Below, piece by piece: positions 1-64,000 of a DNA stretch of 64,000 bases. Location of the stretch: assembly GCA_964552395.1 (NCBI GenBank), contig CAZKGM010000004.1:4749-68748 (forward strand). Reading direction: 5' to 3'. Positions within the stretch are counted from its first letter, which is position 1. Each line of letters opens with the position of its first letter. Made by a program: the position numbers and the translations under genes. The notes under the pieces were generated by a model. The model saw only the letters and a list, made by a program, of their open reading frames with translations, was not told the origin of the DNA and made no database searches. This stretch comes from an uncultured Thermoanaerobaculia bacterium (GTDB taxonomy: Bacteria > Acidobacteriota > Thermoanaerobaculia > Thermoanaerobaculales > Sulfomarinibacteraceae).

Positions 1-236
1 CTATTCGTGATTGAGTTAAGACAGGTTTCGAGCTCTGGTGAAAGACTCATTCCAAGGTATACGACGGCGGACGCGCGTTCGAAGGGCCTGCCTTCCCGGC
101 AGAGCTGAAGAAGTGCAGCGTCGTAACGAGCCAGGGCGGGATGAAGGCCCGTTTGTACCTTCTCCTGGGCAAGGAGACTGAAACACTGGACATGCAGTAC
201 GCAACAGCTTGCCAAAATGAGAAGAAAACGTTGCAT
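1..236 (-). CDS. hypothetical secreted protein, 5' part only (gene continues beyond left edge)
   Basis: Own translation of the minus strand from ATG 236..234 gives MQRFLLILASCCVLHVQCFSLLAQEKVQTGLHPALARYDAALLQLCREGRPFERASAVVYLGMSLSPELETCLNSITN.. It stays open to base 1, so it is absent from the ORF track. The N-terminus looks like a signal peptide. No family recognised, weak RBS, locally lower GC. Confidence 0.3.
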   Translation of the reverse strand, partial: MQRFLLILASCCVLHVQCFSLLAQEKVQTGLHPALARYDAALLQLCREGRPFERASAVVYLGMSLSPELETCLNSITN

Positions 237-273
237 TGTGGAGTCCCGTACCATCATAGCAGGAGGCTGATCT

Positions 274-392
274 GTGCCTCGGCCAACACCTTGGGCACCT
301 TGACTGGGCTGCGGACAACCACTACCTCGCCTCGAGCCGCCGGGCCCGGCCGGAGCGTGAGGCCGCGTATGGCCGGTGCTCGTCAGCTCACC
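274..392 (+). repeat. intergenic repeat element, copy A (left arm plus diverged, shortened core)
   Basis: GTGCCTCGGCCAACACCTTGGGCACC...CTCGAGCCGCCGGGCCCGGCCGGAGCGTGAGGCCGCGTATGG aligns with the family consensus (see findings). The right part is diverged. Confidence 0.6.
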
Positions 393-500
393 TAGAGTGC
401 GGCGAAGGGAAGCTTGGAGAGGAAGCCACCCGCCCGGAGCAGCTCCACGGTCTTGTGGGCGCAGGGCCAGGGTTCGGGCAACGTGGGTATACTCCGGGAC

Positions 501-1688
501 ATGAGACACCATCTCTGTGCCGCGTTGCTGCTGCTCCTCCTGCCCACGGGTGTAGCCCGGGCGGACGAACCCATCGCGATCGGACGGACCGGTCAGATCC
601 ACTCGGACATCCTCCACGAAGACCGGGTCCTGCGGACCTACCTGCCGCGGAGCTACGGCTGGGCGGTCGACCGGCGCTATCCGGTTCTCTACCTGCTCGA
701 TGCCGAGACCGACTTCGTTCACACGGCGAGTGCGGTCGACTACCTGGCCTCCACCGGCCAGATCCCGGAGATGATCGTAGTGGGTGTGGACAGCACGAAC
801 CGTATCCGCGATTTCACACAGACCGACTGGTCCGAGGCATGGGTCGGCGGAGGCGGGGCACCGAAGTTCAAGGCATTCCTCTCGAAGGAGCTGATCCCGG
901 ACATCGAGCGGAGCTATCGAACGAACGGGTTTCGCGTGATCTCGGGGCACTCGGCCGGGGGGCAGTTCGTACTGTACTGCCTGACCTCCGATCCAACGCT
1001 GTTCCAGGCGTATCTGGCGCTGAGCCCGAGCCTCAACTGGGACCACAACCTTCCGCAGCGCTCACTGGAAAAGGTCCTGGCGTCGACCGACAGCTTGAAA
1101 GCGTTCCTTTACGCCGCCCACTCGGACGACTTCGGTCGCGCCCTCGCCGACGACCAACGACTGGTTCACACGCTCGAAACCACGGCACCGCGGGGCTTTC
1201 GCTGGGCGAGCGGCTCGTTCCCGGAGGAGTCGCACTCCGGGATGACCCTTGTCGCCGAGATCGATGGGCTGCGCCACCTCTTCTCCGGATATCGCTACTC
1301 GAACGACCTGCTTGCGCTGGGGATCGATTTCGCACAGGCACATTTTGACGAGGAGTCGAGGGTCGTGGGCTACCACATCGGGGTTCCCGAAGACGTGGTG
1401 AACGATCTGGGCTATGCGGCGCTGTCTGCGGGCAAGACCCCGGACGCCATCACGCTGTTCCGCCGCAACGTCCGGGACAACCCGAACTCGGCCAACGCCT
1501 ACGACAGCCTGGCGGATGGCTACGAAAAGGCCGGCATGTGGAAGGATGCCGCCGCAGCGGTGGACCGCGCCGTCGCTCTCGCCGGCAGGTACCGCGACCC
1601 CGATCGGGCGCAGTTCGTCCAGCACGCGGAGGAGATTCACCGCCGGCTGAGCGGAATTTCGAAAAGCGAACCGGACTCGCACGAGTAA
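501..1688 (+). CDS. secreted alpha/beta-hydrolase, putative esterase family, with C-terminal TPR-like region
   Basis: Track ORF 414..1688. The likely start is ATG 501, giving signal peptide MRHHLCAALLLLLLPTGVARA. G-x-S-x-G nucleophile elbow GHSAGG. YPVLYLLD and 'IPEMIVVGV' are typical of the putative esterase / enterochelin-esterase-like fold. The C-terminus has TPR-like repeats (NSANAYDSLADGYEKAGMWKDAAAAVDRAV). Confidence 0.8.
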   Translation: MRHHLCAALLLLLLPTGVARADEPIAIGRTGQIHSDILHEDRVLRTYLPRSYGWAVDRRYPVLYLLDAETDFVHTASAVDYLASTGQIPEMIVVGVDSTNRIRDFTQTDWSEAWVGGGGAPKFKAFLSKELIPDIERSYRTNGFRVISGHSAGGQFVLYCLTSDPTLFQAYLALSPSLNWDHNLPQRSLEKVLASTDSLKAFLYAAHSDDFGRALADDQRLVHTLETTAPRGFRWASGSFPEESHSGMTLVAEIDGLRHLFSGYRYSNDLLALGIDFAQAHFDEESRVVGYHIGVPEDVVNDLGYAALSAGKTPDAITLFRRNVRDNPNSANAYDSLADGYEKAGMWKDAAAAVDRAVALAGRYRDPDRAQFVQHAEEIHRRLSGISKSEPDSHE

Positions 1689-2033
1689 GCTCGCCGGCGG
1701 GCAGAGGCCGAGCGTCCGCGCAGCCGGTTGTGAGGCGGTCGTCACTGCATGAGGCCCTTGTACCGGAGATAGGTGATGTTGACGATGCTCAGCAGCACTT
1801 TGGCTGGTCCCGCCGCGATACCGATCGATGGCACGAGACGCGGTACGAAGAAGGTTGCTGCGCAGAAGAGAGAGACCGCCAGCTTCCCAATGGGCGGCGC
1901 CGTCCGCGAGAATCGCCACGAGCACCGTTGTCACAACCGCTGCGCTCTCGGGTGCCACGTGAGCCTCTTGCAAAATTGGGAGCTCCGACCGTGCGGTGCG
2001 AAGTGTCCGCAGAAAAGGCATTGAAAACAAGGA

Positions 2034-2207
2034 CGTTCGGTTTTCGACCCTGTGCGATTTGGGGAGTTTTGCAAGAGCCTCACGTATCACTTTCTCACAC
2101 TCTTCCGCCGGGCCGGCCCGGAGCGTGCGGACGCGTATGATGGTTTCGATCGAGAGCCCAGCGAGATCAAGAATGCACAGGGGATAACAGCAGTGCCGAG
2201 ACCTGGG
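2034..2207 (+). repeat. intergenic repeat element, copy B (variant-2 right end)
   Basis: CCGCCGGGCCGGCCCGGAGCGTGCGGACGCGTATGATGGTTTCGATCGAGAGCCCAGCGAGATCAAGAATGCACAGGGGATAACAGCAGTGCCGAGACCTGGG. The left arm is diverged, so the left boundary is approximate. Confidence 0.7.
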
Positions 2208-2334
2208 CTCATGAGTTGGAACAGCGTGGCGGGGGCTCGTTCTTCGCTGAAAGTGAGGACTGGCTCACAATGGCGGAACGGTACGACTGGCGCCGTTTCG
2301 GAGATGACTTGCTGCGCGATTCGGAGGGAAGCCG

Positions 2335-4620
2335 ATGCCATCCAATACTCGCTCGAGCCTGTTCGCGCTCGCATGGGCGCTCGGAGCCGCCGCCTTGCTG
2401 GCGCCGGGCACCTGTGCCGCGGCAGCCGCAACCACCGGAGGCCACGCCCCGGCGGCGTGGCAAGTCCCGATCACCCCGAGCAGTCCCGAGTACGCCCGGC
2501 TTGCAGACGAAGCACAGCGGGTCACGATCATCCGCGACGACTGGGGGATCGCGCACGTGCACGGCAAGACCGACGCCGACGCGGTGTTCGGGGATATCTA
2601 TGCGCAGTGCGAAGACAGCTTCGATCGCGTCCAGTACAACTACCTCCTGGCGCTCGGCTGGACCGCGCAGGCGAAGGGCGAGGCGGCGATCTGGCAGGAC
2701 CTGCGCGAGCAGCTTTTCATCGACCCCGCAGTGCTGAAGGATGACTATGCGAAAAGCCCCGGCTGGCTAAAAGAGCTCATGGACGCCTGGGCGGACGGCA
2801 TGAACTGGTACCTGGCCACGCACCCCAACGTCCATCCCGAGGTCATCGAGCGCTACCTGCCGTGGATGGCGCTCTCTTTCACCGAGGGCAGCATCGGCGG
2901 CGACATCACCCGTGTGGACCTTGCCAAGCTCGCGGCGTTCTACGGCGTCGACCACGTCACCACGGCGGCGCTGGCCGATACGACGCCTCCCGCCGGGCAT
3001 GAAGTGCTCGGCTCCAACGGCATCGCAACCGCCCCCAAGGTGTCCGCCGACGGCCACGCCCTGCTGCTGATCAACCCACACGTCACCTTCTACTTCCGCG
3101 ACGAGACGCAGATGTCGAGTGATGAGGGACTCGACGCCTACGGCGCCTCGACCTGGGGTCAGTTCTTCGTCTACCAGGGTTTCAACGAGCACGTCGGCTG
3201 GATGCATACCTCGACCGGCGTCGACGCGGTGGATCAGTTCGCGGAAACCGTCGTCAGGAAAGACGGGCGGTACTTCTATCGTTTCGGCAAGCAACTGCTG
3301 CCGGTGAAGACGCGCGCGATCACCATCCGCTACCTCGGCGAGAACGGCATGATGAAGTCGCGCACCTTCACCGCGTACTTCACCCAGCACGGGCCGATCG
3401 TCGCCAAGGAAAACGGCAAGTGGATCGCCGAGGCGCTGATGAACAAGCCGATCCCTGCGCTAGAGCAGAGCTGGCTGCGCACCAAGGCCACCGACCTGGC
3501 AAGCTACATGAAGATCGCCGAGTTGAAGGCCAACTCGTCCAACAACACTGTCTTCGCCGACGACAAGGGCGAGATCGCGTTCCTGGTGCCGCAGTTCATC
3601 CCCAAGCGCGACGACGAGTTCGATTACACCAAGCCCGTGGACGGCAGCAATCCCAAGACAGCCTGGCAAGGCCTGACCCCGATCGAGGACATGCCCAACG
3701 TGATCAACCCACCCAACGGCTGGGTGTTCAACACCAACGACTGGCCGTGGACGGCGGCCGGCAAGCACAGCCCGAACGCCGCCGATTATCCGCAGTACAT
3801 GGATACGTTCGGACCGAATCCGCGTAGCGAACATGCGCTTCTCATGCTCAGGGGTGCGCGCGACTTCACCAAGTCGAAGATGATCGCCGATGCCTTTGAT
3901 TCCTACCTGCCGGCGTTCGCACGGCTGATCCCGATCCTGCTGAAGGACTACGACAGCCTGCCCGAGAGCGATCCGCTGAAGGCAAAGCTGGCCGGCCCGA
4001 TCGGGGTGCTCAGGCGTTGGGACCATCGCTGGGGCATCGCCTCGATTCCGACCGCGGTCGCGGTTTTCTGGGGCGACACGCTGTGGCACGAGGTCGACGC
4101 CGAGGCCCGTGCCAGCGGCCTCGATGCGCACAAGACGAATATGCGCGTGTACGACTACATCGCGGGAAAAGCGACGCCGCAGGTGCGTCTCGGGGCGCTC
4201 GCCAAGGCGGTCGACCGGCTCCAGACAAGTTTCGGCACCTGGGGCATTCCGTGGGGCGAGGTCAACCGCTACCAGCGCCTCGACGATTCGATCCACCCGC
4301 ATTTCAGCGACGCGAAGCCCAGCATCGCGGTGCCGTTCACCTCCTCGCGCTGGGGCTCGCTGGCCTCGTTCGGCGCGCACACATGGCCCGGCACCAAGAA
4401 GTACTACGGCAACAACGGCAACAGCTTTGTCGCAGTGGTGGAGTTCGGGCCGAAGGTGAGCGCACGCGCAATCCACGTCGGCGGTGCCAGCGGCAACCCG
4501 GAGTCCCCGCATTTTACCGACCAGGCCAAGCGCTACGTCAGCGGCAACCTGCGCACCGTGTACTTCTGGCCCGATCAGATCAAGGGCCACGCAGTACGCG
4601 TGTACCATCCCGGCCAATGA
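2335..4620 (+). CDS. penicillin acylase family protein (peptidase S45, Ntn-hydrolase; possibly an acyl-homoserine-lactone or beta-lactam acylase)
   Basis: 761 aa with RBS GGAGGGA before ATG 2335. Signal peptide MPSNTRSSLFALAWALGAAALLAPGTCAAA. Family pattern IIRDDWGIAHVHG..DAVFG..YAQCEDSFDRV. Autoproteolytic Gly-Ser junction ..HEVLG|SNGIATAP. The size is typical of S45 acylases. Confidence 0.9.
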   Translation: MPSNTRSSLFALAWALGAAALLAPGTCAAAAATTGGHAPAAWQVPITPSSPEYARLADEAQRVTIIRDDWGIAHVHGKTDADAVFGDIYAQCEDSFDRVQYNYLLALGWTAQAKGEAAIWQDLREQLFIDPAVLKDDYAKSPGWLKELMDAWADGMNWYLATHPNVHPEVIERYLPWMALSFTEGSIGGDITRVDLAKLAAFYGVDHVTTAALADTTPPAGHEVLGSNGIATAPKVSADGHALLLINPHVTFYFRDETQMSSDEGLDAYGASTWGQFFVYQGFNEHVGWMHTSTGVDAVDQFAETVVRKDGRYFYRFGKQLLPVKTRAITIRYLGENGMMKSRTFTAYFTQHGPIVAKENGKWIAEALMNKPIPALEQSWLRTKATDLASYMKIAELKANSSNNTVFADDKGEIAFLVPQFIPKRDDEFDYTKPVDGSNPKTAWQGLTPIEDMPNVINPPNGWVFNTNDWPWTAAGKHSPNAADYPQYMDTFGPNPRSEHALLMLRGARDFTKSKMIADAFDSYLPAFARLIPILLKDYDSLPESDPLKAKLAGPIGVLRRWDHRWGIASIPTAVAVFWGDTLWHEVDAEARASGLDAHKTNMRVYDYIAGKATPQVRLGALAKAVDRLQTSFGTWGIPWGEVNRYQRLDDSIHPHFSDAKPSIAVPFTSSRWGSLASFGAHTWPGTKKYYGNNGNSFVAVVEFGPKVSARAIHVGGASGNPESPHFTDQAKRYVSGNLRTVYFWPDQIKGHAVRVYHPGQ

Positions 4621-4654
4621 AGATGCGCTCCGCCCATCGGCACAGGGATGATAC

Positions 4655-5000
4655 GTGCCTGGGCCGACACTTCTGGTACCTTCGCTGAGCCGCCACTCGC
4701 CACGACCTTACCTGGTTGCGCCGGGCCGGCCTGGAGCGTGCGGACGCGTATGATGAGTTAGCCCGGATCGTTCACTCGCGATCTACTGCGACCGACGATA
4801 CGCCAGCCAGCGCCGTGCTCTTCGCGTCTCGGTGTCCTCAACGTACCCTCCGAGTATGCCTGCGGCACCTCGACGCTCAGAGCCCAGTGCTGACAAGCGT
4901 CTCGCCGGTCTCGCTACGATCGCTCATGAACGTACCGGGCTCGATCGGAAGCTCAGCGAGTTCAACAATGAGCAGGGGATGACAACAGTGCCGAGACCTC
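4655..5000 (+). repeat. intergenic repeat element, copy C (long variant with about 182-bp internal segment 4756..4937)
   Basis: The left arm and core GTGCCTGGGCCGACACTTCTGGTACC...GCGCCGGGCCGGCCTGGAGCGTGCGGACGCGTATGATG are followed by the extra segment. The element then resumes GGCTCGATCGGAAGCTCAGCGAGTTCAACAATGAGCAGGGGATGACAACAGTGCCGAGACCTC. Confidence 0.75.
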
Positions 5001-5164
5001 AACGCATGTGCTGCGCCCCCGGTGCCTTTCCTGCAATCCCAGTAGGTACCAGGAACGCGACCCAAAGCTCGTCTCCATGCCCCGAGTCGTCAGGCCGTCC
5101 AGCTGCCGGCCGCCTTTCGTTGGCCGCCCGCTCCGCCCGTCTCAGACCGCTGAGGTCGGCCCGC

Positions 5165-5614
5165 TTACTCCTTGATAGCAACCGCGTGGTAGGAGAGTAC
5201 CTCGGGGATCGACTCGACCCCGTCGCACATCAGCGTCGTGCCCTTTTCGAGAATCTGGCAGTGGGTGGTGTTTGCGGGATCCGCCGTGGGCCAAATGAGG
5301 ACCTCCCCAGTTGGAGAGACCGAGTACTCGTGTGCTTCGCTGTTCCACCTCGTACCTTCGACGCTGCACCTGTCGTAGCCTTCAATGAGAGCAGTACCGT
5401 CGCCGTGAAACTCGACGGTTCCCCAGCCGCTGCAGTACTCGGCGCCGCTGGCCGGGGGAGCGACTTCCCTCACGTGGATCATGGTGTAGTAGTAGGCCCC
5501 GTTCAGGCTGCGCTCGTCGTATCTCCTCCCGGCCTCGGTGGGTGCCGGCGCAGCCAACAGCCAGGTCAATCCGACCACTGTCAGGACAGTCGATGTGCTC
5601 AGTCTTGTATTCAT
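5165..5614 (-). CDS. hypothetical secreted protein (4 Cys)
   Basis: 149 aa. Strong RBS (GAGAGGAGAAGGAAG immediately before the ATG at 5614). N-terminal signal-like MNTRLSTSTVLTVVGLTWLLAAPAPTEA. No family recognised. Confidence 0.6.
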   Translation of the reverse strand: MNTRLSTSTVLTVVGLTWLLAAPAPTEAGRRYDERSLNGAYYYTMIHVREVAPPASGAEYCSGWGTVEFHGDGTALIEGYDRCSVEGTRWNSEAHEYSVSPTGEVLIWPTADPANTTHCQILEKGTTLMCDGVESIPEVLSYHAVAIKE

Positions 5615-6172
5615 CTTCCTTCTCCTCTCTGTTGGTTGTCACTCTCAAGAGAGGAGACCCCCGGCCGTTTTGCTCACACTGGCCTACTCGGCCCGCCAAC
5701 GAGATCACAGCCTTGAAAAGGCGCCCGCATCGGTCCCACGCTCGAAGGATCGCATCGGTGTCAGGCATCCAGGTTTCGTGGTTTGATGACCTCGGGTGCC
5801 ACGTTTCTCACCAGGGCGATCGCTCGCGGGACCCATGATGGCGCGGCGGACTCGGAGCTGCGCCGCGCGCTTGATTGCCTCGATAGCGCGATCGCGGCGT
5901 GAGCCAGAAGGTAAGTCGGCGACAAGGTCGGAAGTGAGTGACTGGCACATTTCTCGGCGCGCACCGGGATCGCTGGAGAAGTAGTTTCTACCCAGGTGGC
6001 GGTCCTGCTCCCGGGTAGTAAGTGCGCTTCCCGGTGGGACACCTGGGAGCTAGATTCGGGATCAGGCGAACAGAAGGCCGCACCAGGACTGGAGGCAGTA
6101 CATGAGCTCGGCTCGTGAAGAGAGCACGATGAGCGATTGGGCCGGATGAGCTGCGTCGAAAGGAGACGTTTG

Positions 6173-6838
6173 ATGAAAGGTCAGATCCTCGCAGTAGCCA
6201 CGCTCGGACTCCTTGCGGCGTTCGTCGCGTGCAACAAGGAGACGACGCCAGGAACGTCCGCCGCAACGGAATCGTCGGCGAGGGAAACCTCTGCCCAAAC
6301 CAAGGCGACGGTCACGCCGGAGTCGGCGACGACTGCTTCGTCGGTCGCGAGGGGCGTCGCGAAGGCCGCGCAGTCCGGCGCAGAGCAGATGGCGAAAGGC
6401 GCGAAGGAACTTGGTAGCGACGTGAAGGACGAAGCGCGGCAGGCGACGGCAGCCGCCGGAGCAGCGCTGGAGAGCGGTGGCAAGAAGCTGCAGCAGGTAG
6501 CCGACGCGGCTGTTCGGCAGAGCACCGAGCCGGCAGCCACGCAACCGGCTTCCGAAGCTCCCGCTGAAGGAAGTCTCGCGAAAGGCGCGGTGATCTTCAA
6601 GGCGAAGTGCGTGTCATGCCACGGCGCCGACGCCAGCGGGAACACTGCGATGGGCAAGAAGAACAGCATCTCGGATCTGCGCTCCTCGGTGGTGCAGGAT
6701 CTGACCGACGCAGAGCTCGCGGCGATGATTGCAAACGGAAAGCCGGGCGGCATGTCAGAGAAAGCGCACAAGAGCAAGGCTCTCACCGAGGAGCAGATCA
6801 AGGACGTCATCGCCTACCTGCGCTCGATCCGGATGTAG
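6173..6838 (+). CDS. c-type cytochrome lipoprotein (class I, single haem)
   Basis: Track ORF 6137..6838. The likely start is ATG 6173 (MKGQILAVATLGLLAAFVAC, lipobox FVAC). A low-complexity Ala/Thr/Ser linker follows. Haem-binding CVSCHG is followed downstream by a distal Met candidate (GGMSEK) and 'IAYLRS', typical of cytochrome c. Confidence 0.8.
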   Translation: MKGQILAVATLGLLAAFVACNKETTPGTSAATESSARETSAQTKATVTPESATTASSVARGVAKAAQSGAEQMAKGAKELGSDVKDEARQATAAAGAALESGGKKLQQVADAAVRQSTEPAATQPASEAPAEGSLAKGAVIFKAKCVSCHGADASGNTAMGKKNSISDLRSSVVQDLTDAELAAMIANGKPGGMSEKAHKSKALTEEQIKDVIAYLRSIRM

Positions 6839-6948
6839 GCCATGATTGGCGCCGATGTGCCTTGGAGCGACCGGTCGGGTCACCTTGTGGCTGCAAACCA
6901 CCAACGTCGCATCGTCAGGAAGAGCCGTAGATGTCAGGAGGAAGTGCA

Positions 6949-7122
6949 ATGATGAAACTCAGTCGTCCAAAGGTCATCACGTGGTGGATTGCCATTGCCC
7001 TTGGGGCGCTCGGGATCCTCGGTCAGTTGAGCGTCGTCCCCGCTCTGGGCGCGTACTCCTTCGTGTTGGTCACGGCCGGGCTTGTGCTACTGGCCCTGGC
7101 GGTGGTCCTCAAGAACCTCTAG
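6949..7122 (+). CDS. small two-helix membrane protein, hypothetical
   Basis: Track ORF 6931..7122. AGGAGG at 6936..6941 favours ATG 6949 (MMKLSRPKVITWWIAIALGALGILGQLSVVPALGAYSFVLVTAGLVLLALAVVLKNL). Two hydrophobic helices. Confidence 0.5.
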   Translation: MMKLSRPKVITWWIAIALGALGILGQLSVVPALGAYSFVLVTAGLVLLALAVVLKNL

Positions 7123-7197
7123 CTGAGATGTGGTCGCAGGACGGCCGCCGGGCACTCTGGCGTCTGTGAACAGCTGGGGATGGTGAAGCCACGGATC

Positions 7198-7344
7198 GGT
7201 GCCCGGGCCGACACCTCAACACCCTTGGTGAGGTGCCACCCACCATCACCTCACCTCGAGCCGTCGGACCGGCCCGGAGTGAGCGGACGCGTATGGTGGT
7301 CTCGATCGAGAGCTCAGCGAGCGCAGATTCATGTGCCGGGTACC
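7198..7344 (+). repeat. intergenic repeat element, copy D (near-complete, variant-1 ends)
   Basis: GGTGCCCGGGCCGACACC...GGTGAGGTG-ccacccaccat-CACCTCACC-TCGAGCCGTCGGACCGGCCCGGAGTGAGCGGACGCGTATGGTGGTCTCGATCGAGAGCTCAGCGAGCGCAGATTCATGTGCCGGGTACC. The ends GGTGCCCGG / CCGGGTACC are inverted repeats. Confidence 0.8.
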
Positions 7345-7375
7345 TTTTCCAGGAGGTGTTCCCCTCCGTCGGTCT

Positions 7376-9448
7376 CTACTCCTCCGAGGCGTCGTAGACC
7401 ACGCGGCCATCGCAGAGCGTCAATCGAATCTCGATCGGGGCAGGGAGCTCGGCGGCAAGGTCCCGAACGTTCCCGGAGAGGACGAGGAGGTCGGCCAGCA
7501 TCCCCGGATGGATCTTCCCCTTCCGCTTCGACGAGTACTCGGTCCATGCAGCCGCAGTGGTATAGGCGCCGAGCGCCTGTTCGAGCGTAACGTGCTGATC
7601 GGTATCGCCCTCCGTCCACGGGCGCCGCCGGACGGCATGGCGCACGCCTTCGCGGACATCGCAGGAGACGATGGGCCAGTCACTGCCGAAGACGAGAACC
7701 GCTCCGCTGCGAAGGAGCGCCTTCCATGCGAACGCCGAATTCCACTCGTCGTGCGGCACCATTTTGTGCCACAGCGTCATTGGAGGGCGCTCGTGCAAGG
7801 GTTGCATGGAGGCGACGATTTGCTCCGTCCCGAAGCGCGGGATGTCCTCCGGATGGCACATCTCGATGTGCTCGACGCGGTGAGGAATGCGGTGGCCTCG
7901 CGCCTGATCGACGCGGGCGTTGCTCCGGCGCGCTCGAGCGATGGCGTCGAGCATCGATCTGACCGAACCGTCCCCGACACAGTGGGCGGCAACCTGCATT
8001 CCCAATCCGTCGGCGAGCGCGACCAGGGCGTCCAGCTCTTCCTGACTGAACTCCGGTACGCCTTCGGGTGGAGCTTCGTCAAGGCGGTAGGCCGTCGTTT
8101 TCTCGACGACGCCATCCATGAAAACCTTGATGGTGTCGCAGCGCAGCTTGCAGTCCACGTCCACGAACTCGGGCATCTGCTCCCTTCGATGGGGGTTCTC
8201 CCGTTGCAGATAGGGATGCACGAAGGTCTTCCGGACGGTATCCCGAACATGCTTCGAACAGGCGTGGATGTCGTCGATGATCGGATACCTCTCGCGATAC
8301 GCTTCGTCCTGCGCCAGTTGTGCGATGGGCGCATGTCGCGCTTCACCCGCTTCGTCGAGCAATCCGACGAGCTCCTCGTGCAGCTCGGCGGCACTGAGCT
8401 TGCGCCGGCGCGCCTTCATCAGGGCATCGCGCACGCGCGCCGCACGGAGGACGTCCTCGAGCATATTGCTGTCGGCCACGGCGCCGCACGAAGTGTTGAT
8501 GCGGATCGGAAGCTCCCCGCGCTGCTCGAGCTCCAGCACGAGCAGCAGGAAGGCGATGTCCTGGGCCGGCTGCGCGAGCGCCATGCGATGGACGGTCGTG
8601 ATGCCCAGACGCACGAGTTGCCGGCAGACGGTCTTGAGATCCTCAACCTGTTGTTCGAGAGGAGTGGGGAAGCGGGCGGTGAGGGGCCCGCTGATGAAGT
8701 GGGTCACTTCCGGTTCTCGGAACTCGCCGCTCGGCAGGACATCGGCTCCCAGGATGATGTTGTGGTCCAGGTGCAGCGCTTCGATCATGGGAGGGTAAGG
8801 CGGCATGGGGTGGAGGAGGCCGGCTTCCTCAAGAGCCTTGGTGTTGGCCCAGCACGTATGGAGATCGTGCGCATAGATCAGCAGTGGGTGGTCCGCGACG
8901 ATGTCGTCCAGGTATGTGCGGCAGTGAGCGGAAGGAATGATGGGCGGGTCCGCGTAGTGCAGACCGAAGCAAGTCAGGAGTGAAGCATCGGCGCGTTCCT
9001 TGGCGTACGCTTCGAGCTTCTTCCGGAGCCCCTTCGCATTTTCGACGCCTTCCAGGTCGCAGCTCTGGAGACGCAGCATCGCAACCGTGAGATGCAGATG
9101 TGAGTCGGTCCACCCCGGCACGACGCTGCTGCCTTCGGCGTCGTAGACCGTGGTGCCGTCGCCGATCAGCGGGGAGATGGAGCCTGCGTCGCCGATTCTC
9201 GTGATGACGTTTTTCCGAATCGCGATATCGCAGACGCTCTCCGAGCCATCCTCGAACACGAGCGCGTTGCGAATAACGATGTCGGCGGTTCGGGTTGCGT
9301 CATGGTCAAGGGGGGTTTCGAGGAGAGGAGTGGTGTCGACCCGGGGGACGCTCGGGCCGACCGATCGCCGCGCCGCCTTCCGAAGATGGGGATAGGTGTG
9401 GTGGATTCGTGTGCGCAGGAGCTCTCCCGCGTGTTTCGGACATCGCAT
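7376..9448 (-). CDS. amidohydrolase family protein (Amidohydro_3-type metal-dependent hydrolase)
   Basis: 690 aa. N-terminal beta-sandwich pattern ADIVIRNALVFEDG...VVPGWTDSHLHL (H-x-H metal site). Later HCVGDG, HRVEHIEM and FGSDWP motifs are typical of the TIM-barrel amidohydrolase superfamily. The first ~40 codons are uncertain. Confidence 0.8.
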   Translation of the reverse strand: MRCPKHAGELLRTRIHHTYPHLRKAARRSVGPSVPRVDTTPLLETPLDHDATRTADIVIRNALVFEDGSESVCDIAIRKNVITRIGDAGSISPLIGDGTTVYDAEGSSVVPGWTDSHLHLTVAMLRLQSCDLEGVENAKGLRKKLEAYAKERADASLLTCFGLHYADPPIIPSAHCRTYLDDIVADHPLLIYAHDLHTCWANTKALEEAGLLHPMPPYPPMIEALHLDHNIILGADVLPSGEFREPEVTHFISGPLTARFPTPLEQQVEDLKTVCRQLVRLGITTVHRMALAQPAQDIAFLLLVLELEQRGELPIRINTSCGAVADSNMLEDVLRAARVRDALMKARRRKLSAAELHEELVGLLDEAGEARHAPIAQLAQDEAYRERYPIIDDIHACSKHVRDTVRKTFVHPYLQRENPHRREQMPEFVDVDCKLRCDTIKVFMDGVVEKTTAYRLDEAPPEGVPEFSQEELDALVALADGLGMQVAAHCVGDGSVRSMLDAIARARRSNARVDQARGHRIPHRVEHIEMCHPEDIPRFGTEQIVASMQPLHERPPMTLWHKMVPHDEWNSAFAWKALLRSGAVLVFGSDWPIVSCDVREGVRHAVRRRPWTEGDTDQHVTLEQALGAYTTAAAWTEYSSKRKGKIHPGMLADLLVLSGNVRDLAAELPAPIEIRLTLCDGRVVYDASEE

Positions 9449-9501
9449 ATCGCCTCCTCAGTCGAGAGATAACGCCGGCGGCAATGGAATGCAACCGGAG
9501 T

Positions 9502-9566
9502 GGTGCCTGGGCCGGCACTTCTTGTACTTTCACTGGGCTGCCACCCGCCGAGATCAGCCCTCGGAC
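9502..9566 (+). repeat. intergenic repeat element, copy E (left-arm fragment)
   Basis: GGTGCCTGGGCCGGCACTTCTTGTACTTTCACTGGGCTGCCACCCGCCGAGATCAGCCCTCGGAC. It overlaps the last codons and stop (9554..9556) of the minus-strand kinase gene. Confidence 0.6.
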
Positions 9567-11818
9567 AGGTTCATCTTGTGCAGCAATGCCCTGTACCGGG
9601 GGTCGCTACGTACGGGATCGAAAAATGGAAAGGTTTTGATCGGTACGACCAGCGGGTCACGGGCCTCGACCGCTCGGTCCCACCAGTGAAAGGCCGCGTC
9701 CCAGTCCTCGAGGCCGACGTAGCCGAGCGCGAGCGTCGACGGCGGTATGTAGGCCTTCGCTGACATCGCCTCCGTCCGTTCGAGCAGCTTCAGCGCATCG
9801 TCCCGCCTTCCGGCCCGGCCGTAGGCGAGGGCCAGATACCCGATCGTGATAGGTGTCCCGCCCGAGAGCTCGCGCGCTTCCTCGAGCGCGGCCACGGCCT
9901 CGTCGGGCGTGTTGCGTTCGATGCAGGCGAGACCGATGACCAGGTGTCCGAGGAAATGGGTCGGGTCGAGCGCAAGCATGTGCCGGCCCTCGTCGTGCAT
10001 CCTCTCCGGGCGGTGTCTCAGGTACTCCACGGTGCTGACCCACCAGCGAACCAGCAGCGACAACGGGTCGCTCTGAAGCATCGCGGCGACTTCGGCCTCC
10101 GCCTCATCGATTCGCCCGTGGGGTATCAGACCGGCAATCGCGTAGCGCAATCGGACTGTCGGCGACTCCCGGTTGAGCTTGTGGGCGCGACTGAACTCGC
10201 GATCGACCTCGAGCCAGTTGTAGTCGAGCTCCTTGCGGAGCATGCCGAGCAGAGCGTGGGTCTCGGCAAGGTCGTCGTCGAGCTCGAGAGCCCGCAACGC
10301 GTGCCACATGCCCTCCGCGAATGCCTCGCGGGGCGACAGGCCGCCGAAGAATCCGAGGTACCAATACAGCTCCGCCAGCGAGTCATGGGTCAGGGCGAAG
10401 TTCGGGTCGAGTTCGATTGCACGCTTGAAGCACTGCAACGCCGTCTCCATGGCCTCCGGTGTCCCCCTCGCGAAGTAATGACGGCCCTCGAGGAACAGCG
10501 AGTGAGCCTCCGGGTCGACGGCGGGCCGGCGTTGACCGCGTTCCTCCTCCTTGAGCCCGATCCGCAGCCGCTCGACGATCGCCTCGGCGATCTCGTCTTC
10601 GAGGGCCAGGATGTCAGTCAGCTCGCTGTCGAAGCGCTCGCTCCACAGGTGGCTTGCGTCGGCCGTCGTGACCAGCTGCACGGCAATCCGCACTCGCTGG
10701 CCAGCGCGCCGCACACTGCCCTCGAGGATGCTGTCGACGTCCAATCTCGCCCCGGCCTCGTGTACGTCGAGGCCCATCCGGGCGACAGCAAACGACGAGG
10801 TGCGGGCGATCACCCGCAGTCCCGGAACCCGGGTGAGCACGTTGATGATCTCCTCGGCAAGACCTTCGCAGAGGTAGTCGTCCTTCTCGTCGCCGGACAT
10901 GTTGGCGAACGGCAGCACGGCGATCGATGCTCGCTCCCGATCGACGCCCGCCGCCGGGCCCGTTTCGATCGCCGCCGCCAGCTCGTCGGCCGACTGAAAC
11001 CGCTTCCCTGCGTCCTTCTCCAGGCATTTCGTGACCAGCCGGGCGATTCTCGGGTTGACCCCGGTGAGCGGCGACGGATCGTCACGAAGCAGCGCGACGA
11101 GCGTTCCCGCCTCAGAGCTCCCCACGAAGGGACGCCGCCCGGCCAGCATTTCATACAGCACCGTGCCGAGGCTGAAGAGGTCGCTGCGTGCGTCGACCAT
11201 TCGCCCCCCGGCCTGCTCGGGAGACATGTAGCCGATAGTCCCTATCACGGTGCCCTCGCGAGTGAGCGGTGCCTCGATCGAGCGCGTTTCGGTCTCGGCA
11301 TCCGCCACCTCGTGGGAGGCGGCGAGGCCGAAGTCGAGGATCTTGATTCGACCGTCCGCACACAGAAAGATGTTGGAAGGCTTGATGTCGCGGTGTACCA
11401 CGCCCTTGCCGTGGGCCGCGCCAAGTCCGCTGGCCGTCGCGACGCCGATCTCCCGCACCCGTCGCCAGGGCAGCGGGCCGGGTTCCTTACGGAGATGCTC
11501 GCGCAAGGTCTCCCCTTCGAGAAGCTCGGTCACCGAGTAGGTGACCTCGCCCTCGGTGTCGAAGTCGAAGATCTCGAGGATGTTCGGATGGGAGAGGGCA
11601 GCGACGGCTTTGGCCTCACGTTGGAACCGGCGCAGGCGGTCGGGATCGGCCGCCACCTCCTCCGGCAGCACCTTGATCGCGACATCCCGATCCAGGCGTT
11701 CGTCGTAGGCCCGGAAGACCACACCCATCCCACCCGCGCCGATCTGCTCCACGATGCGGTAGTGGCCGAGAGTGCGGCCGATCAGGTCGTCCATGGTTGT
11801 AGATCCCAGCGCGCCCAT
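9554..11818 (-). CDS. serine/threonine protein kinase with TolB-N-like domain and C-terminal TPR repeats
   Basis: 754 aa. Hanks kinase motifs GAGGMGVVFRA, AIK, HRDIKPSNIF, DFGLA, GYMSPEQ. Then IAVLPFANMSGD..DYLCEGLAEEI (a module common in TPR-linked kinases and cyclases), then TPR-like repeats. The start could be ATG 11794 (MDDLIGRTLGHY). Confidence 0.9.
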   Translation of the reverse strand: MGALGSTTMDDLIGRTLGHYRIVEQIGAGGMGVVFRAYDERLDRDVAIKVLPEEVAADPDRLRRFQREAKAVAALSHPNILEIFDFDTEGEVTYSVTELLEGETLREHLRKEPGPLPWRRVREIGVATASGLGAAHGKGVVHRDIKPSNIFLCADGRIKILDFGLAASHEVADAETETRSIEAPLTREGTVIGTIGYMSPEQAGGRMVDARSDLFSLGTVLYEMLAGRRPFVGSSEAGTLVALLRDDPSPLTGVNPRIARLVTKCLEKDAGKRFQSADELAAAIETGPAAGVDRERASIAVLPFANMSGDEKDDYLCEGLAEEIINVLTRVPGLRVIARTSSFAVARMGLDVHEAGARLDVDSILEGSVRRAGQRVRIAVQLVTTADASHLWSERFDSELTDILALEDEIAEAIVERLRIGLKEEERGQRRPAVDPEAHSLFLEGRHYFARGTPEAMETALQCFKRAIELDPNFALTHDSLAELYWYLGFFGGLSPREAFAEGMWHALRALELDDDLAETHALLGMLRKELDYNWLEVDREFSRAHKLNRESPTVRLRYAIAGLIPHGRIDEAEAEVAAMLQSDPLSLLVRWWVSTVEYLRHRPERMHDEGRHMLALDPTHFLGHLVIGLACIERNTPDEAVAALEEARELSGGTPITIGYLALAYGRAGRRDDALKLLERTEAMSAKAYIPPSTLALGYVGLEDWDAAFHWWDRAVEARDPLVVPIKTFPFFDPVRSDPRYRALLHKMNLSEG

Positions 11819-11842
11819 GATATCGCAGCTCGAGATGGCGAT

Positions 11843-11970
11843 GGTACCGAGGCTGCTTCCACACGTCGAACCGCCGGACCGGCTCGGAGCCTGCGGACGC
11901 GTATGACGGTCACGATCGACAGCTCAGCAAGTTGATGCAGGAGCAGGATGACAAGTGTGTCGCGACCTGG
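11843..11970 (+). repeat. intergenic repeat element, copy F (short left arm, variant-2 right end)
   Basis: GGTACCGAGGCTGCTTCCACACGTCGAACCGCCGGACCGGCTCGGAGCCTGCGGACGCGTATGACGGTCACGATCGACAGCTCAGCAAGTTGATGCAGGAGCAGGATGACAAGTGTGTCGCGACCTGG. Confidence 0.75.
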
Positions 11971-12121
11971 ACCCATGAGCAGGTCCGGCCTGGCTGGCGA
12001 CTTCTCGGGGAACGAGCTCACTGCGGATAACTTCCCACCTACCGGAGGTTGACTCGACGCGGCTCTGCAGATACGATCGGACCAGTGTAGCCAGAACAAC
12101 AGAACCGGGAACGGGAGGAGG

Positions 12122-13552
12122 ATGACGATGTCACGGTCCGGAAACCTGGTCTGGCTTGGTTGCATCCTCGGCGTGCTCGCTGTCGGATGCGCCAGCACAT
12201 ACCAGGAGACAAGCTTCCAATCCACTCCAATGTCACCCGACGGCTGGGTGGCGAAGGTCGACGAGTTCGTGATCATCGCGGACGCGTCGCAGTCGATGTC
12301 CGAGTTCTCGGACAGAGCCGTCAAGCTGTCTGTCGAGCGCGATCTCCTGGCAAGCATGAACCGCGCCCTCCCCGAGCTCGCTTACTCCGACGGGCTCCGT
12401 GTGTTCGGACGTGGCAGCTGCCTGCCGAAAGGCAGGACCAACCTGATCGAGGGCATGGGCGCCTACTCGACCGCTGAGCTCGGCGATGCGATCGCCCGCC
12501 TGAAGTGCACGGGCGGCAGAAGTCCCCTCGACCTGGCACTCATAGCTACCGCCTCGGACCTGCACAGTACGGGAGGCCGGAAGGCGGTTGTCGTGGTCAG
12601 CGACGGAATGAACATGAACGAGAGTGAGGTCAACGCCGCCACCGCACTGAAGCAGAAGTTCGGTGACGACCTCTGCATCTACACCATCCACATCGGCAAC
12701 GAGGGCATCGGCGGCTCGTTACTCAAGAGGGTCGCGGACGCCGGCGGCTGCGGGTTCGCGACCTCGGCGGCGGCGCTGACCGGGAATGCGGAGATGGCGA
12801 AGTTCGTCGAGGAGGTCTTTGTCGAGCGCGACAGCGATGGCGACGGTGTAGCCGATCGTGTCGACAAGTGCCCCGGTACGCCGAAGGGGGTCGCGGTCGA
12901 CGCCAACGGCTGCCCGCCGGACGCCGACGGCGACGGCGTACCGGACTACCTCGACAAGTGCCCAGACACTCCTGGTGGTGTGACCGTTGACGCCAACGGC
13001 TGTCCGCCTGACACCGACGGCGACGGCGTGCCGGACTACCTCGACAAGTGCCCGAACACCCCCAGTGGTGTGACCGTCGACGTCAATGGCTGTCCGATAG
13101 ATTCCGACGGCGACGGGGTGCCGGACAGCCTGGACAAGTGCCCGAATACGCCGCGCGGGGTGCCGGTCGACGCCAGCGGCTGCCCGCCGGCCGGGATCAT
13201 CGTCCGTGGCGCCGAGTGGTCGGTACAGGGAAAGGTCCTGTTCGACCTCAACAAGGCCAGCATCAAGAGAGAGGCGGAGGAGGTTCTCGGAACGGTGGCC
13301 AACTTCCTCAAGAAGAACCCACAGTACAAGGTCGAGATCCAAGGCCACACCGACTCGACCGGGACCGCGGGGTGGAACATGAAGCTCTCCCTGATGCGTG
13401 CCGACTCGGTCAAGGCGTTCCTCGTCGATCACGGAGTTGGCGCCGACCGGCTCACTACGAAGGGCCTCGGCCCCCACGAGCCGGTGGCCCCGAACGACAC
13501 CGCCGCGGGGCGCCGGCTGAACCGCCGCGTCGACTTCAAGCCATCTGAGTGA
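12122..13552 (+). CDS. OmpA-family lipoprotein with vWA domain and four thrombospondin type-3 (calcium-binding) repeats
   Basis: 476 aa. RBS GGGAGGAGG directly precedes ATG 12122, so the second ATG at 12128 may be the true start. Lipobox LAVGC. vWA MIDAS-like IIADASQSMS. 4x DxDGDGVxDxxDKCPxTP repeats. C-terminal OmpA motif GHTDSTGTAGWNMKLSLMRADSVKAFL..NRRVDF. Confidence 0.9.
   Translation: MTMSRSGNLVWLGCILGVLAVGCASTYQETSFQSTPMSPDGWVAKVDEFVIIADASQSMSEFSDRAVKLSVERDLLASMNRALPELAYSDGLRVFGRGSCLPKGRTNLIEGMGAYSTAELGDAIARLKCTGGRSPLDLALIATASDLHSTGGRKAVVVVSDGMNMNESEVNAATALKQKFGDDLCIYTIHIGNEGIGGSLLKRVADAGGCGFATSAAALTGNAEMAKFVEEVFVERDSDGDGVADRVDKCPGTPKGVAVDANGCPPDADGDGVPDYLDKCPDTPGGVTVDANGCPPDTDGDGVPDYLDKCPNTPSGVTVDVNGCPIDSDGDGVPDSLDKCPNTPRGVPVDASGCPPAGIIVRGAEWSVQGKVLFDLNKASIKREAEEVLGTVANFLKKNPQYKVEIQGHTDSTGTAGWNMKLSLMRADSVKAFLVDHGVGADRLTTKGLGPHEPVAPNDTAAGRRLNRRVDFKPSE
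12830..13201 (+). repeat. 4 x 93-bp in-frame tandem coding repeats (TSP3 units) inside the vWA-OmpA gene
   Basis: DSDGDGVADRVDKCPGTPKGVAVDANGCPP / DADGDGVPDYLDKCPDTPGGVTVDANGCPP / DTDGDGVPDYLDKCPNTPSGVTVDVNGCPI / DSDGDGVPDSLDKCPNTPRGVPVDASGCPP. Confidence 0.9.
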
Positions 13553-13572
13553 CCCGTCAACCTACAACCTCA

Positions 13573-13600
13573 GGGGCCCCTCCGGGGGCCCCTTTTCTTT
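13573..13600 (+). terminator. rho-independent terminator of the vWA-OmpA gene
   Basis: GGGGCCCC-tccg-GGGGCCCC (8-bp GC stem) is followed directly by TTTTCTTT, 21 nt after the stop codon. Confidence 0.85.
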
Positions 13601-13651
13601 GCCCCGCCAGGGCGATCCAACCCCGAAACTCATCCGCATCCGCGGCGGGCC

Positions 13652-13831
13652 GGTGCCAGGGCCGGTGCCAGGGTCGACACTTTTGGCATTCTTGGTGAGC
13701 TGCTACCCAGCGCTACCTCACCTCGGACCGCCGGGCCGGCCCGGAGCGTGCGGACGCATATGATGGTCTCGATCGCGAGCTCAGCGGGTTCAGGAATGCG
13801 TCGAGAAGGGCGGAATGGCGTGACTGGCACC
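13652..13831 (+). repeat. intergenic repeat element, copy G (best-preserved, variant-1 ends)
   Basis: (GCCGGTGCCAGG x2)GTCGACACTTTTGGCATTCTT-GGTGAG-ctgctacccagcgctac-CTCACC-TCGGACCGCCGGGCCGGCCCGGAGCGTGCGGACGCATATGATGGTCTCGATCGCGAGCTCAGCGGGTTCAGGAATGCGTCGAGAAGGGCGGAATGGCGTGACTGGCACC, followed by CTTTTCCTTTTCC. The ends GGTGCCAG / CTGGCACC are perfect inverted repeats. Confidence 0.85.
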
Positions 13832-13848
13832 TTTTCCTTTTCCGGTTC

Positions 13849-14238
13849 TCAATCTGGAGCCTGCCCGTACCAGTTGTAGAAGAACGAGATCTTGCCCTCG
13901 TCGTTCCACTTGACCTGAAGAGCGTTCTCCATGCGAGCGGAGCCGCTTTGGACACGCACGACCATGGCGGCCGAGTTGGTCTCGACGTCGATAATCCTGT
14001 CTGTGTACTCGACCTCCATCTGCTCGACATTCGAGAAGAAGCTCTCGTATATCGCTCTGATTCCCTGCCGGTCGGTCTCTCTCTTGGTGTTCCAGGGGTT
14101 GTCGGGATCTGTGCCCGCACCGTGGACGATGTGATCAAACTCCTCAGCGAACAGCTCGGCCACGGCGCCGGCGTTTCTCTCCTTCACGGCCTTCGCATAC
14201 GCTTCGATCCGTTCGTCCAGCTGTTCTCGGGTAGTCAT
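13849..14238 (-). CDS. SnoaL-like / NTF2-fold protein (ketosteroid-isomerase-like)
   Basis: 129 aa. The pattern MTTREQLDERIEAYAKAVKERNAGAVAELFAEEF...IRAIYESFF...W(x)DEGKI is typical of the small NTF2-like SnoaL family. Confidence 0.7.
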   Translation of the reverse strand: MTTREQLDERIEAYAKAVKERNAGAVAELFAEEFDHIVHGAGTDPDNPWNTKRETDRQGIRAIYESFFSNVEQMEVEYTDRIIDVETNSAAMVVRVQSGSARMENALQVKWNDEGKISFFYNWYGQAPD

Positions 14239-14274
14239 TGCTGGTCCTCCTTGGCGTCGGCGCCGGGTCAGATG

Positions 14275-14401
14275 GGTGCAAGGGCCGACACTGTTTGCAC
14301 TTTGGCTGGCCCGCCACCCACCTCCATCTTACTTCGATCCGCCGTGCCGACTCGGAGCGTACGGACTCTCGATCGAGAGCTCGGATGGCGTCACTGGTAC
14401 C
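14275..14401 (+). repeat. intergenic repeat element, copy H (core with ~12-nt deletion)
   Basis: GGTGCAAGGGCCGACACTGTTTGCACTTTGGCTGGCCCGCCACCCACCTCCATCTTACTTCGATCCGCCGTGCCGACTCGGAGCGTACGGA^CTCTCGATCGAGAGCTCGGATGGCGTCACTGGTACC. The GCGTATGATGG block is missing. Confidence 0.75.
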
Positions 14402-14704
14402 TCTTCTTCTTCAACAGGCGCCTTTTCGATACGAAGTCCACGGCACAGAACCGGCGGTGGTTCATGGTGGACATCCGGGCGGTGCTCCTTCTCGGGCCGG
14501 CCATCATCCGGGACGAGCTCAAGGAGGTTTCCGAGCTTGCCGGCATGATGTTGCTCCGGAAGGGGAGCTATCCCGCGGCGCAGCCGGTGAGCTCGCACGA
14601 CTGGGAGGCTATTGTCGCCCTCCGGGCGTGAAAACGACCTACGAGCCTGGTTGACGCCGTGCGCCGCTCCTCGTAGTGTGGTAGAAACGCATCCGGAGGG
14701 TGCC

Positions 14705-15274
14705 ATGTCCAACCTTGTCTTCCACGTTGCAAAGAACAACTACCAGCTCGAAGGAACCCACTCGGCCCATGACGTGGCGGGCCTGGTTGCCCAGGATCCC
14801 GGCGCCTCCTTCCAGGTGTGGACGGAGGGCATGGCCGGCTGGGCCGATCCGGCCGCCGTACCGGAGATCGCCGGACTCCTGGCACCCGCCGCGATGGCCG
14901 CGCCTCCGGCAGCGGGTGTGGAGGCCGCCGTCTCTGGAAGGGAAGAAAGCGGCGCCCGACAGCTCGGTTTCGTTCGCTCCCTCTTCGACCTGAGCTTCTC
15001 CTCCTTCGTGACGCCAAGAATGATCAAGGCGTTCTACATCATCGGTTTTGTCCTTGCCGCCCTGGGTGCTGTCGGTGCGCTCGTTTCGGGCGTGGGGTCC
15101 TTCGTCAGCGGTGTCAGGTACTCACGGTGGGGCTTTGCGTTCCTGGGACTGGTTTGGATCGTCCTCTCCCCGGTGATCTTCATCGTGGAGCTGGCCCTGG
15201 GGCGCATGTTCCTGGAAGTGGTCATGGCGCTGTTCAAGATCAAGGAGAACCTCGACATCCTGGCCGGAAAGTAA
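14705..15274 (+). CDS. GYF_2 (DUF4339)-domain plus DUF4282-like membrane protein
   Basis: Track ORF 14612..15274. GGAGGG RBS then ATG 14705. N-terminus MSNLVFHVAKNNYQLEGTHSAHDVAGLVAQDPGASFQVWTEGMAGWADPAAVPEIA fits the bacterial GYF_2 pattern. The C-terminal FDLSFSSFVTPRMIKAFYIIGFVLAALGA...EVVMALFKIKENL fits DUF4282 (two TM helices). Family names are from memory. Confidence 0.7.
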   Translation: MSNLVFHVAKNNYQLEGTHSAHDVAGLVAQDPGASFQVWTEGMAGWADPAAVPEIAGLLAPAAMAAPPAAGVEAAVSGREESGARQLGFVRSLFDLSFSSFVTPRMIKAFYIIGFVLAALGAVGALVSGVGSFVSGVRYSRWGFAFLGLVWIVLSPVIFIVELALGRMFLEVVMALFKIKENLDILAGK

Positions 15275-15412
15275 GATGTCCGTACGGTTCGGCGCTGAGT
15301 GGCCGCGCTGGTGGCCGGGCCAGCTGGGGCAAGGCCGAGTCAGGATCCCGGCTGCCGCATCCGTTCTCAGCGAAAGCCCGGAGGCCAGCCCGGTGCGGAA
15401 AGCGTAGGCAGA

Positions 15413-17851
15413 ATGCGCCGGTGTCCTGCTTGCCATGCCGAGCTGCCGGAAGGCGCCCGCTTCTGTGGGCGATGCGGCCGGCCGTTCCCCGTTGGGCAGG
15501 AACCACCTCTTCCGTCCGCGGGCCGCGCGCTTCCACCGCCGCTCTCGTCTTCCGCTCTTCCCGGCCCACCGCCGCTGCCGGGAGTGCTCCAGCCCCCCCG
15601 CCTCTCCACACCGCCGCCGTTGTCGCCTGCCGCCCCCGGGCCACCCGCGGTTCCTCCCGCGGCAGCACGGGTCTTGCGGAAGAGGGGAAAGAAACGACGC
15701 GTGGTTCTGGCCGTGGTCGCGGCACCTCTCCTGGTGCTCGCCGTTTTGCGGATAACGCCGGCCATCATGGATGCGCTGAACGCTCTGCCGGCTCGTCCGG
15801 ACGCGCCCGCCGGCGTGCCCCTGGAGGTTGACGAGTCCACGCTGACCCGGGTTCCTCTCGGGAGCAAGAAGTTGGCGGCAGATCCCGAGGCTGCACCGGT
15901 CGTTGCCTTCGGCGAGGTCCGGGTGGAGCTTCCCCCTGGGGCGGTTTCCAAACCATCCCTGCTCGAGGTCTCAGCACTGACGGGCGTCGACTTCTCCGGT
16001 GCTGTGGCCGCCACGGGCGTGGAGGTCTCCCTCGGTGACATCCACCGCTTCGACGAGCCGGTCGCCATCTCGATGCCCGGGGGCCGCGCTTTCCGGGGAC
16101 TGACCACGGGAGACCGTGTGGTCTGTCTGACGCGGCGCAAGGAGGGTGCACCCTACGAGGCGGTCCCGAGCCTCCTGGACGGAAGGGGCCGCATCACAGT
16201 TCTGACGGACCACCTCAGTCCATTCCATGCCATCCGCCTCGCCGGGGACGTGCGGCGTCAGCACTCTCCCACCATGAAGATTTCAGACAACGAGATCCCC
16301 TTCGCCGTGTGGATCCGGGATCAACGGGCCCTCCACACTCTGGCGAAGGTAACAACGGCCGATGCAAGGAACCTTGGCCCCGGGGCGGCGTCCCTGGCCT
16401 GGTCCGGGTTCAACGAGGCCTTCGCCCTCGGCACCAACGCTACGGCACTTGCGGAGAACGCCGCCTTCATGGACGGGCTGGCCCCCCTCAACAAGTACGT
16501 GCCTGAGATCGGCATGGGGCTGGCGCTGGTCCAGCTGGCCATGGATCTCAACGGCGACGATACAACCAGGCGCAACGGGGTCCTCAACTTCATCAAGTCC
16601 TCGGGCTACTACGCCATTGCCAAGAAGCTCCCAACACGGGCCATGAACATCGCCATGGTGGGCGTCTTCGCCATCGACTACAGCTTGAACGCCTTCGGCC
16701 AGGAGGCATGGGCCGGCCGGAAGGAGATGTACGAGACGCTCGGGAAGCGCTGGCTTCAACTCCGGCGGCAGGATGGGGAAGGAGCTGCGTTCTGGAAAAC
16801 GCGATTGAGGAAGGTGTTCCGGGCTCACGAGGACGACCCGGCGGGTTTGGCCGATGCGGTGGAGGCCAGCTACGACGAGTACGTTGCCCAGTTCTTCCAA
16901 GATGACACTGAGATTGCGCTTCTGCAGAAGGGGTTCGGGGGAGGCGGTGGACTGAACGATGATGTGCGTTCCGAGCTCTCTGCCGGTTTGAAGGAGGAGC
17001 TCAAACAGCGGACACGAGCCGTGGTCTCTGCCCTGGCCAATCAGGCGATTGTGCTCCAGCAGAGGGCCGTTCGCGAACGGCTCCGGGCGGCTGCGGCTTA
17101 CCTCAACGCCACCCACGAAATCCGTTTCGTCGTGAAGCCGGGACCGGACGAGAAGACAGACGGGCTAGCAGGGCGGGAGGTCGGGCTCGCGGTTGAAGAC
17201 CGGCGCAAGGCCAAACTGTGGAGGACCACCCTGGACGCCGACGGCCGTGCGATCTTCCGGTGTACGAATCTCGGCTATATCGACGCCGGTTTTCCCAAGC
17301 GCGCCTACCTGATTCTCCCGGCGGAGGGGGGGCAGCCGTCGGAAACCATCCAGCGTTCCTTCCGGCTCTCCAGGGCCCGTGTCATCACCGTGGAATTCGG
17401 AAACGACGCCGATCTCGCCGGGACCTGGGCAGGCACGCTGAAGATCGAATCGGCGGGCAAAGCCGTCCATTTCATACGTGAAATGATGATCAAGTTCGCC
17501 GTGTCCTTCGGAGCCGACGAGCCCAGCGCCAGGCGCGGAATCGAAGCGGTGGTCGAAGAGGCGCCCGACCTCAAGCGGCCCCGCAAGCTCCGGCTGAAGC
17601 TCTCCCCGGACCCCCGAGGACGTAACGGACGCTACCTGGTCGAGCTGAGCCTCGACGGCGAGAAGGCCACGGGAGTGGGCCAGGTCAGTGGGCGTCAGCT
17701 CAAGGTCGAGGTGCACTGGAAGGACCGGTCTGCCACACAGCTCGTTGGGACGCTCCGTGGGGAGAGGCAGCTGGAGGGAAGGTTCGCGATCAAGGCGTAC
17801 GGTTTGGGGCCGACGTCTATCTCCGGCCAGTGGAGCGCGGCACGGAAGTGA
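15413..17851 (+). CDS. zinc-ribbon / proline-rich / single-TM protein with large uncharacterised extracytoplasmic region
   Basis: Track ORF 15299..17851. The likely start is ATG 15413 (MRRCPACHAELPEGARFCGRCGRPF, a CxxC..CxxC zinc ribbon). A Pro-rich linker follows, then KRGKKRRVVLAVVAAPLLVLAVL (TM) and ~700 aa with no recognised domain. Confidence 0.7.
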   Translation: MRRCPACHAELPEGARFCGRCGRPFPVGQEPPLPSAGRALPPPLSSSALPGPPPLPGVLQPPRLSTPPPLSPAAPGPPAVPPAAARVLRKRGKKRRVVLAVVAAPLLVLAVLRITPAIMDALNALPARPDAPAGVPLEVDESTLTRVPLGSKKLAADPEAAPVVAFGEVRVELPPGAVSKPSLLEVSALTGVDFSGAVAATGVEVSLGDIHRFDEPVAISMPGGRAFRGLTTGDRVVCLTRRKEGAPYEAVPSLLDGRGRITVLTDHLSPFHAIRLAGDVRRQHSPTMKISDNEIPFAVWIRDQRALHTLAKVTTADARNLGPGAASLAWSGFNEAFALGTNATALAENAAFMDGLAPLNKYVPEIGMGLALVQLAMDLNGDDTTRRNGVLNFIKSSGYYAIAKKLPTRAMNIAMVGVFAIDYSLNAFGQEAWAGRKEMYETLGKRWLQLRRQDGEGAAFWKTRLRKVFRAHEDDPAGLADAVEASYDEYVAQFFQDDTEIALLQKGFGGGGGLNDDVRSELSAGLKEELKQRTRAVVSALANQAIVLQQRAVRERLRAAAAYLNATHEIRFVVKPGPDEKTDGLAGREVGLAVEDRRKAKLWRTTLDADGRAIFRCTNLGYIDAGFPKRAYLILPAEGGQPSETIQRSFRLSRARVITVEFGNDADLAGTWAGTLKIESAGKAVHFIREMMIKFAVSFGADEPSARRGIEAVVEEAPDLKRPRKLRLKLSPDPRGRNGRYLVELSLDGEKATGVGQVSGRQLKVEVHWKDRSATQLVGTLRGERQLEGRFAIKAYGLGPTSISGQWSAARK

Positions 17852-17948
17852 CCCGCGTGGTCGGGGCCCTCGGTGAGGCCGACGGAGTTTCATCTTCCCA
17901 ATTTCCCAAGTCTTGGCACCGGCGTGAATCGGCTGATCGACGCCTCGT

Positions 17949-18164
17949 TCAAGCCTCCTCGAGGGTGAAGACCTCCTCGAGCGGCCGCCCGAAGACACGG
18001 GCGATCCGGAAGGCGAGGGCCAGTGACGGCACGTAACGGCCCTGCTCGAGGGCGATGATGGTCTGGCGGGTGCAGCCGACCCGATCCGCGAGCTCCTGCT
18101 GGGTCATTTCCCCGTGCTCAAAACGCAGCCGGCGGACGTGGTTGGAGATCTCAGCTTTGGCCAT
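17949..18164 (-). CDS. XRE-family helix-turn-helix transcriptional regulator (small, ~71 aa)
   Basis: This is the inner part of track ORF 17949..18383. [71 protein letters not shown] is the classic Cro/C1 HTH_3 pattern (TQxELAxxxGxSRxTIxxxExG). It overlaps the upstream gene by 14 nt (translational coupling). Confidence 0.85.
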
Positions 18165-18606
18165 GGCCGCCCATTCCGTGGTGAAGCAGCAGCGTCGCGG
18201 TGGCATGGCAGAGGTAGGCGAGTATGACTGTGGCGTAGCCCAGGAACCACATCCAGCCGACCGGCACACAGCCGGCCTGCCGACAAACCTCCCAGAGAAC
18301 GATGCAGGCGAGGTAGACGATCGAGAGCACGACGACGAGGGTGGTGACGCTGGCACGGGCCGCGATGCGTTCGTCCCTCTCATCCGCGATCATCGGCTTG
18401 GCGCCCGGTCGAGACCGGGTGAGCCACAGCATGAGGAAGTAGGCGAGGAACCCGCAGCCGATCAAGACGGCGGTCGCGAGGACTCGCAGTCTCTCAACCC
18501 CGAAGGCTTCAGGCCCGCCGCCGCCGAAAAACACCGCCGCCAGACTAGCGGCGGCGCAGCCCCAAACGGCGAGGGTGAAGAGCGCGCGCTTCTCGGTCTG
18601 TGTCAT
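18151..18606 (-). CDS. 4-TM membrane protein co-transcribed with the XRE regulator
   Basis: Track ORF 18151..18645. GGGAGG RBS 6 nt before ATG 18606 ([27 protein letters not shown]...). Four hydrophobic helices. A small HTH gene paired with a membrane protein is a common arrangement. Confidence 0.65.
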
Positions 18607-18651
18607 GCCAACCTCCCAAGGGCCGGGTACCGTCGTGTCCGTCATCTTGAA

Positions 18652-18690
18652 TGTAAGAAAAAGGTGACTTTATGTCATGTTTTTCTTACA
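18652..18690. promoter_or_regulatory. 39-bp AT-rich nested palindrome upstream of the membrane-protein/XRE operon (candidate operator/promoter)
   Basis: TGTAAGAAAAA-GGTGACTTTATGTCATG-TTTTTCTTACA. The outer arms are a perfect 11-bp inverted repeat, and the centre contains TGAC..GTCA. It lies 46-84 nt upstream of ATG 18606 and is a striking AT island in GC-rich DNA. Confidence 0.55.
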
Positions 18691-18693
18691 GAC

Positions 18694-18739
18694 GAGCTCA
18701 AGAATGGGTCGAGAAGGGCGGAGCGGCGTGACTGGCATC
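18694..18739 (+). repeat. intergenic repeat element, copy I (right-arm fragment, variant 1)
   Basis: GAGCTCAAGAATGGGTCGAGAAGGGCGGAGCGGCGTGACTGGCATC matches the right arm of copy G (GAGCTCAGCGGGTTCAGGAATGCGTCGAGAAGGGCGGAATGGCGTGACTGGCACC). It is followed by a CCCTTTTCCCCTTTCTCC tract. Confidence 0.7.
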
Positions 18740-18896
18740 TACTCCCTTTTCCCCTTTCTCCAAACGCCTTCGGCTTGGAGATGGGCAACGCGCGCACGCT
18801 TGACGAACGCCCTCTAGTGACCGGCACGCTTTGTGAGGCCGGCAGGTGTGATGAGGCCCACGCGTGCTGACGGCGGGCGCCTGTAGACTCTCTGGG

Positions 18897-21176
18897 ATGG
18901 AACCACCGAGATCCTGGCGGACGGCGCTCATTCTTGCCGGACTCGTCGTGCTTGCTGCGCCGACGCTGCCGGCCCAGAGCGCGCGGCGCGCCGCGGCGAG
19001 GGTCAGGCCGGGTTCAGGGTGGTTGTCACGCGGCATCGGCGGTGGCGGGGCGCTCTACTCGCCGGCGATCAGCCCTCATGAGCCCGACGAGATCGTCATC
19101 GCCACCGACATGTCCGCGGTCTTCTGGAGCACCAGCTTCGGAGCTCGCTGGCGGGTCGTGCCGTTCGGCGAACTCCAGGGCGGCGTCTCCAGCGAAGTTC
19201 GCTTCACCGCCGACCGGGAGGTTCTTTACGCCATCAATTGTGCAGAGGATCTCCGGATCCCGGTCAGGAGCGACGACGGTGGACGAACCTGGGCACCCCT
19301 GGCGAGCGATCCCACCGACGGCGAGGCATACACCCTGTTCACCGATCCCGCCTCGAGCGACCGCCTGCTCGTCGCGGCCTACGACCGCCTCTACCTTTCG
19401 AACGACGGCGGCGCCAGCTTCACCGAGGTTCACCGCACCCCGGACGAGCATGTCGCCGGCGTCATCTGGAACGGTGACGACGTGTTCGTCGGCACTCGGG
19501 AGGGGCTCCTCTACTCCGTCGACGGCGGCGCCACGTTCACCCTCGCCGCGTCAGGCGGCATCCCGTCGGATGAGGAAATCGTCTCGTTCGCCGGGGCGAC
19601 GTCCGGCGGAACCGTCAGGTTGTACGCCGTCACTCTGAGCGCAGGAGACGTCTGGCCACTGATCACCGGCGGCGAGATGTGGGAGTACCGCGACGTCTAC
19701 CGCCTCGACTGGGGGCACGGCGGCTGGGTCGCCATCGGAAGCGGTCTGCCAGGGGGCGCCCATCCGTTCTTCGTTGCAGCTTCACCGGGTGACATCGATA
19801 CCGTGTACCTGGCGGGCGGGGATGTCGATACCTCCTTCCCCATCGTCTTCCGCTCCGGCGACGGCGGCGGCTCGTGGGTCAGCGTCTTCAGGACCTCGGA
19901 CAACGCCAACATCGCCACCGGCTGGAGCGGCAACGGCGGCGACCACGACTGGTGGTACGGCGAGTACGCCCTCGGCCTGGCGGTCGCGCCTACGGACCCA
20001 GACCGAGTCGTGCTCACCGATCTCGGGTTCGTCCACGTCAGCGACGATGGGGGGGTGACCTGGCGCCAGGCGTACGTGGACCGGTCCGGCGAGAACCCGG
20101 TCGGCGCCCCCACCCCGCGCGGCCGTGCCTACAGCGGCTCCGGACTCGAGGACACCAGCTCGTGGTGGCTCGAGTGGGCCGACCGCGATACCGTGGCCGC
20201 CGGCTTCTCGGACATCCACGGCATCGTCAGCACCGACGGCGGTCGCAGTTGGTCGGCCGGAGTGAGCCACGGCCTTCCTGACAACAGCACGTACTGCATC
20301 GTGGCCGACCGCGCGCGGGGGCTCCTGTACGCCGCCACCTCGTCGGTACACGACCTCTACCAGAGCACGCATCTCACCGACGACCGGATCGACAACGGCG
20401 TGGGCCGCGTCATGGTCTCGTCAGACCGCGGTGCGAACTGGCAGACCCTCCGCGACTTCGGCCTTCCGGTAGTCTGGCTGGCCCTCGATCCGGAAGACCC
20501 CGAGCGGCTCTACGCCAGCGTCGTCAACCGGACAGAGGGCGGGATCTGGACCACCGGCGAGCTTGGCCGGGGCCCCGCCGCCAAGTGGACGCGCCTCGCC
20601 CAGCCGCCTCGCACCGAGGGCCACCCGCTGGCTGTCCGCGTCCTGCCGGACGGCGCCCTTGCCGTCACTTACTCGGGGCGTCGCGACGCGGGCGGCGCCT
20701 TCACCACGAGCTCGGGCGTCTTCCTGAGCACCGACGGCGGCGCCAGCTGGGAAGACCGCTCCGACCCGGCCATGCTGCGCTGGACCAAAGACCTCGTCGT
20801 CGACCCCCACGACCCGAGCGGCGACACCTGGTACGTCGCCGTTTTCTCGCACTGGGGGAGCCCCCCGAACGAGGTCGGCGGTCTCTACCGCACCCGGGAT
20901 CGCGGCGCGACCTGGCAGCGGGTTGCCGAGCTGTACCGGGTCGAGTCATGCGCCATCGATCCTGTCGACCCCGAACGGCTCTTCCTCACCACCGAGACTC
21001 AGGGCATGTGGTCCACAACCAACCTGCGCGCCGCGACACCCCTGTTCACACCGGTCGCAGGCTACCCCTTCCGCCACCCCACCCGGGTCGTCTTCAACCC
21101 ATTCGACCCCGGGGAGGTGTGGGCCACCAGCTTCGGCAACGGTCTTCGCGTGAGCCGCGTGGGTGCCAGGCGTTAG
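18897..21176 (+). CDS. secreted BNR/Asp-box repeat protein (sortilin-Vps10 / GH74-like double beta-propeller)
   Basis: Track ORF 18864..21176. The likely start is ATG 18897 (MEPPRSWRTALILAGLVVLAAPTLPAQS). Nine S/T-x-D-x-G-x-(T/S)-(W/F) Asp-boxes: SDDGGRTW, SNDGGASF, SVDGGATF, SGDGGGSW, SDDGGVTW, STDGGRSW, SSDRGANW, STDGGASW, TRDRGATW. Confidence 0.85.
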   Translation: MEPPRSWRTALILAGLVVLAAPTLPAQSARRAAARVRPGSGWLSRGIGGGGALYSPAISPHEPDEIVIATDMSAVFWSTSFGARWRVVPFGELQGGVSSEVRFTADREVLYAINCAEDLRIPVRSDDGGRTWAPLASDPTDGEAYTLFTDPASSDRLLVAAYDRLYLSNDGGASFTEVHRTPDEHVAGVIWNGDDVFVGTREGLLYSVDGGATFTLAASGGIPSDEEIVSFAGATSGGTVRLYAVTLSAGDVWPLITGGEMWEYRDVYRLDWGHGGWVAIGSGLPGGAHPFFVAASPGDIDTVYLAGGDVDTSFPIVFRSGDGGGSWVSVFRTSDNANIATGWSGNGGDHDWWYGEYALGLAVAPTDPDRVVLTDLGFVHVSDDGGVTWRQAYVDRSGENPVGAPTPRGRAYSGSGLEDTSSWWLEWADRDTVAAGFSDIHGIVSTDGGRSWSAGVSHGLPDNSTYCIVADRARGLLYAATSSVHDLYQSTHLTDDRIDNGVGRVMVSSDRGANWQTLRDFGLPVVWLALDPEDPERLYASVVNRTEGGIWTTGELGRGPAAKWTRLAQPPRTEGHPLAVRVLPDGALAVTYSGRRDAGGAFTTSSGVFLSTDGGASWEDRSDPAMLRWTKDLVVDPHDPSGDTWYVAVFSHWGSPPNEVGGLYRTRDRGATWQRVAELYRVESCAIDPVDPERLFLTTETQGMWSTTNLRAATPLFTPVAGYPFRHPTRVVFNPFDPGEVWATSFGNGLRVSRVGARR

Positions 21177-21196
21177 GAAGCTGGGAGATCTTGACA

Positions 21197-21262
21197 GGCG
21201 CCTGGGGGGACACTTCTGACACTCTTGGTCGGCTTCCACCCACCACCCCTGCACCTCGAACA
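21197..21262 (+). repeat. intergenic repeat element, copy J (left arm; core replaced or diverged)
   Basis: GGCGCCTGGGGGGACACTTCTGACACTCTTGGTCGGCTTCCACCCACCACCCCTGCACCTCGAAC aligns with the left arms of copies D, G and L. Sequence to ~21333 may be a degenerate remainder. Confidence 0.55.
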
Positions 21263-21457
21263 GTCGTGCCGTACCGCTGGCCAAGCCGCTGCTGTGGTGT
21301 GGCGTGGGCAGTTGTCAGCATCACCCGTTTAGGTGACGCCATTCGATTCGCCTCAGCCTATCTTGATATTGCGCGATCTCCGTCGCACGCCACGAGCCCG
21401 TGGGGCCCGCGTCCGCGAGCTCCGGCACAGGCGAATCGACAGCAGGGGGGTGCACCG

Positions 21458-21670
21458 ATGGCGAGGTTCGATGACTGTATTCAGGCCGTCTTGGAGCCTG
21501 AGGGTGGTCTGGTTGACGACCCGGCCGATCCGGCTGCAAACTCCTGCCGGCCGGACCGACTGCTCCTCGAGGTGAGCCTCTATGTGGCGGCTCGCTACCG
21601 TGACATCGTCGAACGACGCCACGCATCGGAGAGCTTCCTCGCGGGTTGGTTGAATAGGGCGCACTCCTGA
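21458..21670 (+). pseudogene. truncated relic of a glycoside hydrolase family 108 (phage-type lysozyme) gene
   Basis: This is the 70-codon tail of the spurious track ORF 20585..21670. MARFDDCIQAVLEPEGGLVDDPADP.. matches the GH108 N-terminal signature (F..a...vL..EGGyvnDP.DPGG.T..GI), but the GG-T-x-x-GI continuation and the ~100 C-terminal residues are missing. Confidence 0.4.
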
Positions 21671-21798
21671 CCGGGACCGTCGATAAACCATTGCACCAAG
21701 ATTCGCGGAACGTCTGTCAGCGACGAAACCGGGGTCAAGCGCCGCGGTCTCGTGTCGACCGTGAGTGTCTGGAACCCGAACCGAGAGGAGGAGTCATC

Positions 21799-22041
21799 AT
21801 GGGCAGAGAGGTTACCGGCATCGTTATAGAGAAGGCCTACCATCCACCGCCGGGAGCTCCGGACAGGTACTGGTGTTATCTCATGATCGAGACGGAGGTC
21901 GGTGAAAGAACCAACGTGCGCCTGCACCAGAGCCTGCACAACAGGATCTCCATTGGGGACAAGGTCCGGTTCACCAAGCCGTGGCGGGAGAACAAGCGGG
22001 TACGTGATCTCGAGGTAGTTGAGAGGGCACGGCTCGAGTGA
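21799..22041 (+). CDS. small hypothetical protein (80 aa)
   Basis: GAGGAGGAG RBS 5 nt before ATG 21799. MGREVTGIVIEKAYHPPPGAPDRYWCYLMIETEVGERTNVRLHQSLHNRISIGDKVRFTKPWRENKRVRDLEVVERARLE. No family recognised. Confidence 0.55.
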   Translation: MGREVTGIVIEKAYHPPPGAPDRYWCYLMIETEVGERTNVRLHQSLHNRISIGDKVRFTKPWRENKRVRDLEVVERARLE

Positions 22042-22151
22042 CCGGCACCTTGTCCACGATGGCTTCCCGCCGCTATCGAGGCTGGCGTCAGGCATCTGAT
22101 AGACTCGGATTCAGAGATCGAGAAGCAGGGCAGTTGGGAACGGTGAGGCCG
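22038..22151 (+). repeat. intergenic repeat element, copy K (left and right arms, central core deleted)
   Basis: GTGACCGGCACCTTGTCCACGATGGCTTCCCGCCGCTATCGAGGCTGG resembles the left arm of copy E. GGATTCAGAGATCGAGAAGCAGGGCAGTTGGGAACGGTGAGGCCG resembles the right arm of copy G. The stop codon of the upstream small ORF lies in its first bases. Confidence 0.5.
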
Positions 22152-22248
22152 TCGTGTGTGGCGGCTCTGTGATCGAGTTGTCCCGCACGGGGCCGCGTGT
22201 GTAAGTATTTCCGGCTCTTCCGCGGGCGACGAGGCCGGGAGCAGACGA

Positions 22249-24675
22249 ATGAGCACGGCATCTGGGGGCACGACTCCAGCACAACCGGCGGGTTTCACGA
22301 TGGGGCCAAAGATCTGGCGTCTGATTCTCGACGCGGTCGGGGGTCCCGTGTTTCTCCACGACCTGCACTACCGCGTGATCCTGGCAAACGCGGCCTATTG
22401 CCGCGCAGCCGGCGTGAGCGAGGCGGACGCCCTGGGCAAACCCTACTGGGAGGTCTTTCCGCCGGGCGCGGGGCCGCGGCCCGGGTGCCGGGCTGCAACA
22501 CACGGGAAGGACCGTACCCCGAGCCCAGAGGACGTGCTCGTCGGGGAGAAGTACTTCTCCTCAGTGGACTACATGGTGCCCGACGACCAGGGGAGACCTC
22601 TCTACTTCTTGCATGTGCTCACCGACATCACCGAGCAGAGGCGGACCGAGGCCGCGCTGAGGGAGAGCGAGGCGCGCTTTCGCACCGTCATCGACACCGC
22701 GCAGGACGCCATCATCTCCCTCGATGGGGAATCCGACGTGATCACCGCCGCGAATCTGGCGTCCGAGAGGATCTTCGGCTACAGCAGGGAGGAGTTGATC
22801 GGGCAGAGCCTTCACGGCCTTCTCATGCCGGCCCGCTTTCTCGAGGCGAATGCGAAGGGTATGGCGGAATTCGCCAGGACAGGGGAAGGCGCGGCGGTCG
22901 GCAGGACCGTCGAGCTCGTCGCATTGCACAAGGACGGAACGGAGTTCCCCATCGAGCTCTCCCTCTCCGCCACGCACCTTCACGGAACGTGGTTCGCCAC
23001 CGGTATCGCGCGCGACATCAGCGAACGCAAGCGGGGGGAGGCCCTGCAAAGAGACCTGGCGGCGAAGTACAGTGCCATGTTCGAATCATCGTCCGACGCC
23101 ATCATGCTGCTCGACGACGACGTGTTGATCGACTGCAACGCGGCCGCCGTGCGGATGTTCGGCGGTTCCACATCCGACGACCTCACGGGCAGGCATCTCC
23201 TCGGGCTCTCGCCACCGGCCCAGCCGGGTGGCGGGGACTCCAGGAGCCTGGCGGAGAGGCTCATCGCCACGGCCCTTTCGAAGGGAAGCCTCCAGTTCGA
23301 GTGGCTGCATCGCCGGCTCGACGGCGCCGACTTCGTCGCCGATGTCCTGCTAACCGCCCTGGAGCTGGACGGCAAGCCGTTGCTGCAGGCCACGGTGCGC
23401 GACACCACCGAAGTCAGGCGATTGGCGTTGGAGTTGAAGGAAAGCGAGGAGCGTTACCGCAATATTACCGAGACGACGAGCGACTGGGCCTGGCAGACCG
23501 ATGAGAACGGCGCCTATGTCTATGTCAGCCACAAGATCATCGACGTCCTTGGTTACAGCCCGGAAGAGGTGTACGGAAAGACCCCCTTCGACCTGATGCC
23601 TGCGGAGGAGGCGGCGCGCGTGGGGGAGATCTTCAGTAACCTGGCCAGGTCAAAGTTGCCGTTCTCTTTTCGTGAGAACATCAACATTCACAAGGACGGC
23701 CATCCGGTCATTCTCGAGACCAGCGGAGTGCCGGTCCTTGGTGACGATGGAGAGCTTCGCGGCTATTTCGGGGTCGAACACGACATCACGCGGCGCAGAC
23801 AGCTGGAGGAAAAGGTCCGCGAAACGGAGGCCCAGTACAGGGTCATCTTCGAGCAGTCCGCGGACGTTACCTACCTCCTGGGCCGTGATGGGAAGTTCAC
23901 ATCACTGAGCCCTTCATTCGAGACTCTGACGGGCTGGCATCCCAAGGTGTGGGTCGGCAAGCCCTTCGCTCCCCTGATTCACCCGGACGACCTGCCGCGA
24001 GCCATGGAGATCTTCATGGAGGCTTGCTCCGGCAAGAGCTCACCGGACTTTGAACTGCGCGTAGCGAAGAAGTCCGGGGGCTACGTGGATGCCGAGCTCA
24101 GCATGGTACCGGTGGATATGAGCGACGGCACCGTCGTCATAGGGATTGCGCGGGACGTCAGCGCACGCAAGCGTGAGGAGGAGAGGATCCTCGTCCTTGC
24201 CACCACCGATGGACTCACGGGACTGAACAACCGACGCGAGCTCTCCGCCATCCTTGCCAAGGAGGTGGAGCGAACGGAGAGGTACGGCAGCCCTCTGTCT
24301 CTGATCATGTGCGACATCGACCACTTCAAGCAGGTCAACGATACGTTCGGCCATGAGGTGGGTGATCTGGTGCTCCGGGCTGTCAGCCAGCTGATGACAC
24401 AGAATACGCGTTTGCTGGACGTGGTAGCGAGATGGGGCGGGGAGGAGTTCATGGTTCTCCTGCCGCAATCGAATCTCGACGCTGCCTGCATTGTGGCGGA
24501 GAAGTTGCGCGCGTCGATCGCAGGGTTTCAGTTCGAGAAGATCGGTCACGTGACGCTGAGCCTTGGTGTGACCGGCTACACGCCGACGGATGACGTCGAG
24601 GCGATGCTGAAGCGGGTCGACGATGCGTTGTACAAGGCCAAGGACAACGGGAGAAACCGCGTCGAGATCGGATAG
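22249..24675 (+). CDS. multi-PAS sensor diguanylate cyclase (GGDEF domain)
   Basis: Track ORF 22156..24675; the start is uncertain (ATG 22249 or 22300). There are about five PAS/PAC modules (e.g. SEARFRTVIDTAQDAIISLD, SEERYRNITETTSDWAWQTD, TEAQYRVIFEQSADVTYLL). C-terminal GGDEF domain: TDGLTGLNNRREL..DIDHFKQVNDTFGHEVGD..RWGGEEF..ALYKAKDNGRNRV. Confidence 0.9.
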   Translation: MSTASGGTTPAQPAGFTMGPKIWRLILDAVGGPVFLHDLHYRVILANAAYCRAAGVSEADALGKPYWEVFPPGAGPRPGCRAATHGKDRTPSPEDVLVGEKYFSSVDYMVPDDQGRPLYFLHVLTDITEQRRTEAALRESEARFRTVIDTAQDAIISLDGESDVITAANLASERIFGYSREELIGQSLHGLLMPARFLEANAKGMAEFARTGEGAAVGRTVELVALHKDGTEFPIELSLSATHLHGTWFATGIARDISERKRGEALQRDLAAKYSAMFESSSDAIMLLDDDVLIDCNAAAVRMFGGSTSDDLTGRHLLGLSPPAQPGGGDSRSLAERLIATALSKGSLQFEWLHRRLDGADFVADVLLTALELDGKPLLQATVRDTTEVRRLALELKESEERYRNITETTSDWAWQTDENGAYVYVSHKIIDVLGYSPEEVYGKTPFDLMPAEEAARVGEIFSNLARSKLPFSFRENINIHKDGHPVILETSGVPVLGDDGELRGYFGVEHDITRRRQLEEKVRETEAQYRVIFEQSADVTYLLGRDGKFTSLSPSFETLTGWHPKVWVGKPFAPLIHPDDLPRAMEIFMEACSGKSSPDFELRVAKKSGGYVDAELSMVPVDMSDGTVVIGIARDVSARKREEERILVLATTDGLTGLNNRRELSAILAKEVERTERYGSPLSLIMCDIDHFKQVNDTFGHEVGDLVLRAVSQLMTQNTRLLDVVARWGGEEFMVLLPQSNLDAACIVAEKLRASIAGFQFEKIGHVTLSLGVTGYTPTDDVEAMLKRVDDALYKAKDNGRNRVEIG

Positions 24676-24678
24676 ACG

Positions 24679-24845
24679 GGTGCCGGGACCGACACTTGTG
24701 GCACTTTCGTCGCGCCGCCACCCACCATCACCTGACGTTGAGCCGCCGGGCCGAGCCGGAGCGTGCGGACGCGTATGAGGGGCTAGATCGAGAGCTCAGC
24801 GGGTTCAGGAAGGAGTGGGGGAGGGCGAACGAGGTGACGAGCCCC
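24679..24845 (+). repeat. intergenic repeat element, copy L (near-complete)
   Basis: GGTGCCGGGACCGACACTTGTGGCACTTT-CGTC-gcgccgccacccaccatcacct-GACG-TTGAGCCGCCGGGCCGAGCCGGAGCGTGCGGACGCGTATGAGGGGCTAGATCGAGAGCTCAGCGGGTTCAGGAAGGAGTGGGGGAGGGCGAACGAGGTGACGAGCCCC. It begins 4 nt after the GGDEF gene stop. Confidence 0.8.
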
Positions 24846-25092
24846 CTCTTGCTGGTAGCCGGTGTAACGGCTTGTCCGGGGCTCACCCGGGAGATCGTGG
24901 CCGGAGTCGGAGCGGCGATGGTGATCAGTGCAGCGATACTCCCTCGCCCGGAGAGAGGCTGAGCCACGTCGGGACGAGGCTGCGAGAATCAAGCTCATGG
25001 TGTGGGATTCTCCGACACGCCGCGGCTCTGCACGCCTTCGGTCGGTCAGGAGGGAGGCTCTGGGGAGAGCATGATCGGCCAGAACGTGCCGA

Positions 25093-25326
25093 TCATGAAC
25101 CCCGCTTTTCGGTGTGCCGGAACCTGGAGTCAGGACCCAGCTCGGCGATGCTTGGAGCCCCGTCCACGAGCAACCTCACGTCTGCGGCGTCTACCCGCGA
25201 CAGGCCGGCCACCCAACCCGTGATTGTGCCCCCTACGGCGGGGCTGGGTGGGTGTGCCGCGGCCGCCGCCAGCACCGAGGACAGTGCGATCGCGAGACCT
25301 ACCAGCACACGAGCTCCGGCACTCAT
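25093..25326 (-). CDS. small secreted protein or N-terminal remnant of a carboxypeptidase-regulatory-like-domain protein
   Basis: 77 aa. Signal peptide MSAGARVLVGLAIALSSVLAAAAA, then GGTITGWVAGLSRVDAADVRLLVDG (the beginning of a CarboxypepD_reg-like beta-sandwich), then an early stop. AGGAGG lies 12 nt upstream. Confidence 0.35.
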   Translation of the reverse strand: MSAGARVLVGLAIALSSVLAAAAAHPPSPAVGGTITGWVAGLSRVDAADVRLLVDGAPSIAELGPDSRFRHTEKRGS

Positions 25327-25492
25327 GTCTTGCCTTTTCCTCCTTCAACATCACAGCACGGCCACAGGGCTCGTCGCAACTTTATACGGGAAAGGCCGGA
25401 CGGCCGTTGTGCTGGGAGAGAGGCAGTCGATCCGTATTGAGCTCAACCCGCAGGTGTTCGTGGTCTGAGACAACCGTGGACTGTGCCGGCGA

Positions 25493-26569
25493 CTACCGTT
25501 CGCGCAGCAGGTCGAGGGTATGGGTGAGGAGCTCGGCGCCGCCGGGACGGCCGTGGCCGGGCACGATGAGGCGGGCGTGGCCGTAGCGCTTCTGCAGCGC
25601 CTCGATGGTGGCCGGCCAGCGTCCGAGGTCGGCCTCGGCGGTGTAGCCCAGTGTGGCGGCGGACGCCGAGCGGACCAGGCAGCCGCCGAACAGCACCTCG
25701 ACGTCCGGCAGCCAGACCACGATCGTGTCCTCGGTGTGCCCTGGACCCACGAAACGCAGCTCGAGCGACCTCCCGCCGAGCTCAATATCCAGCCGGTCGG
25801 TGAAGCGCACCTGCGGCGGCTCGGCGCCCCGCGCCTCGGCCAGCTCGGCAGTGCGCACCAGGCCGTACGAGCGGGCGCCGGCCCGGTGCGCCGCCCGCAG
25901 GCCGCCGGCGCAGTCCTGGTGGGAGTGGGTCACCACCACCGTGCTAACCCAGGCCCGCTGGTACTCCGCGATCCAGGCGATCAGGCGACGGGTTTGGTCG
26001 TCCGTCCAGGGAGTGTCGATCAGGGCCGCCTCGTGTCCTGCCACCACCACCAGGCCGTTTGCGGGCGTGTTCCCGTAGCTCTCCATGCGGTGGTACGACG
26101 TGTGCAGCCACACGCCTTCCGCAATCGGCTCGACGACCAGGTCGTCGTCGATCCTGACCGGCCCTGCTGGGACGGCGTCGCCGGCTGCTGCCTCGGGCGC
26201 CGGCTCCTCCTCGCCGGCCAGGGCGATGCGGCTCGGGTCGGTGGGGTCGTAGCGGACGGCCAAGGTGGCGCCGGGCTGAACCCTGGGGATGTCGAGGAGC
26301 GACACCAGGGCTTTCGTCTCGCCAACCCAGGGCGGACGACCCTCGGCCCGGACCTCGAGCCGAAGGCCGACCACCGGGTCGTCGTTGACCTTGACCCCCG
26401 TGTCCCAGATATCGAGTACTGTGCCGCGTGCCGGCAGACCGTGCGCTCGTACCTGGCGGTTGACGTCCTCGCCGGTCATCCGCTCCACCATGCCGGAGAA
26501 CGAGCAACCCAGCAGCACCACCAGCGCTGCGAAAATCCCGCTCGTCCAGACGTCTCGTCGCATGCTCAT
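25493..26569 (-). CDS. subclass B1 metallo-beta-lactamase-like lipoprotein with extra N-terminal domain
   Basis: 358 aa. Lipobox VVLLGC. A ~110-aa N-terminal beta-rich module comes first. The MBL fold follows with a full B1 zinc ligand set: VVTHSHQDCAGG (H116-x-H118-x-D120), GPGHTEDT (H196), FGGCLV (C221), VPGHG (H263). The local strings DTPWTDDQTRRLIAWI / VVTHSHQD / GPGHT.D / FGGCL closely parallel NDM-1 (DTAWTDDQTAQILNWI / VVTHAHQD / GPGHTSD / FGGCL), quoted from memory. Confidence 0.85.
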   Translation of the reverse strand: MSMRRDVWTSGIFAALVVLLGCSFSGMVERMTGEDVNRQVRAHGLPARGTVLDIWDTGVKVNDDPVVGLRLEVRAEGRPPWVGETKALVSLLDIPRVQPGATLAVRYDPTDPSRIALAGEEEPAPEAAAGDAVPAGPVRIDDDLVVEPIAEGVWLHTSYHRMESYGNTPANGLVVVAGHEAALIDTPWTDDQTRRLIAWIAEYQRAWVSTVVVTHSHQDCAGGLRAAHRAGARSYGLVRTAELAEARGAEPPQVRFTDRLDIELGGRSLELRFVGPGHTEDTIVVWLPDVEVLFGGCLVRSASAATLGYTAEADLGRWPATIEALQKRYGHARLIVPGHGRPGGAELLTHTLDLLRER

Positions 26570-26646
26570 GTGTGTACCGAGTCTATCCCAGACTTCCGGC
26601 CCGGGGGGATGGGGGACGGAGCCGGAGTGCCCGGGCGCTCGCGGCG

Positions 26647-26960
26647 TCAGACGCCGGCGGCGAGGAGGCGGGAGAGGGCCGCGATGAGGGCATCGGCGTC
26701 TGACCGTGCGTTGTAGAGGTGGAAGGAGACGCGGACGAGGCTGAGGCCGTCATGGAAGGTGATCGGGACCTCGACCCGGAAGCGCTCGAACAGCTCGGCG
26801 CGCAGCTTCTCCGGATCGCCCGGCGGCACACCTCGGCGACCGGGAAGATCAGGGCCGTGGTCGAGGTGACGTGCGACAGGGTGATGACCCTGGTGCGGGC
26901 GGTAGCCGCGGCGAGCACGCCGTCGGCGAGAAGGAAGAGCTCGCGCGCCAGTGGCGGATT
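26647..26960 (-). pseudogene. relic of a class-V aminotransferase / cysteine-desulfurase-like PLP enzyme (N-terminus lost, large internal deletion, frame change)
   Basis: One frame reads NPPLARELFLLADGVLAAATARTRVITLSHVTSTTALIFPVAEV, the class-V pattern ..T.rTrlv.lSHV.s.tG...Pv.ei. At ~26830 it switches to another frame reading PPGDPEKLRAELFERFRVEVPITFHDGLSLVRVSFHLYNARSDADALIAALSRLL, the typical C-terminus (R.S.h.YN...D.d.L...L). The ~170 residues carrying the PLP-lysine are absent, and a stop lies immediately upstream (26961..26963). Confidence 0.65.
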
Positions 26961-27030
26961 CTAGCTCGATCGGTTGAGCGACGGGGCGAGGCGGAGCATA
27001 CTCGGGTGCAGCTTCGAGGGAGGTGTGTCA

Positions 27031-28347
27031 ATGCGTGACCGGCCCGGATGGTCCATCGCCATGCTGCTTGCCTACGTGCTTCTCGTCGCGCCCGAGGCGA
27101 CGCCGGCTCAGCGGAGTGTGGAAACCGCTCAGAGCGTGCTGCTGCGTCCCCAGCGTGTGTTCGATGCTACTGGTCCCGCGACCCACGAGGGCTGGGTCGT
27201 GCTGGTTGCCGGCGACCGCATCGCCGCCGTCGGACCGGCCGCCGAGGTCGAGGCGCCGGCCGGCGCCAAGGTCATTGACCTGTCCGGCATGACCCTGCTG
27301 CCGGGCCTCATCGACGCCCACTCGCACATCTTCCTGCACCCTTACAACGAGACCTTGTGGAACGACCAGGTGCTCAAGGAACCGCTCGCCTACCGCACCA
27401 TCCTCGCGGTGCTTCACTGCCGGGCGACGTTGTTGGCCGGGTTCACGACGCTGCGCGACCTCGGGACGGAGGGCGCGGGCTACGCCGACCTGTCGGTCAA
27501 GCGCGCCATCGACGAGGGCCGTATCCCCGGCCCGCGGCTGTTCGTGGCGACGCGCGCGATCGTGGCTACCGCGAGCTACGGTCCCGGCCCGCTCGGCTTC
27601 GCGCCGAGCTTCGTGCCGCCCAAGGGCGCCCAGGAGGCCAGCGGTATCGCTGAGATCCTGCGTGCGGTTCGCGAGCAGGTCGGGCACGGCGCCGACTGGG
27701 TCAAGGTGTACGCCGACTACCGGCGCGGACCAGATCACACGGCGGTGCCGACGTTCTCGCTCGCCGAGCTGAAGACGCTGGTGAACGAGGCGCACAGCGC
27801 CGGCCGGCCGGTGTCGGCGCACGCGACGACCGCAGAGGGTATGCAGCGGGCGGTGCTGGCGGGCGTGCAAACCATCGAGCACGGCTACGGCGGCACCGAC
27901 GAGGTCTTCAAGCTGATGGCCGAGCACGGGGTCGCGTTCTTCCCGACGCTCACCGCCGAGGAGGCCTACTCGGAGTACTTCCACGGTTACGAGCGCGGCG
28001 CCAGGCCGTACACCGAGGGCATGAAGCAGGCGCTGCACGCCTTCTCGCTCGCCCTCGCCGACGGCGTCACCGTCGGCTGCGGCAGCGACGTCGGCGTGTT
28101 CACCCACGGCGAGAACTACCGCGAGCTCGAGTGGATGGTGAAGGGCGGCATGACCCCTGCGCAGGCACTGCTGGCGGCGACCGCAGTCAACGCCGGGGTG
28201 CTTGGCCAGCAGGACCGGTTTGGCCGCATCAAGGCCGGCCTCCTGGCCGATCTCATCGCGGTCCCGGGCGATCCCACGCGTGACCTCAGCGCCATCGAGA
28301 CCGTCCCCTTCGTCATGAAGGGTGGCCGGATCGTCAAGCAGCCGTAG
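27031..28347 (+). CDS. secreted amidohydrolase family protein (imidazolonepropionase / Xaa-Pro-dipeptidase-like)
   Basis: Track ORF 26974..28347. GAGGGAGG RBS then ATG 27031 ([27 protein letters not shown]). [11 protein letters not shown] (H-x-H), [18 protein letters not shown] and GSDVG motifs of the amidohydrolase_1 superfamily. Confidence 0.85.
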
Positions 28348-28458
28348 GGCGCGGAATCCGTCCGCGCCCGGGTCATCCCGCTACCAGTCTCCTCCCGTGA
28401 GGCGACCGGGCGCCGTACACGTACCCCTGGCTGCTATGATTCCGAGCGGAATCCAGCC

Positions 28459-28818
28459 ATGGGTCGAAGAACCTATCTTGTTGCGTGCCTGGTGGTTCTT
28501 CTCCTCGGAGGAGGGTTGCGTCTGTACCGCCTGGCGGATCGCTCGCTGTGGCTGGACGAGGCCAAGGTCGCGGGCCCGGAGTTCGTCTACGGCCGGAGCC
28601 ACCGAGATCATCCCGAGGAGTACGCTGCAGAGTTCCGTACTCTGGTGGGGGCGGAGACGAGAGAAGCCTGGCTGATCTTCTCCCACGTATCCTCCAAGGA
28701 GAAGCGGCGCCTGCTTGACGACCTCGCCTCGGAATGGAGGTTCCAGCCGGTCGTCACCGCGCGCGGCGCCGGTCTGTATCATGGCCGAGCCATCAGAGGT
28801 GCGGAGCTCCTGCGATGA
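28459..28818 (+). CDS. in-frame internal-deletion derivative of a GT39 (ArnT/PMT-like) glycosyltransferase paralog (119 aa; probably non-functional as a glycosyltransferase)
   Basis: MGRRTYLVACLVVLLLGGGLRLYRLADRSLWLDEAKVA|GPEFVYGRSHRDHPEEYAAEFRTLVGAETREAWLIFSHV... This equals residues 1-37 plus the last ~80 residues of the 493-aa protein encoded at 36673..38154. 30 nt of upstream DNA are also shared. Confidence 0.6.
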   Translation: MGRRTYLVACLVVLLLGGGLRLYRLADRSLWLDEAKVAGPEFVYGRSHRDHPEEYAAEFRTLVGAETREAWLIFSHVSSKEKRRLLDDLASEWRFQPVVTARGAGLYHGRAIRGAELLR

Positions 28819-28873
28819 GGCCACCCCGACGGCCCGAGATGAGGCCGCTATCGATTCAGGGAGGTGATTGAAA

Positions 28874-29353
28874 GTGAGGCTGTACTTCCTTCGGCACGGG
28901 AACGCCTCTTCAAACCAAGAGTGGTCGGGTGACGACACGCTCCGGCCGTTAACTGAGAAGGGCAGGAAGGTCCTGGACGGTGTCGCGGGATTCCTCGCCG
29001 ACCAGCGACTCGGCATCGACCTTGTTGTCGCGAGCCCTCTGGTACGCGCGTTACAGACGGCGCAGCTGGTGGCGAAGCGTCTCGGGCTGACCGACCGGCT
29101 CGAGACCGACGAGCGGCTGGCGCCGGGCTTCGGGCCGGCGACGCTTGGCGAGCTTCTGCGGTCTCACGCGGACCTGGGCGCGCTCATGCTCGTCGGCCAC
29201 GAGCCCGACTTCAGCAACACTGTCGGCGCCCTGATCGGCCGCGGCCGTGTCGTGTGCAAGAAGGGCAGTGTGGCCTGCGTGAACGTGCCCGACATCGCGA
29301 CCATCGAGGGCGAGCTGGAGTGGCTCCTGCCGCCCGGCCTGCTGACCCCATAG
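28874..29353 (+). CDS. sixA: phosphohistidine phosphatase SixA-like (histidine phosphatase superfamily)
   Basis: Track ORF 28868..29353. GTG 28874 gives M-RLYFLRHGNA, the RHG catalytic motif at the extreme N-terminus as in SixA. Also SPLVRALQTA and VGHEPDFS. Size ~160 aa. Confidence 0.75.
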   Translation: MRLYFLRHGNASSNQEWSGDDTLRPLTEKGRKVLDGVAGFLADQRLGIDLVVASPLVRALQTAQLVAKRLGLTDRLETDERLAPGFGPATLGELLRSHADLGALMLVGHEPDFSNTVGALIGRGRVVCKKGSVACVNVPDIATIEGELEWLLPPGLLTP

Positions 29354-29511
29354 GACCGGGCTGGAGTTACCGGGATGGCGCGCCCGGAGGGAACAAGGCC
29401 GCAGGCAGGCCGGGAGACCCGTACGCCGAGCTCGCGAGCTCGCCGCTGGGCGAACGCAAGGTTGCTACCGGTCGTCTCGCGCATCCAGCGAACGGAGGTA
29501 ATATCGGGATC

Positions 29512-29739
29512 GTGACCAAGCGACATCCAGTCGGAGCGCTCATTCTGGCTCTCATACCGGCGCTGGCCCTGGTGGCTGGCCTGCCGTTCGTGAACCGGGT
29601 CGACCCGACCGTGCTCGGCCTCCCGTTCCTGCTGGCCTGGATTCTCGGCTGGGTCCTTGTCACGCCGCTCTTCCTCGCTGGTGCCTACGTCCTTGCCCAA
29701 CCGAAGGACGGTGGCGCGGGGGGCGGAGCGGACCGGTGA
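29512..29739 (+). CDS. DUF3311-like small membrane protein (accessory subunit preceding a sodium:solute symporter)
   Basis: Inside track ORF 29254..29739. GGAGGT RBS then GTG 29512, in frame. KRHPVGALILALIPALALVAGLPFVNRVDPTVLGLPFLLAWILGWVLVTPLFLAGAY gives two TM helices. The stop overlaps the symporter start (GTGA). Confidence 0.65.
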   Translation: MTKRHPVGALILALIPALALVAGLPFVNRVDPTVLGLPFLLAWILGWVLVTPLFLAGAYVLAQPKDGGAGGGADR

Positions 29740-31184
29740 CGACCCCCCTCCTCGTCATCGTCGCCTTCGTTTTCGTGTCGACGGTGGTCGGCGTGATCGG
29801 CCGCGGGCGGGGCACGATGGACGTCGAGCGGTGGAGCGTCGGCGGCCGTCAGTTCGGCGTGGTCTTGGTCTGGCTGCTGATGGCGGGCGAGATCTACACC
29901 ACTTTCACGTTCTTGGGCGCGAGCGGCTGGGCCTACTCGCACGGCGGGCCGGCGTTCTACATCCTCGCCTACGGCACGCTCGGCTACATCATCTCGTTCT
30001 TCCTGCTGCCGCCGGTGTGGCGGATGGCGAAACGCCTCAAGCTACACACCCAGCCGGACTTCTTCCTTGCGCGCTACAACAGCCAGGCGCTGGCTGGCGT
30101 CGCGGTGCTGATCGCGGTGGTCTCGATCGTGCCCTACCTGCAGCTGCAGCTTGCCGGCCTCGGCATGATCGTCGAGATCGCCAGCGCCGGCGCGATCACC
30201 TCCCACGTGGCCATCGTGGTGGCGTTCGTCGCCACCTGCATCTTCGTCTACACCAGCGGGATCAGGGGGATCGCCTGGGTGGCGATCATCAAGGACGTGG
30301 CGATGATCGTCGCCGTGGTCATCATCGGCATCGGGCTGCCGGCGATGTACTTCGGCGGCGTGGGCAAGATGTTCGCCGAGCTGATGCGCCAGCACCCCAC
30401 CCACCTGACCTTCCCGGGAGCGACGCCGGTGATGGGCGTTCGATGGGTGGTCAGCACCGTCCTGCTCACCGGCATGGGCTTCTACTGCTGGCCGCACACC
30501 TTCGCGTCGGCGTTCTCCGCCAAGGACGACCGCACTCTCCGGCGCAACGCGATCGTGATGCCGCTGTACCAGCTGCCGATCCTGCTCGTGTTCTTCGTCG
30601 GTTTCACCGCGCTGCTTGTCATGCCGGGGCTGAAGAACCCGGACACCGCGCTGTTGGTGCTGGTCACCCGCAGCTACCCGGGCTGGTTCGCCGGTTTCAT
30701 CGGCGGCGCCGGCGCGGTCACGGCGATGGTGCCCGCGGCCATGCTCCTGCTCGGGGCGGCGACGCTGGTTGCCAAGAACCTCTACCGGCCGCTGCGGCGC
30801 CGCCCGGTCAGCGAGCAGCACCTGATGCGCGCCTCGCGCGGCTTCATGCTGCTGATCGCGGTTGCGGCGCTGCTGCTCGCCCTGTGGTCGCCGCACGAGC
30901 TGGTGATGCTGCTGATCTTTGGCTACGACGGCGTCGCGCAGCTGTTCCCGGCGATCGTGCTCGGCGTGTTCGCACGGCGCGCGACGGTCCGCCCCGTCAT
31001 GCTGGGGCTGGTGGCCGGGGTGCTGACGGTGATCGGCCTCATCTGGAGCGGCCACGATCCGTTCCTCGGCCTCAACGCCGGCTTCGTCGCGCTGGCCGTC
31101 AACGGGGCGGTGACGCTCGTTTCCATGGCCATCCTGGACCGGGGTGCGCTGGCCGGGGCGGCCGCTCCCGAACCGGAACATTGA
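29736..31184 (+). CDS. sodium:solute symporter (SSS) family transporter
   Basis: 482 aa and about 12-13 TM helices. The N-terminal pattern ..WSVGGRQFGVVLVWLLMAGEIYTTFTFLGASGWAYSHG.. is typical of SSS permeases partnered with DUF3311. Confidence 0.85.
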   Translation: MTTPLLVIVAFVFVSTVVGVIGRGRGTMDVERWSVGGRQFGVVLVWLLMAGEIYTTFTFLGASGWAYSHGGPAFYILAYGTLGYIISFFLLPPVWRMAKRLKLHTQPDFFLARYNSQALAGVAVLIAVVSIVPYLQLQLAGLGMIVEIASAGAITSHVAIVVAFVATCIFVYTSGIRGIAWVAIIKDVAMIVAVVIIGIGLPAMYFGGVGKMFAELMRQHPTHLTFPGATPVMGVRWVVSTVLLTGMGFYCWPHTFASAFSAKDDRTLRRNAIVMPLYQLPILLVFFVGFTALLVMPGLKNPDTALLVLVTRSYPGWFAGFIGGAGAVTAMVPAAMLLLGAATLVAKNLYRPLRRRPVSEQHLMRASRGFMLLIAVAALLLALWSPHELVMLLIFGYDGVAQLFPAIVLGVFARRATVRPVMLGLVAGVLTVIGLIWSGHDPFLGLNAGFVALAVNGAVTLVSMAILDRGALAGAAAPEPEH

Positions 31185-31210
31185 ACCTAGCGTCCCGGGA
31201 GGGCGGAACG

Positions 31211-32368
31211 ATGGACAACCTCGCAGCCGAGATCGAGTCGATGGCCGGAACTCTCGTGGAGTGGCGGCGTGACTTTCACCGGCACCCAGAGCTGGCGTTC
31301 GAGGAGCGGCGGACGTCGGCCGTGATCCGCGAGTTCCTGGAGTCCGAGGGGATCGAGGTCCGGCCTTGCGGGCGCACCGGGCTGCGCGGCGTGCTCCGCG
31401 GCGGGAAGCCGGGCCGGACGGTGGCGCTGCGGGCCGACATGGATGCATTGCCCGTGGCCGAGCTCACCGACCACGACTACAGGTCCGAGAACCCCGGTGT
31501 CATGCACGCGTGCGGGCACGACGGCCACATGGCGATCCTGATGGGCGCCGCCAGGGTCCTCGCCGCCCATCGCGACACCCTTCCGGGAACCGTCGTGCTC
31601 CTCTTTCAGCCCTCCGAGGAAAGCCCGCCAGGTGGCGCGCGGCTGATGATCGAGGAGGGCGCCCTGGACGGCGTGGAAGCCATCTTCGGGCTCCACCTCT
31701 GGCAGCCGATGCCGTCAGGCGTCGTCGGCCTGCGCGCCGGCGCCTCGATGGCCCAGGCCGACGAGTTCGAGGTGGTCGTCGAGGGGCGCGGCGGCCACGC
31801 GTCGCAGCCGGACAGGACGATCGACCCGGTTCTGATCGCGTCTCACGTCGTGGTGGCCGCGCAGAGCATTGTCAGCCGGTTCACGAACCCGCTCGAGCCC
31901 GCGGTGGTGTCGTTCACGACCATCCACGGCGGCCGGATCCACAACATCATCCCGGACTCGGTGACCATGACCGGTACCGTGCGGACCCTCGATCCCGCCG
32001 CGCAGCGTGCCGTCAAGAAGCGACTGGGCGAGGTCTGCGAGGCGACCTGCCGGCTGTTTGGCGCGACCGCGAAGTTCACGTACAAGGACGGCTACCCGCC
32101 GGTTATCAACGATGCCGCTTCCGTGGAGCTCGTGCGCAGGGTGGCCGCCAGTGAGCTGGGTGCGGACGCCGTCGAGACCATCACGCCGATCATGGGCGGG
32201 GAGGACTTCGCCTACTACCTGCAGCACGTGCCTGGCGCGTTCGCACTGCTCGGGATCGGGGACGACAGGCCTCACCCCCACCACAGCGCCCGCTTCGACC
32301 TCGACGAGAGCGTCCTGCCGGTGGGCGTCCGGCTGATGACGGCGGTGGCGCTGGAGATGCTGAAGTAG
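31211..32368 (+). CDS. M20-family amidohydrolase (N-acyl-L-amino-acid amidohydrolase / hippurate hydrolase-like)
   Basis: This is the C-terminal part of the artefactual 903-aa track ORF. ATG 31211 gives MDNLAAEIESMAGTLVEWRRDFHRHPELAFEERRTSAVIREFLE. Also ALRADMDALP, MHACGHDGH, LLFQPSEE, HLWQ and GGEDFAYY, the canonical M20D motifs. Confidence 0.9.
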   Translation: MDNLAAEIESMAGTLVEWRRDFHRHPELAFEERRTSAVIREFLESEGIEVRPCGRTGLRGVLRGGKPGRTVALRADMDALPVAELTDHDYRSENPGVMHACGHDGHMAILMGAARVLAAHRDTLPGTVVLLFQPSEESPPGGARLMIEEGALDGVEAIFGLHLWQPMPSGVVGLRAGASMAQADEFEVVVEGRGGHASQPDRTIDPVLIASHVVVAAQSIVSRFTNPLEPAVVSFTTIHGGRIHNIIPDSVTMTGTVRTLDPAAQRAVKKRLGEVCEATCRLFGATAKFTYKDGYPPVINDAASVELVRRVAASELGADAVETITPIMGGEDFAYYLQHVPGAFALLGIGDDRPHPHHSARFDLDESVLPVGVRLMTAVALEMLK

Positions 32369-32369
32369 G

Positions 32370-32393
32370 GAGCCTTCCTGGCTCTTTGTTGCC
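32370..32393 (+). terminator. possible weak terminator after the M20 gene
   Basis: GAGCC-ttcct-GGCTC followed by TTTGTTGCC. The stem is only 5 bp. Confidence 0.3.
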
Positions 32394-32408
32394 GCTGTCT
32401 GGGCGCCT

Positions 32409-33614
32409 CTAACGACGAACCAGCTCGACCCGACGGTTCAGCGCCCGTCCTTCAACCGTCTCGTTCGAGGCCTTGGGGCGGGATTCGCCGTACCCGGCAG
32501 TCACGAGACGCGTGGCGGCGATTCCGTAGCTTTCAACCAGAGCCCGTTTGACCGCGGCCGCGCGCCGTGTCGAGAGATCCTGGTTGTAGGCAGGGCCGCC
32601 GATCGAGTCGGTGTGCCCTTCGATCGACAGCCGCCAGTCCGCGTGACCCTTCAGCACCGAAGCGATCTCCTGCAGCACCGTCTGCGACTCCGGCTTGAGC
32701 GTGTCGCTGGCGAAGTCGAAGTAGATGCCATATACCACCGCACGCCCGGTTGAGGCGAGGTTCTCGGCAATCCGTTCCGCTGTGCCGTGCCCCGGCGACG
32801 CAGTTGGTACCTCGATGCGGATGACCCGCAGGCGGCCGGACTCTCCGATCTTCCACGACAGCGCCAGCGCGTTCTCGGGATCGTCGAGCAGATAGAACTC
32901 GCACGGACGGTCCCCGAGGGTCCCGGTGGCATGGACCGCAGGCAGCCTGGTCGTCTTGCCGTTGACCTGCACCTCGAACGCGACCGGCTGCGGTTCGACG
33001 CGGTGGATCGAGCCCTTCAGCACGTCGAGCTCCTCCAGCTCGCTGGTGTCCACGGCGTCCTTCATCTCCGACCCGGCCATCCGCTGAATCATCGAGCTCA
33101 GTCCGGTCGCGAGGCCGGCCCCGACCCCCGCGTCGCGGACACTCAGCTGACTCGCTTTCTTGGCACGCAGATCGAGCAGCACCGCGCGTGACACGCCGAG
33201 GGCGGTCGAACCGGGGATCGTCTGCGGGATCCCCTCGCCGAAGTACTGCATGTAGTCCCGGGCTTCGAGAAGGTCCTGTCGACGGACCGTGCGGTTGCCG
33301 TGGACATGGCGAGCGTCCGCCGGCTTCCGGCTCGTGGAGCCCTTCTCCTGCTCGTCACCCAGAGCTCCCATGAGTGAGGACAGCGTGCCGTTTCCCGCGG
33401 GCAGATCGGCGTTGTAGGTAAGCGTGACACCGTCGGCATCGACGGTCGTGATCCGCTTGATCGACTCGAAATCACCAACCCCCTCCTGGGTTACCGCGGT
33501 CACGATCGTCAGCCCCGGCCGCAATGGGATCTTGCTCTGTGAGTGCTCCTGAGCCGCCGCAGCGGCCGCCAGCACACAGACAGGTAAGAGCACCGCAACG
33601 GATCGCCATCTCAT
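32409..33614 (-). CDS. OmpA-family protein with uncharacterised ~280-aa N-terminal domain
   Basis: Track ORF 32409..33674. GAGGAGG RBS then ATG 33614 (MRWRSVAVLLPVCVLAAAAAAQE signal). C-terminal OmpA_C: FDFASDTLKPES..LEIASVLKGHADWRLSIEGHTDSIGGPAYNQDLSTRRAAAVKRALV..NRRVELV. Confidence 0.85.
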   Translation of the reverse strand: MRWRSVAVLLPVCVLAAAAAAQEHSQSKIPLRPGLTIVTAVTQEGVGDFESIKRITTVDADGVTLTYNADLPAGNGTLSSLMGALGDEQEKGSTSRKPADARHVHGNRTVRRQDLLEARDYMQYFGEGIPQTIPGSTALGVSRAVLLDLRAKKASQLSVRDAGVGAGLATGLSSMIQRMAGSEMKDAVDTSELEELDVLKGSIHRVEPQPVAFEVQVNGKTTRLPAVHATGTLGDRPCEFYLLDDPENALALSWKIGESGRLRVIRIEVPTASPGHGTAERIAENLASTGRAVVYGIYFDFASDTLKPESQTVLQEIASVLKGHADWRLSIEGHTDSIGGPAYNQDLSTRRAAAVKRALVESYGIAATRLVTAGYGESRPKASNETVEGRALNRRVELVRR

Positions 33615-33649
33615 TCTCCACCTCCTCACGTCCAGCTGGGGCGGACGGG

Positions 33650-35389
33650 TCAGTACGGGCAGCCCGGGTTGCACGCCTTCAGCTGGACCATAAAGTCGAC
33701 CTTGGTGTCTCCCAGGTCCTCGTGCCGTGTGTAGGACTTCTGCACGTACGATGTCTTCTTCTTCGCATCGGTGAGAACCTGCAACGCGAACGGTTCTGAG
33801 CTCTTTCCGCGTTCCTTGTGTGTACCGCGCGAGAGAATGAATTGGGCCCCCTGGTAGGGGATCTCGACGCGGGTGACGTACGGGATGGGCAGCGCCGGCT
33901 CGAGCATGATGTAGAAGAGGAGGCCCTTGACGCGGTCTGGATAATCCATCGTCGCCGCCTTGAACTTGATCGCCATCTCGTTTCCCTGCAGCAGCCCCTC
34001 GACCGGCACGAAGAAGTAACCCGGCGTCACTCCCAGCTTGGCGAGTGATGCTCGCGTCAGCTTCCCGACCTCGGCCAGATGTGCGTTGACGCCTAACGGA
34101 GCCGCCCGGGTGAAGTGAGCGATCGTGAAACGCCTGAGGTTCGGCTGCAGGAGTACAGCGTCGTCCCAGAGCTTGTCGAACTGCGCCGCCCCCTCAAACT
34201 CTCCGCTCAGCTGTGCCGGCGTCCCGGCGTTCTTGTCGTAGCGCAGCGTCATGATGCCGGACAGCCGGATGTCATACACCAGCCAGGGCTTTCGGCCTGT
34301 GTCGTACTCCACGTGAAGCGACGCCTCGAACGGCCCCTCGTATTTCTCGCAGTAGACGCCGAACACCTCCATCGCGGTGAAGCTGATGGCATCGGAGATG
34401 TAGCCGTTCACCGCACCTTCCCAGCTTGTAACCGGCTGGAAGAACTCCTTGGCGTGCCTTGCAAGGGTGTCGACCGCGAACTTGGCGTCGGAATGTGCGG
34501 CCAGGTAAGGCACCCTCGTGCTGACGCGAGCGGCAAAGCTGTTTCCGAGCACCCCGAGGGCGATGTCCAGGGGCTCCTTCAGCAGCAGGAGCGCGTTGCC
34601 GAGGAAGGTGATCGCCTCGCCCGCCATGTCCAGGCGGTTGCAGTCCGTGATCCCCACAGTGACCTGTCCCGCCCGCCGCACCAGCTGCTTCGCGAGCTCA
34701 TCCCCTTTCTCCTTGAGCTCGCCGAAGGCGTCGTAGATCGGCTGCACCTCGGGCATTGCGTCCGGATACTGCTTGACGATCTCATTCACGTCGTTCATCG
34801 CCGTTTGCAGGTTTGCGACCTGCGCAGGAGCCTGTGCCAACTGCTGCCGAATCGTCTTCAGACGGTGCAGCAGCTCCTGCTGTGGTGGCGACGCCGGGAC
34901 TTTTCCCACCTGGGTTGCGAGCGCCGCGACCTGCCCGTCCACCTTGTCGAGTAGCGTCTTGACAGCGGCGACTGTCTGTTGGGTGAACTCGACCGGCGCC
35001 GCGGCCACGAAGCTGGTCGTGGCCTTGGCCTTGCCATCCGGGGAGACCGCGGTCACATGGTACTTCCCGATCTTCTGGGGTACGTAGGAGACGTGGAACG
35101 AGCCGCTCGCCTCGAGCTTGGCCTCGATGACGTGTTCGGAACCCGCTGGCGGCTGAACACGAACGACGACCGTGTTGCGCTGTCCCAGCGCAACGCTCGT
35201 GCCCTGAATCTGGACCGTCTCTCCGGGCAGTGCCAGCGACCTGCTGACCCGCGCGTCGATCGGCGTGGCGACTTTCTTCATCTCCTGGGCTTGCGCAGAG
35301 CCGACACCGAGCAGCTCGGTGGCAAGCAGCGCGAGCAAGATCCGATGGGATCGTCGGGCGCTTCGACTCAAACCGTGTTCTCTCGACAT
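33650..35389 (-). CDS. large secreted hypothetical protein (Ig-like N-terminal region, coiled-coil segment, unknown C-terminal domain)
   Basis: Track ORF 33650..35713. ATG 35389 gives MSREHGLSRSARRSHRILLALLATELLGVGSAQA (signal). A Gln/Ala-rich helical stretch follows (PPQQELLHRLKTIRQQLAQAPAQVANLQTAMNDVNEIVKQ). No family recognised. Its stop is 35 nt upstream of the OmpA-family gene, so the two are likely an operon. Confidence 0.7.
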   Translation of the reverse strand: MSREHGLSRSARRSHRILLALLATELLGVGSAQAQEMKKVATPIDARVSRSLALPGETVQIQGTSVALGQRNTVVVRVQPPAGSEHVIEAKLEASGSFHVSYVPQKIGKYHVTAVSPDGKAKATTSFVAAAPVEFTQQTVAAVKTLLDKVDGQVAALATQVGKVPASPPQQELLHRLKTIRQQLAQAPAQVANLQTAMNDVNEIVKQYPDAMPEVQPIYDAFGELKEKGDELAKQLVRRAGQVTVGITDCNRLDMAGEAITFLGNALLLLKEPLDIALGVLGNSFAARVSTRVPYLAAHSDAKFAVDTLARHAKEFFQPVTSWEGAVNGYISDAISFTAMEVFGVYCEKYEGPFEASLHVEYDTGRKPWLVYDIRLSGIMTLRYDKNAGTPAQLSGEFEGAAQFDKLWDDAVLLQPNLRRFTIAHFTRAAPLGVNAHLAEVGKLTRASLAKLGVTPGYFFVPVEGLLQGNEMAIKFKAATMDYPDRVKGLLFYIMLEPALPIPYVTRVEIPYQGAQFILSRGTHKERGKSSEPFALQVLTDAKKKTSYVQKSYTRHEDLGDTKVDFMVQLKACNPGCPY

Positions 35390-35689
35390 CTTCCTACTCC
35401 TCGTCTGCCGGTCCCGAGGTCGACTGGCTGGCCGGGGTCTCTCCTGACTCGAACAACGCATTTCATCCTGAAGGGGGGCCATCGAGGCTCTCCAACCGGA
35501 TCGCAGTCCGCTTCGGGGGACGAGATTTCTCTTCGTTGGAGCGAAGTGTAGCAGACGGCTACGCTTCGGGATCGGACTGAGCACGGCTCCACGAGGCCCT
35601 GTTCCACAACGGGCGTAAGATGGACGCACGTCCGAAACAGGGTCTATCCGGGCAGGTATGGTTGTACGAACGGGATCGAGGAGGTCCAC

Positions 35690-36316
35690 ATGCGATCGTC
35701 GTTGGTTCATCACGTAGGTGTAATGATGCTGGGAGCTTGCGTTGCACTGTCTGTCGGGTGCGGCGGCGGAAAGACCAGCTCCGAACCGGCCGCGTCCACG
35801 GCCGGTGAAACTGTTGACCAGTCACCGCGCGGGTCGAGCGCGGTCGCCATCTCGCGGGCATCCGTCGAGAGCTGCGGCGGATTCACTGTCGAGAGAGCCG
35901 CCGGGATTCTCGGGGTCGACGCCTCGAGGTTGGTCGACAAGAGCGCCTGGGCATCGTGGTCGGACCAGCAGCGGGAGTGCCTGTTCCGGGATCGTGAGGA
36001 CCTTGCCGGGCCCTCGGTCTGGTTCAACCTGACGATCGAAGAGTCGGTGGACAAGGCGGCGTTGGGAATGGCCCAGCTGCGCGAGCACGCCGCCGTCGGC
36101 GGCAAGGCGATCGATGCGGTAACTGGAAGCAAGACGACGGAGTATGCCGACGCGCAGTTCGCCGGCATCGGCGATGAAGCGTTCTGGGTTGGTACCAGCG
36201 CCGCCCTGGCCATGCGCCGGGGCGACGTGACCGCGCTGATCGGTGTGCGAGGCGTCGACGGGGTGGTCGAGAAGACCAAGGTCGTCGCTCGCGAGCTTGC
36301 AGCCGGTCTGCACTGA
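35690..36316 (+). CDS. hypothetical lipoprotein
   Basis: 208 aa. GAGGAGG RBS. Lipobox MMLGACVALSVGCGGGK. No family recognised. Confidence 0.65.
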   Translation: MRSSLVHHVGVMMLGACVALSVGCGGGKTSSEPAASTAGETVDQSPRGSSAVAISRASVESCGGFTVERAAGILGVDASRLVDKSAWASWSDQQRECLFRDREDLAGPSVWFNLTIEESVDKAALGMAQLREHAAVGGKAIDAVTGSKTTEYADAQFAGIGDEAFWVGTSAALAMRRGDVTALIGVRGVDGVVEKTKVVARELAAGLH

Positions 36317-36437
36317 CTGGGGCAGGCGGCGCGGGAGGTGAGCGGCGCCTCAATGTGAATCAAGAACCCCTCATCGTGCGGTGATCACCAGTCACCTGGC
36401 GAGCTTGCACCGCCCGATCAACACGGGGGTTTCAAGG

Positions 36438-36653
36438 ATGAAGAGGTGTTTCGGTTTCTTGCTGGCAAACCTGGTGGCAGTCGGTGCAATGGCGCTCATC
36501 CCACCGCAGTACTACCAGCAGCGCCTCTTGAAGGCCGCGATCGACGCCAGCCGCCGGCCCGTCTCACTCGCGGCGTATCCTCGAACCCCGCTCATCGGGG
36601 CCCTCCGCCGGACATACAATGGGACGCCGGCCAGTTGTCCTCGGCTGCTATGA
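36438..36653 (+). CDS. possible small membrane-anchored protein
   Basis: Inner ATG of track ORF 36381..36653. MKRCFGFLLANLVAVGAMALIPPQYYQQRLLKAAIDASRRP.. One hydrophobic helix, weak RBS, moderate GC3. Confidence 0.3.
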   Translation: MKRCFGFLLANLVAVGAMALIPPQYYQQRLLKAAIDASRRPVSLAAYPRTPLIGALRRTYNGTPASCPRLL

Positions 36654-36672
36654 TTCCGAGCGGAATCCAGCC

Positions 36673-38154
36673 ATGGGTCGAAGAACCTATCTTGTTGCGT
36701 GCCTGGTGATTCTTATCCTCGGGGGAGGGCTGCGTCTGTACCGGCTAGCGGATCGTTCGCTGTGGCTCGACGAAGCCAAGGTTGCGGTCTTCGCTCGCGG
36801 GTCGGCCCTCGAAACCGTCTCGAGCACCCGAGTCGCTGGAAGCTCACCGGTGACATTCCCGTTGTTTCTGAACCTGGTGCAACGGGTGGACGACTCCGCC
36901 CTGGCGGTGCGGCTGCCTTCCGCCTTGTTCAGCCTCGCGGCTGTCGCGGTGCTCTTCTGTCTGCCCTATGTCGGGGTCGCTCGGCCTGCAGCGCTGATCG
37001 CCGGAGCGATCCTCGCCGTCTCGCCCTCTCAGATCCGCTATGCGCAGGAGGTGCGGGAGTACTCCCTGTCTGTGCTGGTAGCGGCGGCCATGATCTACGC
37101 CTTGGCGAGCACACTGGGAAGTCGGGACGGGAAGGGAAGAAGAACCCTGTTTCTGCTTGGTCTGTTCGTGGCTCCCATGGTGCAATACGGGCTCGTTCTC
37201 TTCGCCGTGGCGCTCCTGCTGACGTGGGTGGCGGCGAGGGAAAGGGCGTTCGGCTGGGGTCATGCCCTGCGGTCCTTCCCAGCCGCAGCCGGTGTCTTTG
37301 CGGCCGGATGCGCGGTGACCACTCTCCTGACGCTCGAATGGCAGTGGAGAGTCACGACCGCGTGGTACTTGCGGCGCTGGTTCTACAAGGGGTCGGTATT
37401 CGACCTCCCGGCCGTTTGTGGGTTTCTCGTCCCACGGCTGGGCAAGCTCCTGCCCTACCTTACACAGGGGGACGGGAGCGTGGTTCTCGTGCTGCCGGCG
37501 CTGGGGATACTCCTCCTGGCGCGGCCGGCAGCGGATCGGGAATCAAGACTCCTTGTTGGGCTTGGGATCCTGTCCATCGCGATCGTTGGGGCAGCGGCCG
37601 TAGCGCATGTCTACCCTCTGGGTCCGATTCGCCATGACCTGTTCCTGGCGCCCACCGTTGCCACGGCTCTCGGGCTCGGTTGGAACGCGTTCAGTGACCG
37701 TATCGGAGCGAAGGGCCGTACCTGGGTGACAGCCACCTTCCTCGCCGCTCTCCTTGCGGCCGGTGTATTCGGGATCATCCGTTCGAACCCCTACCGGGAG
37801 CAGGAGGACATCAAGAGCGTGATCGCCGCTTTGTCCAACAGGCCGGTGTCGGGTGTGGTCTATGTCTACTACGGGGCGCGGCCGGCCCTTCGCTTCTACA
37901 AGGTCACGGGCCCGGAGTTCGTCTACGGCCACAGTCACCGAGATCACCCCGAGGAGTACGCCGCAGAGTTCCGCGCCCTGGTAGGAGCCAAGACGAGAGA
38001 GGTCTGGTTGGTTTTCTCCCACGTGTACAGCAATGAGGGGCGGCGCCTGCTCGACGACCTCGGTTCGGAGTGGAGTTTCCAGGCGGTTGTCATCGCGCAT
38101 GGGGCCAGCCTGTATCGCGGTAGAGTCCTCAAGGGCGCAGCACTACCCCGATGA
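36673..38154 (+). CDS. glycosyltransferase family 39 protein (ArnT / dolichyl-phosphate-mannose-protein mannosyltransferase-like, GT-C fold)
   Basis: Track ORF 36619..38154, start ATG 36673. MGRRTYLVACLVILILGGGLRLYRLADRSLWLDEA...AVRLPSALFSLAAVAVLF..AILAVSPSQIRYAQEVREYSL is the conserved GT39 N-terminal pattern. About 10 TM helices plus a soluble C-terminal domain. Confidence 0.8.
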   Translation: MGRRTYLVACLVILILGGGLRLYRLADRSLWLDEAKVAVFARGSALETVSSTRVAGSSPVTFPLFLNLVQRVDDSALAVRLPSALFSLAAVAVLFCLPYVGVARPAALIAGAILAVSPSQIRYAQEVREYSLSVLVAAAMIYALASTLGSRDGKGRRTLFLLGLFVAPMVQYGLVLFAVALLLTWVAARERAFGWGHALRSFPAAAGVFAAGCAVTTLLTLEWQWRVTTAWYLRRWFYKGSVFDLPAVCGFLVPRLGKLLPYLTQGDGSVVLVLPALGILLLARPAADRESRLLVGLGILSIAIVGAAAVAHVYPLGPIRHDLFLAPTVATALGLGWNAFSDRIGAKGRTWVTATFLAALLAAGVFGIIRSNPYREQEDIKSVIAALSNRPVSGVVYVYYGARPALRFYKVTGPEFVYGHSHRDHPEEYAAEFRALVGAKTREVWLVFSHVYSNEGRRLLDDLGSEWSFQAVVIAHGASLYRGRVLKGAALPR

Positions 38155-38168
38155 GTTCACTCCTATCC

Positions 38169-38230
38169 GGTCTCGCTACGATAGCTCATGAGTAGTTCAG
38201 GCTAGCGGAGTGCGAGAGTGCCGAGGGTGG
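38169..38230 (+). repeat. intergenic repeat element, fragment M0 (right part of the long variant)
   Basis: GGTCTCGCTACGATAGCTCATGA (38169..38191) matches 22/23 with 4907..4929 inside the extra segment of copy C. It is followed by GTAGTTCAGGCTAGCGGAGTGCGAGAGTGCCGAGGGTGG, which resembles GAGTTCAACAATGAGCAGGGGATGACAACAGTGCCGAGACCTC. Confidence 0.55.
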
Positions 38231-38270
38231 TGACCCCACGCGAGGAAGCCGCCGTGCATCAGGAAGGACT

Positions 38271-38345
38271 GGTGCAGGGGCCGGCACTCTTGGCACTTTC
38301 GCGTCGGCCTCGGGCGCCAAGCATGACGTCGTCACCTGGCGCCAC
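38271..38345 (+). repeat. intergenic repeat element, copy M (left-arm fragment)
   Basis: GGTGCAGGGGCCGGCACTCTTGGCACTTTCGCGTCGGCC... aligns with the left ends of copies E, H and L. The remainder is diverged. Confidence 0.5.
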
Positions 38346-38382
38346 CGGTGCGACGGCGAGGAGGCCGGCATGGAGCCCGGCG

Positions 38383-40536
38383 TTACGAGCCCGGTGAGGT
38401 CTGCTCGAGATGGGCCAGGAGGCGAAGCGCAATCGAGTTCTGCGCCGCATACCGGCGGTCTCCGGCGGTGCGGGCCAGGAAGTCCTTGTAGGCGGCAATC
38501 GCCGCCGGACGGTTCCCGACCAGCTCCTCGGCCAGCCCACGGCTGAGACGGGCCTGGTGGAGGCTCGGCGCTATCTCAAGGGCGCGGTCGAAGCACGGAA
38601 GCGCGTCGGCGGGGCGCTTCTGCTGCAGGTAGAGGGTGCCGAGGCCGTTCCACGGGTCGGCATAGCGGGAGTCGACTTCGATCGCACGGCGGTAGGCGCG
38701 TTCCGAGTCCTGGAAGCGCCTTGCGCCGCGCAGGACGTCGCCAAGGTTGTTCAGGATGCGCGGATCGTTCGGGTCGAGTCGGGCCGCTTCCTCGAGCTGC
38801 CTGCTCGCGCCGTCGAGGTCGCGCTTGACCGCCAGCGCCATGCCGAGCGCGTTGTGCGCGTCGGCCCGATAGGGCTCGCCCTCGACCACCTTCTTCAACG
38901 CGGCCAGAGCTTCGTCGGTACGGCCCGCTTCAAGCAGGGTGACCGCGAGGTTGTAGCGCAGGCTGCGAGCGTCGACCGCGAGATCGACGGCGCGGCGGAA
39001 GAGGGTAATCGCGCGATCGAGATTGCCGGCGCGATGGCACGCCTGGGCCAGCTCGCCGATGAACAGTGGGTTGTTCGGGTCCGCGGCAACGATCTTCTCG
39101 AGGAGCGGCCGCGCCACATCAACGTCGCCGGCCTCCAGCGCGGACTGTGCCTGGTCGTAGGCGCGTAGGAGGCCGACCATCGCCTTTGGGTCCTTGCGCT
39201 GCCCGCCGCCTGCTGCGCTCCCGCCTCCGCCGAGGTAGCCCAGGCTCTGGAGCTTGGCGCGGGCCTCGCGGTCGAGGGCCGCTTTCCGTGCGACAACCTC
39301 TCCGGACGCGAGCGTTGCGAGAGCGTCGGCCAGCGCGTCGCCGTCGGCCGAACGACCGGGCAGGAGGTTGTGCTCCTCGCCGGGATCGCGCTTCAGGTCA
39401 TAAAGCTCCGCTTCGGGAGCGGCGATGTACTTCAGCCTGCCACGCCGGAGCGCAGCAATCGGGCTCCAGCCGAAGTTCTCGGCGTAGTGCGACTCGGCGT
39501 ACACGTCCTCGGCGGCGGGCTGTCGTCCGGAGGCGAGTGATTCGGCGAGGTCGTGCCCGTCGAAATGCCCCTGACCCTCGGGGACCTGGGCCTCGAGCAT
39601 GGAGAGTAGCGTCGGCGCGAGATCTACCAGGCTCAGCGGCGCCTCTGCGACGAAACCGGCCGGCAGCACGGCCGGGGCACGGACGATCACCGGCACGTGC
39701 AAGCACCCCTGGTAGAGCAGCAGCCCGTGCGTCAGCTCGCCGTGGTCGCCGAGCGCCTCGCCATGGTCGGCGGCCACCGCGACGACGGTGTGCGACGCCA
39801 GTCCCGACTGCTTCAGCCACGTGAGGATGCGGCCGATCTGGTGGTCAACCTCGGCAATCTCGCCGTCGTAGGGGTGCGAGCTGAAACGCGTCCGGTACGG
39901 CTCGGGCGGACGGTACGGCGTGTGGGCGTCATAAAGGTGGACCCAGGCAAAGAACGGCTTGGCGCTGGGCGTTCCAAGCCAGGCGAGGGCGCGGTCCACG
40001 ACGACACTGCCGGGGCGCTGGGCGTTGAGGCCGGCACCCGGGTCGAACGGGATCTCGTCATCGTAGCTGTCAAAGCCTCGGGCGAGGCCGAACCGGTGGT
40101 CGAGCACGTAGGCGCCGATGAACGCGCCGGTCCGATAGCCGGCGCCGGACAGGAGCGTCGCCAGCGTTGGCGTCGAGTCGCCGAGCCGGTCCCCGCCGTT
40201 GGTGCGCATCCCGTCGTGAGGGGGCAGCAGGCCGGTCAGGATCGACGCGTGGGCCGGCGCGGTGAGCGGTACCGGCGTCGAGACGTCGGCCAGGCGCACT
40301 CCCGCCGCGGCCAACGCGTCCAGATTCGGGGTCTCGGCGTCGCGGTCGCCCCAAGCGCCGAGGTGGTCGGCGCGCACAGTGTCGATGGTGACGAGCAGCA
40401 GGTTGAAGCCCTTGGCCGAAGCCGGGGGCTGCGAATGTGGGCAGCCGGAGAGCGCCCAGGCAAGGCAGATGAGGCAGACCATGCCGCCTGCACGGCGCCC
40501 GCAGAGCCGCCTGAGGCGCAGGCCGGCCGGACGCAT
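38383..40536 (-). CDS. sulfatase-like (alkaline-phosphatase superfamily) lipoprotein fused to C-terminal TPR repeats
   Basis: 717 aa. Lipobox ALSGC. FNLLLVTIDTVRADHLG, HLYDAHTPY and ADHGEALGDHGE are typical of the sulfatase fold. At the nucleophile motif it reads PLTAPAHASILTG (Thr-x-Pro-x-His) instead of C/S-x-P-x-R. About 8 TPR units follow. Confidence 0.8.
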   Translation of the reverse strand: MRPAGLRLRRLCGRRAGGMVCLICLAWALSGCPHSQPPASAKGFNLLLVTIDTVRADHLGAWGDRDAETPNLDALAAAGVRLADVSTPVPLTAPAHASILTGLLPPHDGMRTNGGDRLGDSTPTLATLLSGAGYRTGAFIGAYVLDHRFGLARGFDSYDDEIPFDPGAGLNAQRPGSVVVDRALAWLGTPSAKPFFAWVHLYDAHTPYRPPEPYRTRFSSHPYDGEIAEVDHQIGRILTWLKQSGLASHTVVAVAADHGEALGDHGELTHGLLLYQGCLHVPVIVRAPAVLPAGFVAEAPLSLVDLAPTLLSMLEAQVPEGQGHFDGHDLAESLASGRQPAAEDVYAESHYAENFGWSPIAALRRGRLKYIAAPEAELYDLKRDPGEEHNLLPGRSADGDALADALATLASGEVVARKAALDREARAKLQSLGYLGGGGSAAGGGQRKDPKAMVGLLRAYDQAQSALEAGDVDVARPLLEKIVAADPNNPLFIGELAQACHRAGNLDRAITLFRRAVDLAVDARSLRYNLAVTLLEAGRTDEALAALKKVVEGEPYRADAHNALGMALAVKRDLDGASRQLEEAARLDPNDPRILNNLGDVLRGARRFQDSERAYRRAIEVDSRYADPWNGLGTLYLQQKRPADALPCFDRALEIAPSLHQARLSRGLAEELVGNRPAAIAAYKDFLARTAGDRRYAAQNSIALRLLAHLEQTSPGS

Positions 40537-41104
40537 CGACCCCCGCTTCGTCGCTGCGGGTATGATTGTGCGGAGGCAGATAATGGCGGGCCCCTTTCTC
40601 GGCGTTCACCATGCTAGCCCGCGACCGACCCCTGTCAAGGCCCGCATTCTCGCCATGGTGTTTCGTTGGGGAGCAGCCTGCCTGTTCCCGCGGATGTGCC
40701 GAGCGATGCCGACTACGGGCGCGCGCAGCCTCCTCCTCGGTGGATGCCAGAGCCGACAGTCTTGGGATTCTCAAGCGGCGCCACTGAACGGTGCCGAGCA
40801 GTGCCACATCTCATATCCGACATTGCGATGCTCCGGGTCGTCATCCGCTGGCCATCCTGTCGCGGGTGGCCGCTCCCTCCGGTCATGGACCGGGGCCGCC
40901 TCCGCCGCGACCGGACCGCCATGAAACACCTCCGTCGTTGCTCTCGAAGCCCGGCCCCAGGCTGGCGGCGGGGTACTCCGGATCGACGCGCGTGATGACG
41001 AGCTGCTCAATGCCTCTGATGCCTGCGTTCTCGAGGATGTCTTCGAGGGTGGCTATCGGATCGCCTCGCCTCCGTCCGCGGCTTCACGGTGGGTGGGATG
41101 AGGA

Positions 41105-41215
41105 GCCGACGGCCGACCGGACGACCCGGACTTGCCGCGGGCGTATCATGGGCTGAATCGAGAGTTCAGTGGAATCAAGAACGAGGCGTCGATGGCGGAG
41201 GTGCCGGGGGTGGCG
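41105..41215 (+). repeat. intergenic repeat element, copy N (diverged)
   Basis: GCCGACGGCCGACCGGACGACCCGGACTTGCCGCGGGCGTATCATGGGCTGAATCGAGAGTTCAGTGGAATCAAGAACGAGGCGTCGATGGCGGAGGTGCCGGGGGTGG aligns with the core and right arm. It is the most diverged copy. Confidence 0.55.
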
Positions 41216-41273
41216 CCCGCGGCCTGCCGGGCACGAGGCGTTGTGGCTTTCCGAGTGATGTGGAGAATAGACC

Positions 41274-42302
41274 ATGAAGAACGTCGTGGTGACAGGGGCG
41301 AGCGGACACATCGGCTACGCCGTCGTCCGGGAGCTGGTGGATGGTGGTTACAAGGTGCGAGCCGGCATGCGGGGCATTGACAACGAAAAGAAGGCTGCAC
41401 GGCTGCGCGAGCTCGGCGTGGAGCTGTTCGAGTGCGACATGATGCGGCCCGAGACGCTCAGCGCTGCGTTCGAGGGGGCCGACGGGCTCTTCCACCTCGC
41501 CGCGGTGTTCAAGATCTGGGTCAAGGACGATCAGAAGGACGCCATCGAGCCCACCGTGCAGGGAGGCCTCAACGTGCTCGAGGCCGCCGCGGAGGCTCAC
41601 ATCAGGAAGGTGGTGTTCACTTCCAGCGGCGTCGCCGTCGGCCTGCAGGCACCCCCGGACCGGCCGCTGACCGAGGAGGACTGGGATCGCGGCGAGGATC
41701 GCTTCGCCTACTGTTACGCCAAGACCCAGGGCGAGGCGAAGGCGTGGGAGCTCGCGAAGGTACGCGGGCTGAGCTTGGTGTCCATTTGCCCGGGGCATGT
41801 CCTCGGGCCGTACATCTACCGGCACACGCCCACGACGACCTTCATCCAGAAGATCATGAACAACGAGCTGCCCGGGGCGCTCCCGATGGAGTTCTTCATC
41901 GTCGACGTCCGCGATGTGGCCAAGGCGCATGTCCTCGCTTACGAGAACGACGAGGCGTCGGGTCGCTACATCGCCATGAATGAACCGGGCATGCCGATGA
42001 CGGAGCTCATCGAGCTCATGCGCGAGTTCGATCCGAGTATCAAGGTGAAGGCCAAGGTGCTGCCGGGGTTCGTCATCAGCCTGGCCACGTTCCTCGATCT
42101 GATGGGGCACGTCTTGACGGGCCGGCCCCGGGAGCTCACCAGGGCCCTGGTCAAGGAGTTCACGAACAAGCACGCGGCGTTCAACACTGACAAGATCCGC
42201 CGCGAGCTGGGATGGCAGCCCCGCGATACCAGGGAGTGCGTCAAGGACACGGTCGCCTGGCTCAAGGAGCACAAGCCAGCCCCCTGGCACGCCGACGCGT
42301 AA
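41274..42302 (+). CDS. NAD(P)-dependent epimerase/dehydratase family oxidoreductase (extended SDR, dihydroflavonol/cinnamoyl-CoA reductase-like)
   Basis: 342 aa. Rossmann motif VTGASGHIGYAVV, catalytic YCYAKTQ (YxxxK). Length and pattern fit the extended SDR family. Confidence 0.85.
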   Translation: MKNVVVTGASGHIGYAVVRELVDGGYKVRAGMRGIDNEKKAARLRELGVELFECDMMRPETLSAAFEGADGLFHLAAVFKIWVKDDQKDAIEPTVQGGLNVLEAAAEAHIRKVVFTSSGVAVGLQAPPDRPLTEEDWDRGEDRFAYCYAKTQGEAKAWELAKVRGLSLVSICPGHVLGPYIYRHTPTTTFIQKIMNNELPGALPMEFFIVDVRDVAKAHVLAYENDEASGRYIAMNEPGMPMTELIELMREFDPSIKVKAKVLPGFVISLATFLDLMGHVLTGRPRELTRALVKEFTNKHAAFNTDKIRRELGWQPRDTRECVKDTVAWLKEHKPAPWHADA

Positions 42303-42533
42303 CGCTCAGCCTCCCCTCACCGGCCCCTTCAGGACGTCACCCCCTCGGCGTGGCCGTCCTGAGGGACGGCATTCGAGGTCTCTCCCTGCCGCCGAGCACA
42401 CCGGGGCATCCCCGGGTCGAAAACCGCGCCCTCACCGGCACCCCATGCACTTCGCCTCCCAGGCCGGTGAAGAACGCAGTCGACATCTCCGGTCCGCGCC
42501 ACAGAACCTCGTCGGGAGTGAGATCTCTGCGAC

Positions 42534-43136
42534 CTACTCGGAGGGCCTCCAGACTTTCCAGACGTTCCCCACCAGGCTCGGGCCCGGCTTGAGCACCGGG
42601 TCCCCCGGCATCCAGCCAGCCGGCGTCGCCTCCGCCCCCTTGCTGGCGCGAACCACCTGGTAGGCCTGGACCTGGCGTATCGTCTCGGCTATCCGCCGTC
42701 CTACCGGCGGCGTCAGCACCTCCATCGCCTGAACGACGCCATCAGGATCGATGATGAAGCGTCCGCGCATCTCGATCCCCTGGGTCTCGTCGTAGACGCC
42801 GTAGGCCTTGCCGATGTTGCCGGCCTGGTCGGACAGCATGTGGAAGGGCACGCCGCCTTCGACCATCTTGGTGAGCTCGTGATCGTTCCACATCTTGTGG
42901 ACGAAGTGGCTGTCAACGCTGACCGAGAAGACCTCCACCCCGAGCTTCTTCAGCTCCTGATACTTGTCGGCGACCGCCGACACCTCGGTGGCTCACACGA
43001 AGGTGAAGTCACCGGGGTAGAAGCAGAGCAGGATCCAGTTGCCGAAGTATTCCGAGAGCTGGACGTTGGTGAAGCTCCCGTTGTAGTAAGCCGGCGCGTT
43101 GAAGTCCGGTGCCTTCTGTCCGACACGTGCTGTCAT
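42534..43136 (-). CDS. prxU: selenocysteine-containing peroxiredoxin (AhpC/TSA family, PrxU-like); in-frame TGA at 42995..42993 read as Sec
   Basis: Track ORFs 42993..43247 and 42534..42983 are one reading frame split by a single TGA. AAGGAG RBS then ATG 43136 gives MTARVGQKAPDFNAPAYYNGSFTNVQLSEYFGNWILLCFYPGDFTFV-U-ATEVSAVADKYQELKKLGVEVFSVSVDSHFVHKMW...RGRFIIDPDGVV...EATPAGW.. The TGA sits exactly where the peroxidatic Cys of the FYPxDFTFVCPTE motif is. A SECIS-like hairpin follows. Confidence 0.8.
42965..42982 (-). promoter_or_regulatory. candidate bacterial SECIS hairpin
   Basis: mRNA sense: UGA-GCCACCGAGG-UGUCGGC-GGUC-GCCGACA. A 7-bp perfect stem starts 10 nt after the UGA. The 4-nt apical loop GGUC contains the G-U expected from the E. 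coli fdhF SECIS paradigm. Confidence 0.65.
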
Positions 43137-43273
43137 GAGCTTCTCCTTCAGGGGTTCGTCGGTTTCTGACGGCGCCGTACCGTTGGGCGAGGGCTCGCCC
43201 AGAACGGCACCGGTGACGCGGGCACATCCCTCAGGTTGCTCTGCCATTTGACCCCCTCTTCTGCCTCTCCTCC

Positions 43274-43303
43274 AATATAGTGCGAGGAGTGACGGTGCTG
43301 CAA
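43274..43303 (-). promoter_or_regulatory. possible sigma-70-type promoter for the peroxiredoxin gene
   Basis: On the minus strand: TTGCAG-18 nt-TATATT, in an AT-rich island ~140 nt upstream of ATG 43136. Confidence 0.3.
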
Positions 43304-43578
43304 CTAACCACCTGTGAATTCTATATTTGCGCGAATGCTCTCACGAGAGAGGTGCTGCACTTTGCGGCATGGACTCCGTGTGCAGGAACTGGCCGGAGCG
43401 CTGGGCAAGAGCTTCGTGACCGGCAGCGAGGTGGGTGATGCAGGGAGGCAGACTCTGGCTGCAGGATTGGGAGATCGCTGGGCGGGGGAGCTGAACCATG
43501 CGCTCCCGAAGCCACGAGCTCAGGAGCACGAAATTCAGGTACCGCACACCGTTTCCGATAGAGGAGCGGCAGAATAGG

Positions 43579-43606
43579 TTGACATTTATATAAAGAGTTA
43601 TATATT
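43579..43606 (+). promoter_or_regulatory. near-consensus promoter with embedded palindrome, upstream of padR (transcript likely leaderless)
   Basis: TTGACA (43579..43584)-16 nt-TATATT (43601..43606). The spacer and -10 contain the perfect palindrome TATATAA-agag-TTATATA (43587..43604). ATG 43614 is only 7 nt past the -10 hexamer. Confidence 0.55.
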
Positions 43607-43613
43607 GAGGTTC

Positions 43614-44219
43614 ATGAGCCTCGATCATGTCCTCCTTGGGTTGCTGCGCGAGCCGGCCAGCGGCTACGACCTCAAGAAGCTCGTCGACGAGAGGATCTGC
43701 CATTTCTGGGCGGCCGAGCTGAGCCAGATCTACCCGACCCTGAAGCGGCTCGAGAAGCGGGGCCTGGTGCGCAGCCGCTCGGCCGTGGCCAAGCGCGGCC
43801 GCGGCCGGCGCGTCTACGGCCTGACCCCCGCCGGGCGCGACGAGCTGCGGGCCTGGCTGGGCGGCCCGCCGCACTTCGCGGCGGAGCGAATGGCCTACCT
43901 CGCCCAGCTCTACTTCATGGGCGAGCTGGAGGACCTCCATCAGACGCAGCGCTTCTTCCGCGCGGTGCGCGAGCGCTTTGCTGCGAAGCTCGCGACGCTC
44001 GCGTCCATCGAGCGCATGTGGGCGGCCGCTGACCCCCGCTACCCGCAACGCCTACCCGATGAGGACCTCCACGTGCACCTGGCTCTGCGCAAGGGGATGC
44101 ACTCACTGCAAGCGCACCTCGAGTGGTGCGATGAGTCGTTGACCACACTTAATGAGCGGCTCGAACCGACGGGTCCTGGACAGGAAACGGCGGCCGCAGT
44201 CCATCAGGAGGGCCTGTGA
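43614..44219 (+). CDS. PadR-family transcriptional regulator
   Basis: Track ORF 43605..44219. MSLDHVLLGLLREPASGYDLKKLVDERICHFWAAELSQIYPTLKRLEKRGLVRS is the canonical PadR winged-helix N-terminus. It has a long C-terminal helical domain (PadR-like subfamily 1). Confidence 0.85.
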   Translation: MSLDHVLLGLLREPASGYDLKKLVDERICHFWAAELSQIYPTLKRLEKRGLVRSRSAVAKRGRGRRVYGLTPAGRDELRAWLGGPPHFAAERMAYLAQLYFMGELEDLHQTQRFFRAVRERFAAKLATLASIERMWAAADPRYPQRLPDEDLHVHLALRKGMHSLQAHLEWCDESLTTLNERLEPTGPGQETAAAVHQEGL

Positions 44220-44944
44220 CCGAGCACGAATCAGCGCCCGCCCCGAACGGCTGCCCCACACCGGTTGCCTCTTTCCGGCACACGGCGATCCTCATCGCCA
44301 TCTTCCTCGTCATTGCAGCCGCCGGTGTCTTTTTCCAGGAGGCCCCCGCCCCGGACGTGACAGCGGCGGCGCTGCACCCCAGGGTGGCGCCGCTCTACCT
44401 CTCGCTGCTGGTAGCCGAGTGGGCGTTGCTCCTCTATACCTGGCGGGTCGGTCTGCGCCCCCGCGGCGTGCAGCTCAGGGACCTGATCGGGGGACGCTGG
44501 AGCGGCTGGCGGGCGGTGGCGCGCGATGTCGCCCTTGCCGCCGGGGCCTGGCTCACATGGCTGGGCATCGAGCGTGTGACCATGCTCTGGCTGGGGGCCG
44601 GCCATACCCGCGCCATCGACCTCTACCTGCCACAGCGGCCGGCCGAGGTGGTCCTGTGGGTTGCCCTGTCGCTGAGCGCCGGCTTCTGCGAGGAGGTCGT
44701 CTTCCGCGGCTACCTGCAGCGCCAGCTCGCTGCAGCGACGCGCAGCCGGCCGGCCGGCCTCGTCCTCCAGGCGGTGATCTTCGGCCTGTCGCACGGCTAC
44801 CAGGGGCTCGCGGCGACGATCCGCATCACCCTCTTCGGGCTGCTCTACGGCGGGCTCGCCCAGTGGCGGAAGAGCCTGCGCCCGTGCATTGCGGCACACG
44901 CGTGGACTGACGTCTGGACGGGGTGGTTGTCGCTGCTGCGGTGA
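44216..44944 (+). CDS. CPBP-family intramembrane glutamic endopeptidase (CAAX protease-like)
   Basis: 242 aa. Motif 1 FCEEVVFRGYL, motif 2 FGLSHGY, motif 3 IAAHAWTD. Multiple TM helices. The start overlaps the padR stop (GTGA). Confidence 0.85.
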   Translation: MTEHESAPAPNGCPTPVASFRHTAILIAIFLVIAAAGVFFQEAPAPDVTAAALHPRVAPLYLSLLVAEWALLLYTWRVGLRPRGVQLRDLIGGRWSGWRAVARDVALAAGAWLTWLGIERVTMLWLGAGHTRAIDLYLPQRPAEVVLWVALSLSAGFCEEVVFRGYLQRQLAAATRSRPAGLVLQAVIFGLSHGYQGLAATIRITLFGLLYGGLAQWRKSLRPCIAAHAWTDVWTGWLSLLR

Positions 44945-45334
44945 GCGGTTTCGCCGGTCAGCGTCCCGACGTCCCGTGCGCGGCAGCGCGGCGGCAGCAG
45001 ACTGACGGAGCACGAAACCGAATGCTGCGGCCGCCAGCTCGACGCCGGCCGTCATGGTCTATCCTCCGGATCGGGCGCGTCGGCCCCGCGATGAGCTCCT
45101 CCAAGCCGCGGGTATACTTCAGAGAAGGGGCGTGTGTTGCCATGGGTCTCACACGGCAACGTGCAACGTGAGGCCGGATGTGTCATCGGGACGGGGGTGC
45201 TTGTCTGTATCACGGACCCCTGGCTTCATGGGTTCCTCAGGCCGGCCACGCACGTGGCGGTGTACAGTGGCGGCTCCGGGTGACTGTCGGCTGCTCGACC
45301 GAGCCGCCCCGTTGACGAGAATGGAGGTTACGAC

Positions 45335-45442
45335 ATGGCCAAAGGTCAAGTGAAGAAAGCGAAGACCAACAAGCCCAAGCTCTCGCCCAAGGAGAAGAAA
45401 GCGAACAAGGCCGCCAAGCAGGCCGCCAAGGCGGCCAAGTAG
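45335..45442 (+). CDS. 35-aa lysine-rich micro-protein (candidate)
   Basis: Too short for the ORF track. GGAGG (45324..45328) lies 6 nt before the ATG. MAKGQVKKAKTNKPKLSPKEKKANKAAKQAAKAAK*. It has 13 Lys and no Arg, despite the Arg-biased, GC-rich background. Confidence 0.45.
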   Translation: MAKGQVKKAKTNKPKLSPKEKKANKAAKQAAKAAK

Positions 45443-45649
45443 CCCGATCAACGGACCGCCGGCAACCCGACGCTCGCCCCCCAGAGGTGTCACGTGTCGG
45501 TTTGTCCCATCACCGGGGGAGAGGCCAGAGGTACCAAGACTGTCGGCGCTGGTACTGATCCAGATCACGCGACGCGCCGTGAGCCCGCGTCCCGGACCGG
45601 TTTGCTGGGCGCCTGGCGAGAGGGCGCTGCAGCCGCCTGTAGGGTCGAT

Positions 45650-48127
45650 GTGAGACCGGAGCGCTGGCAGCGCCTGAAGGAGCTGTTCGAGCAGGCCCAA
45701 GGTCTCGAAGGGGCCGAACGCGAGCGCTTCCTCGACGAGCAGTGCGGGGGCGATCCGGAGCTGCGGGCCGAGGCTGCGTCCCTGCTCGCGGCCGGGCAGA
45801 GCGCCGGCGGCTTCCTGGAGACCCCGGCGGCGGAGACGCTGATGCGCGATCTGGAGGTCTCCGGCCCCTCGCCGCTGGGGCGGCGCTTCGGCCCGTACCG
45901 GGTGATCTCGGAGATCGGGCGCGGCGGGATGGGGGCCGTGTACCGGGCGGTGCGCGACGACGACGCCTTCCGCAAGGAGGTCGCCCTCAAGCTCCTGCAC
46001 ACCGACCTCGGCTCGGAGTTCTTCGCGGAGCGGTTCCGGCGCGAGCGCCAGATCCTGGCGTCGCTGGAGCACCCCAACATCGCCCGCCTGCTCGACGGCG
46101 GCGCCGACGAGGCCGGCCGCCCCTACTGCGTGCTGGAGCTGGTCGAAGGGGTGCCGATCGATGTCTACTGCCGGGACCACGGCCTGGATCTCGCGGCGCG
46201 CCTCGAGCTGGTCCGCACCGCGTGCGGCGCGGTCGCCGCGGCCCACGGCCGGCTCATCGTGCACTGCGACCTCAAGCCCGCCAACGTGCTGGTCACCGCC
46301 GACGGCACGCTCAAGCTCCTCGACTTCGGGATTGCCAAGCTGCTGGCACCGGACGAGGGCGCCGCGGGCGCCTCGGTGACGGCCGCCGCCTGGTGGATGA
46401 CGCCCCAGTACGCGAGCCCGGAGCAGGTGTGCGGCGGGCAGGTGACGACGGCGACCGACGTCTACGCCCTCGGCGTGATGCTGTACGAGCTGATCACCGG
46501 GCGTCGCCCGTACGACCTCGGCTCGCGCAGCCCCGACGAGATCGTGAGAGCGATCTGCGTGCGGGAGGTGACGCGCCCGAGCCAGGTGGTGATGCGGCCG
46601 CCATCGACCCCGGCGGACGGCGACCCGGCGGCGCCGACGAGTCCGGCCGGGCAGTCGCATGGGGGAACGGCGACACGGGTCGACCCACCCGACACCAACC
46701 TCCGTCGCCTGCGGCGCCGCCTCGAGGGCGACCTCGACACGATCGTGATGCGCGCATTGGCGAAGGAGCCCGAGCGGCGCTACGCCTCGGTCGTCCACCT
46801 GGCGGAGGATCTGCGCCGCTACCTCACCGGCTTTCCGATCCAGGCGCGGCCCGACCGGCTCGCCTACCGGGCGCGCAAGTTCCTGGGGCGGCACCGGACG
46901 GCCGCGGCGGCTATGCTGATCGCCCTTGCCAGCCTGTGCGGAGGCCTGGTCGCGACCGTGCACCAGGCGCGCGTGGCCCACGCGCAGCGGCTGGTCGCCG
47001 AGCGCCGCTTCGACGAGGTGCGCCAGCTCGCTAGGACGTTCATCTTCGAGATTCACGACGACGTCGCGGCGCTGCCCGGCTCGACCCCGGTCCGCAAGCG
47101 GATCGTGGAGCTGGGCCTCGAGTACCTCGAGCGGCTCGAGAAGGAAGCGGGCAACGACACCGGCCTGCAGGCCGAGGTCGCCGCGGCCTACGAACGGATC
47201 GCGGCGGTGCAGGGCGGGGTCGGGATGCCGAACCTCGGCGACACGGCGGGAGCGGTTCGCAGTCAGCGGCGGGCGCTGGCGCTGCGCGAGGCCGTGGCCC
47301 GCGCCGCGCGCGAAGATCTCGGCGCCCAGCTCGCGTTGGCCACGGCGCACAGCACGCTCGGCGACCTGCTGGGGGCGGCCGGAGACTCCCGAGGCCGCCG
47401 GGCCGAGTATGACGCGGCGCGAGCCATCCGCGAGACTGCGGCCGAGCGGGCCCCGGGCGACCCGGCGGTACGCCGCGCCCTGGCCTCGAGCATCTGGGAC
47501 TCGGCACAGCTGCGGGTCGACGACGGCGATCTGCAGGCCGGCCTCGCGGGTTTCGAGAAGGCCCTCGGGCACTACCGGGTCCTCGGCGAGGCGCCGGAGG
47601 CGAGCGACAGGGACCGCCGCAACCTCGGCCTCGCGTACAAGAAGGTGGGGGCGGTGCGGTCGGTCGTCGGCGACCGGTGGGGCGCGCTCGACAGCCTGGG
47701 GGCGGCGCTCGCGATCGACGAGGCGCGGCTAGCGGCCAGGCCGAACAACCCCGAGACCATGCTCGACGTGTCATTCGACCACGGCGATCTGGGCTACGTG
47801 CTGCTGCAGTTGGGCCGCGCGCGCGAGGCCGTGGTGCAGTACGAGCAGGCGCTCGAGCTGCGCCGCAAAGTGGCGGCCGCCGACCCCCGCGACGTGCGCG
47901 CGGAGAACGTCCTGCGCAGCGGGTGCTTGCGGCTGGCGGGAGCGCTGGCGGCGGTGACGGCCGAGGAGGGTGTGCCCTGCTCGGAGGTCCGGCGCCTGGC
48001 GGCACGCGCGCTGACCCTGTGGGGCGATGCCGAGGCCGGCGGCGCCCTCGACGCCGATTCCGTGGCTCAACGCAGGAGGGTCAAAGCGGCCGCGTTGCGT
48101 TGCTCGGCCGGTTCCGGACCTCGTTAG
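45650..48127 (+). CDS. serine/threonine protein kinase with C-terminal TPR-like repeats
   Basis: Track ORF 45494..48127. The proposed GTG 45650 gives (M)RPERWQRLKELFEQAQGLEGAERERFLDEQCGGDPELRAEAASLL, an N-terminal module typical of this kinase class. Kinase motifs GRGGMGAVYRA, ALK, VHCDLKPANVLV, DFGIAK, YASPEQ. A TM segment (AAAAMLIALASLCGGLVA) is followed by TPR-like helices. Confidence 0.85.
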   Translation: MRPERWQRLKELFEQAQGLEGAERERFLDEQCGGDPELRAEAASLLAAGQSAGGFLETPAAETLMRDLEVSGPSPLGRRFGPYRVISEIGRGGMGAVYRAVRDDDAFRKEVALKLLHTDLGSEFFAERFRRERQILASLEHPNIARLLDGGADEAGRPYCVLELVEGVPIDVYCRDHGLDLAARLELVRTACGAVAAAHGRLIVHCDLKPANVLVTADGTLKLLDFGIAKLLAPDEGAAGASVTAAAWWMTPQYASPEQVCGGQVTTATDVYALGVMLYELITGRRPYDLGSRSPDEIVRAICVREVTRPSQVVMRPPSTPADGDPAAPTSPAGQSHGGTATRVDPPDTNLRRLRRRLEGDLDTIVMRALAKEPERRYASVVHLAEDLRRYLTGFPIQARPDRLAYRARKFLGRHRTAAAAMLIALASLCGGLVATVHQARVAHAQRLVAERRFDEVRQLARTFIFEIHDDVAALPGSTPVRKRIVELGLEYLERLEKEAGNDTGLQAEVAAAYERIAAVQGGVGMPNLGDTAGAVRSQRRALALREAVARAAREDLGAQLALATAHSTLGDLLGAAGDSRGRRAEYDAARAIRETAAERAPGDPAVRRALASSIWDSAQLRVDDGDLQAGLAGFEKALGHYRVLGEAPEASDRDRRNLGLAYKKVGAVRSVVGDRWGALDSLGAALAIDEARLAARPNNPETMLDVSFDHGDLGYVLLQLGRAREAVVQYEQALELRRKVAAADPRDVRAENVLRSGCLRLAGALAAVTAEEGVPCSEVRRLAARALTLWGDAEAGGALDADSVAQRRRVKAAALRCSAGSGPR

Positions 48128-48135
48128 CCCGCTTG

Positions 48136-48771
48136 ATGGGGGACCCGTTTCTTGCGTACCCTGAAGGTGGGGAGCACACCGAGTTGCCGGAGAACGTCAC
48201 GGAGCTGCTGAAGGCGTGGGGCGATGGGGACCGCGAGGCCCTAGACCGCCTGGTGCCGCTGGTCTACACGGAGCTCAGGCGCCGGGCGGCGGCGCAGCTG
48301 GCGCGGGAGCGCGGATCGCACACCCTGCAGCCGACCGCCCTGGTGCACGAGGCGTTCCTGAGGCTGGTCGACCAGCACAGCGCGCGCTGGGAGAACCGGG
48401 CTCAGTTCTTCGGCGTTGCCGCCCAGCTCATGCGCCGCATACTCGTCGATCACGCCCGCGCCCGGGCGGCCGCGAAGCGGGGCGGCGGCGCCCTCAGTAT
48501 CTCGCTTGACGAGGCCGGTGAGGGGCCGGCGAGCCCCGAGGCCGACGTTCTCCATCTCCACCGGGCACTGGAGCGCCTCGCCGTGCAGGACGAAAGACAG
48601 GCACGGGTGGTCGAGCTGCGCTACTTCGGCGGCCTCTCGACCGAGGAGGTGTCGACGGTTCTCGCGGTGTCGGAGATCACGGTCAAGAGGGACTGGGCGA
48701 TGGCCAAGGCGTGGCTGTTCCGCGAGCTTTCGGGCGGCCCGCCCGGGGGAGCTGCCCCGCCTTCACGTTGA
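48136..48771 (+). CDS. ECF-type RNA polymerase sigma factor (TIGR02999-like, kinase-associated group)
   Basis: Inner ATG of track ORF 47677..48771, 8 nt after the kinase stop. VTELLKAWGDGDREALDRLVPLVYTELRRRAAAQLARERGSHTLQPTALVHEAFLRLV (region 2) and VVELRYFGGLSTEEVSTVLAVSEITVKRDWAMAKAWL (region 4). Confidence 0.85.
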   Translation: MGDPFLAYPEGGEHTELPENVTELLKAWGDGDREALDRLVPLVYTELRRRAAAQLARERGSHTLQPTALVHEAFLRLVDQHSARWENRAQFFGVAAQLMRRILVDHARARAAAKRGGGALSISLDEAGEGPASPEADVLHLHRALERLAVQDERQARVVELRYFGGLSTEEVSTVLAVSEITVKRDWAMAKAWLFRELSGGPPGGAAPPSR

Positions 48772-48782
48772 TTGTCGGCAAG

Positions 48783-48812
48783 GCAAAGAAAGGGCGGGGA
48801 TGAACCCCGCCC
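48783..48812 (-). terminator. rho-independent terminator (best on minus strand; sits between the convergent sigma and repeat-protein genes)
   Basis: GGGCGGGG-atgaa-CCCCGCCC (8-bp stem). On the minus strand it is followed by TTTCTTTGCC, on the plus strand only by CTTCC. Confidence 0.7.
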
Positions 48813-48857
48813 CTTCCAACCAACTACCCTTCCTCACTTCCTTACTTTCTCACTTCC

Positions 48858-51653
48858 TCACTGTACCCGTTGCGGCGGGATCGTGATCGGGTCTCCGAAC
48901 CGGTTGACCCGGAAGGCCCTGACGTAGAGCGGCCCGGTCGACGTGATCTCGAGCCGCTTGACGTTGCCGTTCTGGCTCGACTTGATGGCCGTGATGATGC
49001 TGTTGGTCTGGATCAGCTCGCCGCCCCGGACCACAAGCTGGGTCTGTCCCTCGAGCTGCCCCGTGGCGCCGTCGTGAAGCTCCACGGTGAGGGTCACGGA
49101 TGAGGTTCCGGGGTTGAAGGCGGCGATGTTGCTCCGCTCCCGGCCGTTCTGGTCCTGGAGCTCGCGCAGGCCGAGCAGGTGGTAGCGGACGCCGGCCTGG
49201 AGGAGCTCGCCGGGGAGCATGCCCGGGATCAGCTGACCCGCGGTTCCGATGACCGTGCCGTGGGTGTCGCGGAAGACGGCGTACTCGCGGCCGCTGGCGC
49301 TGATCAGGGTGCCGTTGAGGGTCGTCAGGCGTACGGTGCCGACGCCCTGGAGGCCGAACAGGTCGCCGACGATGTCCTCGTACCCGACCGTCGAGCCGCC
49401 CGGGATGGTGAACGTCGTGGTGGCGTCAACACCCGGCTTCGAGCGCGCGTAGAAGTCGGCGCGGACCTGGGCCGTCCCGGTGCTGAAGTTGGTGATGCTG
49501 GCGGAGCCCGTGAACTCGTTGAGCCCCTGCACCGGGCCCAGCTCGAGCAGGGTCACCTCGTGCGCGCCGGCGGTGACCGGCAGGATCGTGGTCGGGTCGC
49601 TGGTCCCGGCGTAGACGATGTTGCCGTCGAGGATGCTGGCGTACGCGAGCGCCTTGCCGGCGGTCACCTGCACCGCAATCAGGATGTTGTCGCGCGGGGA
49701 GACTTTGAAGGTGGTGAAGATGTTGTTCAGCTGCTGGTTGGCGCCGTTGTTGAGGTCGTATGACTTGCCCGTCGCCAGCGGCGAGCCGATCCGGTCCATC
49801 GGGGTGACTGTGACGTGGGTTCCGTCAGCGAGCCCCATCAGGCCGACGTTGACGCGGTAGACCTGGGCGTTGACGGTGCTCGCCAGATAGCCAATCTGGC
49901 CGGCCGTCAGCGCGTCCGTCGACCGCAGCGCCGGGAAGAACTGCCCGAACTCGCTGCCGTCGGACTTGCGTGCGAACACCACGCTCTGGGCCAGCAGCTC
50001 GCCACTGGCAACAGGCGCCCCGCTCGTGTCCCTCAGCTCGAGGAGGAGGCTGCCGACGGCGGCGTTGCCGCCGCTGAAGCCGAACCAGGCCGCCAGCGGG
50101 TCGTCGACCTCGAGCTGGCCGCCGGCCGGCAGCGGCACCATCGCGGTGCGCGGGTTGCCGCCGATGTCGGTGCGCGGGGTGTAAGTGACGGCCACCTGGC
50201 GGGCGGCGGTGCCGGCGGAGTAGAGGTTGATGCGGGAGGTGAAGAAGGCGCCGCTGCCCTGAACCCGCGCGGCCGCGGGAATGGCGGTCGGGTCGCTGAC
50301 CGGGGTGAAGACGTTGAACAGGCGCCCCTGGATGCTGTAGCCGTTGGTGTCACTGCCGGAGGAGCCGTTGCTCTCCCACACCACCAGCATGCGGCCGTTG
50401 GGGGCCAGGGCCGCCGCCGGGTAGCTCTGCTCGCCCGAGGTGTAGGTGTTGGCCTGGACGTCGCTCGCGTCGATGACGGCGCCGGATCCCTTGAATGCCC
50501 TGAGCTGGATGCTGTAGTCGGAGTTGTCGTTGCCGGCCGAGCCGTAGCTCTGCCAGGCGAGTGCACAGGTGCCGTTCGGGGCGATGGTCACCGAGACGTA
50601 GCGTTGATCGTCGTTGGTGTAGGTGTTGATCTGGACGTCGTTGCCGTCGGTGAAGGCGCCGGTCGGATCGAGCCTCCTGGCCTGGATCGAGATGCGGGAG
50701 GTGTCGTTGCCGAAGGTGGCGCCGAAGCTCTCCCAGCCGACGATGGCACTGCCGTCGGAGGCCATCGCGACCGAGGGGGTGGTCTGCGACCCGCTCGGGT
50801 AGGTGTTGGCCGTCTCCTGCGGGCCGTTCGCGGTCACGCCCTCCGTGACATGGTCGTCCGCCGTGAAGTAGCGGATGGCGATGTCGTTGCTGGTCGCGGG
50901 GTCCCTCCAGGCGGTGAGGTAGGTCAGCTTGCCGTCGGTGGCGATGGCCGGCTCATCCTGGTCGCCAGAGGTGACGTTGTTGACCAGGAACTGGCTGAAG
51001 AAGCTGCCGTTTGCGGCGCTGAAGTGGCGACCCTGGATGCTGACGCCGGGGTCACCACCGGCGCCTCCTGGGCTGCGCCAGACGACGAGAAAGTCGCCGT
51101 TGTCCGCCATTGCCACCGCGGGCGCGACCTGGTCGCCGGACGTGTACGCGCTGTTGACGAGCAGCTCCGGCCCGACCTTGGCGCCTGCGGCGTTGAAGCG
51201 CTGGGCCATGATGTCGAAGCCGGTCGTGGCGGAGTGGTTGCTCTCCCAGACGACGACGAAGTCGCCGGTCGAGGTCATCGCCACCGCGGGCGCCTCCTGC
51301 CGGTTGGCGGTGGAGGTGTTGACCTGGAACTCGGTCCCGACCGGGGTGCCGTCCGCGGTGATAAAGCGGGCCTGGACCGACAGCCCGTCGGAGTCGTTTC
51401 CAGCGGAGGCGGAGCTCTGCCAGACGACGACGAAGTTGCCGGCCGCGTCGTGCGCCACCGCCGGCTTCTCCTGAGAGCTGTAGGTCAGGGTGTTGACCTG
51501 GAACTGGCCGGTCCTCGGGGTGGTGGCGAGGGCGGCCGCCGAGGTCCCGAGCAACAGAACGGCAGAGGCGAGGGTGGAGCCCACGACTCGCACCGAGCGG
51601 CGCGCACGGGGCGATGTTGAGATTGGCGACGACCAACTGTCTTGACGGGACAT
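48858..51653 (-). CDS. large secreted repeat protein: 7 x 'F-x-V-N-T-x-T-x-x-x-Q-x-x-P-x-V-A...G-x-F-V-V-V-W-x-S' units (putative beta-propeller) plus three C-terminal beta-rich domains
   Basis: Track ORF 48858..51713. AGGAGG RBS then ATG 51653 (MSRQDSWSS..SAVLLLGTSAAALA signal). The repeats are QFQVNTLTYSSQEKPAVAHDAAGNFVVVWQS, EFQVNTSTANRQEAPAVAMTSTGDFVVVWES, ELLVNSAYTSGDQVAPAVAMADNGDFLVVWRS, QFLVNNVTSGDQDEPAIA.., ETANTYPSGSQTTPSVAMASDGSAIVGWES, DVQINTYTNDDQRYVSVTIAPNGTCALAWQS, DVQANTYTSGEQSYPAAALAPNGRMLVVWES. Confidence 0.8.
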   Translation of the reverse strand: MSRQDSWSSPISTSPRARRSVRVVGSTLASAVLLLGTSAAALATTPRTGQFQVNTLTYSSQEKPAVAHDAAGNFVVVWQSSASAGNDSDGLSVQARFITADGTPVGTEFQVNTSTANRQEAPAVAMTSTGDFVVVWESNHSATTGFDIMAQRFNAAGAKVGPELLVNSAYTSGDQVAPAVAMADNGDFLVVWRSPGGAGGDPGVSIQGRHFSAANGSFFSQFLVNNVTSGDQDEPAIATDGKLTYLTAWRDPATSNDIAIRYFTADDHVTEGVTANGPQETANTYPSGSQTTPSVAMASDGSAIVGWESFGATFGNDTSRISIQARRLDPTGAFTDGNDVQINTYTNDDQRYVSVTIAPNGTCALAWQSYGSAGNDNSDYSIQLRAFKGSGAVIDASDVQANTYTSGEQSYPAAALAPNGRMLVVWESNGSSGSDTNGYSIQGRLFNVFTPVSDPTAIPAAARVQGSGAFFTSRINLYSAGTAARQVAVTYTPRTDIGGNPRTAMVPLPAGGQLEVDDPLAAWFGFSGGNAAVGSLLLELRDTSGAPVASGELLAQSVVFARKSDGSEFGQFFPALRSTDALTAGQIGYLASTVNAQVYRVNVGLMGLADGTHVTVTPMDRIGSPLATGKSYDLNNGANQQLNNIFTTFKVSPRDNILIAVQVTAGKALAYASILDGNIVYAGTSDPTTILPVTAGAHEVTLLELGPVQGLNEFTGSASITNFSTGTAQVRADFYARSKPGVDATTTFTIPGGSTVGYEDIVGDLFGLQGVGTVRLTTLNGTLISASGREYAVFRDTHGTVIGTAGQLIPGMLPGELLQAGVRYHLLGLRELQDQNGRERSNIAAFNPGTSSVTLTVELHDGATGQLEGQTQLVVRGGELIQTNSIITAIKSSQNGNVKRLEITSTGPLYVRAFRVNRFGDPITIPPQRVQ

Positions 51654-51988
51654 TGCGTTCCTCCTGTACGGTTGCCGATCCGTGGTTGCGCCCGCGGCGC
51701 TGCCGTAGTGCACGCCCCGTCGGCCGCGAGACCCGCTCGTTCGCCGTGGCAGCCCGAGTGAGTCCTACCAAGGAACGCGGGATTTCGAGCGACTGGGTAT
51801 CATCAGCGGTGTCAGCACCCCGGATTGCCGGCGCCCCGGGGCACGCCGCCCTACCAGTCTGCGGCTGAGGCCGCGGTTCGGCAGTTACGGCGCTGCCCAG
51901 CGTCGATTGGAGCATGGGGGTTCTTGACTGGGGATCGGACCTGGGGTAGGTTCTGATAGAAGGTCTCAGAAAGCCCGGGAGGTGCGTT

Positions 51989-52603
51989 ATGCGTGGAATC
52001 GGACGCGTGATGGTGATGCTTGTGGCCCTACTGGGGAGCTCCGCGGTGCTGGCGCAGGAGACGGACGGCAAGGCGGCGCCGCCGAAGATGAGCGCCGAGC
52101 AGCAGGCGATGATGGATGCGTGGGTGAAGGCGGGGGCCCCCGGGGCGCCGCACCAGTGGTTGGCGAAGATGGAGGGGACCTGGGTGCTGGAGGTGAAGTC
52201 GTGGATGGACCCGGCGGCGCCGCCCATGGTGTCGACGGGGGACGCGACGATGCGGATGACGATGGACGGCCGCTACCTGGAGGAGAAGGTCGAGGGCTCC
52301 ATGATGGGCGCTCCCTTCCACGGCCTCGGCTACACCGGGTACGACAACATCATCAGGCGCTACGTGTCGGTGTGGATGGACAGCATGAGCACCGGGATCA
52401 TGCGCTCAGAGGGCACCTACGACGAGGCCACCCACACGATGACAATGACTGGCACGTACGTGGACCCGGTGAGCGGGAAGACTAAGACGATGAAGGGCGT
52501 GACCCGCTACGAGGGTGATAACCGCGCTGTCTTCAGCTACTACGACACCGCCCCAGACGGCAGCGAGTACAAGAGCATGGAGATCACCTACACCCGGAAG
52601 TGA
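51989..52603 (+). CDS. DUF1579-domain secreted protein
   Basis: 204 aa. GGGAGG RBS, signal MRGIGRVMVMLVALLGSSAVLAQE. The pattern H.WL..M.GTW......WM.P.....S.G..T.....GGR(Y)L......G.MMG.PF.G.G..GYDN....Y...W.DSM.TG is as I remember for DUF1579. Confidence 0.7.
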   Translation: MRGIGRVMVMLVALLGSSAVLAQETDGKAAPPKMSAEQQAMMDAWVKAGAPGAPHQWLAKMEGTWVLEVKSWMDPAAPPMVSTGDATMRMTMDGRYLEEKVEGSMMGAPFHGLGYTGYDNIIRRYVSVWMDSMSTGIMRSEGTYDEATHTMTMTGTYVDPVSGKTKTMKGVTRYEGDNRAVFSYYDTAPDGSEYKSMEITYTRK

Positions 52604-52613
52604 CCCGATCGGT

Positions 52614-52924
52614 TCACTTGTGTTGCGACTGACTGCGGCAAGATGTTCCGATCGCTCGGTCTTCTAGCGCCTGCCGGTCGGTCTCGGAATGGTACTTCAC
52701 AGCCTCGCGGGCGGTGACGCCGGAGGCGCGGTCGATGCGGGGGCGAAGCCACGCCACCACCAGCTCCGGGCGCTTCTTGCCGGTCTCCCGGAGGACGTAG
52801 CCGATGGCCTTGCGGAGCCGGTGAATTCGAGGTTGCTCTTGAGGTACCGTATGGCGCCGGCGGCGCGTTCGGCGTCGGCCAGCTCCCTGAGACCGCGCTC
52901 GATCGCCCCGGCCAGCTCCTTCAC
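52614..52924 (-). pseudogene. relic of a DNA alkylation repair (AlkD-like HEAT-repeat) gene with out-of-frame internal deletion
   Basis: GGGAGG RBS then GTG 52924 gives VKELAGAIERGLRELADAERAAGAIRYLKSNLEFTG, the AlkD-like N-terminus (..aDpeRAagm.rYfK....F.Gv). The frame changes at ~52815..52826 and continues LRKAIGYVLRETGKKRPELVVAWLRPRIDRASGVTAREAVKY, the family C-terminus (KAIGWaLREygK..Pe.V..fL......lS.lsrREAlK). About 130 central residues are missing. Confidence 0.6.
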
Positions 52925-53020
52925 GATCCCACCTCCCGAAGTCGCGGTGTGGGTCTGTGACGGGGGATGGTGCCACGTCCTTACGGTGCGCGGGACGGTG
53001 GATGGGATAGGATCGGGCCC

Positions 53021-53638
53021 GTGAGCCCTTCCCGACACGAGGTGGTGGGAGTGCTGCTGGCCCTCGCCACCGGCGCCGGCAACCTGGTCGCGGAGACCGT
53101 GCTTCACCGCAAGGCCGGCTTCATGATCGTCGCGATCGTCCTGTGGCTGGCCTGGGCGGCGGTGCGGCTGCTGCGGGAGCCGGGCGTGTTGCGCGTCTGG
53201 GGCTTTCGCCGCGACAACTGGCGGGGCTCGGCCGTGCGTGTGGCGCTGTTCGTGGTCCCGGCCGCGATCCCGATGCTCGCGGTCGGTCGGCTGCTCGGCC
53301 ATTGGCCGATCTCAGCTCACTTCTGGCTCGTGCTGAGCGTTTACCCGGTGTGGGCCCTGGCGCAGCAGTTCGTGCTTTGCGCTGTGCTTGCTCGCGGCCT
53401 CGCGCACTGGCTGCCGTCGCGGGCGGTGCCGGCGGCAGCCGGGTTTCTGTTCGCCGTCGCCCATCTCCCCGATCTGCCCCTGGTCCTGCTCGCTTTCGTG
53501 GCCGGGCTGGCATTCGTGATGCTGTACCAACGCCGGCCGAACCTCTGGGTCCAGGCCCTCGGGCACGCGGTGCTGGGCACCGTTGCGTACTACGCGGTGC
53601 TCGGCCGCGACCCCCTGGCCGCTCTTCTCAACGCCTGA
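53021..53638 (+). CDS. CPBP-like (Abi/CAAX protease family) multi-pass membrane protein, divergent
   Basis: Track ORF 52967..53638; the start is uncertain (GTG 53021 proposed). Six TM helices. The motif-1 position reads WALAQQFVLCAVLARGL (QQ instead of EE). Motif 2 FLFAVAHLP, motif 3 QALGHAVLGTVAY. Confidence 0.55.
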   Translation: MSPSRHEVVGVLLALATGAGNLVAETVLHRKAGFMIVAIVLWLAWAAVRLLREPGVLRVWGFRRDNWRGSAVRVALFVVPAAIPMLAVGRLLGHWPISAHFWLVLSVYPVWALAQQFVLCAVLARGLAHWLPSRAVPAAAGFLFAVAHLPDLPLVLLAFVAGLAFVMLYQRRPNLWVQALGHAVLGTVAYYAVLGRDPLAALLNA

Positions 53639-53711
53639 GCTCTTCTGGCTTTGTCCGCTCTTCGCCGGCCGCAGTAGATTGCGAGTGAATGATCCGGGCT
53701 AGTATGGCAAC

Positions 53712-55457
53712 GTGCACTTGCGGACTCCTCGGTACCTCGTCTTTCTTGCTGCCTTGCCGATGGTCCTGGCCGCCCTGACCCTGTCACCACGGGACTTCTT
53801 CGCCGGCGACTCCGGCGCCAAGTACATTCAAGCGGAGGCGTTTGCCTGGGGAAAGGGATGGCCGCGAGCGATTCCATACCCTGCGAGAGAGCTGGATCCT
53901 GCTCTGCAGCACATACCAGTTTCCATGGTCTCTGTCGATGGCCGTCTCGCATCGTTTTTTCCGTTTGCGTTCCCTCTGCTGGCCGGAGCGGGGCTCCACA
54001 TCGTGGGCGAGCGTGCGCTGCTGCTCCTACCTGCCGTTGCCGCCCTGATGGCTGCCTGGCTGGTCGGCTTGCTGGCGAAGCGTCTCGGGGGAGGGCCAAG
54101 CGGCGGGGTCTTGGCCGCCTCGATCGCGCTGGCGGCAACACCACTCATGTTCTACGGCGCGTGTCTGTGGGAGCACTCCCTCATGGCGGCGGTTGCGGTG
54201 GGCGTCGCCGAGAGAGTCGTCAGGGCGATCGAGGGCGCGGGCGACCGATGGCTCGTGTGGGCCACTGCCGGGTTCTTGGCCGGAATCGCAGGGTGGGTGA
54301 GGACAGAGGGGTTTGTTCTCCTTGCGATCGTGGTTGTGCCCCTGGCAATCCTGGGCCGGCATCGCGGCATCTGGCCGACACTGTCGACAACAATGGGAGC
54401 AGCGCTGGGTGTAGGCGCCGGCGCTCTGGTTCAGCATATGGTCCTCGGCAGGTGGCTTCCAATCCATCTGGTCGCGTGTGTCGTCAATCGCAACGTGTAC
54501 CGCGGCGGCTTCTTGGCGGACCGACTCCGGACGATTCGCAATATCTTCATCCCCGACCCCTGGGCGTGTGTCGCCCTGGGGCTGTGGCTACTTGCGGTTG
54601 TCCTGGCAGTCAGGCGCAGGAGCTTCCTCCGCATGGGCGCACGGACCTGGGGAGCGCTCGCCGTCGCGGGCGGACTGGCGGCAGCCCTCGGCGCTCCGGT
54701 GATCCGGTTCTTTCTCGGGGTATCGCCGTCGCTCGCCTTTCCTGTGAGAAGTACCGTCACGTGGGTGGCTCTCAGCGCACTTCCCGTGGTGCTGGCGGCT
54801 GCGGCTCCGGTGGAGGAGGACGCGAGGAGCAAGCACCGATTCGTGGCCGGGCTGTGCGTGTGGTATGTCGTGTCGTTCCTCATCATGAGCCCCGTGGATG
54901 GCGGGTATCAGTGGGGAGCGCGGATCTTCCTTCCGGTTGCGCTGTGGCTGACGGCCCTCATGGCCAGTCGTCTTCCGAGGAGCATGGGTGCCGCTCGGTG
55001 GGCTCGGGTGGCCATTGCGTCGGCCCTGGCCGCGGGTGTCCTGATTCAGATTCTGGGGATGGCCTTGCTCGTGCATGTGACCCGTGGCAATCACTCCTTG
55101 GTCGAGGCGTTCGCCCGGTCAACACGGCCGGGTGAAGCGGTGGTAACCGATACCTTCTACCTGCCCGAGCTCGCTGCACCTCTGTGGCGAGAGCGCCGGA
55201 TCCTGTTCGTCGGTCATCAGTCTGGTCTGCCTCAGGTTCTCGAGCGGCTCAGGACCTCCCGTGTCAAGCAGTGGGCCCTGGCGTCGTGCGATGACGCCAA
55301 TCTCGGTCTCTTGCAGGGCGTTCGCAACACTCTTGCCACCTCCGAAGCTCCTTGCCGGCAGGTCGGATTCCGGACTTTCCGAGTCGGGAGCAGGGTTCTG
55401 ACGGTTGCCGAGTTCAGTGGCACCCGACCGCACCCTGGGGAGGGGACCTCGCCATGA
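53712..55457 (+). CDS. large polytopic membrane protein, putative GT-C-fold glycosyltransferase (ArnT/PMT-like)
   Basis: 581 aa, GTG start, about 12 TM helices, then a soluble C-terminal ~120 aa. The general architecture and an early periplasmic-loop Asp (DSGAKYIQAE) resemble GT-C enzymes. The function is weakly supported. Confidence 0.5.
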   Translation: MHLRTPRYLVFLAALPMVLAALTLSPRDFFAGDSGAKYIQAEAFAWGKGWPRAIPYPARELDPALQHIPVSMVSVDGRLASFFPFAFPLLAGAGLHIVGERALLLLPAVAALMAAWLVGLLAKRLGGGPSGGVLAASIALAATPLMFYGACLWEHSLMAAVAVGVAERVVRAIEGAGDRWLVWATAGFLAGIAGWVRTEGFVLLAIVVVPLAILGRHRGIWPTLSTTMGAALGVGAGALVQHMVLGRWLPIHLVACVVNRNVYRGGFLADRLRTIRNIFIPDPWACVALGLWLLAVVLAVRRRSFLRMGARTWGALAVAGGLAAALGAPVIRFFLGVSPSLAFPVRSTVTWVALSALPVVLAAAAPVEEDARSKHRFVAGLCVWYVVSFLIMSPVDGGYQWGARIFLPVALWLTALMASRLPRSMGAARWARVAIASALAAGVLIQILGMALLVHVTRGNHSLVEAFARSTRPGEAVVTDTFYLPELAAPLWRERRILFVGHQSGLPQVLERLRTSRVKQWALASCDDANLGLLQGVRNTLATSEAPCRQVGFRTFRVGSRVLTVAEFSGTRPHPGEGTSP

Positions 55458-55708
55458 CCCTGATGCCGGACCCCGTTCTCTGCCGCCGCGCGAGGTGAAG
55501 AGCGGGAGGCGCCGCCGATGGTGACGCCTGCGGCCCCACGGGAGGGGTGGGTGGAATGCGGGTGTGGGAATACTCGGGAGACGGCGCGAGGTACAGATAA
55601 CCGGAGGAGTCGAGGCGAGGATCTGCCAGGGTAGTGTGCGTGGGAGAATCTGGACACCAAGCAAAGGGCTTCACTTTCGGACCGGCCGCGGGCTGATAGG
55701 AGGTTGAC

Positions 55709-56683
55709 ATGACACAGGCGATCAGGGTTCACGAGAACGGTGGACCGGGGGTGCTGCGATGGGAGGAGGTGGTAGTGGGCGTTCCCGGGCCGGGACAGGC
55801 GTCGGTCCGGCACACCGCCATCGGCCTGAACTTCCTGGACATCTACCACCGCACGGGGCTGTACCCCGTCGAGCTGCCGATGACGCCGGGCAGCGAGGGC
55901 GCCGGCGTGGTCGAGGCGGTCGGCCCGGGGGTCGACTGCGTTCGCCCGGGAATGCGCGTGGCCTATGCCGGCGGACCGCCGGGGGCATACGCCGAGGCGC
56001 GGCTGATCCCCGCCGACAGGCTCGTGCCGTTGCCCGAGGAGATCGACGACCGCACTGCCGCCGCGGTGATGCTGAAGGGGATGACGGCGGAGTACCTGCT
56101 GCGCCGCACCTACCGGGTGAAGCCCGATGACATCATCCTCTGGCACGCCGCCGCCGGCGGGGTCGGTCTCATCGCGTGCCAGTGGGCGAAGCACCTGGGT
56201 GCGACCGTCATCGGTACCGTGAGCTCCGACGAAAAGGCCGAGCTCGCCTGCGCGCACGGCTGCGAGCACCCCATCGTGTACACCCGTGACGACTTCGTTG
56301 CGAGGGTGAGGGAGATCACCGCAGGCCGGGGCGTTCCCGTGGTCTACGACTCGGTGGGCAAGGACACCTGGGAGGGCTCGCTGGCCTGTCTGAGCCCGCG
56401 CGGGCTGATGGTGTCGTTCGGCAACGCCTCCGGTGCGGTGCCGGCGTTCTCTCCGGTCGAGCTATCGCAGCGGGGCTCGCTCTACCTGACCCGCCCCAGC
56501 CTGATGACCTACACCGCCTCGCGTGTGGAGTTGCTGGCCTCGGCAGAAGCGCTGTTCGCGGTGATCCGGAGCGGGGCCGTCAGGATCGAGGTGAACCAGA
56601 GCTACCCGCTGCACGAGGCTGCCCGCGCGCACCGCGACCTCGAGGCCCGCAAGACCACAGGCTCGAGCGTGCTGCTTCCCTGA
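55709..56683 (+). CDS. qor: NADPH:quinone oxidoreductase (zeta-crystallin-like MDR family)
   Basis: 324 aa. TAGGAGG RBS. MTQAIRVHENGGPGVLRWEEV..GQASVRHTAIGLNFLDIYHRTGLYP..PGSEGAGVVEAVG..LWHAAAGGVGLIACQWAKHLGA is the classical Qor pattern. No structural zinc Cys cluster. Confidence 0.9.
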   Translation: MTQAIRVHENGGPGVLRWEEVVVGVPGPGQASVRHTAIGLNFLDIYHRTGLYPVELPMTPGSEGAGVVEAVGPGVDCVRPGMRVAYAGGPPGAYAEARLIPADRLVPLPEEIDDRTAAAVMLKGMTAEYLLRRTYRVKPDDIILWHAAAGGVGLIACQWAKHLGATVIGTVSSDEKAELACAHGCEHPIVYTRDDFVARVREITAGRGVPVVYDSVGKDTWEGSLACLSPRGLMVSFGNASGAVPAFSPVELSQRGSLYLTRPSLMTYTASRVELLASAEALFAVIRSGAVRIEVNQSYPLHEAARAHRDLEARKTTGSSVLLP

Positions 56684-56743
56684 GAGGGGACCGTCGGCAG
56701 CGCTGCCGGAAATCCCCGCGGCCGTGGGGGCGTTTCCCCGAGC

Positions 56744-57169
56744 GTGAAACGCGCGGTGATCATCTTCCTGAGCGTCGCCGGGCTGGGCGTCTCCGTGTGG
56801 GCCCTGGTCACGGCGACCGGGAACCCGCCGTCGCAGCAGGAGCGGCCGGCGGCGATCATCCTGAGGGCGCCGGAGGGCTTTGCCGTGGAGTCCCTGGGCG
56901 TCGCGTCGCTGCGCTCGGCAGCGGCGAGCCTGGCGGGCAAGCGGGGAGCGCGCGTCGGCGTCCGCTTCTCCTGTGACGGAGACGTCGTGTTGCTGCTCGC
57001 GGACCGGCCGTCCGATCGCGTGGTTGAGATGCGGGCGGCACGAAACGGGACCATCGTCGAGCGTTTCTGGTCGCAGGAGATCGACCGCCGCCTGGTCTGG
57101 GCGGAGGAGCATGGCGAGCTCTCTGCGCCCGGCCTGCCGCGGCCGACCGGCAAGAACCTCTACCACTAG
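56744..57169 (+). CDS. hypothetical membrane-anchored protein
   Basis: 141 aa, GTG start. N-terminal TM helix KRAVIIFLSVAGLGVSVWALV. No family recognised. Confidence 0.45.
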   Translation: MKRAVIIFLSVAGLGVSVWALVTATGNPPSQQERPAAIILRAPEGFAVESLGVASLRSAAASLAGKRGARVGVRFSCDGDVVLLLADRPSDRVVEMRAARNGTIVERFWSQEIDRRLVWAEEHGELSAPGLPRPTGKNLYH

Positions 57170-57505
57170 AGGCACGGCCGGAGGCGACTGCCCGGAATCG
57201 CTCGAGCCGCCTCCCTCGACGCCGAGGCTGCACGGCTGATCACGCTTGCCGTGAAGAGCCGCCCGTGACATTCCGCACCAGCGCGACGGGCTGGTGAAGT
57301 GCGTACAGCGGAGATGTCATAGATGGCACGTTCCGTCAAATGCACCATTCTCTGGAGCCCGCTTCAGTCCAGTTCTGCGAGGGGGTGGTGAGACCTAATC
57401 ACGTAACTACTTAAACACTTGATCACCGGGTCGGCGGGTGGGCGGGGACTCTTTCCCAGCGACGTTTCCTGTAGAATGGAGGTTGGACATGAGACGGAGG
57501 TCGAC

Positions 57506-57991
57506 ATGCACGACAAGAGCATCGAGGTTCTCAACGAGGCGATCGCCGACGAGCTCGCCGCCATCCACCAGTACATGTACTTCCACTTCCGGCTCGACGA
57601 TCTCGGCTATACGCCGCTGGCGAACCTGCTCAAGCAGACCGCCATCCAGGAGATGCAGCACGCCGAGATGATCGCCGAGCGGATCCTGTTCCTGGGCGGT
57701 GAGGTGGAGATGGTGGTGGGCCGCGAGATCGAGAAGATCCACGATGCCGAGGCCATGCTCAAGAAGGCCAAGTCGCTCGAGGAAGGGTCAATTGCCATGT
57801 ACAACGGCTTCGCCCTCGAGTGCTCGAAGAACGCCGACTCGGGCTCGAAGCAGCTGTTCGAAACGCTGGTCGCGGCCGAGGAGGGACACTGGGACCAGTT
57901 CGACCGCCAGTCGGACTTCGTGGCCCGCTTCGGCGAACGGTACCTGGCGCTGCAGTCGTTCCAGGGTGGCCCCGGAGAAGGCGGAGCCTAG
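57506..57991 (+). CDS. bfr: bacterioferritin
   Basis: Track ORF 57419..57991. GGAGG RBS 5 nt before ATG 57506. MHDKSIEVLNEAIADELAAIHQYMYFHFRLDDLGYTPLANLLKQTAIQEMQHAEMIAERILFLGGEV.. aligns with E. coli Bfr (..LN..L..EL.AI.QY..H.....W.....L........E.M.HA....ERILFL.G), including the ferroxidase Glu/His residues and the haem-axial Met (IQEM). Confidence 0.9.
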   Translation: MHDKSIEVLNEAIADELAAIHQYMYFHFRLDDLGYTPLANLLKQTAIQEMQHAEMIAERILFLGGEVEMVVGREIEKIHDAEAMLKKAKSLEEGSIAMYNGFALECSKNADSGSKQLFETLVAAEEGHWDQFDRQSDFVARFGERYLALQSFQGGPGEGGA

Positions 57992-58117
57992 CCCGGATCA
58001 TTCACTCCCCATCTACCAAGTTGGAGGCCCCTTCGGAAGTTGCGGTACCGTCCGCAGGCCTGACTTCCGTCCCGGCCTCTACGTCGGCGAAGGTCGAAGT
58101 GATATCGTTGGGGAACC

Positions 58118-58504
58118 ATGATCGCGTCAGCCTGGCGTGGCGGTCGAGGATCCGTGTACGGCTTGCGGATTCTCGGCAACGGGCGGTGGCTTTACTTCCG
58201 CAGGGAGTGGACCTCGGTCAGGGTCTTTCTCCCGGGCGAGGACGAGCCGGTCGAGATAACCCTGAGTGAGGGGTTCTGGGAGCGCTCGCCGCAGCTGCGC
58301 TCGCCGCGCTTCCGGGCGTTCTTTCGCCGCAACGGACTGCTGCCGTGGGCCAGGCATCGTCCCCCTCACTTCCAGCTCGAGCCGCTGGGCGGCGGCAGGT
58401 TCCGAGTCCAATGGCTGGAGCACATCGAGCGCCAGCCGGCGCTGCTTCTCAACGGTCTTGAATCCGAGACGAGATCGCGGGCTGGCAGCCGGCGCGAGGA
58501 GTAG
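58118..58504 (+). CDS. hypothetical protein (128 aa)
   Basis: MIASAWRGG..WTSVRVFLPGEDEPVEITLSEGFWERSPQLRSPRFRAFFRRNGLLPWARHRPPHFQLEPLGGGRFRVQW.. Weak RBS. The F-W-x-x-x-P-x-L-R...W....G..PW...PP.F.L.P motif looks like a small uncharacterised family I cannot name. Confidence 0.4.
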   Translation: MIASAWRGGRGSVYGLRILGNGRWLYFRREWTSVRVFLPGEDEPVEITLSEGFWERSPQLRSPRFRAFFRRNGLLPWARHRPPHFQLEPLGGGRFRVQWLEHIERQPALLLNGLESETRSRAGSRREE

Positions 58505-58583
58505 CTGAAGAGACCCGGAGCGCCTGACACCGCCGACGAGAGCCGGTGATAGCTGAGATGGGTGTACACTGCCCAAAGCACTC

Positions 58584-60098
58584 ATGGGAGCTCTCGGGTC
58601 CACACGGTTCGCGGCGCTGGCCGTCGTGCTCGCGTTGGCGGCAGGTCTGACCGGGTGCCGTCGCCCGGCGACTGAGACCGTCACCCTGCGCCTGGGCTAC
58701 GGCCACGATCTGGTGACCTTCGATCCCTACGCTCACGACGACTCGGTCACACGATCGGTACTGTCGGCGCTGTATGAGCCCCTGGTCTCTCTCTCCCCCG
58801 ACCTGGAGGTCGAGCCCTGCCTGGCAGAGCGCTGGACGACGCCCACGGAGAGCACGTGGCGGTTCAAGATTCGTCGCGGCGTACTGTTTCATGACGGCCG
58901 TCCGCTGACGGTCGACGATGTCCTGGCGTCGCTGCGTCGTGCGATCGAGTCCCCGGAGTCGGTCGTCGCCACGTACCTGACAACGGTCGAGAAGGTGCAC
59001 CGCGACAACGGTGACTTCGTCGAGGTCACGACCCGGGCTCCGTTCCCCCTGCTGCTGTCGCGGCTCGCGTTCGTTCCCATCGTGCCGGCGGACTTCGATC
59101 CGGCTCGCCCGATCGGCACCGGGCCGTACCGGCTGGTTTCGGCGCCCGGAGAGAGGCCGCTTCGGCTCGAGCGGTGGGTGGCCTACTGGGGGAAGCGACC
59201 GACCGCGGACAGAATCGAGATCTTCGGGGTGAACGTGAGCCGGGATCTGGCGGGAGCACTCAACCGCAACCAGATCGATGTCATGGCCACGGTGACCTCC
59301 GAGTTCCTCCAGCAGTGCACACTTCGGCCGCCATGGCACGTCGAGCGCGTCCCCAGCCTGACGACGACAGTGCTCGGCATCAACGTTCTCAGGTGGCCGT
59401 TCACCGACCCTCGGGTGCGTGAGGCGATCGACCTCTCGATCGATCGCCGCCGGCTGGTTGAAACCGCCTTCCCGGCCGGAGAGGCGATGCCAGCGGCATC
59501 TTTGATACCCGTCGAGGTGTTTGGTTTCAGCCCCACTAGTGTCGTCTCGCCGGCTGACCCGGACCGGGCGCGCCAGCTGCTACGGGCGGCGGGCGTGCCG
59601 GGCGGGACGGAGATCGTTCTCGAACATGCAGGGGTGCAGCCGGGGACCCTCGCATATCTTCAGAGGACTCTCGGGGAGATCGGGTTCAAGGTCGGGGTTG
59701 TTCGGTACCCCTGGGAGCAGTTCTATCCAAGGTTCATAGGCGGAGGCTCCGGCCTGTTTCTTTTCGGCTGGAACTTCCCATTTGCGGACGCGTCCGACAT
59801 GCTCGACAGCGTTATCCACTCCCGCAACCCGGAGAAGCACCTCGGCTTACAGAACGGCTCCGGCTACTCCAACGCCTTGGTCGATCGCTGGATCGAGGAG
59901 GCCGTCCAGGAGCCGCGATCGGCACAGCGGCTGGAGCTGCTGCGGCAAGCGCTGCGCCGGGAGGCGGAGGACCGCCCCTACCTTCCGCTCTACCATGCCT
60001 CGCGCATGGTTCTGGCGAGGGCGCCGTTCTCCGTTGTTCAGCGGTCCGGGTCCTGGATCCTGCCGCAAGAGATCCTGGTCGAAAAGGGCGAACAGTGA
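58584..60098 (+). CDS. ABC transporter substrate-binding lipoprotein, family 5 (peptide/nickel type)
   Basis: 504 aa. Lipobox AAGLTGC. LRLGYGHDLVTFDPYAHDDSVTRSVLSALYEPLV..LAERW...W.F.IR.GV.FHDG.PLT..DV is the SBP_bac_5 signature region. Confidence 0.85.
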   Translation: MGALGSTRFAALAVVLALAAGLTGCRRPATETVTLRLGYGHDLVTFDPYAHDDSVTRSVLSALYEPLVSLSPDLEVEPCLAERWTTPTESTWRFKIRRGVLFHDGRPLTVDDVLASLRRAIESPESVVATYLTTVEKVHRDNGDFVEVTTRAPFPLLLSRLAFVPIVPADFDPARPIGTGPYRLVSAPGERPLRLERWVAYWGKRPTADRIEIFGVNVSRDLAGALNRNQIDVMATVTSEFLQQCTLRPPWHVERVPSLTTTVLGINVLRWPFTDPRVREAIDLSIDRRRLVETAFPAGEAMPAASLIPVEVFGFSPTSVVSPADPDRARQLLRAAGVPGGTEIVLEHAGVQPGTLAYLQRTLGEIGFKVGVVRYPWEQFYPRFIGGGSGLFLFGWNFPFADASDMLDSVIHSRNPEKHLGLQNGSGYSNALVDRWIEEAVQEPRSAQRLELLRQALRREAEDRPYLPLYHASRMVLARAPFSVVQRSGSWILPQEILVEKGEQ

Positions 60099-60271
60099 AA
60101 CGTACCGGAGCGGGATCAGAAGCGCGTGTCGGAGTTGGCGAGTGACTACTGATCAGCGGTGGGCCGGCGCCTCGGCTGCCGGTCCCCGGCCGCGAGCGGG
60201 AGTTTCATGAAGCCATACCCGAGTGCAGCGGGGCTCGCCGGAGCCGGCGGCCCGGGCGGAGAGGAGAAGGC

Positions 60272-60508
60272 ATGGCGGAGGTCATGACCCTCGCGTACCT
60301 CGCCGGTGGCGTGCTGGTGGTCGTCGCCGCCTACCTGTTGATTCGCTTCCTTCGCCCGGCCTACCAGCGTAGCCGCAGCAGGAGGTGGGTCGATCGTTCC
60401 GAGCGCGACCGCCGTCAACGCACCGGCTATCTTCGGCCGGAGCGGCGCAAGCAGCAGCGGCGCGATGAGGATGTCGCGAGGCGGTTCCTCGATCGCATGG
60501 GAGATTGA
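60272..60508 (+). CDS. small single-TM protein with Arg-rich cytoplasmic tail, hypothetical
   Basis: 78 aa. GAGGAGAAGGC before the ATG. MAEVMTLAYLAGGVLVVVAAYLLIRFL, then RPAYQRSRSRRWVDRSERDRRQRTGYLRPERRKQQRRDED. Confidence 0.4.
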   Translation: MAEVMTLAYLAGGVLVVVAAYLLIRFLRPAYQRSRSRRWVDRSERDRRQRTGYLRPERRKQQRRDEDVARRFLDRMGD

Positions 60509-60643
60509 GGGGGTGGTGAGCTGACGCCGGCCACAACGGTGGGGGTGTCGGTGACGGCGAGATACGGGAGCGCAACAGGCAGCAACGTCGAGGTTGACGT
60601 GGGCGTGCAAGCTTCCATGCATCGGGGATGCCGTTAAGTATGC

Positions 60644-61213
60644 TTGACCGAGCAGCCTGTGCGGGATACCGTAGCTCCGGTGAACGACTATGAGCGTGTG
60701 TGGCGTGCCTTCGAGGCCAACGAAATCACCCATTCCGGGGCGCACTACCTGCTCGCGATCGCAGCCGCAGTGAAGGCGGGGCAGGCGCCGCGGGCCGCCG
60801 ACATCGCGCGTCAGCTCGATGTGTCTCGCGCGGCGGTTTCGTTGCAGGTCCGCGCCCTCAAGGACCATGGCCTCGTGGTCGTGGACCCCCACCACCACAT
60901 CGGTCTGACGCGCGCGGGAGCGGATCTCGTGGCGCGGATCGCCGGCAAGCGCGAGGTCGTGAGGGTCTTCCTCGAGGAGGTGCTGGGAGTCGTTCCCGAG
61001 ACGGCGGAGATGGACGCTTGCAAGGTCGAGCACCTGATCTCCGAGCAGACCTGTGCTGCCCTGGTGCGTCTGATCACCTTCCTGCGTTCCGACCAACCCG
61101 CAGCCGAGGAGTGCCTGCAGGTCTTCCGTGAGACGGTCGCGGCGTGCGGACCGCTGTCCCGCTGTGACCTCTGCACCGAGGTCTGCCTGCTGAGCGCCAT
61201 GAGACCTTCATAA
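60644..61213 (+). CDS. DtxR/MntR-family metal-dependent transcriptional regulator with Cys-rich C-terminal region
   Basis: 189 aa, TTG start (uncertain). HTH and dimerisation pattern AADIARQLDVSRAAVSLQVRALKDHGLVVVDPHHHIGLTRAGADLVARIAGKREVVRVFLEEVLGV (DtxR: ..iA..L.vs..sV...v..L...Glv......i.LT..G...A....r.H...e.FL...Lg). The C-terminus is ..CKVEHLISEQTCAALV...ECL...CGPLSRCDLCTEVC. Confidence 0.7.
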   Translation: MTEQPVRDTVAPVNDYERVWRAFEANEITHSGAHYLLAIAAAVKAGQAPRAADIARQLDVSRAAVSLQVRALKDHGLVVVDPHHHIGLTRAGADLVARIAGKREVVRVFLEEVLGVVPETAEMDACKVEHLISEQTCAALVRLITFLRSDQPAAEECLQVFRETVAACGPLSRCDLCTEVCLLSAMRPS

Positions 61214-61322
61214 AGGCCCGGCCGGGAACCCCGGTTCGGCTACCGACAGTCCACGTGCCCTGCACTTGCTTTTGAGCGGCGCGCCGTGCAACCTTGGCGA
61301 GCGACAGAAGGGAGGCCCAGCC

Positions 61323-62510
61323 ATGGCTAATGTGGCCCGGATTCAGAAAGAGCTAGAGAAGGAAGGGGTCGACGGCTGGCTGCTGTACGACTTTCACAAC
61401 CGTGATGCGATCGCTTACCGGGTGCTCGGCATGGACTTCGGCAAGTTCACGAGCCGCCGTTGGTTTTACTGGATTCCCACCTCGGGGAAGCCGGTACGGC
61501 TGGTGTCCAAGGTCGAGTCCACGAAGCTCGACGCCCTCGAAGGTGAGAAGCGTGAGTACCTGTCATGGCGGGAGCTGCACGCGAGCCTGAAGGAGATCAT
61601 GGGTGGAGCGAGGCGGGTCGCGATGCAGTACTCGCCGACCGCGAACATTCCGTACGTGTCGACCGTTGATGGCGGCACCATCGACCTGGTGCGCTCGCTC
61701 GGCTTCGAGGTCGTGAGCTCGGCCGGCCTCGTGCAGATCTTCGAAGCGGTTCTCGACGATGCCGCCTACCAGTCGCACGTCGAGGCCGGCCGACGGGTGC
61801 AGAGGATCAAGGACGAGGCCTTCGATCGCATCGGCGCCGAGCTGCGTGCGGGCCGCGAGATCACCCAGTACGACGTGCAGCAGTTCATTGCGCGTCGCTT
61901 TACGGAAGAGGGCCTGACCTGCCAGGGCGAGTACCCGATTGTCGGCAGCGATGAGCAACAGGCCGACCCCCACTTCGAGCCGCGTCCGGACAACTCGCGG
62001 GCAATCCGCCGCGGCGACCGGATTCTCATCGACCTGTGGGCGAAGCTCGACGAGCCGGGCGCCATCTTCTACGACATCACCTGGTGCGGCTACGTGGGTG
62101 GGGAACCGCCGGCAAAGTACGTTGAGATCTTCAACGTCGTCCGGGACGCGCGCGATACGGCCCTTGCCTTCGTCCGCGACCGGTTTGGGAGCGGCGCGCC
62201 GGTGTACGGCTGGCAAGTGGACGACGCCTGCCGCAAGGTGGTCGAGGACGCCGGCTACGGGCCCTACTTCATCCACCGGACCGGGCACTCTATCGGCGAG
62301 GAGGTCCACGGCAACGGCGTCAACATCGACAACCTCGAAACCAAGGACGAGCGCCAGCTGGTAGCCGGGATCTGCTTCTCTATCGAGCCCGGGATCTACC
62401 TCCGCGGCGAGATGGCCGTGCGCTCCGAGATCGATGTCTTCATCACGCCGTCCGGCAGCATCGAGGTTGCCGGCGACATGCAGCGCGACCTGATTCTGAT
62501 CGATGCGTGA
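61323..62510 (+). CDS. M24-family Xaa-Pro aminopeptidase / dipeptidase
   Basis: Track ORF 61266..62510. GGGAGG RBS then ATG 61323 (MANVARIQKELEKEGVDGWLLYDFHNRD). Pita-bread fold metal ligands: D..D (ILIDLWAKLDE..YDITW), HRTGHSIG.EVHG, SIEPGIY, SEID. Confidence 0.85.
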   Translation: MANVARIQKELEKEGVDGWLLYDFHNRDAIAYRVLGMDFGKFTSRRWFYWIPTSGKPVRLVSKVESTKLDALEGEKREYLSWRELHASLKEIMGGARRVAMQYSPTANIPYVSTVDGGTIDLVRSLGFEVVSSAGLVQIFEAVLDDAAYQSHVEAGRRVQRIKDEAFDRIGAELRAGREITQYDVQQFIARRFTEEGLTCQGEYPIVGSDEQQADPHFEPRPDNSRAIRRGDRILIDLWAKLDEPGAIFYDITWCGYVGGEPPAKYVEIFNVVRDARDTALAFVRDRFGSGAPVYGWQVDDACRKVVEDAGYGPYFIHRTGHSIGEEVHGNGVNIDNLETKDERQLVAGICFSIEPGIYLRGEMAVRSEIDVFITPSGSIEVAGDMQRDLILIDA

Positions 62511-62540
62511 GCGCTCGCGCCGCGGCCTGGGGAGGTGAAC

Positions 62541-64000
62541 GTGAGCTGGTACCTATACGTGATTCTCGCGTACCTGCTGATCCTGGCGGGATTCAACATC
62601 TACCGCTCGAAGCAGGTCAAGTCGCAGGAGGACTTCATGGTGGCGGGGAGGAAGCTGCCCCTCACCGTGATGGTGTTCACGCTGGTATGCACCTGGATTG
62701 GCTCCGGTACCTTCATTGCCGGTGCCGAGTACGCCGCCAAGGCCGGCTGGTCTTCCCTGTGGCTGCCAGCGGGCGCCTGGGTCGGCATCGCGGTGATCTA
62801 CTTCCTGGCGGCCAAGATTCGGAATTTCGGCCAGTACACGGTCGGCGACATTCTCGAGGTCCGCTACGGCAAGTTCGCGCGCTTGTTCGGCGCCATTGCC
62901 CTGATCATTGCCTTCACCACGATCGTGTCCTACCAGTTCAGGGCCGGCGGCTACATCCTCAACGTGGCCACCAAGGGGGCGATCTCGGTCGAGGTCGGGC
63001 AGACGATCGCCGCCGCCTTCGTGATCCTCTTCACCGCCCTTGGTGGCATGGTGGCGGTCGCGCACACCGATCTGCCAAACGGCATCATCATCGTTCTCGC
63101 CTGCTGCGCGGCGCTGCCGTTCACCGTGCTGTTCGCGGGCGGAGCAAGCGCGCCCGCAGCGGTCCTGCCGGTGCAGCACATGGCGGTGTTCTCCGCGGAC
63201 TTCGGTCAGTACCCGGCCCTTAAGGCCGGAGGGTACTTCCTCGCCACCCTGCTGCTGCTGATGGGCATCCAGTCCATGTACCAGAAGTTCTACTCGGCGA
63301 AATCGCCTGCGGAAGCGCGGCGGGCGGTGGCGCTGTGGATCGTGGGCACCATCGTCGTCGAGACCGTGGTCGTCGCGATCGCCGTGTACGCGTCTGCTGC
63401 GCACTGGTCGGACCTGAAGGCGTTCGAGATCGCCGGCCGAGTCAAGCAGGAGGTGGCGGCGGGGACGACGGGCGCCCCGGAGGCGGCGGCGCGCGCCCGC
63501 CAGCTCGCGGCTGCCGAGGCGAGCGCCGGCGAGGTCCAGCCCGGGCAGCTCACGCGCCTTGACGCTACCCTCGACAACGCCTTCGTGCCGGCCGTGACGC
63601 CCGGCGCCGTGGCCGCCGTTCACGCCGGTATCGATCCGGCCTCCATCGTGCTCCAGGCGGCCTTCGACATCGCGTCTCGAGGCGGCATCGGGCTGCTGTT
63701 CGGACTCCTCCTTCTCGGCGCCGCGTGCGCGGTGGTGATCTCGACCGGAATGAACTATCTCCTGTCACCGACAACCAACATCATGCGCGACATCTACCAA
63801 CGGTTCATCCGGCCCGACGCCGACCAGAAGAAGATGGTCGCGTTGCAGAAGCTGTTCGTGGTCGGCCTCGGGCTCGCAGCGTTCCTGATCATCTTCATCC
63901 CGACGGTGCTCGGCCTGCCAATCTCGGTGCTCCAGTACTCGTACTTCGCCTACACGATGTACGGCGTCGCGATCACGCCGGCGCTGCTTGCGGCTCTGAC
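62541..64000 (+). CDS. sodium:solute symporter family transporter (3' end beyond window)
   Basis: Not in the ORF track because it stays open to the window end. GGAGG RBS (62531..62535) then GTG 62541. Own translation: (M)SWYLYVILAYLLILAGFNIYRSKQVKSQEDFMVAGRKLPLTVMVFTLVCTWIGSGTFIAGAEYAAKAGWSSLWLPAGAWVGIAVIYFLAAKIRNFGQYTVGDILEVRYGK... is the typical SSS N-terminus. The frame is still open at 63957 (..MYGVAITPALLAAL). Confidence 0.85.
   Translation, partial: MSWYLYVILAYLLILAGFNIYRSKQVKSQEDFMVAGRKLPLTVMVFTLVCTWIGSGTFIAGAEYAAKAGWSSLWLPAGAWVGIAVIYFLAAKIRNFGQYTVGDILEVRYGKFARLFGAIALIIAFTTIVSYQFRAGGYILNVATKGAISVEVGQTIAAAFVILFTALGGMVAVAHTDLPNGIIIVLACCAALPFTVLFAGGASAPAAVLPVQHMAVFSADFGQYPALKAGGYFLATLLLLMGIQSMYQKFYSAKSPAEARRAVALWIVGTIVVETVVVAIAVYASAAHWSDLKAFEIAGRVKQEVAAGTTGAPEAAARARQLAAAEASAGEVQPGQLTRLDATLDNAFVPAVTPGAVAAVHAGIDPASIVLQAAFDIASRGGIGLLFGLLLLGAACAVVISTGMNYLLSPTTNIMRDIYQRFIRPDADQKKMVALQKLFVVGLGLAAFLIIFIPTVLGLPISVLQYSYFAYTMYGVAITPALLAAL

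Follow-up and report, generated by a model that had tools for sequence, protein, structure and literature searches.

Why does one repeat element occur in almost every intergenic gap over ~50 kb of this acidobacterial DNA, and why does every copy point the same way? The window (the whole stretch analysed, 64,000 nucleotides) was searched on both strands with an nhmmer profile built from its own copies, yielding 14 matches at E <= 2e-8, each on the + strand; two of these (4648-4815 and 4936-5019) count as one copy split by a nested MITE. The minus strand gave zero matches even at E <= 10, a repeat search of the window found no part of the element inverted, and a 23-nt core pattern with up to 3 mismatches had 5 matches, all on the + strand, against 0.00 expected. 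By these searches the repeat family described in the original prediction is real and its single orientation holds. Thirteen of the 15 sites listed there are family members, while the site at 38169 is a fragment of an unrelated MITE (MITE2) and that at 22038 only a 14-nt end motif; the composite consensus was correct but merged two alternative 3′ tails. The copies and associated features are as follows.

267..396, + strand: E1, 5′ modules and diverged core, upstream of the esterase gene (414-1688); nhmmer model 2-133, E = 1.8e-28; module scan.
2035..2219, + strand: E2, core with a variant 5′ module and tail B, in the gap from the esterase to the penicillin amidase (2335-4620); nhmmer 4-185, E = 1.2e-41; module scan.
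4648..5019, + strand: E3, full 5a-5b-core-tail B, core interrupted by the nested MITE; nhmmer, two matches; orthologous in position in a related MAG (L022), where the amidase stop codon is followed by the same junction.
4760..4941, no strand given: MITE2, unrelated 182-nt MITE nested in E3, outside the family; 24-nt terminal inverted repeat, 79%; nhmmer.
5917..5952, + strand: solo end motif, tail A or right-inverted-repeat-like, GTGACTGGCAC; repeat search family D17, blastn-short, pattern search.
7193..7353, + strand: E4, 5a-5b-core ending in a short 'X' tail (GATTCATGTGCCGGGTACCTTTTCC), right beside the amidohydrolase stop codon (gene 7376-9448, minus strand); nhmmer 3-182, E = 5e-39; orthologous in position in L022 (alignment with L022 15790-16314).
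9498..9566, + strand: E5, 5′ part alone, in the gap from the amidohydrolase start to the Ser/Thr kinase stop (kinase 9554-11818, minus strand); nhmmer 4-72, E = 8.3e-11.
11856..11985, + strand: E6, 3′ part (core and tail B), in the gap of the divergent kinase-OmpA gene pair; nhmmer 57-187, E = 3.6e-31.
13652..13849, + strand: E7, full A-type, duplicated GGCCGGTGCCAG at the 5′ end and tail A at the 3′ end, downstream of the OmpA gene's own terminator (13572-13593); nhmmer 4-189, E = 1.9e-52 (the match itself spans 13660-13849; tail A by module scan); ends pair over 8 nt (GGTGCCAG/CTGGCACC).
14270..14410, + strand: E8, 5′ modules, core with internal deletion, tail-A-like end; nhmmer 3-126 (14270-14382); tail motif 14385-14402.
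18693..18752, + strand: E9, tail A alone, in the gap of a divergent gene pair; tail A by module scan, E = 9.9e-17; nhmmer 18693-18749.
21162..21276, + strand: E10, extra 5′ module M0 (GGTGCCAGGCGTTAGGAAGCTGGGAG), which provides the stop codon of the BNR gene, and 5a-5b; nhmmer 3-87 (21192-21276); M0 match 21162-21186.
22030..22051, + strand: solo end motif of 14 nt (GTGACCGGCACCTT), located where a gene ends, weak assignment; blastn-short, pattern search.
24674..24868, + strand: E11, full A-type, beginning at the PAS-GGDEF stop codon (22156-24675); nhmmer 3-198, E = 6.8e-49.
38265..38348, + strand: E12, decayed 5′ part, between convergent genes; nhmmer 2-78, E = 4.2e-11.
40739..40788, + strand: weak 5a-like remnant; nhmmer E = 0.032; 5a module E = 0.005.
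41141..41215, + strand: E13, decayed 3′ core half and tail remnant, upstream of the epimerase gene; nhmmer 100-159 (41141-41200), E = 1.6e-11.

Every window copy is intergenic, as first claimed, and flanked by GC3-supported ORFs; copies lie upstream and downstream of genes and between convergent or divergent ones, and about half are followed by no + strand gene. The peptide-like strings reported earlier come from open frames in an element that is non-coding, as the lack of 3-base periodicity in the variation between copies shows. Another 5 copies lie upstream of the window on an overlapping contig, and the ~40 copies in six independent contig groups (window plus L016, 19; L022, 9; L003, 5; L010, 5; L012/L017, 1; L001, 1) include 0 orientation conflicts, an agreement with a chance of ~2^-34. 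MITE2 provides an internal contrast: its second fragment, at 53661-53699, is inverted, so that it occurs in both orientations. The family is non-autonomous and interspersed, as predicted, and local segmental duplication was rejected since the flanks differ and copies occur on other contigs and in a second species.

Structurally, the element is a non-coding mosaic of ~190 nt (190-300 nt): its 5′ modules vary, its tails come in alternative forms, and the 55-75 nt core between them is nearly invariant. The order in a complete copy is inverted-repeat-like left end, 5a, 5b, core, tail A or B, and right inverted repeat. The core, GGAGCGTGCGGACGCGTATGATGGTCTCGATCGA(A/G)AGCTCAGCG, stays near-invariant even where flanking modules were replaced, and by module scan many copies have no core. 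Module borders repeatedly show the short palindrome GGTGCC-N-GGCACC, and a conserved GAY-N motif precedes GGTGCC at the left end. Terminal inverted repeats of 25-36 nt are present in three copies, the L001 copy being flanked by one of 36 nt (92%), and reversed tail modules lie 5′ of copies L016_3712 and L022_7301; most copies have no obvious terminal inverted repeats, and their two ends are asymmetric. The element is confined to a single narrow acidobacterial lineage, and its probable ancestor is a MITE that had terminal inverted repeats.

Clustering is strong: copies are found in 12 of the 14 gaps of 1-25 kb, in 2 of 8 between 25 and 41 kb and in none of the 14 at 41-64 kb (12/14 vs 0/14, Fisher p = 6e-6), which confirms the earlier remark that the last part of the window (41.3-64 kb) has no copy. 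The occupied part has a lower GC content, and in the 74 kb examined the family is restricted to a low-GC variable segment. The array ends abruptly at ~41 kb, inside what looks like one replichore, with skew and gene direction unchanged there. Along it, identity to the family consensus, which is dominated by a young subfamily, declines (Spearman -0.80, p = 7e-5; within the window alone not significant, p = 0.07). Exact tracts common to copies of the upstream part (L016, 1.8-5.7 kb) measure 21-62 nt, a length that permits homologous recombination; between the older window copies they are mostly 7-17 nt. This upstream part looks like a cassette array: it holds four compact + strand ORFs without assigned function and with atypical GC3 (0.62-0.68), each starting 0-20 nt past an element tail, and two of them starting at the tail's ATG, where the conserved CTCATGAG is the called start codon. 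In the older part, genes point both ways. The copies are unlike randomly transposed elements in that they form a bounded, polar array of direct repeats separating genes or small gene groups.

Cargo between the repeats has been replaced. The window and MAG ALJrbin.24 (L022), from a related species, have in common an amidase (90% aa) and an amidohydrolase (~92% nt), each with an element copy at the same position beside it, and the DNA between those two copies is unrelated: a 149-aa gene and a cytochrome c gene in the window, a 1378-aa LTD/Exo_endo_phos gene in L022 (clean two-sided swap, n = 1). The gene upstream of the amidase is also unrelated, though the amidase is flanked on both sides by copies in both genomes. 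Orthologous gaps, whose comparison had been proposed for presence or absence and target duplications, hold copies at the same positions, and no target-site duplications were found at the copies. An amidohydrolase homologue (90% aa) in another metagenome has no elements around it, and its homology to the window breaks off ~50 nt before the ATG on one side and at the stop codon on the other, where the elements start. Moreover, near-identical population contigs, which as short-read metagenome assemblies could be partly chimeric, differ in structure, with breakpoints exactly at element or module boundaries though not at one fixed nucleotide. Two contigs compared over 4 kb carry 19 of 21 substitutions or indels inside two element copies. 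Copy similarity is decoupled from copy position: copies at orthologous positions align only loosely, and young tail-B copies from different sites and species are 90-93% identical, with orthologous amidase third-codon identity at 84%.

We tentatively read the locus, with a probability of roughly 40%, as a recombination-maintained cassette array bounded by direct repeats, integron- or IS26-like yet a member of neither group; the repeats look like the borders of exchangeable gene cassettes without known integron parts. Such an array would grow and reshuffle through recombination at the element copies themselves, either RecA-dependent between conserved cores or mediated by a putative recombinase recognising the core, and segments carrying, or flanked by, one copy would be inserted, replaced or deleted at resident copies. 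Since this recombination would yield and retain direct repeats only, uniform orientation would be a built-in consequence, as in attC and IS26 arrays. Growth could have a direction, and the tail-B ATG or the core could play a role in cargo expression. No recombinase or integrase linked to the array was found; the only integrase seen, in L012, is part of a tRNA-Arg island abutting a single copy. Counting against the array reading, divergence between most window copies is by now too great for RecA to recombine them efficiently, genes of the older part lie in both directions, unlike classical cassettes, and there is no single fixed breakpoint nucleotide, one two-sided swap, and variants from short reads.

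Integron cassette arrays and integrase-less attC clusters (CALIN) are one known counterpart (Cury et al. 2016, PMC4889954). Resemblances include repeats (about 60-200 nt) that separate successive genes and all strictly point one way, compact function-unassigned cassettes of atypical composition in the young part, cargo that varies between relatives while repeats stay put, one toxin-antitoxin pair reversed between copies (L003), and a possible polarity with younger copies at one end. Unlike attC sites, the element has no hairpin, folds worse than shuffles, and has no R′′-L′′/L′-R′ pairing and no conserved GTTRRRY at its 3′ boundary; it is also longer (190-300 nt), its central core is invariant and its ends resemble inverted repeats. 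No IntI was seen near the array, and many cargo genes are large, probably self-expressed and in either direction, unlike those of integrons. In IS26 translocatable-unit arrays, direct orientation arises because units are incorporated beside a copy already present (Harmer et al. 2014, PMC4196232). Here, too, directly oriented copies are interleaved with unrelated cargo, but IS26 is an 820-bp autonomous element with its own transposase, whereas the present one is ~190 nt, non-coding and mosaic, with no enzyme found. Other mosaic intergenic repeats, the Neisseria NIMEs (dRS3 plus RS units), E. coli BIMEs and pneumococcal BOX, likewise surround motifs held in common with alternative modules; NIMEs have been linked to variable genes and to recombination, and GGTGCC-N-GGCACC at the module borders recalls their dRS3. 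These families are built of palindromic units in both or alternating orientations, and we know of none that fills nearly every gap of a 50-kb tract in one orientation.

The mechanism first suggested, in which the copies are non-autonomous derivatives of an ssDNA transposon (IS200/IS605 PATE-like or otherwise fork-coupled) inserted in one orientation relative to fork movement, is unlikely. Transposition of ssDNA at the replication fork is expected to produce strand or orientation bias, with all copies of one replichore pointing the same way, and the strict orientation independent of gene direction agrees with this. The + strand is probably the leading strand, because cumulative GC skew rises along it and most genes of 41-64 kb lie on it; masked GC skew in element orientation is positive in ~4 of 6 independent contig groups. 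The asymmetric ends, and the want of obvious terminal inverted repeats in most copies, also fit, as does GAY-N, which could be a target motif. However, PATEs (IS200/IS605-derived) and REP/RAYT REPINs, non-autonomous and intergenic like this element, are defined by strong hairpins, REPINs by inverted doublets. REP-like palindromes and strong subterminal hairpins are both absent from the element. Neither strand of a full copy, taken as ssDNA, folds as well as its dinucleotide shuffles (z +2.5 and +1.2), and single copies as RNA likewise fold worse. Terminal inverted repeats, absent from IS200/IS605 elements, are retained as remnants in three copies, and the domain boundary at ~41 kb is sharp under unchanged skew and gene direction. 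The window and ~90 kb of related loci revealed no gene for Y1/HUH, TnpB or RAYT, and the HUH genes proposed as a check were missing from the ~150 kb of related sequence covered. The cargo swap is also left unexplained by fork-coupled insertion.

It is quite improbable that the family is an ordinary MITE, moved by a DDE transposase, whose orientation was filtered by selection, either for a polar signal (promoter, start codon or terminator) or against harmful inversions between inverted neighbours. The 36-nt repeat around the L001 copy, the two reversed tail modules, the complementary E7 ends, the tail start codon of two ORFs and an IS66 transposase near the tandem L010 copies are consistent with such an origin, although the ends of IS66 are, to our knowledge, unrelated to those of this element. 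Against it stand the missing target-site duplications, the near-absolute selection needed for 0 reversed among ~40 copies despite their varied gene settings, and the nested MITE2 of the same genome, found in both orientations.

Just as improbable are polar protein-binding or chromosome-organising sites, Ter-, KOPS-, Chi- or regulator-like, whose core would be bound by a host protein in a direction-dependent manner, with core and orientation both held by selection. The near-invariant core, the uniform orientation on the probable leading strand, and the little secondary structure, with several short palindromes and iteron-like direct repeats, favour such sites. Known polar motifs, however, measure 8-23 nt, against ~190 nt here; the family is confined to one narrow lineage and, in the 74 kb examined, to a low-GC variable segment, many copies have no core at all, and the L022 copy at an orthologous position has a decayed core beside a 92% conserved gene.

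Transcription of the + strand into small structured RNAs, an idea also raised originally, or into cis-regulatory leader RNAs is highly improbable, since uniform orientation and the position directly upstream of several + strand ORFs, with two called start codons in the tail, are outweighed by the absence of Rfam matches at gathering thresholds (one chance-level match at E <= 10), a weak RNAalifold consensus (-14 kcal/mol) whose covariation term does not favour the fold, the poor folding of single copies, an E7 interior with no sigma-70-like promoter or terminator, and the roughly half of all copies that no + strand gene follows.

The array cargo looks horizontally acquired, judging from its homologues: beyond close relatives, the nearest named homologues of the amidase belong to Rhodanobacteraceae (~75%), and the next-nearest of the amidohydrolase to Kiritimatiellae and Desulfovibrio (~57% or less).

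Repeats of about 190 nt recur in the intergenic DNA of the window, and all of them read on the plus strand, as the original prediction had it. A search of both strands with an nhmmer profile, derived iteratively from the window, returned 14 matches, all on the plus strand (E = 2e-52 to 2e-8), and a looser run (E <= 10) added a single weak plus-strand match at 40739-40788. A 23-nt core pattern gave five matches at no more than three mismatches, again all on the plus strand, against 0.00 expected from shuffled sequence. The repeat search of the window joined the sites first listed by direct-repeat families of 47-149 nt and found no inverted copy of any element part. Thirteen of those 15 sites belong to the family; the site at 38169 is a piece of another repeat, a second miniature inverted-repeat element (MITE), and that at 22038 has a 14-nt end motif and nothing more. 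The intergenic position likewise held, since all copies lie between ORFs backed by third-position GC. Nothing is unusual about the genes on either side, which are not related among themselves (esterase, penicillin amidase, cytochrome c, amidohydrolase, Ser/Thr kinase, OmpA, BNR/sortilin and PAS-GGDEF); a sulfatase gene lies farther right than the others. The copies referred to by name are:

E3, plus strand: copy 3' of the penicillin amidase gene, its core interrupted by the second MITE
E4, 7193-7353, plus strand: copy abutting the amidohydrolase stop codon
E5, 9498-9566, plus strand: copy near the amidohydrolase start
E7, 13652-13849, plus strand: full copy of the A type

In the genome pattern scan the family was found in one MAG only, 'Acidobacteria bacterium ALJrbin.24' (contig L022), and the metagenome scan yielded 17 stretches. 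One of the related contigs, L016, overlaps the window and adds 10.2 kb upstream with five further copies, all on the plus strand. The copies are distributed over the non-redundant contig groups as follows:

window and L016: 19 copies
L022: 9 copies
L003: 5 copies
L010: 5 copies
L012/L017: 1 copy
L001: 1 copy

No contig group contains an orientation conflict (about 40 copies, 0 reversed), for which the chance under random orientation is about 2^-34. Reversed sequence is limited to end modules of up to 50 nt. Local segmental duplication is ruled out, because the copies have unrelated flanks and are also present on other contigs and in a further species.

Aligned copies form a mosaic of five kinds of part, and their 3' boundaries are CATGAGCTGG or CTGGCACCTTTTCC. 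The modules and the terminal repeat are:

5a, 5' module: (A/T)GAYNGGTGCCWGGGCCGACACTTTTGGCACTTTTGG
5b: TGGGCTGCCACCCACCACCTCACCTCGAGCC, with the alternative version CACGTATCACTTTCTCACA in three copies
core, near-invariant even in the most diverged copies: CCGCCGGGCCGG..GGAGCGTGCGGACGCGTATGATGGTCTCGATCGA(A/G)AGCTCAGCG
tail B: ..CAACAATGACCAGGGGATGACACCAGTGCCGAGACCTCGACTCATGAGCTGG
tail A: ..GGCGGAATGGCGTGACTGGCACCTTTTCC
X, shorter tail variant: GATTCATGTGCCNGGCACCTTTCC
M0, extra 5' module of some copies: GGTGCCAGGCTTTAGGAAGTTGGGAAGTTCTGG
terminal inverted repeat of the element, 25-36 nt: GGAAAAGGTGCCNGGCAC

Terminal inverted repeats are strong in one copy, recognisable in two or three others and absent or decayed in most, which have none of 9 nt or longer. 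The L001 copy carries a reversed tail A directly 5' and a forward tail A 3', giving a 36-nt terminal inverted repeat with 92% complementarity; copies L016_3712 and L022_7301 have reversed X modules on their 5' sides; and the ends of E7 are complementary over 8 nt, an end pairing of 8 bp that is limited to A-type copies. The L001 repeat, the reversed X modules and the ends of E7 make a MITE with terminal inverted repeats the probable ancestor of the family, one of the two repeats having since been lost in most copies. No target-site duplications flank the 35 aligned copies. The M0 module occurs at window 21162-21195, at L016 1625-1665 and 5440-5477, and in L003; it carries iteron-like direct repeats (GGAAGTT GGGAAGTT, or GAAGTATCGAAGTAAT), the stop codon of the BNR gene lies within the M0 of the window copy, and the left edge of M0 is the exact site of one population-level breakpoint.

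Open frames reading ..GPERADAYDGLDRKLSE.. (plus strand) and ..SYASARSGPARR.. (minus strand) are kept in most copies. Substitutions among copies fall 32/31/35 by codon phase over the core and the first part of the tail, without three-base periodicity, indels are not multiples of three, and three concatenated open-frame peptides found only 2 matches among 5.8 billion proteins. A coding element is ruled out on these grounds, in agreement with the earlier view that the elements give rise to spurious ORFs. The suggestion of a structured RNA family was rejected as well and is ranked last among the readings: Rfam 15 gave no match over the whole window at gathering thresholds and none, or one at chance level, for single copies at E <= 10, the RNAalifold consensus (-14 kcal/mol) lacks covariation support, and a full copy folds worse than its dinucleotide shuffles as RNA (z +1.22). 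The same holds for ssDNA (z +2.46 for the top strand, +1.17 for the bottom), where the sole stem near the left end has 5 bp and a 15-nt loop. Because the copies are not hairpin-rich, REP, attC and IS200/IS605-end architectures are argued against, and an attC or REP-like hairpin was rejected on the folding and on the absence of core-site motifs.

Several other origins and functions were tried and set aside. IMG/VR pattern scans gave no true match (four matches to a 17-mer are chance), and blastn against phage and plasmid collections gave no match to the element, on which a phage or plasmid origin was rejected. Derivation as att sites from tRNA genes was rejected too, the window and main loci being without tRNA genes. 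The TGGCAC and TATGAT motifs, considered as a sigma-54/sigma-70 promoter, have a spacing that is off consensus by eye, and a promoter scan around E7 found none. Nor is the element the terminator of the OmpA gene, because E7 lies 3' of that gene's own good terminator.

Copies are confined to the left part of the window. With one simple gene caller applied throughout and intergenic gaps of at least 60 nt counted, 12/14 gaps hold copies in 1-25 kb, 2/8 in 25-41.3 kb and 0/14 in 41.3-64 kb (Fisher's test, p = 6e-6), which confirms the absence from the last 23 kb noted earlier; the 41.3-64 kb segment includes 5.4 kb of non-coding DNA. GC content is lower where copies occur (0.56-0.65 in the upstream part of L016, 0.64-0.67 in 1-25 kb) than to the right (0.64-0.74, mostly 0.66-0.69). 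Cumulative GC skew climbs across the whole window and most genes at 41-64 kb are on the plus strand, which makes a single replichore with the plus strand leading probable for the whole window; by the same two measures the copies end at about 41 kb without a change of replication direction.

The 16-kb contig of ALJrbin.24 has nine co-oriented copies, which again part nearly every gene, and it has only two genes in common with the window, the amidase and the amidohydrolase. The amidase is 90% identical in protein, and 28 nt 3' of its stop codon are kept together with the start of the next element; the amidohydrolase has about 92% DNA identity, and a copy abuts its stop codon in both genomes. Between these two orthologously placed copies, the window holds a 149-aa gene and the cytochrome c gene (about 2.2 kb), whereas L022 holds an unrelated 1378-aa LTD/Exo_endo_phos gene (about 4.1 kb). 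The amidase has a copy on each side in both genomes, yet the gene upstream is unrelated between them; the 422-aa gene at this place in L022 was considered as an orthologue of the esterase and proved unrelated on direct comparison.

In more distant relatives the same genes occur without elements. Amidase homologues at 82-83% identity (L023, L034, L035) have other neighbours, and the downstream flanks in these three element-free relatives are too diverged to mark an insertion point by empty-site comparison. The Logan contig L036 has a 90%-identical amidohydrolase, and its homology with the window stops about 50 nt before the ATG at one end and at the stop codon at the other, where E5 and E4 begin. 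Beyond close relatives, the nearest named homologues of the amidase (2335-4620) are in the gammaproteobacterial Rhodanobacteraceae (about 75%), and for the amidohydrolase (7376-9448) identity falls from 90% to 57% or less, in Kiritimatiellae, Desulfovibrio and Omnitrophica. Because these next-nearest homologues belong to other phyla, the comparison points to horizontal acquisition of the amidase and amidohydrolase. Copies at orthologous positions of the window and L022 are alignable loosely at best; young tail-B copies at unrelated sites of the two species are 90-93% identical, and third-codon identity of the orthologous amidases is 84%. Since copy similarity does not track position, the pattern fits gene conversion or turnover among copies.

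Contigs from the same population are 99.5-100% identical over kilobases and then diverge abruptly at module borders, a comparison in which part of the breakpoints may be chimeric because the strain contigs are short-read assemblies. The left end of a copy is the exact point at which L012 and L006/L017 begin to differ, L009 parts from L016 at CCATCGGTGCCAGGC, and L020 does so directly after AAAGGTGCC. Over 4 kb of L014 and L016, 19 of the 21 differences are inside two element copies. The crossover points among these breakpoints are not tied to one nucleotide. The elements yield spurious ORFs and are also a probable cause of broken or scrambled short-read assemblies in this lineage. At L012 42-4194, a tRNA-Arg gene precedes genes for an S24 repressor-like protein, a tyrosine integrase and a small terminase subunit. 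This small PICI-like island reaches exactly to the left boundary of a copy, where L006 and L017 carry other DNA.

The five upstream copies in L016 share 87-94% mutual identity, with exact common tracts of 21-62 nt, and those in the window are 77-85% identical to everything else, with common tracts mostly of only 7-17 nt. Along the array, identity to the family consensus, which is dominated by the young subfamily, drops (Spearman -0.80, p = 7e-5; p = 0.07 for the window alone). The DNA between the young copies has four compact plus-strand ORFs (156, 335, 210 and 296 aa). Their products resemble membrane proteins or lipoproteins and gave no significant Pfam or PADLOC match; GC3 in these ORFs is 0.62-0.68, compared with 0.8-0.9 in typical host genes. 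Each ORF starts 0-20 nt past an element tail, and two (L016 2649 and 4541) have their called ATG within the conserved CTCATGAGC at the 3' boundary of tail B. From these start positions and the use of the tail ATG, the element may serve as a portable leader or start site for downstream ORFs. Anti-phage defence as cargo was rejected, with no PADLOC match among ten cargo proteins. A BrnT-like toxin and CopG/BrnA-like antitoxin pair, both below Pfam cut-offs, lies reversed between copies at L003 1084-1757, as some toxin-antitoxin cassettes do in chromosomal integrons.

The reading that we rank first, at a probability of about 0.4, is that modules are exchanged by recombination at element copies. 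Modules would be inserted, replaced and deleted at resident copies, either by homologous recombination via the conserved core or by a recombinase recognising it, and only direct repeats would arise and persist, which would explain the co-orientation. The sharp domain boundary and the pattern of nearly one copy per gap would follow as well, and so would the mosaicism of the copies, their similarity regardless of position, the breakpoints at element borders and the swap of cargo between copies that stay in place. In integron arrays, recombination at resident sites gives direct repeats only (PMC4889954), and arrays of IS26 translocatable units follow the same logic (PMC4196232). Module exchange is placed first because it explains more than strand-specific insertion at the replication fork, the next in rank and in itself doubtful. 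The latter, raised originally as ssDNA transposition of the IS200/IS605 or REP/RAYT kind, accounts for co-orientation and nothing else, and is weakened because the element is hairpin-poor and keeps remnants of terminal inverted repeats and because the copies stop abruptly at 41 kb; if polarity does follow replication, a hairpin-poor element with strand-specific insertion would also be unusual. Somewhat less probable again, and level with each other, are a MITE with selected polarity and a polar protein-binding site. MITEs mobilised by DDE transposases insert in either orientation and leave target-site duplications, whereas here 0 of about 40 copies are reversed and the 35 aligned copies are without duplications; random MITE transposition cannot be the source of this co-orientation.

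Among known systems, integrons, CALINs and IS26 arrays are those whose way of working the array shares, but features that define each of them are missing from it. The array resembles integrons and CALINs in having co-oriented sites that part cassettes whose content differs between relatives. An attC site, however, forms a hairpin by R''-L''/L'-R' pairing with extrahelical bases and has a GTTRRRY R' core site at its 3' boundary; the element folds no better than shuffles, and this motif is not at its 3' boundaries. An IntI integrase with attI at the array end is needed for a complete integron, not for a CALIN; none was found in 74 kb (window and L016), which stops short of the left end of the array. 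The repeated unit of IS26 arrays encodes its own transposase, whereas the element is non-coding and only about 190 nt long. The subterminal hairpins that mark IS200/IS605 PATEs at both ends were absent when ssDNA folds were set against shuffles; PATEs also lack terminal inverted repeats; most copies here have none of 9 nt or longer either, but the L001 copy has its 36-nt repeat and two copies have a 5' reversed tail module. No ORF in the window, or in about 90 kb of related loci, proved to encode a Y1 HUH TnpA/TnpB partner. The orientation of PATEs follows replication direction and flips between replichores; the comparison here covers a single replichore segment, and masked GC skew in the direction of the element was positive in about four of six independent contig groups. 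REPs of RAYT systems (REPINs), which come with a RAYT gene, are palindromic 20-40-nt units, usually in inverted doublets, and the element has neither such a palindrome nor doublets, all copies being direct. NIMEs, BIMEs and BOX elements share the modular mosaicism; they occur in both or alternating orientations. The literature searched, Rfam, phage and plasmid collections and, beyond one MAG, the genome collection gave no description or match of the family. We class it with interspersed mosaic repeats or MITE derivatives, which in this case make up a direct-repeat cassette array.

The integron is the textbook bacterial platform that gathers promoterless genes behind co-oriented recombination sites, and IS26 arrays arrive at the same architecture by a quite different enzyme. 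It is conceivable, if improbable, that the array represents a previously undescribed integron-like gene-capture system of Acidobacteria, in which an asymmetric, hairpin-less site of about 190 nt with an invariant core of 55-75 nt would be used by a putative recombinase to build polar arrays of horizontally acquired genes, the tail giving a start codon or leader to new cassettes. A third, unrelated repeat that delimits exchangeable modules, here in an environmental phylum, would make direct-repeat cassette arrays a recurrent way to organise horizontally acquired genes, and the invariant core would be a sequence handle for such arrays and their recombinase in metagenomes.

Other repeats were met in passing. 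The second MITE, unrelated to the family, is 182 nt long (4760-4941) with a 24-nt terminal inverted repeat (AGCCCGGATCGTTCACTCGCGATC...) and is nested in the core of E3; a fragment of it lies at 38163-38195 (the site at 38169), and an end fragment is inverted, on the minus strand, in the element-free part at 53661-53699. In L010, an IS66-family transposase gene (766-2277) lies 0.8 kb from a decayed copy (3034-3109), and three head-to-tail copies at 4764-5106 are truncated on their 3' sides (model positions 4-46, 2-126 and 4-185); such junctions of a truncated copy with a fresh 5' end occur also in L003 and L022. Within the OmpA-family gene, three tandem 90-nt repeats at 12830-13188 (73-79% identical) are thrombospondin type 3 repeats. 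Repeats of about 174-177 nt at 50320-51510 (60-80% identical), inside a 951-aa minus-strand ORF (48858-51713), probably represent a repeated protein domain. Finally, 28389-28827 is 79-85% identical to 36603-36787 and 37899-38163 across about 8-9 kb, and these segments are placed at the ends, or close to them, of two genes (26974-28347 and 36619-38154) that differ otherwise.

Follow-up and report, generated by a model that had tools for sequence, protein, structure and literature searches.

The 147 bases at positions 7198-7344 of the 64-kb stretch of DNA analysed here (the window) are one copy, copy D, of a previously undescribed small non-coding repeat family of one uncultured Acidobacteriota clade. 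The family is a mosaic, in which a constant core is combined with interchangeable arms over a length of about 147-285 nt, and there is no sign of a conserved folded RNA in the repeat. Our preferred reading, which we hold with somewhat better than even confidence, is that it represents a non-autonomous MITE-like family that is homogenised by gene conversion and serves as homology for recombination. Dense repeats influence how genomes change: in this lineage, copies mark almost every gene-content difference between related strains and species, and almost all nucleotide differences that separate two near-identical strains are concentrated in them.

Architecture of the repeat and its copies in the window

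Copy D lies between a small plus-strand gene that ends at 7122 and a minus-strand amidohydrolase gene (7376-9448), and its 147 bases span exactly from terminus to terminus of an inverted repeat. The left terminus, GGTGCCCGG (7198-7206), pairs with the right terminus, CCGGGTACC (7336-7344), over nine positions (eight Watson-Crick pairs and one G.T pair), and the tract TTTTCC follows at 7345-7350. Pairing of the ends had been stated in a preliminary description of this DNA for copy G as well, where GGTGCCAG (13664-13671) and CTGGCACC (13824-13831) indeed match at eight of eight positions. Within copy D, a 9-bp stem, GGTGAGGTG/CACCTCACC, joins 7227-7235 with 7247-7255, and both this stem and the 6-bp stem of copy G (13694-13699 with 13717-13722) lie exactly where they had first been placed. 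The conserved core occupies approximately 7262-7318, and the copy holds ACGCGT, TCTCGATCGAGA and GAGCTC.

Across the family, left arms come in several alternatives, every one of which begins GAYN-GGTGCCWGG with a terminus that is at times tandemly duplicated, while right arms of varying length end in the type G(Y)G.ACYGGYRCC (CCNGGYRCC), next to which comes a pyrimidine tract. The core reads CCGGAGCGTGCGGACGCGTATGATGGTCTCGATCGA(A/G)AGCTCAGCGAG, the terminal inverted repeats can be written as GGTGCCNGG ... CCNGGYRCC, and the long form of the terminus is GGTGCCAGTCACGCCATTCCGCC. The most intact copy, at 2650-2933 of contig L006, carries near-perfect terminal inverted repeats of about 30 nt (GNTGCCAGTCACGCCATTCCGCCATTGT..GTGG). 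The short right arms of copies D, G and H make their termini obvious. Variant-2 copies hold an extra segment, CAGGGGATGACACCAGTGCCGAGACCTCGACTCATGAGCTGG..., and for these the ends were initially misjudged: the proposed inverted repeats CCTGGGCCGACAC...GTGCCGAGACCTGG do not pair past GTGTCG, and what had been taken for a right terminal repeat instead copies the left end in direct orientation, with agreement at about 12 of 18 positions. Their true inverted right terminus lies 25-85 nt further right, at 2280-2294 in copy B and 5018-5026 in copy C. More generally, it was borne out that the element is multi-copy, that its terminal inverted repeats are imperfect, that it strongly favours one strand and that its right end has a T/C tract; pyrimidine tracts follow the right ends of D, G, H, the fragment at 18693 and most copies on other contigs.

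The core pattern occurs seven times in the window, compared with 0.06 occurrences expected. A profile built from four full copies gave 15 matches at E<0.01, every one on the plus strand and within the first 42 kb, and a second profile built from 32 copies gave 13 window matches, again all on the plus strand, for a total of 13-15 copies by profile. The copies and fragments are as follows.

269-391, plus strand: copy A, a left arm and degenerate core directly upstream of an esterase gene
2035-2294, plus strand: copy B, an atypical left arm, core and long right arm, with the right terminus GGTACGACTGGCGCC at 2280-2294
4650-5026, plus strand: copy C, a left arm and half core (4650-4761), with the remaining core and right arm at 4937-5010
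7193-7350, plus strand: copy D, with a GATC lead-in, termini, hairpin, core and tract; a short-right-arm variant with an orthologue in a sister MAG
9496-9563, plus strand: a left-arm-only fragment (model positions 8-67) between amidohydrolase and kinase genes, both on the minus strand
11856-11980, plus strand: a core and right-arm fragment (model positions 63-188) between the kinase and OmpA-like genes
13652-13845, plus strand: copy G, with a duplicated left terminus (13652 and 13664), 6-bp hairpin and core
14269-14410, plus strand: copy H, with both termini and internal deletions; ends as in D and G
18693-18762, plus strand: a right-arm-only fragment that ends GGCGTGACTGGCATC, with a pyrimidine tract after it
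21162-21276, plus strand: a long-left-arm fragment without core, GGTGCC.GG ... GGCGCCTGGGGGGACAC ...
21408-21593, minus strand: a degenerate partial copy, from two insignificant matches (E 3.7 and 9.1)
24668-24856, plus strand: copy L, full length with a degenerate right terminus, beginning at the stop codon of a GGDEF gene
38264-38350, plus strand: a left-arm fragment
40738-41207, plus strand: a weak left-arm piece (40738-40790) and a degenerate core piece (41112-41207) upstream of an epimerase gene

The partial copy at 21408-21593, if real, is the sole minus-strand trace in the window. The right terminus of copy C, CCCGGTGCC (5018-5026), is followed by TTTCC, that of copy G, GGCGTGACTGGCACC (13817-13831), by the tract TTTTCCTTTTCC, and that of copy H, GGCGTCACTGGTACC (14387-14401), by TCTTCTTCTTC. 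The core of copy C is split by a unique 175-nt insertion (4762-4936), which we rejected as another repeat since it does not recur in the fetched sequence beyond a single 25-nt match at 38167-38191. We likewise rejected the idea that 14269 and 18693 are one copy split by inserted cargo, since copy H is complete at both termini. The fragments at 9496-9563 and 11856-11980 are complementary halves of the element around one minus-strand Ser/Thr kinase gene (9554-11818), a layout that resembles a kinase gene sitting within one copy.

The genes around the copies are ordinary chromosomal ones, encoding esterase, penicillin amidase, cytochrome c, amidohydrolases and Ser/Thr kinases, along with OmpA-like proteins, a GGDEF protein, an ECF sigma factor and others. 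The window also contains repetition of other kinds. A segment of approximately 440 nt (28389-28827) is 79-85% identical to 36603-36787 plus 37899-38163, the ends of a PMT_2 glycosyltransferase-like gene (36619-38154), and looks like an internally deleted paralogue or pseudogene of it. Diverged repeat units, mostly about 174-177 nt apart, occupy 50328-51505 within a minus-strand ORF (48858-51713) that has no Pfam match and may encode an unrecognised repeat-domain protein, and three tandem 90-nt units in an OmpA-like gene (12830-13188) correspond to thrombospondin type 3 repeats.

Folding, palindromes and possible host functions

The left-arm hairpin had been described as covarying between copies, with a structure conserved over changing sequence that was taken as selection on a folded RNA or single-stranded DNA. 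Among 32 distinct copies, none of the six pairs of this hairpin shows a change on both sides; 69.9% of cells are paired, compared with 71.4% in shuffles, and 485 of 500 shuffles do equally well or better. The stems listed for copies L, A and C can be drawn at only 4 bp each, with the 5' side of the L stem one register off relative to D and G. The "C-rich loop" can in most copies serve as the 3' strand of a GGTGGG/CCCACC stem, whose few compensatory changes are not significant. When the hand-drawn helices were combined, 79.2% of cells were paired (78.5% in shuffles) and nine pairs showed double-sided changes where 5.4 were expected, a count reached by 17 of 500 shuffles. RNAalifold returned zero consensus pairs on the full 32-sequence alignment and only weak structures on near-identical full copies.

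Folding energies point in the same direction. For whole elements on both strands, z-scores against dinucleotide shuffles ranged from -2.6 to +1.6, so that neither strand is unusually stable; the core tended, if at all, towards lower stability than shuffles (mean z of +0.4 and +0.9), and two left-arm segments were mildly stable (mean z of about -0.8 to -0.95). The comparison with Rfam that the preliminary description had called for gave no match over the whole window on both strands at gathering thresholds, and none for copy G at E<=10. With no significant covariation, ordinary stability and a decayed orthologue of copy D (D', discussed below), selection on a folded nucleic acid is not supported. 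A left-arm hairpin, GTGCCA...TGGCAC, recurs in most copies. TGGCAC was considered as part of a sigma-54 -24/-12 promoter and rejected by inspection, as the spacing is wrong.

The repeat is non-coding, with arm indels that are not multiples of three and stop codons in some copies. A small conserved ORF or leader peptide was rejected as a candidate, given that frames after AGGGGA-GTG stop at differing places and three copies hold an in-frame TAG. A related proposal, to which we assign very little probability, is that the repeat is a transcribed cis-regulatory leader or small RNA, whose right arm supplies a ribosome-binding site (AGGGGA) and a start (GTG or ATG). Many copies do end 6-50 nt ahead of a co-oriented start codon, and the right terminus holds ATGGCGGAATGGCGTGAC, which opens the peptidase S41 frame in L006. 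Approximately 40% of copies, however, precede an opposite-strand gene or lie antisense in minus-strand gene pairs; neither sigma-70 promoters nor intrinsic terminators are in excess within the element relative to shuffled sequence; and the absence of an Rfam match, of covariation and of a conserved downstream frame further weighs against such a role.

The sequence ATGGCGGAATGGCGTGAC (MAEWRD) is found at L006 2908 (plus strand), at approximately 813 on the minus strand of contig L142, and at window position 2270. In L006 the frame that it opens is 513 aa long, and in L142 it opens what on our own reading seems to be a DUF35-like zinc-ribbon/OB-fold frame. The repeat may thus donate start codons and N-termini to genes. 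Copies can in any event create apparent gene starts, with the ATG of the right terminus opening at least one reading frame.

The core had been described as a string of perfect palindromes, which holds for some window copies; family-wide the palindromes are mostly imperfect. Copies B and G have the 14-nt palindrome in perfect form and D in imperfect form (CGGACCGGCCCGG). Of the palindrome pairs in the alignment, 103-109 is G-C in just 5 of 28 copies and 137-149 is unpaired in 14 of 25. These observations bear on the possibility, which we consider improbable, that the repeats are domesticated host elements of the REP/BIME type, in which a functional core would act as a site for nucleoid proteins or gyrase, or as an mRNA-stabilising or terminating structure. 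Consistent with that idea, the core is the best conserved part and nearly identical between paralogues and two genomes, the mosaic architecture is like that of BIMEs, copies are strictly intergenic, and the six-base palindromes CTCGAG, ACGCGT, CGATCG, GAGCTC and TCATGA would suit dimeric proteins. Such palindromes nevertheless number approximately 5-6 per 180 nt, mildly above the 2.7 expected by chance, and no 20-40-nt REP palindrome headed GTAG or CGTC is present. Moreover, copies lie both sense and antisense to transcripts, and the orthologous copies D' and L139_5405 lose the core, which indicates that a given locus is unconstrained. That the core is conserved better than the termini is the reverse of what a purely selfish transposon would show, and may reflect either a host function or gene conversion.

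Distribution, orientation and the search for a mobility partner

In total, approximately 40-43 distinct copies or fragments were gathered from the window and related contigs. A first scan of reference genomes used a loose pattern with 17 specified bases, so that most matches were chance ones, and the real matches fell on only two contigs of the Acidobacteria MAG ALJrbin.24 (GCA_022340775.1), a sister to the window organism. A stricter scan of metagenomes yielded 11 contigs with the repeat, and several JGI metagenomes were shown by exact-protein look-ups to contain the window organism. A BLAST search of plasmids with the consensus and a search of viral contigs with the exact core pattern returned nothing, and distant relatives (amidase 81-83% identical) had zero copies in 14-18 kb.

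Copies fill most intergenic gaps across more than 35 kb, with 17 copies or fragments from position 1800 of the upstream contig L129 to window position 25000, and they keep one orientation whichever way the neighbouring genes point. Flanking genes are found in all four possible arrangements, including a plus-strand fragment between two minus-strand genes. On other contigs the good copies were likewise on a single strand (6/6, 5/5, 7/7, 5/5 and 9/9), and the only opposite-strand traces are short degenerate fragments, namely the insignificant one at 21408-21593 of the window and another at L126 3072-3119. Classical cut-and-paste elements that end in inverted repeats would not be expected to share one orientation, and the strict co-orientation of copies with such ends is the unusual property of this family; should it follow replication, a strand-specific route of insertion would be indicated. 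At most loci the element lies on the G-rich strand, but the link between GC skew and orientation is weak, agreeing at some loci and disagreeing at two, and skew is too noisy a proxy for replication direction on contigs of 5-16 kb.

Strict co-orientation is the reason why HUH-like or fork-targeted insertion and an integron-like cassette role are retained here as minority hypotheses. The first of these, which the preliminary description had favoured on the basis of subterminal hairpins and strand bias, holds that the repeat is a substrate of an HUH transposase (IS200/IS605, RAYT or IS91-type), with hairpins read on one strand and insertion into the lagging-strand template giving a single orientation. 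In its favour, co-orientation is absolute inside every contig, the element strand is mostly G-rich, the GTGCCA...TGGCAC hairpin is widespread, and the conserved GAY 4-6 nt before the left terminus could be a target; copies are flanked by GAYN on the left and T/C-rich sequence on the right. No copy shows a target-site duplication, as HUH elements predict; the flanks of D, G, H, C, L006 and L122 hold no direct repeat. Since many copies are old, this absence may also reflect decay.

Other evidence makes the HUH proposal unlikely in our view. The ends of IS200/IS605 elements are not inverted repeats, which the present ends are (approximately 30 nt in L006); moreover, an HUH substrate of this type would have subterminal hairpins that resemble each other at its two ends and lie on one strand, whereas no counterpart to the left hairpin was identified at the right end here, and the hairpin covariation is not significant. 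No transposase, RAYT, integrase or recombinase was found among the window genes, no Y1_Tnp, Y2_Tnp or RAYT adjoins any copy in the approximately 150 kb sampled, which is part of the genome, and no PF01797-type match occurs in about 70 ORFs scanned. An autonomous element with the same termini was not found in the window or in 154 fetched loci.

One candidate partner was examined and rejected. At 987-1511 of L142 lies a truncated IS91-family transposase with a Zn_Tnp_IS91 domain only, 7 kb upstream of a HigB/HigA pair and 165 nt from a 24-mer resembling the terminus of the repeat. Homologous IS91 copies (L152-L154) lack the element and its terminus, and their homology starts past the 24-mer, so that the remnant is unrelated to the repeat family. 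Close homologues of this transposase mostly lie on contigs that are very short, an observation suggestive of a multi-copy insertion sequence within these communities. L142 also carries a 14-nt inverted repeat, GTGAGATATGCGGG (8805-8819) and CCCGCATATCTCAC (8968-8981), around a partial copy, with similar sequence at 9125-9147 and 1548-1590, and a second small repeat may therefore be interleaved with the family in this contig.

Recombination among copies and comparison with known systems

In the sister MAG (GCA_022340775.1) the amidase protein is 89% identical, and the sites orthologous to A-D hold copies with unchanged orientation. Of the shared gaps, one precedes the esterase, two lie on either side of the amidase and one precedes the amidohydrolase; the occupation of so many of the same gaps indicates that the copies are old residents. 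A pair of filled and empty sites was not found, as sister sites A-D are all occupied and ten contigs of one population, compared across the amidohydrolase gene neighbourhood, have an identical layout with no empty site. In the one orthologous pair that was aligned in detail, D and D' are approximately 70% identical and share the short right arm, with the core and termini of D' decayed, while the genes flanking them are 82-90% identical. The copy has thus diverged faster than adjacent genes, which argues against a conserved function at that locus.

Paralogous cores, by comparison, are often nearly identical both within and between genomes. Between the strain contigs L129 and L127, 19 of the 21 differences over 4 kb fall inside two copies (L129 4372-4549 and 5474-5653), a pattern that may stem from gene conversion or from blending of assemblies at repeats. 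Gene conversion among copies is the best explanation for the near-identical cores and the confinement of strain differences to the element, taken together.

Differences in gene content between strains and between species have their breakpoints at or inside copies, some of which are chimeric. Chimeric copies in L123 and L127 fit alternative deletions, and the breakpoint between L126 and L122/L130 lies at the left terminus. Between the window and L142 it lies just past the right terminus of copy B, with homology picking up again at 2303; in L142 a HigB/HigA toxin-antitoxin pair (9157-9751) replaces the esterase upstream of the amidase, the latter being 95.5% identical in DNA. The window and the sister MAG have a gene-content breakpoint between C and D. 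These comparisons are between metagenome assemblies, in which mis-joins or blending are possible at repeats, and the copies are themselves likely points where assemblies of this lineage break or are mis-joined.

The recurrence of gene-content differences at co-oriented repeats invites comparison with integrons, in which the copies would be attC sites and a site-specific recombinase would insert and excise the intervening genes. Single-orientation arrays with a spacing of 0.6-2.5 kb, many intervening genes that are small, co-oriented, of unknown function and start 6-50 nt past a copy, a HigB/HigA pair between two partial copies in one strain, and variation across strains and species in the genes between conserved copies would all agree with this. 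Nonetheless, we judge an integron-like array to be very unlikely. By inspection, RYYYAAC (R'') and GTTRRRY (R') are absent and no AAC/GTT is present at the termini GGTGCCNGG and CCNGGYRCC, and the interior of the element does not fold as a single long imperfect hairpin. Neither a tyrosine recombinase nor IntI was detected across the 64-kb window, the 10 kb upstream of it (L129), L139 and L142, a span within which the array ends are not reached. Isolated copies also occur outside arrays (L122/L126/L130 and L006), and synteny is constant over the ten same-population contigs. Finally, crossovers lie at varied model positions (approximately 5, 18, 72, 105 and 175-190), which is more readily accounted for by homologous recombination between co-oriented repeats than by a site-specific recombinase with a fixed crossover point. 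A hybrid proposal, in which insertion or retention is tied to one strand (fork-coupled or through ssDNA) and the copies scaffold an integron-like region of fast turnover without IntI or attC, has in our estimation only a small chance of being correct.

We return to the MITE-like reading set out at the beginning. A separate transposase, acting in trans on the termini, would have spread the family, and resident copies would since have been kept alike through gene conversion. Being co-oriented, the copies may act as portable homology for RecA-type recombination, which would delete or swap the genes between them and so produce a cassette-like region. The strict co-orientation suggests that insertion or retention may be coupled to a polar process, such as replication.

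Several known systems share some of these features. As in sedentary-integron attC arrays (Vibrio VCRs), the repeats are species-specific and co-oriented, separate short genes of unknown function and toxin-antitoxin pairs, and enclose gene content that differs among strains; unlike attC sites, they lack R''/R' core sites and a single long imperfect hairpin, their breakpoints vary, no IntI was detected in the span covered, and they exceed the usual attC length of 57-141 nt. In their strand bias, lack of target-site duplication and hairpin near one end they resemble the PATEs and REPtrons derived from IS200/IS605 (HUH Y1), from which they differ by their inverted-repeat ends, the lack of a matching right-end hairpin and the absence of a Y1 transposase in the sequence sampled here.

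The BIME/REP mosaic elements of E. coli and Pseudomonas, whose REPs are tagged GTAG/CGTC (PMC3733652), offer a parallel in organisation. The present family similarly consists of interchangeable modules in intergenic positions, shows tandem and partial arrangements and is a likely substrate for recombination and gene conversion, but its unit is 150-285 nt long, it lacks the 20-40-nt REP palindrome headed by a tetranucleotide, its copies do not alternate in orientation, and no RAYT was found.

Bacterial MITEs that carry terminal inverted repeats (reviewed in PMC10969869 and PMC3184786) include Correia/NEMIS in Neisseria and ERIC/IRU, RU-2 and RU-3 in enterobacteria. Our repeats depart from them in showing no visible target-site duplication, a core conserved better than the ends, a single orientation per contig, a very high density and no known partner insertion sequence. 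Like bacterial MITEs, they are non-coding, multi-copy, intergenic elements of 100-300 bp with terminal inverted repeats, and they occur as internal deletion variants and can reshape neighbouring genes.

Follow-up and report, generated by a model that had tools for sequence, protein, structure and literature searches.

A prxU gene predicted to encode a selenocysteine-containing peroxiredoxin in an uncultured Thermoanaerobaculia-like acidobacterium

Introduction

Does a TGA codon that interrupts a peroxiredoxin gene exactly at its catalytic position end the protein, or does it encode selenocysteine (Sec)? The question is raised by a minus-strand locus in the window analysed here, by which we mean the whole stretch of 64,000 nucleotides (64 kb). 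An earlier note, made from the letters of the sequence, had joined two adjacent open reading frames (ORFs) into one gene for a Sec-peroxiredoxin, with UGA in place of the peroxidatic Cys codon and a SECIS-like hairpin behind it. From the sequence comparisons described below, we conclude that the locus is very probably an intact prxU, that is, a functional gene for a Sec-containing peroxiredoxin of the AhpC/Prx1 type. It is predicted to encode a peroxide-detoxifying enzyme in which Sec takes the place of the catalytic Cys. The features on which this reading depends are collected in Table 1.

Table 1. Features of the prxU locus, in the order in which the minus strand is read (positions are those of the window)
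Feature	Position	Strand	Remarks
ATG, probable true start of the long form	43245..43247	minus	preceded by purine-rich GAGGGGG at 43258..43252
prxU coding sequence, long form	42534..43247	minus	237 codons including predicted Sec85; stop TAG at 42536..42534
N-terminal motif G7-C8-A-R-V-T-G-A-V-L-G-E18	43194..43229	minus	Cys8 codon at 43226..43224
Internal Shine-Dalgarno (SD) sequence AAGGAG and ATG	43134..43148	minus	AAGGAG at 43148..43143 (codons Lys-Glu), ATG at 43136..43134; possible second initiation site
Cys75 (LLCFYPGD)	43023..43025	minus	ten residues before Sec; invariant in family alignments A1, A3 and A4
UGA, codon 85, predicted to be read as Sec	42993..42995	minus	peroxidatic position of PxxxTxxU (P78, T82, U85)
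10-nt spacer from UGA to hairpin, GCCACCGAGG	42983..42992	minus	equal length in 81/81 aligned sequences
SECIS-type hairpin	42965..42982	minus	5' arm 42982..42976, loop GGUC 42975..42972, 3' arm 42971..42965
Thr208 (ACG; EATPAGW where VCP is usual)	42624..42626	minus	position of the canonical C-terminal resolving Cys in PDB and family alignments

Results

A TGA codon at the peroxidatic position of a PrxU-family protein

The minus-strand ORFs 42993..43247 (84 amino acids) and 42534..42983 (149 amino acids) share one reading frame, and the TGA of Table 1 is its sole interruption. Translation across this codon gives NWILLCFYPGDFTFV, the stop and then ATEVSAVADKYQELKKLGVEVFSVSVD, after which 152 codons are open up to the TAG; written around the stop, the read-through product is LLCFYPGDFTFV-[TGA]-ATEVSAVADKYQELKKLGVEV. 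In an alignment with proteins from the PDB, the TGA occupies the column that holds the peroxidatic Cys in 2-Cys peroxiredoxins of known structure, with FYPLDFTFVCPTE in 6j13 facing FYPGDFTFV-U-ATE in the window protein. Direct reading, translation and structural alignment all agree with the original observation that the TGA joins two in-frame ORFs exactly at the peroxidatic Cys. An identical 714-nt gene, TGA included, is found in three independent metagenome assemblies, which excludes a sequencing error.

For profile searches, a Cys was put in place of the Sec/stop in the protein query. The 200-residue form that begins at ATG 43136 scores 380 bits against NCBIfam NF040737 (peroxi_PrxU), an equivalog model with a cut-off of 270 bits; the 237-residue form from ATG 43247 scores 391.6 bits and spans model positions 2-232 of 233. 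The next NCBIfam model, AhpC, reaches 190 bits, below its own cut-off of 272. With more than 100 bits above the equivalog cut-off, the window protein is assigned by its sequence to the PrxU selenoprotein family. Its Pfam matches are AhpC-TSA (PF00578, E = 1e-38), Redoxin and 1-cysPrx_C, and P78, T82, U85 and R161 all fall at invariant columns of the family alignments. Among solved structures, typical 2-Cys peroxiredoxins come closest (6j13, E = 1.7e-44, residues 41-224), and an AlphaFold2 model of a 77%-identical homologue (P0001) has pLDDT values above 90 over the Prx domain.

Typical 2-Cys proteins of the AhpC/Prx1 group (6j13, 1we0, 1qmv and 1n8j) have in common with the window protein the block FYPxDFTFV-(C/U)-xTE, the conserved Arg and a C-terminal region of the 1-cysPrx_C type. 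Whereas these proteins combine a peroxidatic Cys with the resolving Cys of a VCP motif, the window protein has a predicted Sec85 and Thr208. With Thr in the resolving-Cys position it is thus not a typical 2-Cys peroxiredoxin, despite sharing their structural subfamily. In the PrxU alignment Thr clearly predominates at this column, and a few rows have Ala or Cys instead. In addition, the window protein contains two residues that set it apart from the typical enzymes: the invariant Cys75, at whose position the aligned 6j13 (LFFYPLD) has no Cys, and Cys8, in an N-terminal tail that is covered by no PDB chain.

Conservation of the UGA codon and of the downstream sequence

A search of protein databases returned thousands of relatives, of which we examined the best 120. 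A scan of species-representative genomes yielded at least 597 loci, and the best 80 of these were taken for the TGA column. All 80 carry TGA at the same codon, and they represent more than ten phyla, with members from Acidobacteriota, Chloroflexota, Gemmatimonadota, NC10, Thauera, Thiobacillus, Desulfobacterota, Nitrospirota, Marinimicrobia, Spirochaetota, Synergistota, Planctomycetota and others. The closest genomic orthologue, at 85% identity, comes from the Acidobacteriota (Ca. Sulfomarinibacteraceae/Thermoanaerobaculia); related acidobacterial proteins are 81-85% identical to the window protein, and their genes have the same architecture of UGA and hairpin.

Comparison with 11 relatives gave dN/dS values of 0.04-0.15 on either side of the TGA, over 46 codons upstream and 145 codons downstream. 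Purifying selection beyond the TGA implies that the downstream part is translated. The earlier description of this part as uninterrupted and Prx-like therefore holds for the window gene, with its intact codons and full domain matches. All of the sequence-level predictions that the note had put forward for testing, and that were tested, were borne out.

A covarying SECIS-type hairpin

The predicted hairpin, UGUCGGC-GGUC-GCCGACA, consists of a perfect 7-bp stem (8 bp if G27-C30 is counted) and a 4-nt loop, and sits within the codons for V-S-A-V-A-D-K. Its position agrees with the range of about 10-40 nt beyond the UGA that is expected in SelB-dependent bacterial selenoprotein genes. On its own, the 71-nt segment folds with z = -2.0, and 8 of 200 shuffles do equally well. 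Because this single-sequence signal is modest, the case for function rests on comparison with other sequences. For this purpose, 60 nt around the UGA were aligned without gaps in 81 sequences, comprising the window and its 80 best orthologues.

Across these 81 sequences, 94.5% of the hairpin cells are paired. Double-sided changes number 71, as against 15.1 +/- 3.3 in shuffled alignments, and the covariation score is 0.332, as against 0.113; for both measures none of 500 shuffles reached the observed value, and registers slid along the alignment scored at most 0.116. Pair 24-33 joins the third positions of two codons (Ser3 and Ala3) and occurs as GC (54), AU (20), CG (3) and UA (3), but is never unpaired. 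The second wobble pair is GC in 41 sequences, UA in 13, AU in 12, CG in 2 and GU in 2, and is unpaired in 10. Even within the loop, positions 1 and 4 covary (GC 66, AU 14), while positions 2 and 3 (G28 and U29) are invariant in 81/81. Judged from this alignment, the covariation at synonymous sites goes beyond what constraint at the protein level can produce. The compensatory changes and the invariant G-U bear out the SECIS-like hairpin that had been proposed 10 nt after the UGA.

Homologues with a Cys codon provide a further comparison. Seven such TGC forms retain 3-8 of the 8 hairpin pairs (median 5), and four of them have the loop G-U; by contrast, at least 7 of the 8 pairs are formed in 76 of the 81 TGA forms, all of which have the loop G-U. 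The hairpin is thus weaker in the TGC homologues, in line with the earlier expectation that it would be conserved with the TGA, with the exception of one Cys homologue (L092) that keeps all 8 pairs, though without the loop G-U. In this small sample of seven, Cys forms tend to lose the hairpin but do not do so invariably.

The likeness to the SECIS of Escherichia coli fdhF, also suggested at the outset, withstands comparison. The fdhF sequence that we used has exact matches in 5413 genomes under the fdhF annotation. It, too, is a hairpin inside the ORF, with an identical GGUC loop that starts 19 nt after the UGA, compared with 18 nt here. The G-U of such an fdhF-type apical loop are the bases recognised by SelB. 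The two elements differ in that the upper stem of the fdhF SECIS has a bulged U, whereas the window stem and the PrxU consensus are perfectly paired; not all bacterial SECIS elements have such a bulge. Compared with the fdhF SECIS, the PrxU hairpin consensus also has no extended lower helix. Rfam searches gave no family match, either for the whole window at gathering thresholds or for 42800..43200 at E <= 10, and this SECIS lies outside all existing Rfam covariance models.

Alternative explanations for the TGA codon

An intact gene need not be an expressible one: the locus could be a true prxU stranded as a relic in an organism that has lost Sec decoding, which we consider very unlikely. It would fit such a loss that no SelA, SelB or SelD was found in the 64-kb window (Pfam scan of 30 ORFs, with NCBIfam on the neighbours), and that ARAGORN detected neither tRNA-Sec nor any other tRNA in the window or in the sequence flanking 60 related loci. 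However, in a multi-megabase genome their absence from a 64-kb stretch counts for nothing. The surroundings are likewise compatible with horizontal transfer, in that synteny with relatives is not conserved. prxU converges on an SDR/epimerase gene (41274..42302) and diverges from genes for a PadR-family regulator (43605..44219) and a CPBP protease (44216..44944), and the SDR, PadR, CPBP and kinase neighbours of the window are found beside prxU in 0 of 85 related loci; the genomic context thus gives no functional clue. Against a stranded relic, the UGA and the ORF are undamaged, the hairpin is complete (8/8 pairs, GGUC loop), and the close acidobacterial relatives described above share the same architecture.

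Two further searches were made across the window, which has a GC content of 66%. A promoter and terminator scan returned nothing for prxU on the minus strand. A search for a second selenoprotein gene, defined by an in-frame TGA flanked on either side by coding-type GC3, left no candidate within the 64 kb: the only further TGA candidate, at 62508..62510, is an ordinary gene boundary with an SD sequence and a GTG, and the junction at 56681 is an ordinary gene boundary as well.

It is very improbable that the UGA is read through without Sec, be it by a reassignment as in genetic codes 4 and 25 (to Trp or Gly), by near-cognate decoding or by insertion of Cys. The public calls for the best 120 homologues do have W at the Sec position in 87 cases and G in one, besides Cys in eight. 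These W and G letters arise from gene callers that chose code 4 or 25 for short contigs and translated the TGA accordingly. In the window itself, TGA ends 16 of the 31 high-GC3 ORFs, and complete Pfam domains lie immediately before it; as TGA is a normal stop elsewhere in the window, a genome-wide reassignment is excluded. Moreover, the enzyme would lose its catalytic activity with Trp or Gly as its peroxidatic residue, and a SelB-type hairpin with an invariant G-U would have no role in simple read-through.

Scarcely credible is a nonsense pseudogene, in which a TGC-to-TGA mutation of a Cys-peroxiredoxin gene would leave only an 84-residue N-terminal fragment to be made. Such a mutation is a single-base change, and the gene is indeed present as two fragments in gene calls; yet the same TGA in all 80 best orthologues from many phyla, the low dN/dS downstream, the 152 intact codons with complete domain matches and the covariation of the hairpin all oppose decay. 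The two fragments have a parallel in the annotation record at large. JGI and Logan gene calls split the gene into pieces of 84 and 149 residues, as the earlier note had foreseen for automated annotation; the 149-residue piece is recorded in NCBI and Logan on a 174-kb contig, and the closest database matches (89-93% identity) are fragments of 149-151 residues cut at the TGA. Taken together, the split fragments and the Trp or Gly recorded at the Sec site indicate that the PrxU family is systematically mis-recorded in databases.

Just as hard to credit is the production of two polypeptides, the 84-residue N-terminal protein and a 149-residue protein from the GTG at 42983 that opens the downstream ORF in the program-made ORF list, given that this GTG has no SD sequence and is a conserved Val codon inside the 5' arm of the hairpin, and that the split would cut the P-T-U catalytic motif off from the remainder of the thioredoxin fold and its conserved Arg161.

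Start of translation and a conserved N-terminal tail

Where the intact prxU gene begins was the one structural point on which the earlier note required correction. The AAGGAG and the following ATG 43136, at which it had placed the start, are present as described, but the gene so delimited is too short. Gene callers begin the 84-residue fragment at ATG 43247, and an equivalent upstream start codon with an SD-like motif, ahead of the Cys motif, is found in 74 of 80 orthologues. An in-frame extension of about 37 residues, starting M-x-E, precedes the Prx domain in 80 of the 81 sequences. Its hallmark in the family is the motif G-C-A-R-[PV]-T-G-x-[VP]-[VL]-G-E. All 80 motif-bearing sequences have its Cys, which in 78 of them is 74-80 residues ahead of the Sec. 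Among close relatives the motif shows abundant synonymous variation, and in every sequence it shares the reading frame of the Prx domain. Since the in-frame extension is conserved, an SD-like sequence and start codon lie upstream, NF040737 covers the extension and gene callers use the same start, we take the ORF to be 42534..43247. Translation thus probably starts at ATG 43247, giving 237 residues, rather than at 43136.

The internal site is itself conserved, with an SD-like motif and an ATG or GTG kept at the start of the Prx domain in 80 of the 81 sequences. The Lys-Glu pair within it is encoded by AAG-GAG in 58 of 60 cases, compared with about 25% expected from the use of Lys and Glu codons in the same genes (binomial p = 5e-33, shared ancestry ignored); loci with a GC content below 50% use AAG-GAG in 11 of 12 cases. 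This codon usage reflects selection on the nucleotides themselves, for an SD sequence. The conservation suggests that a shorter, 200-residue isoform may also be made from ATG 43136. In the AlphaFold2 model of the homologue mentioned above, the first 40 residues are disordered, with pLDDT below 55, and the model is therefore silent on whether Cys8 reaches the active site.

Discussion

Proposed mechanism

In the mechanism that we propose for the window gene, the UGA at codon 85 would be recoded, with the hairpin presenting its exposed loop G-U and recruiting SelB-GTP-Sec-tRNA(Sec) to the ribosome. Sec would then be inserted at position 85 and translation would run 152 codons further, as the conserved UGA and SECIS architecture suggest. 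By analogy with peroxiredoxin chemistry, the Sec85 selenolate would reduce peroxides and become a selenenic acid. With Thr208 in place of the canonical C-terminal resolving Cys, another thiol probably resolves this intermediate. We conjecture that a selenenylsulfide may form with Cys8 of the flexible N-terminal tail or with the invariant Cys75, and that thioredoxin may reduce it. The analogy leads us to predict a thioredoxin-dependent peroxidase with Sec as the peroxidatic residue.

The role proposed for Cys8 has a precedent in mammalian MsrB1, whose thioredoxin-dependent turnover requires its N-terminal Cys4 (PMC1278935). The proteins are alike in that MsrB1 is a selenoenzyme without the resolving Cys that is usual in its Cys-homologues, and a flexible N-terminal Cys forms a selenenylsulfide that thioredoxin can reduce; fold and reaction are unrelated. 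The PrxU tail is present in TGC (Cys) homologues too, and hence is not specific to Sec. A tentative extension of this scheme, which we regard as possible but rather doubtful, is that the PrxU family uses a dual initiation that has gone undescribed, in which the tail Cys of the long form resolves Sec85 and the short form goes without that thiol. If dual initiation is true, the two isoforms would differ in reductant or regulation.

Relation to characterised PrxU

Peroxiredoxin (TxxU) is named among the experimentally verified bacterial selenoproteins, with reference to Sohling et al. 2001, in two papers (PMC13188914, PMC9312934). PrxU of Eubacterium (Peptoclostridium) acidaminophilum resembles the window gene in its AhpC/Prx1 fold with a UGA-encoded Sec in TxxU, and in a SECIS that lies directly downstream of the UGA inside the coding sequence. 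The hosts differ, E. acidaminophilum being a Firmicute and the source of the window an uncultured Thermoanaerobaculia-like acidobacterium. The characterised E. acidaminophilum PrxU has about 203 residues, which corresponds roughly to the short form. By comparison with this length, the window gene and its relatives (80 of 81) carry the additional 37-residue, Cys-bearing extension.

Significance

The view with which the analysis began, that Sec-peroxiredoxins are rare, is contradicted: PrxU is widespread, has been known since 2001 and has its own NCBIfam model, NF040737. The first marine metagenomes already had Sec-peroxiredoxins among their most abundant selenoproteins. The window gene is an ordinary new member of this known selenoprotein family, which gene callers routinely split. 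The scientific gain is accordingly small, and the practical value lies in the annotation of Sec-peroxiredoxin genes; for a SECIS within a coding region, the comparative set furnishes proof by covariation that is unusually clean. Potential novelty is confined to the N-terminal tail with its Cys, which is conserved, in combination with the conserved internal start site. For the source organism, the presence of prxU marks it as a likely selenium user.

N-terminal extension and possible internal start of prxU

PrxU, the selenocysteine peroxiredoxin, carries a conserved N-terminal motif, G-C-A-R-[PV]-T-G-x-V-x-G-E, within a tail of about 37 residues that is predicted to be disordered. The same motif is present in three TGC (Cys) homologues (L082, L083 and L085). 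Among the 80 TGA orthologues, only L039 (3001-3600) has no N-terminal Cys extension, and its prxU ORF begins right at the internal Met. No PDB chain covers the motif, and a limited literature search found no description of it. Its Cys is a candidate resolving cysteine.

Inside the long prxU ORF, a Shine-Dalgarno sequence (AAGGAG, which also encodes Lys-Glu) precedes an internal ATG. This site, with either ATG or GTG, is kept in 80 of 81 sequences (the window and L001-L080), and Lys-Glu is encoded there by AAG-GAG in 58 of 60 cases, versus about 25% expected. Because the site is conserved and its codon usage is biased in this way, a second translation start that yields a short isoform is suggested.

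The TGC homologue L092 keeps all eight pairs of the SECIS-type hairpin, with the loop GAUC in place of GGUC. Its appearance is that of a recent switch from Sec to Cys: the stem is still there, but the G-U is gone.

Genes around prxU

A near-consensus sigma-70-like promoter (TTGACA-16-TATATT, 11/12 matches) coincides with the first bases of the PadR-family gene, which diverges from prxU, so that the PadR-family gene may be leaderless or may truly start further downstream; the JGI gene call for the protein is 201 aa. A CPBP/Rce1-like protease gene overlaps it and follows directly. Two further oxidative-stress and iron-homeostasis genes, one ferritin/rubrerythrin-like and one for a DtxR-type repressor, are found at a distance of 14-18 kb from prxU; nothing evident ties them to it as an operon. 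Of the two large Ser/Thr protein kinase genes, the one on the plus strand has an ECF sigma factor after it according to the gene calls of the source (L086). At a cut-off of E <= 1e-5, Pfam gives no match for three large ORFs, of 951 aa (48858..51713), 687 aa (33650..35713) and 581 aa (53712..55457).

Features in and around prxU
Feature	Position	Strand
N-terminal motif, conserved in L001-L080 except L039	43194..43229	minus
Internal Shine-Dalgarno and ATG	43134..43148	minus
Sigma-70-like promoter	43579..43606	plus
PadR-family gene	43605..44219	
CPBP/Rce1-like protease gene	44216..44944	
Large Ser/Thr protein kinase gene	9554..11818	minus
Large Ser/Thr protein kinase gene	45494..48127	plus
Ferritin/rubrerythrin-like protein gene	57407..57991	plus
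Iron-dependent repressor (DtxR-type) gene	60638..61213	plus

PrxU in protein databases

Across the 120 top homologues in public protein collections (P0001-P0120), the Sec position is recorded as Trp in 87 and as Gly in one, because gene callers, faced with short contigs, adopted genetic code 4 or 25. Other homologues appear cut in two, as pieces of roughly 84 and 149 residues. The mis-recording of PrxU homologues in protein databases is a systematic artefact.
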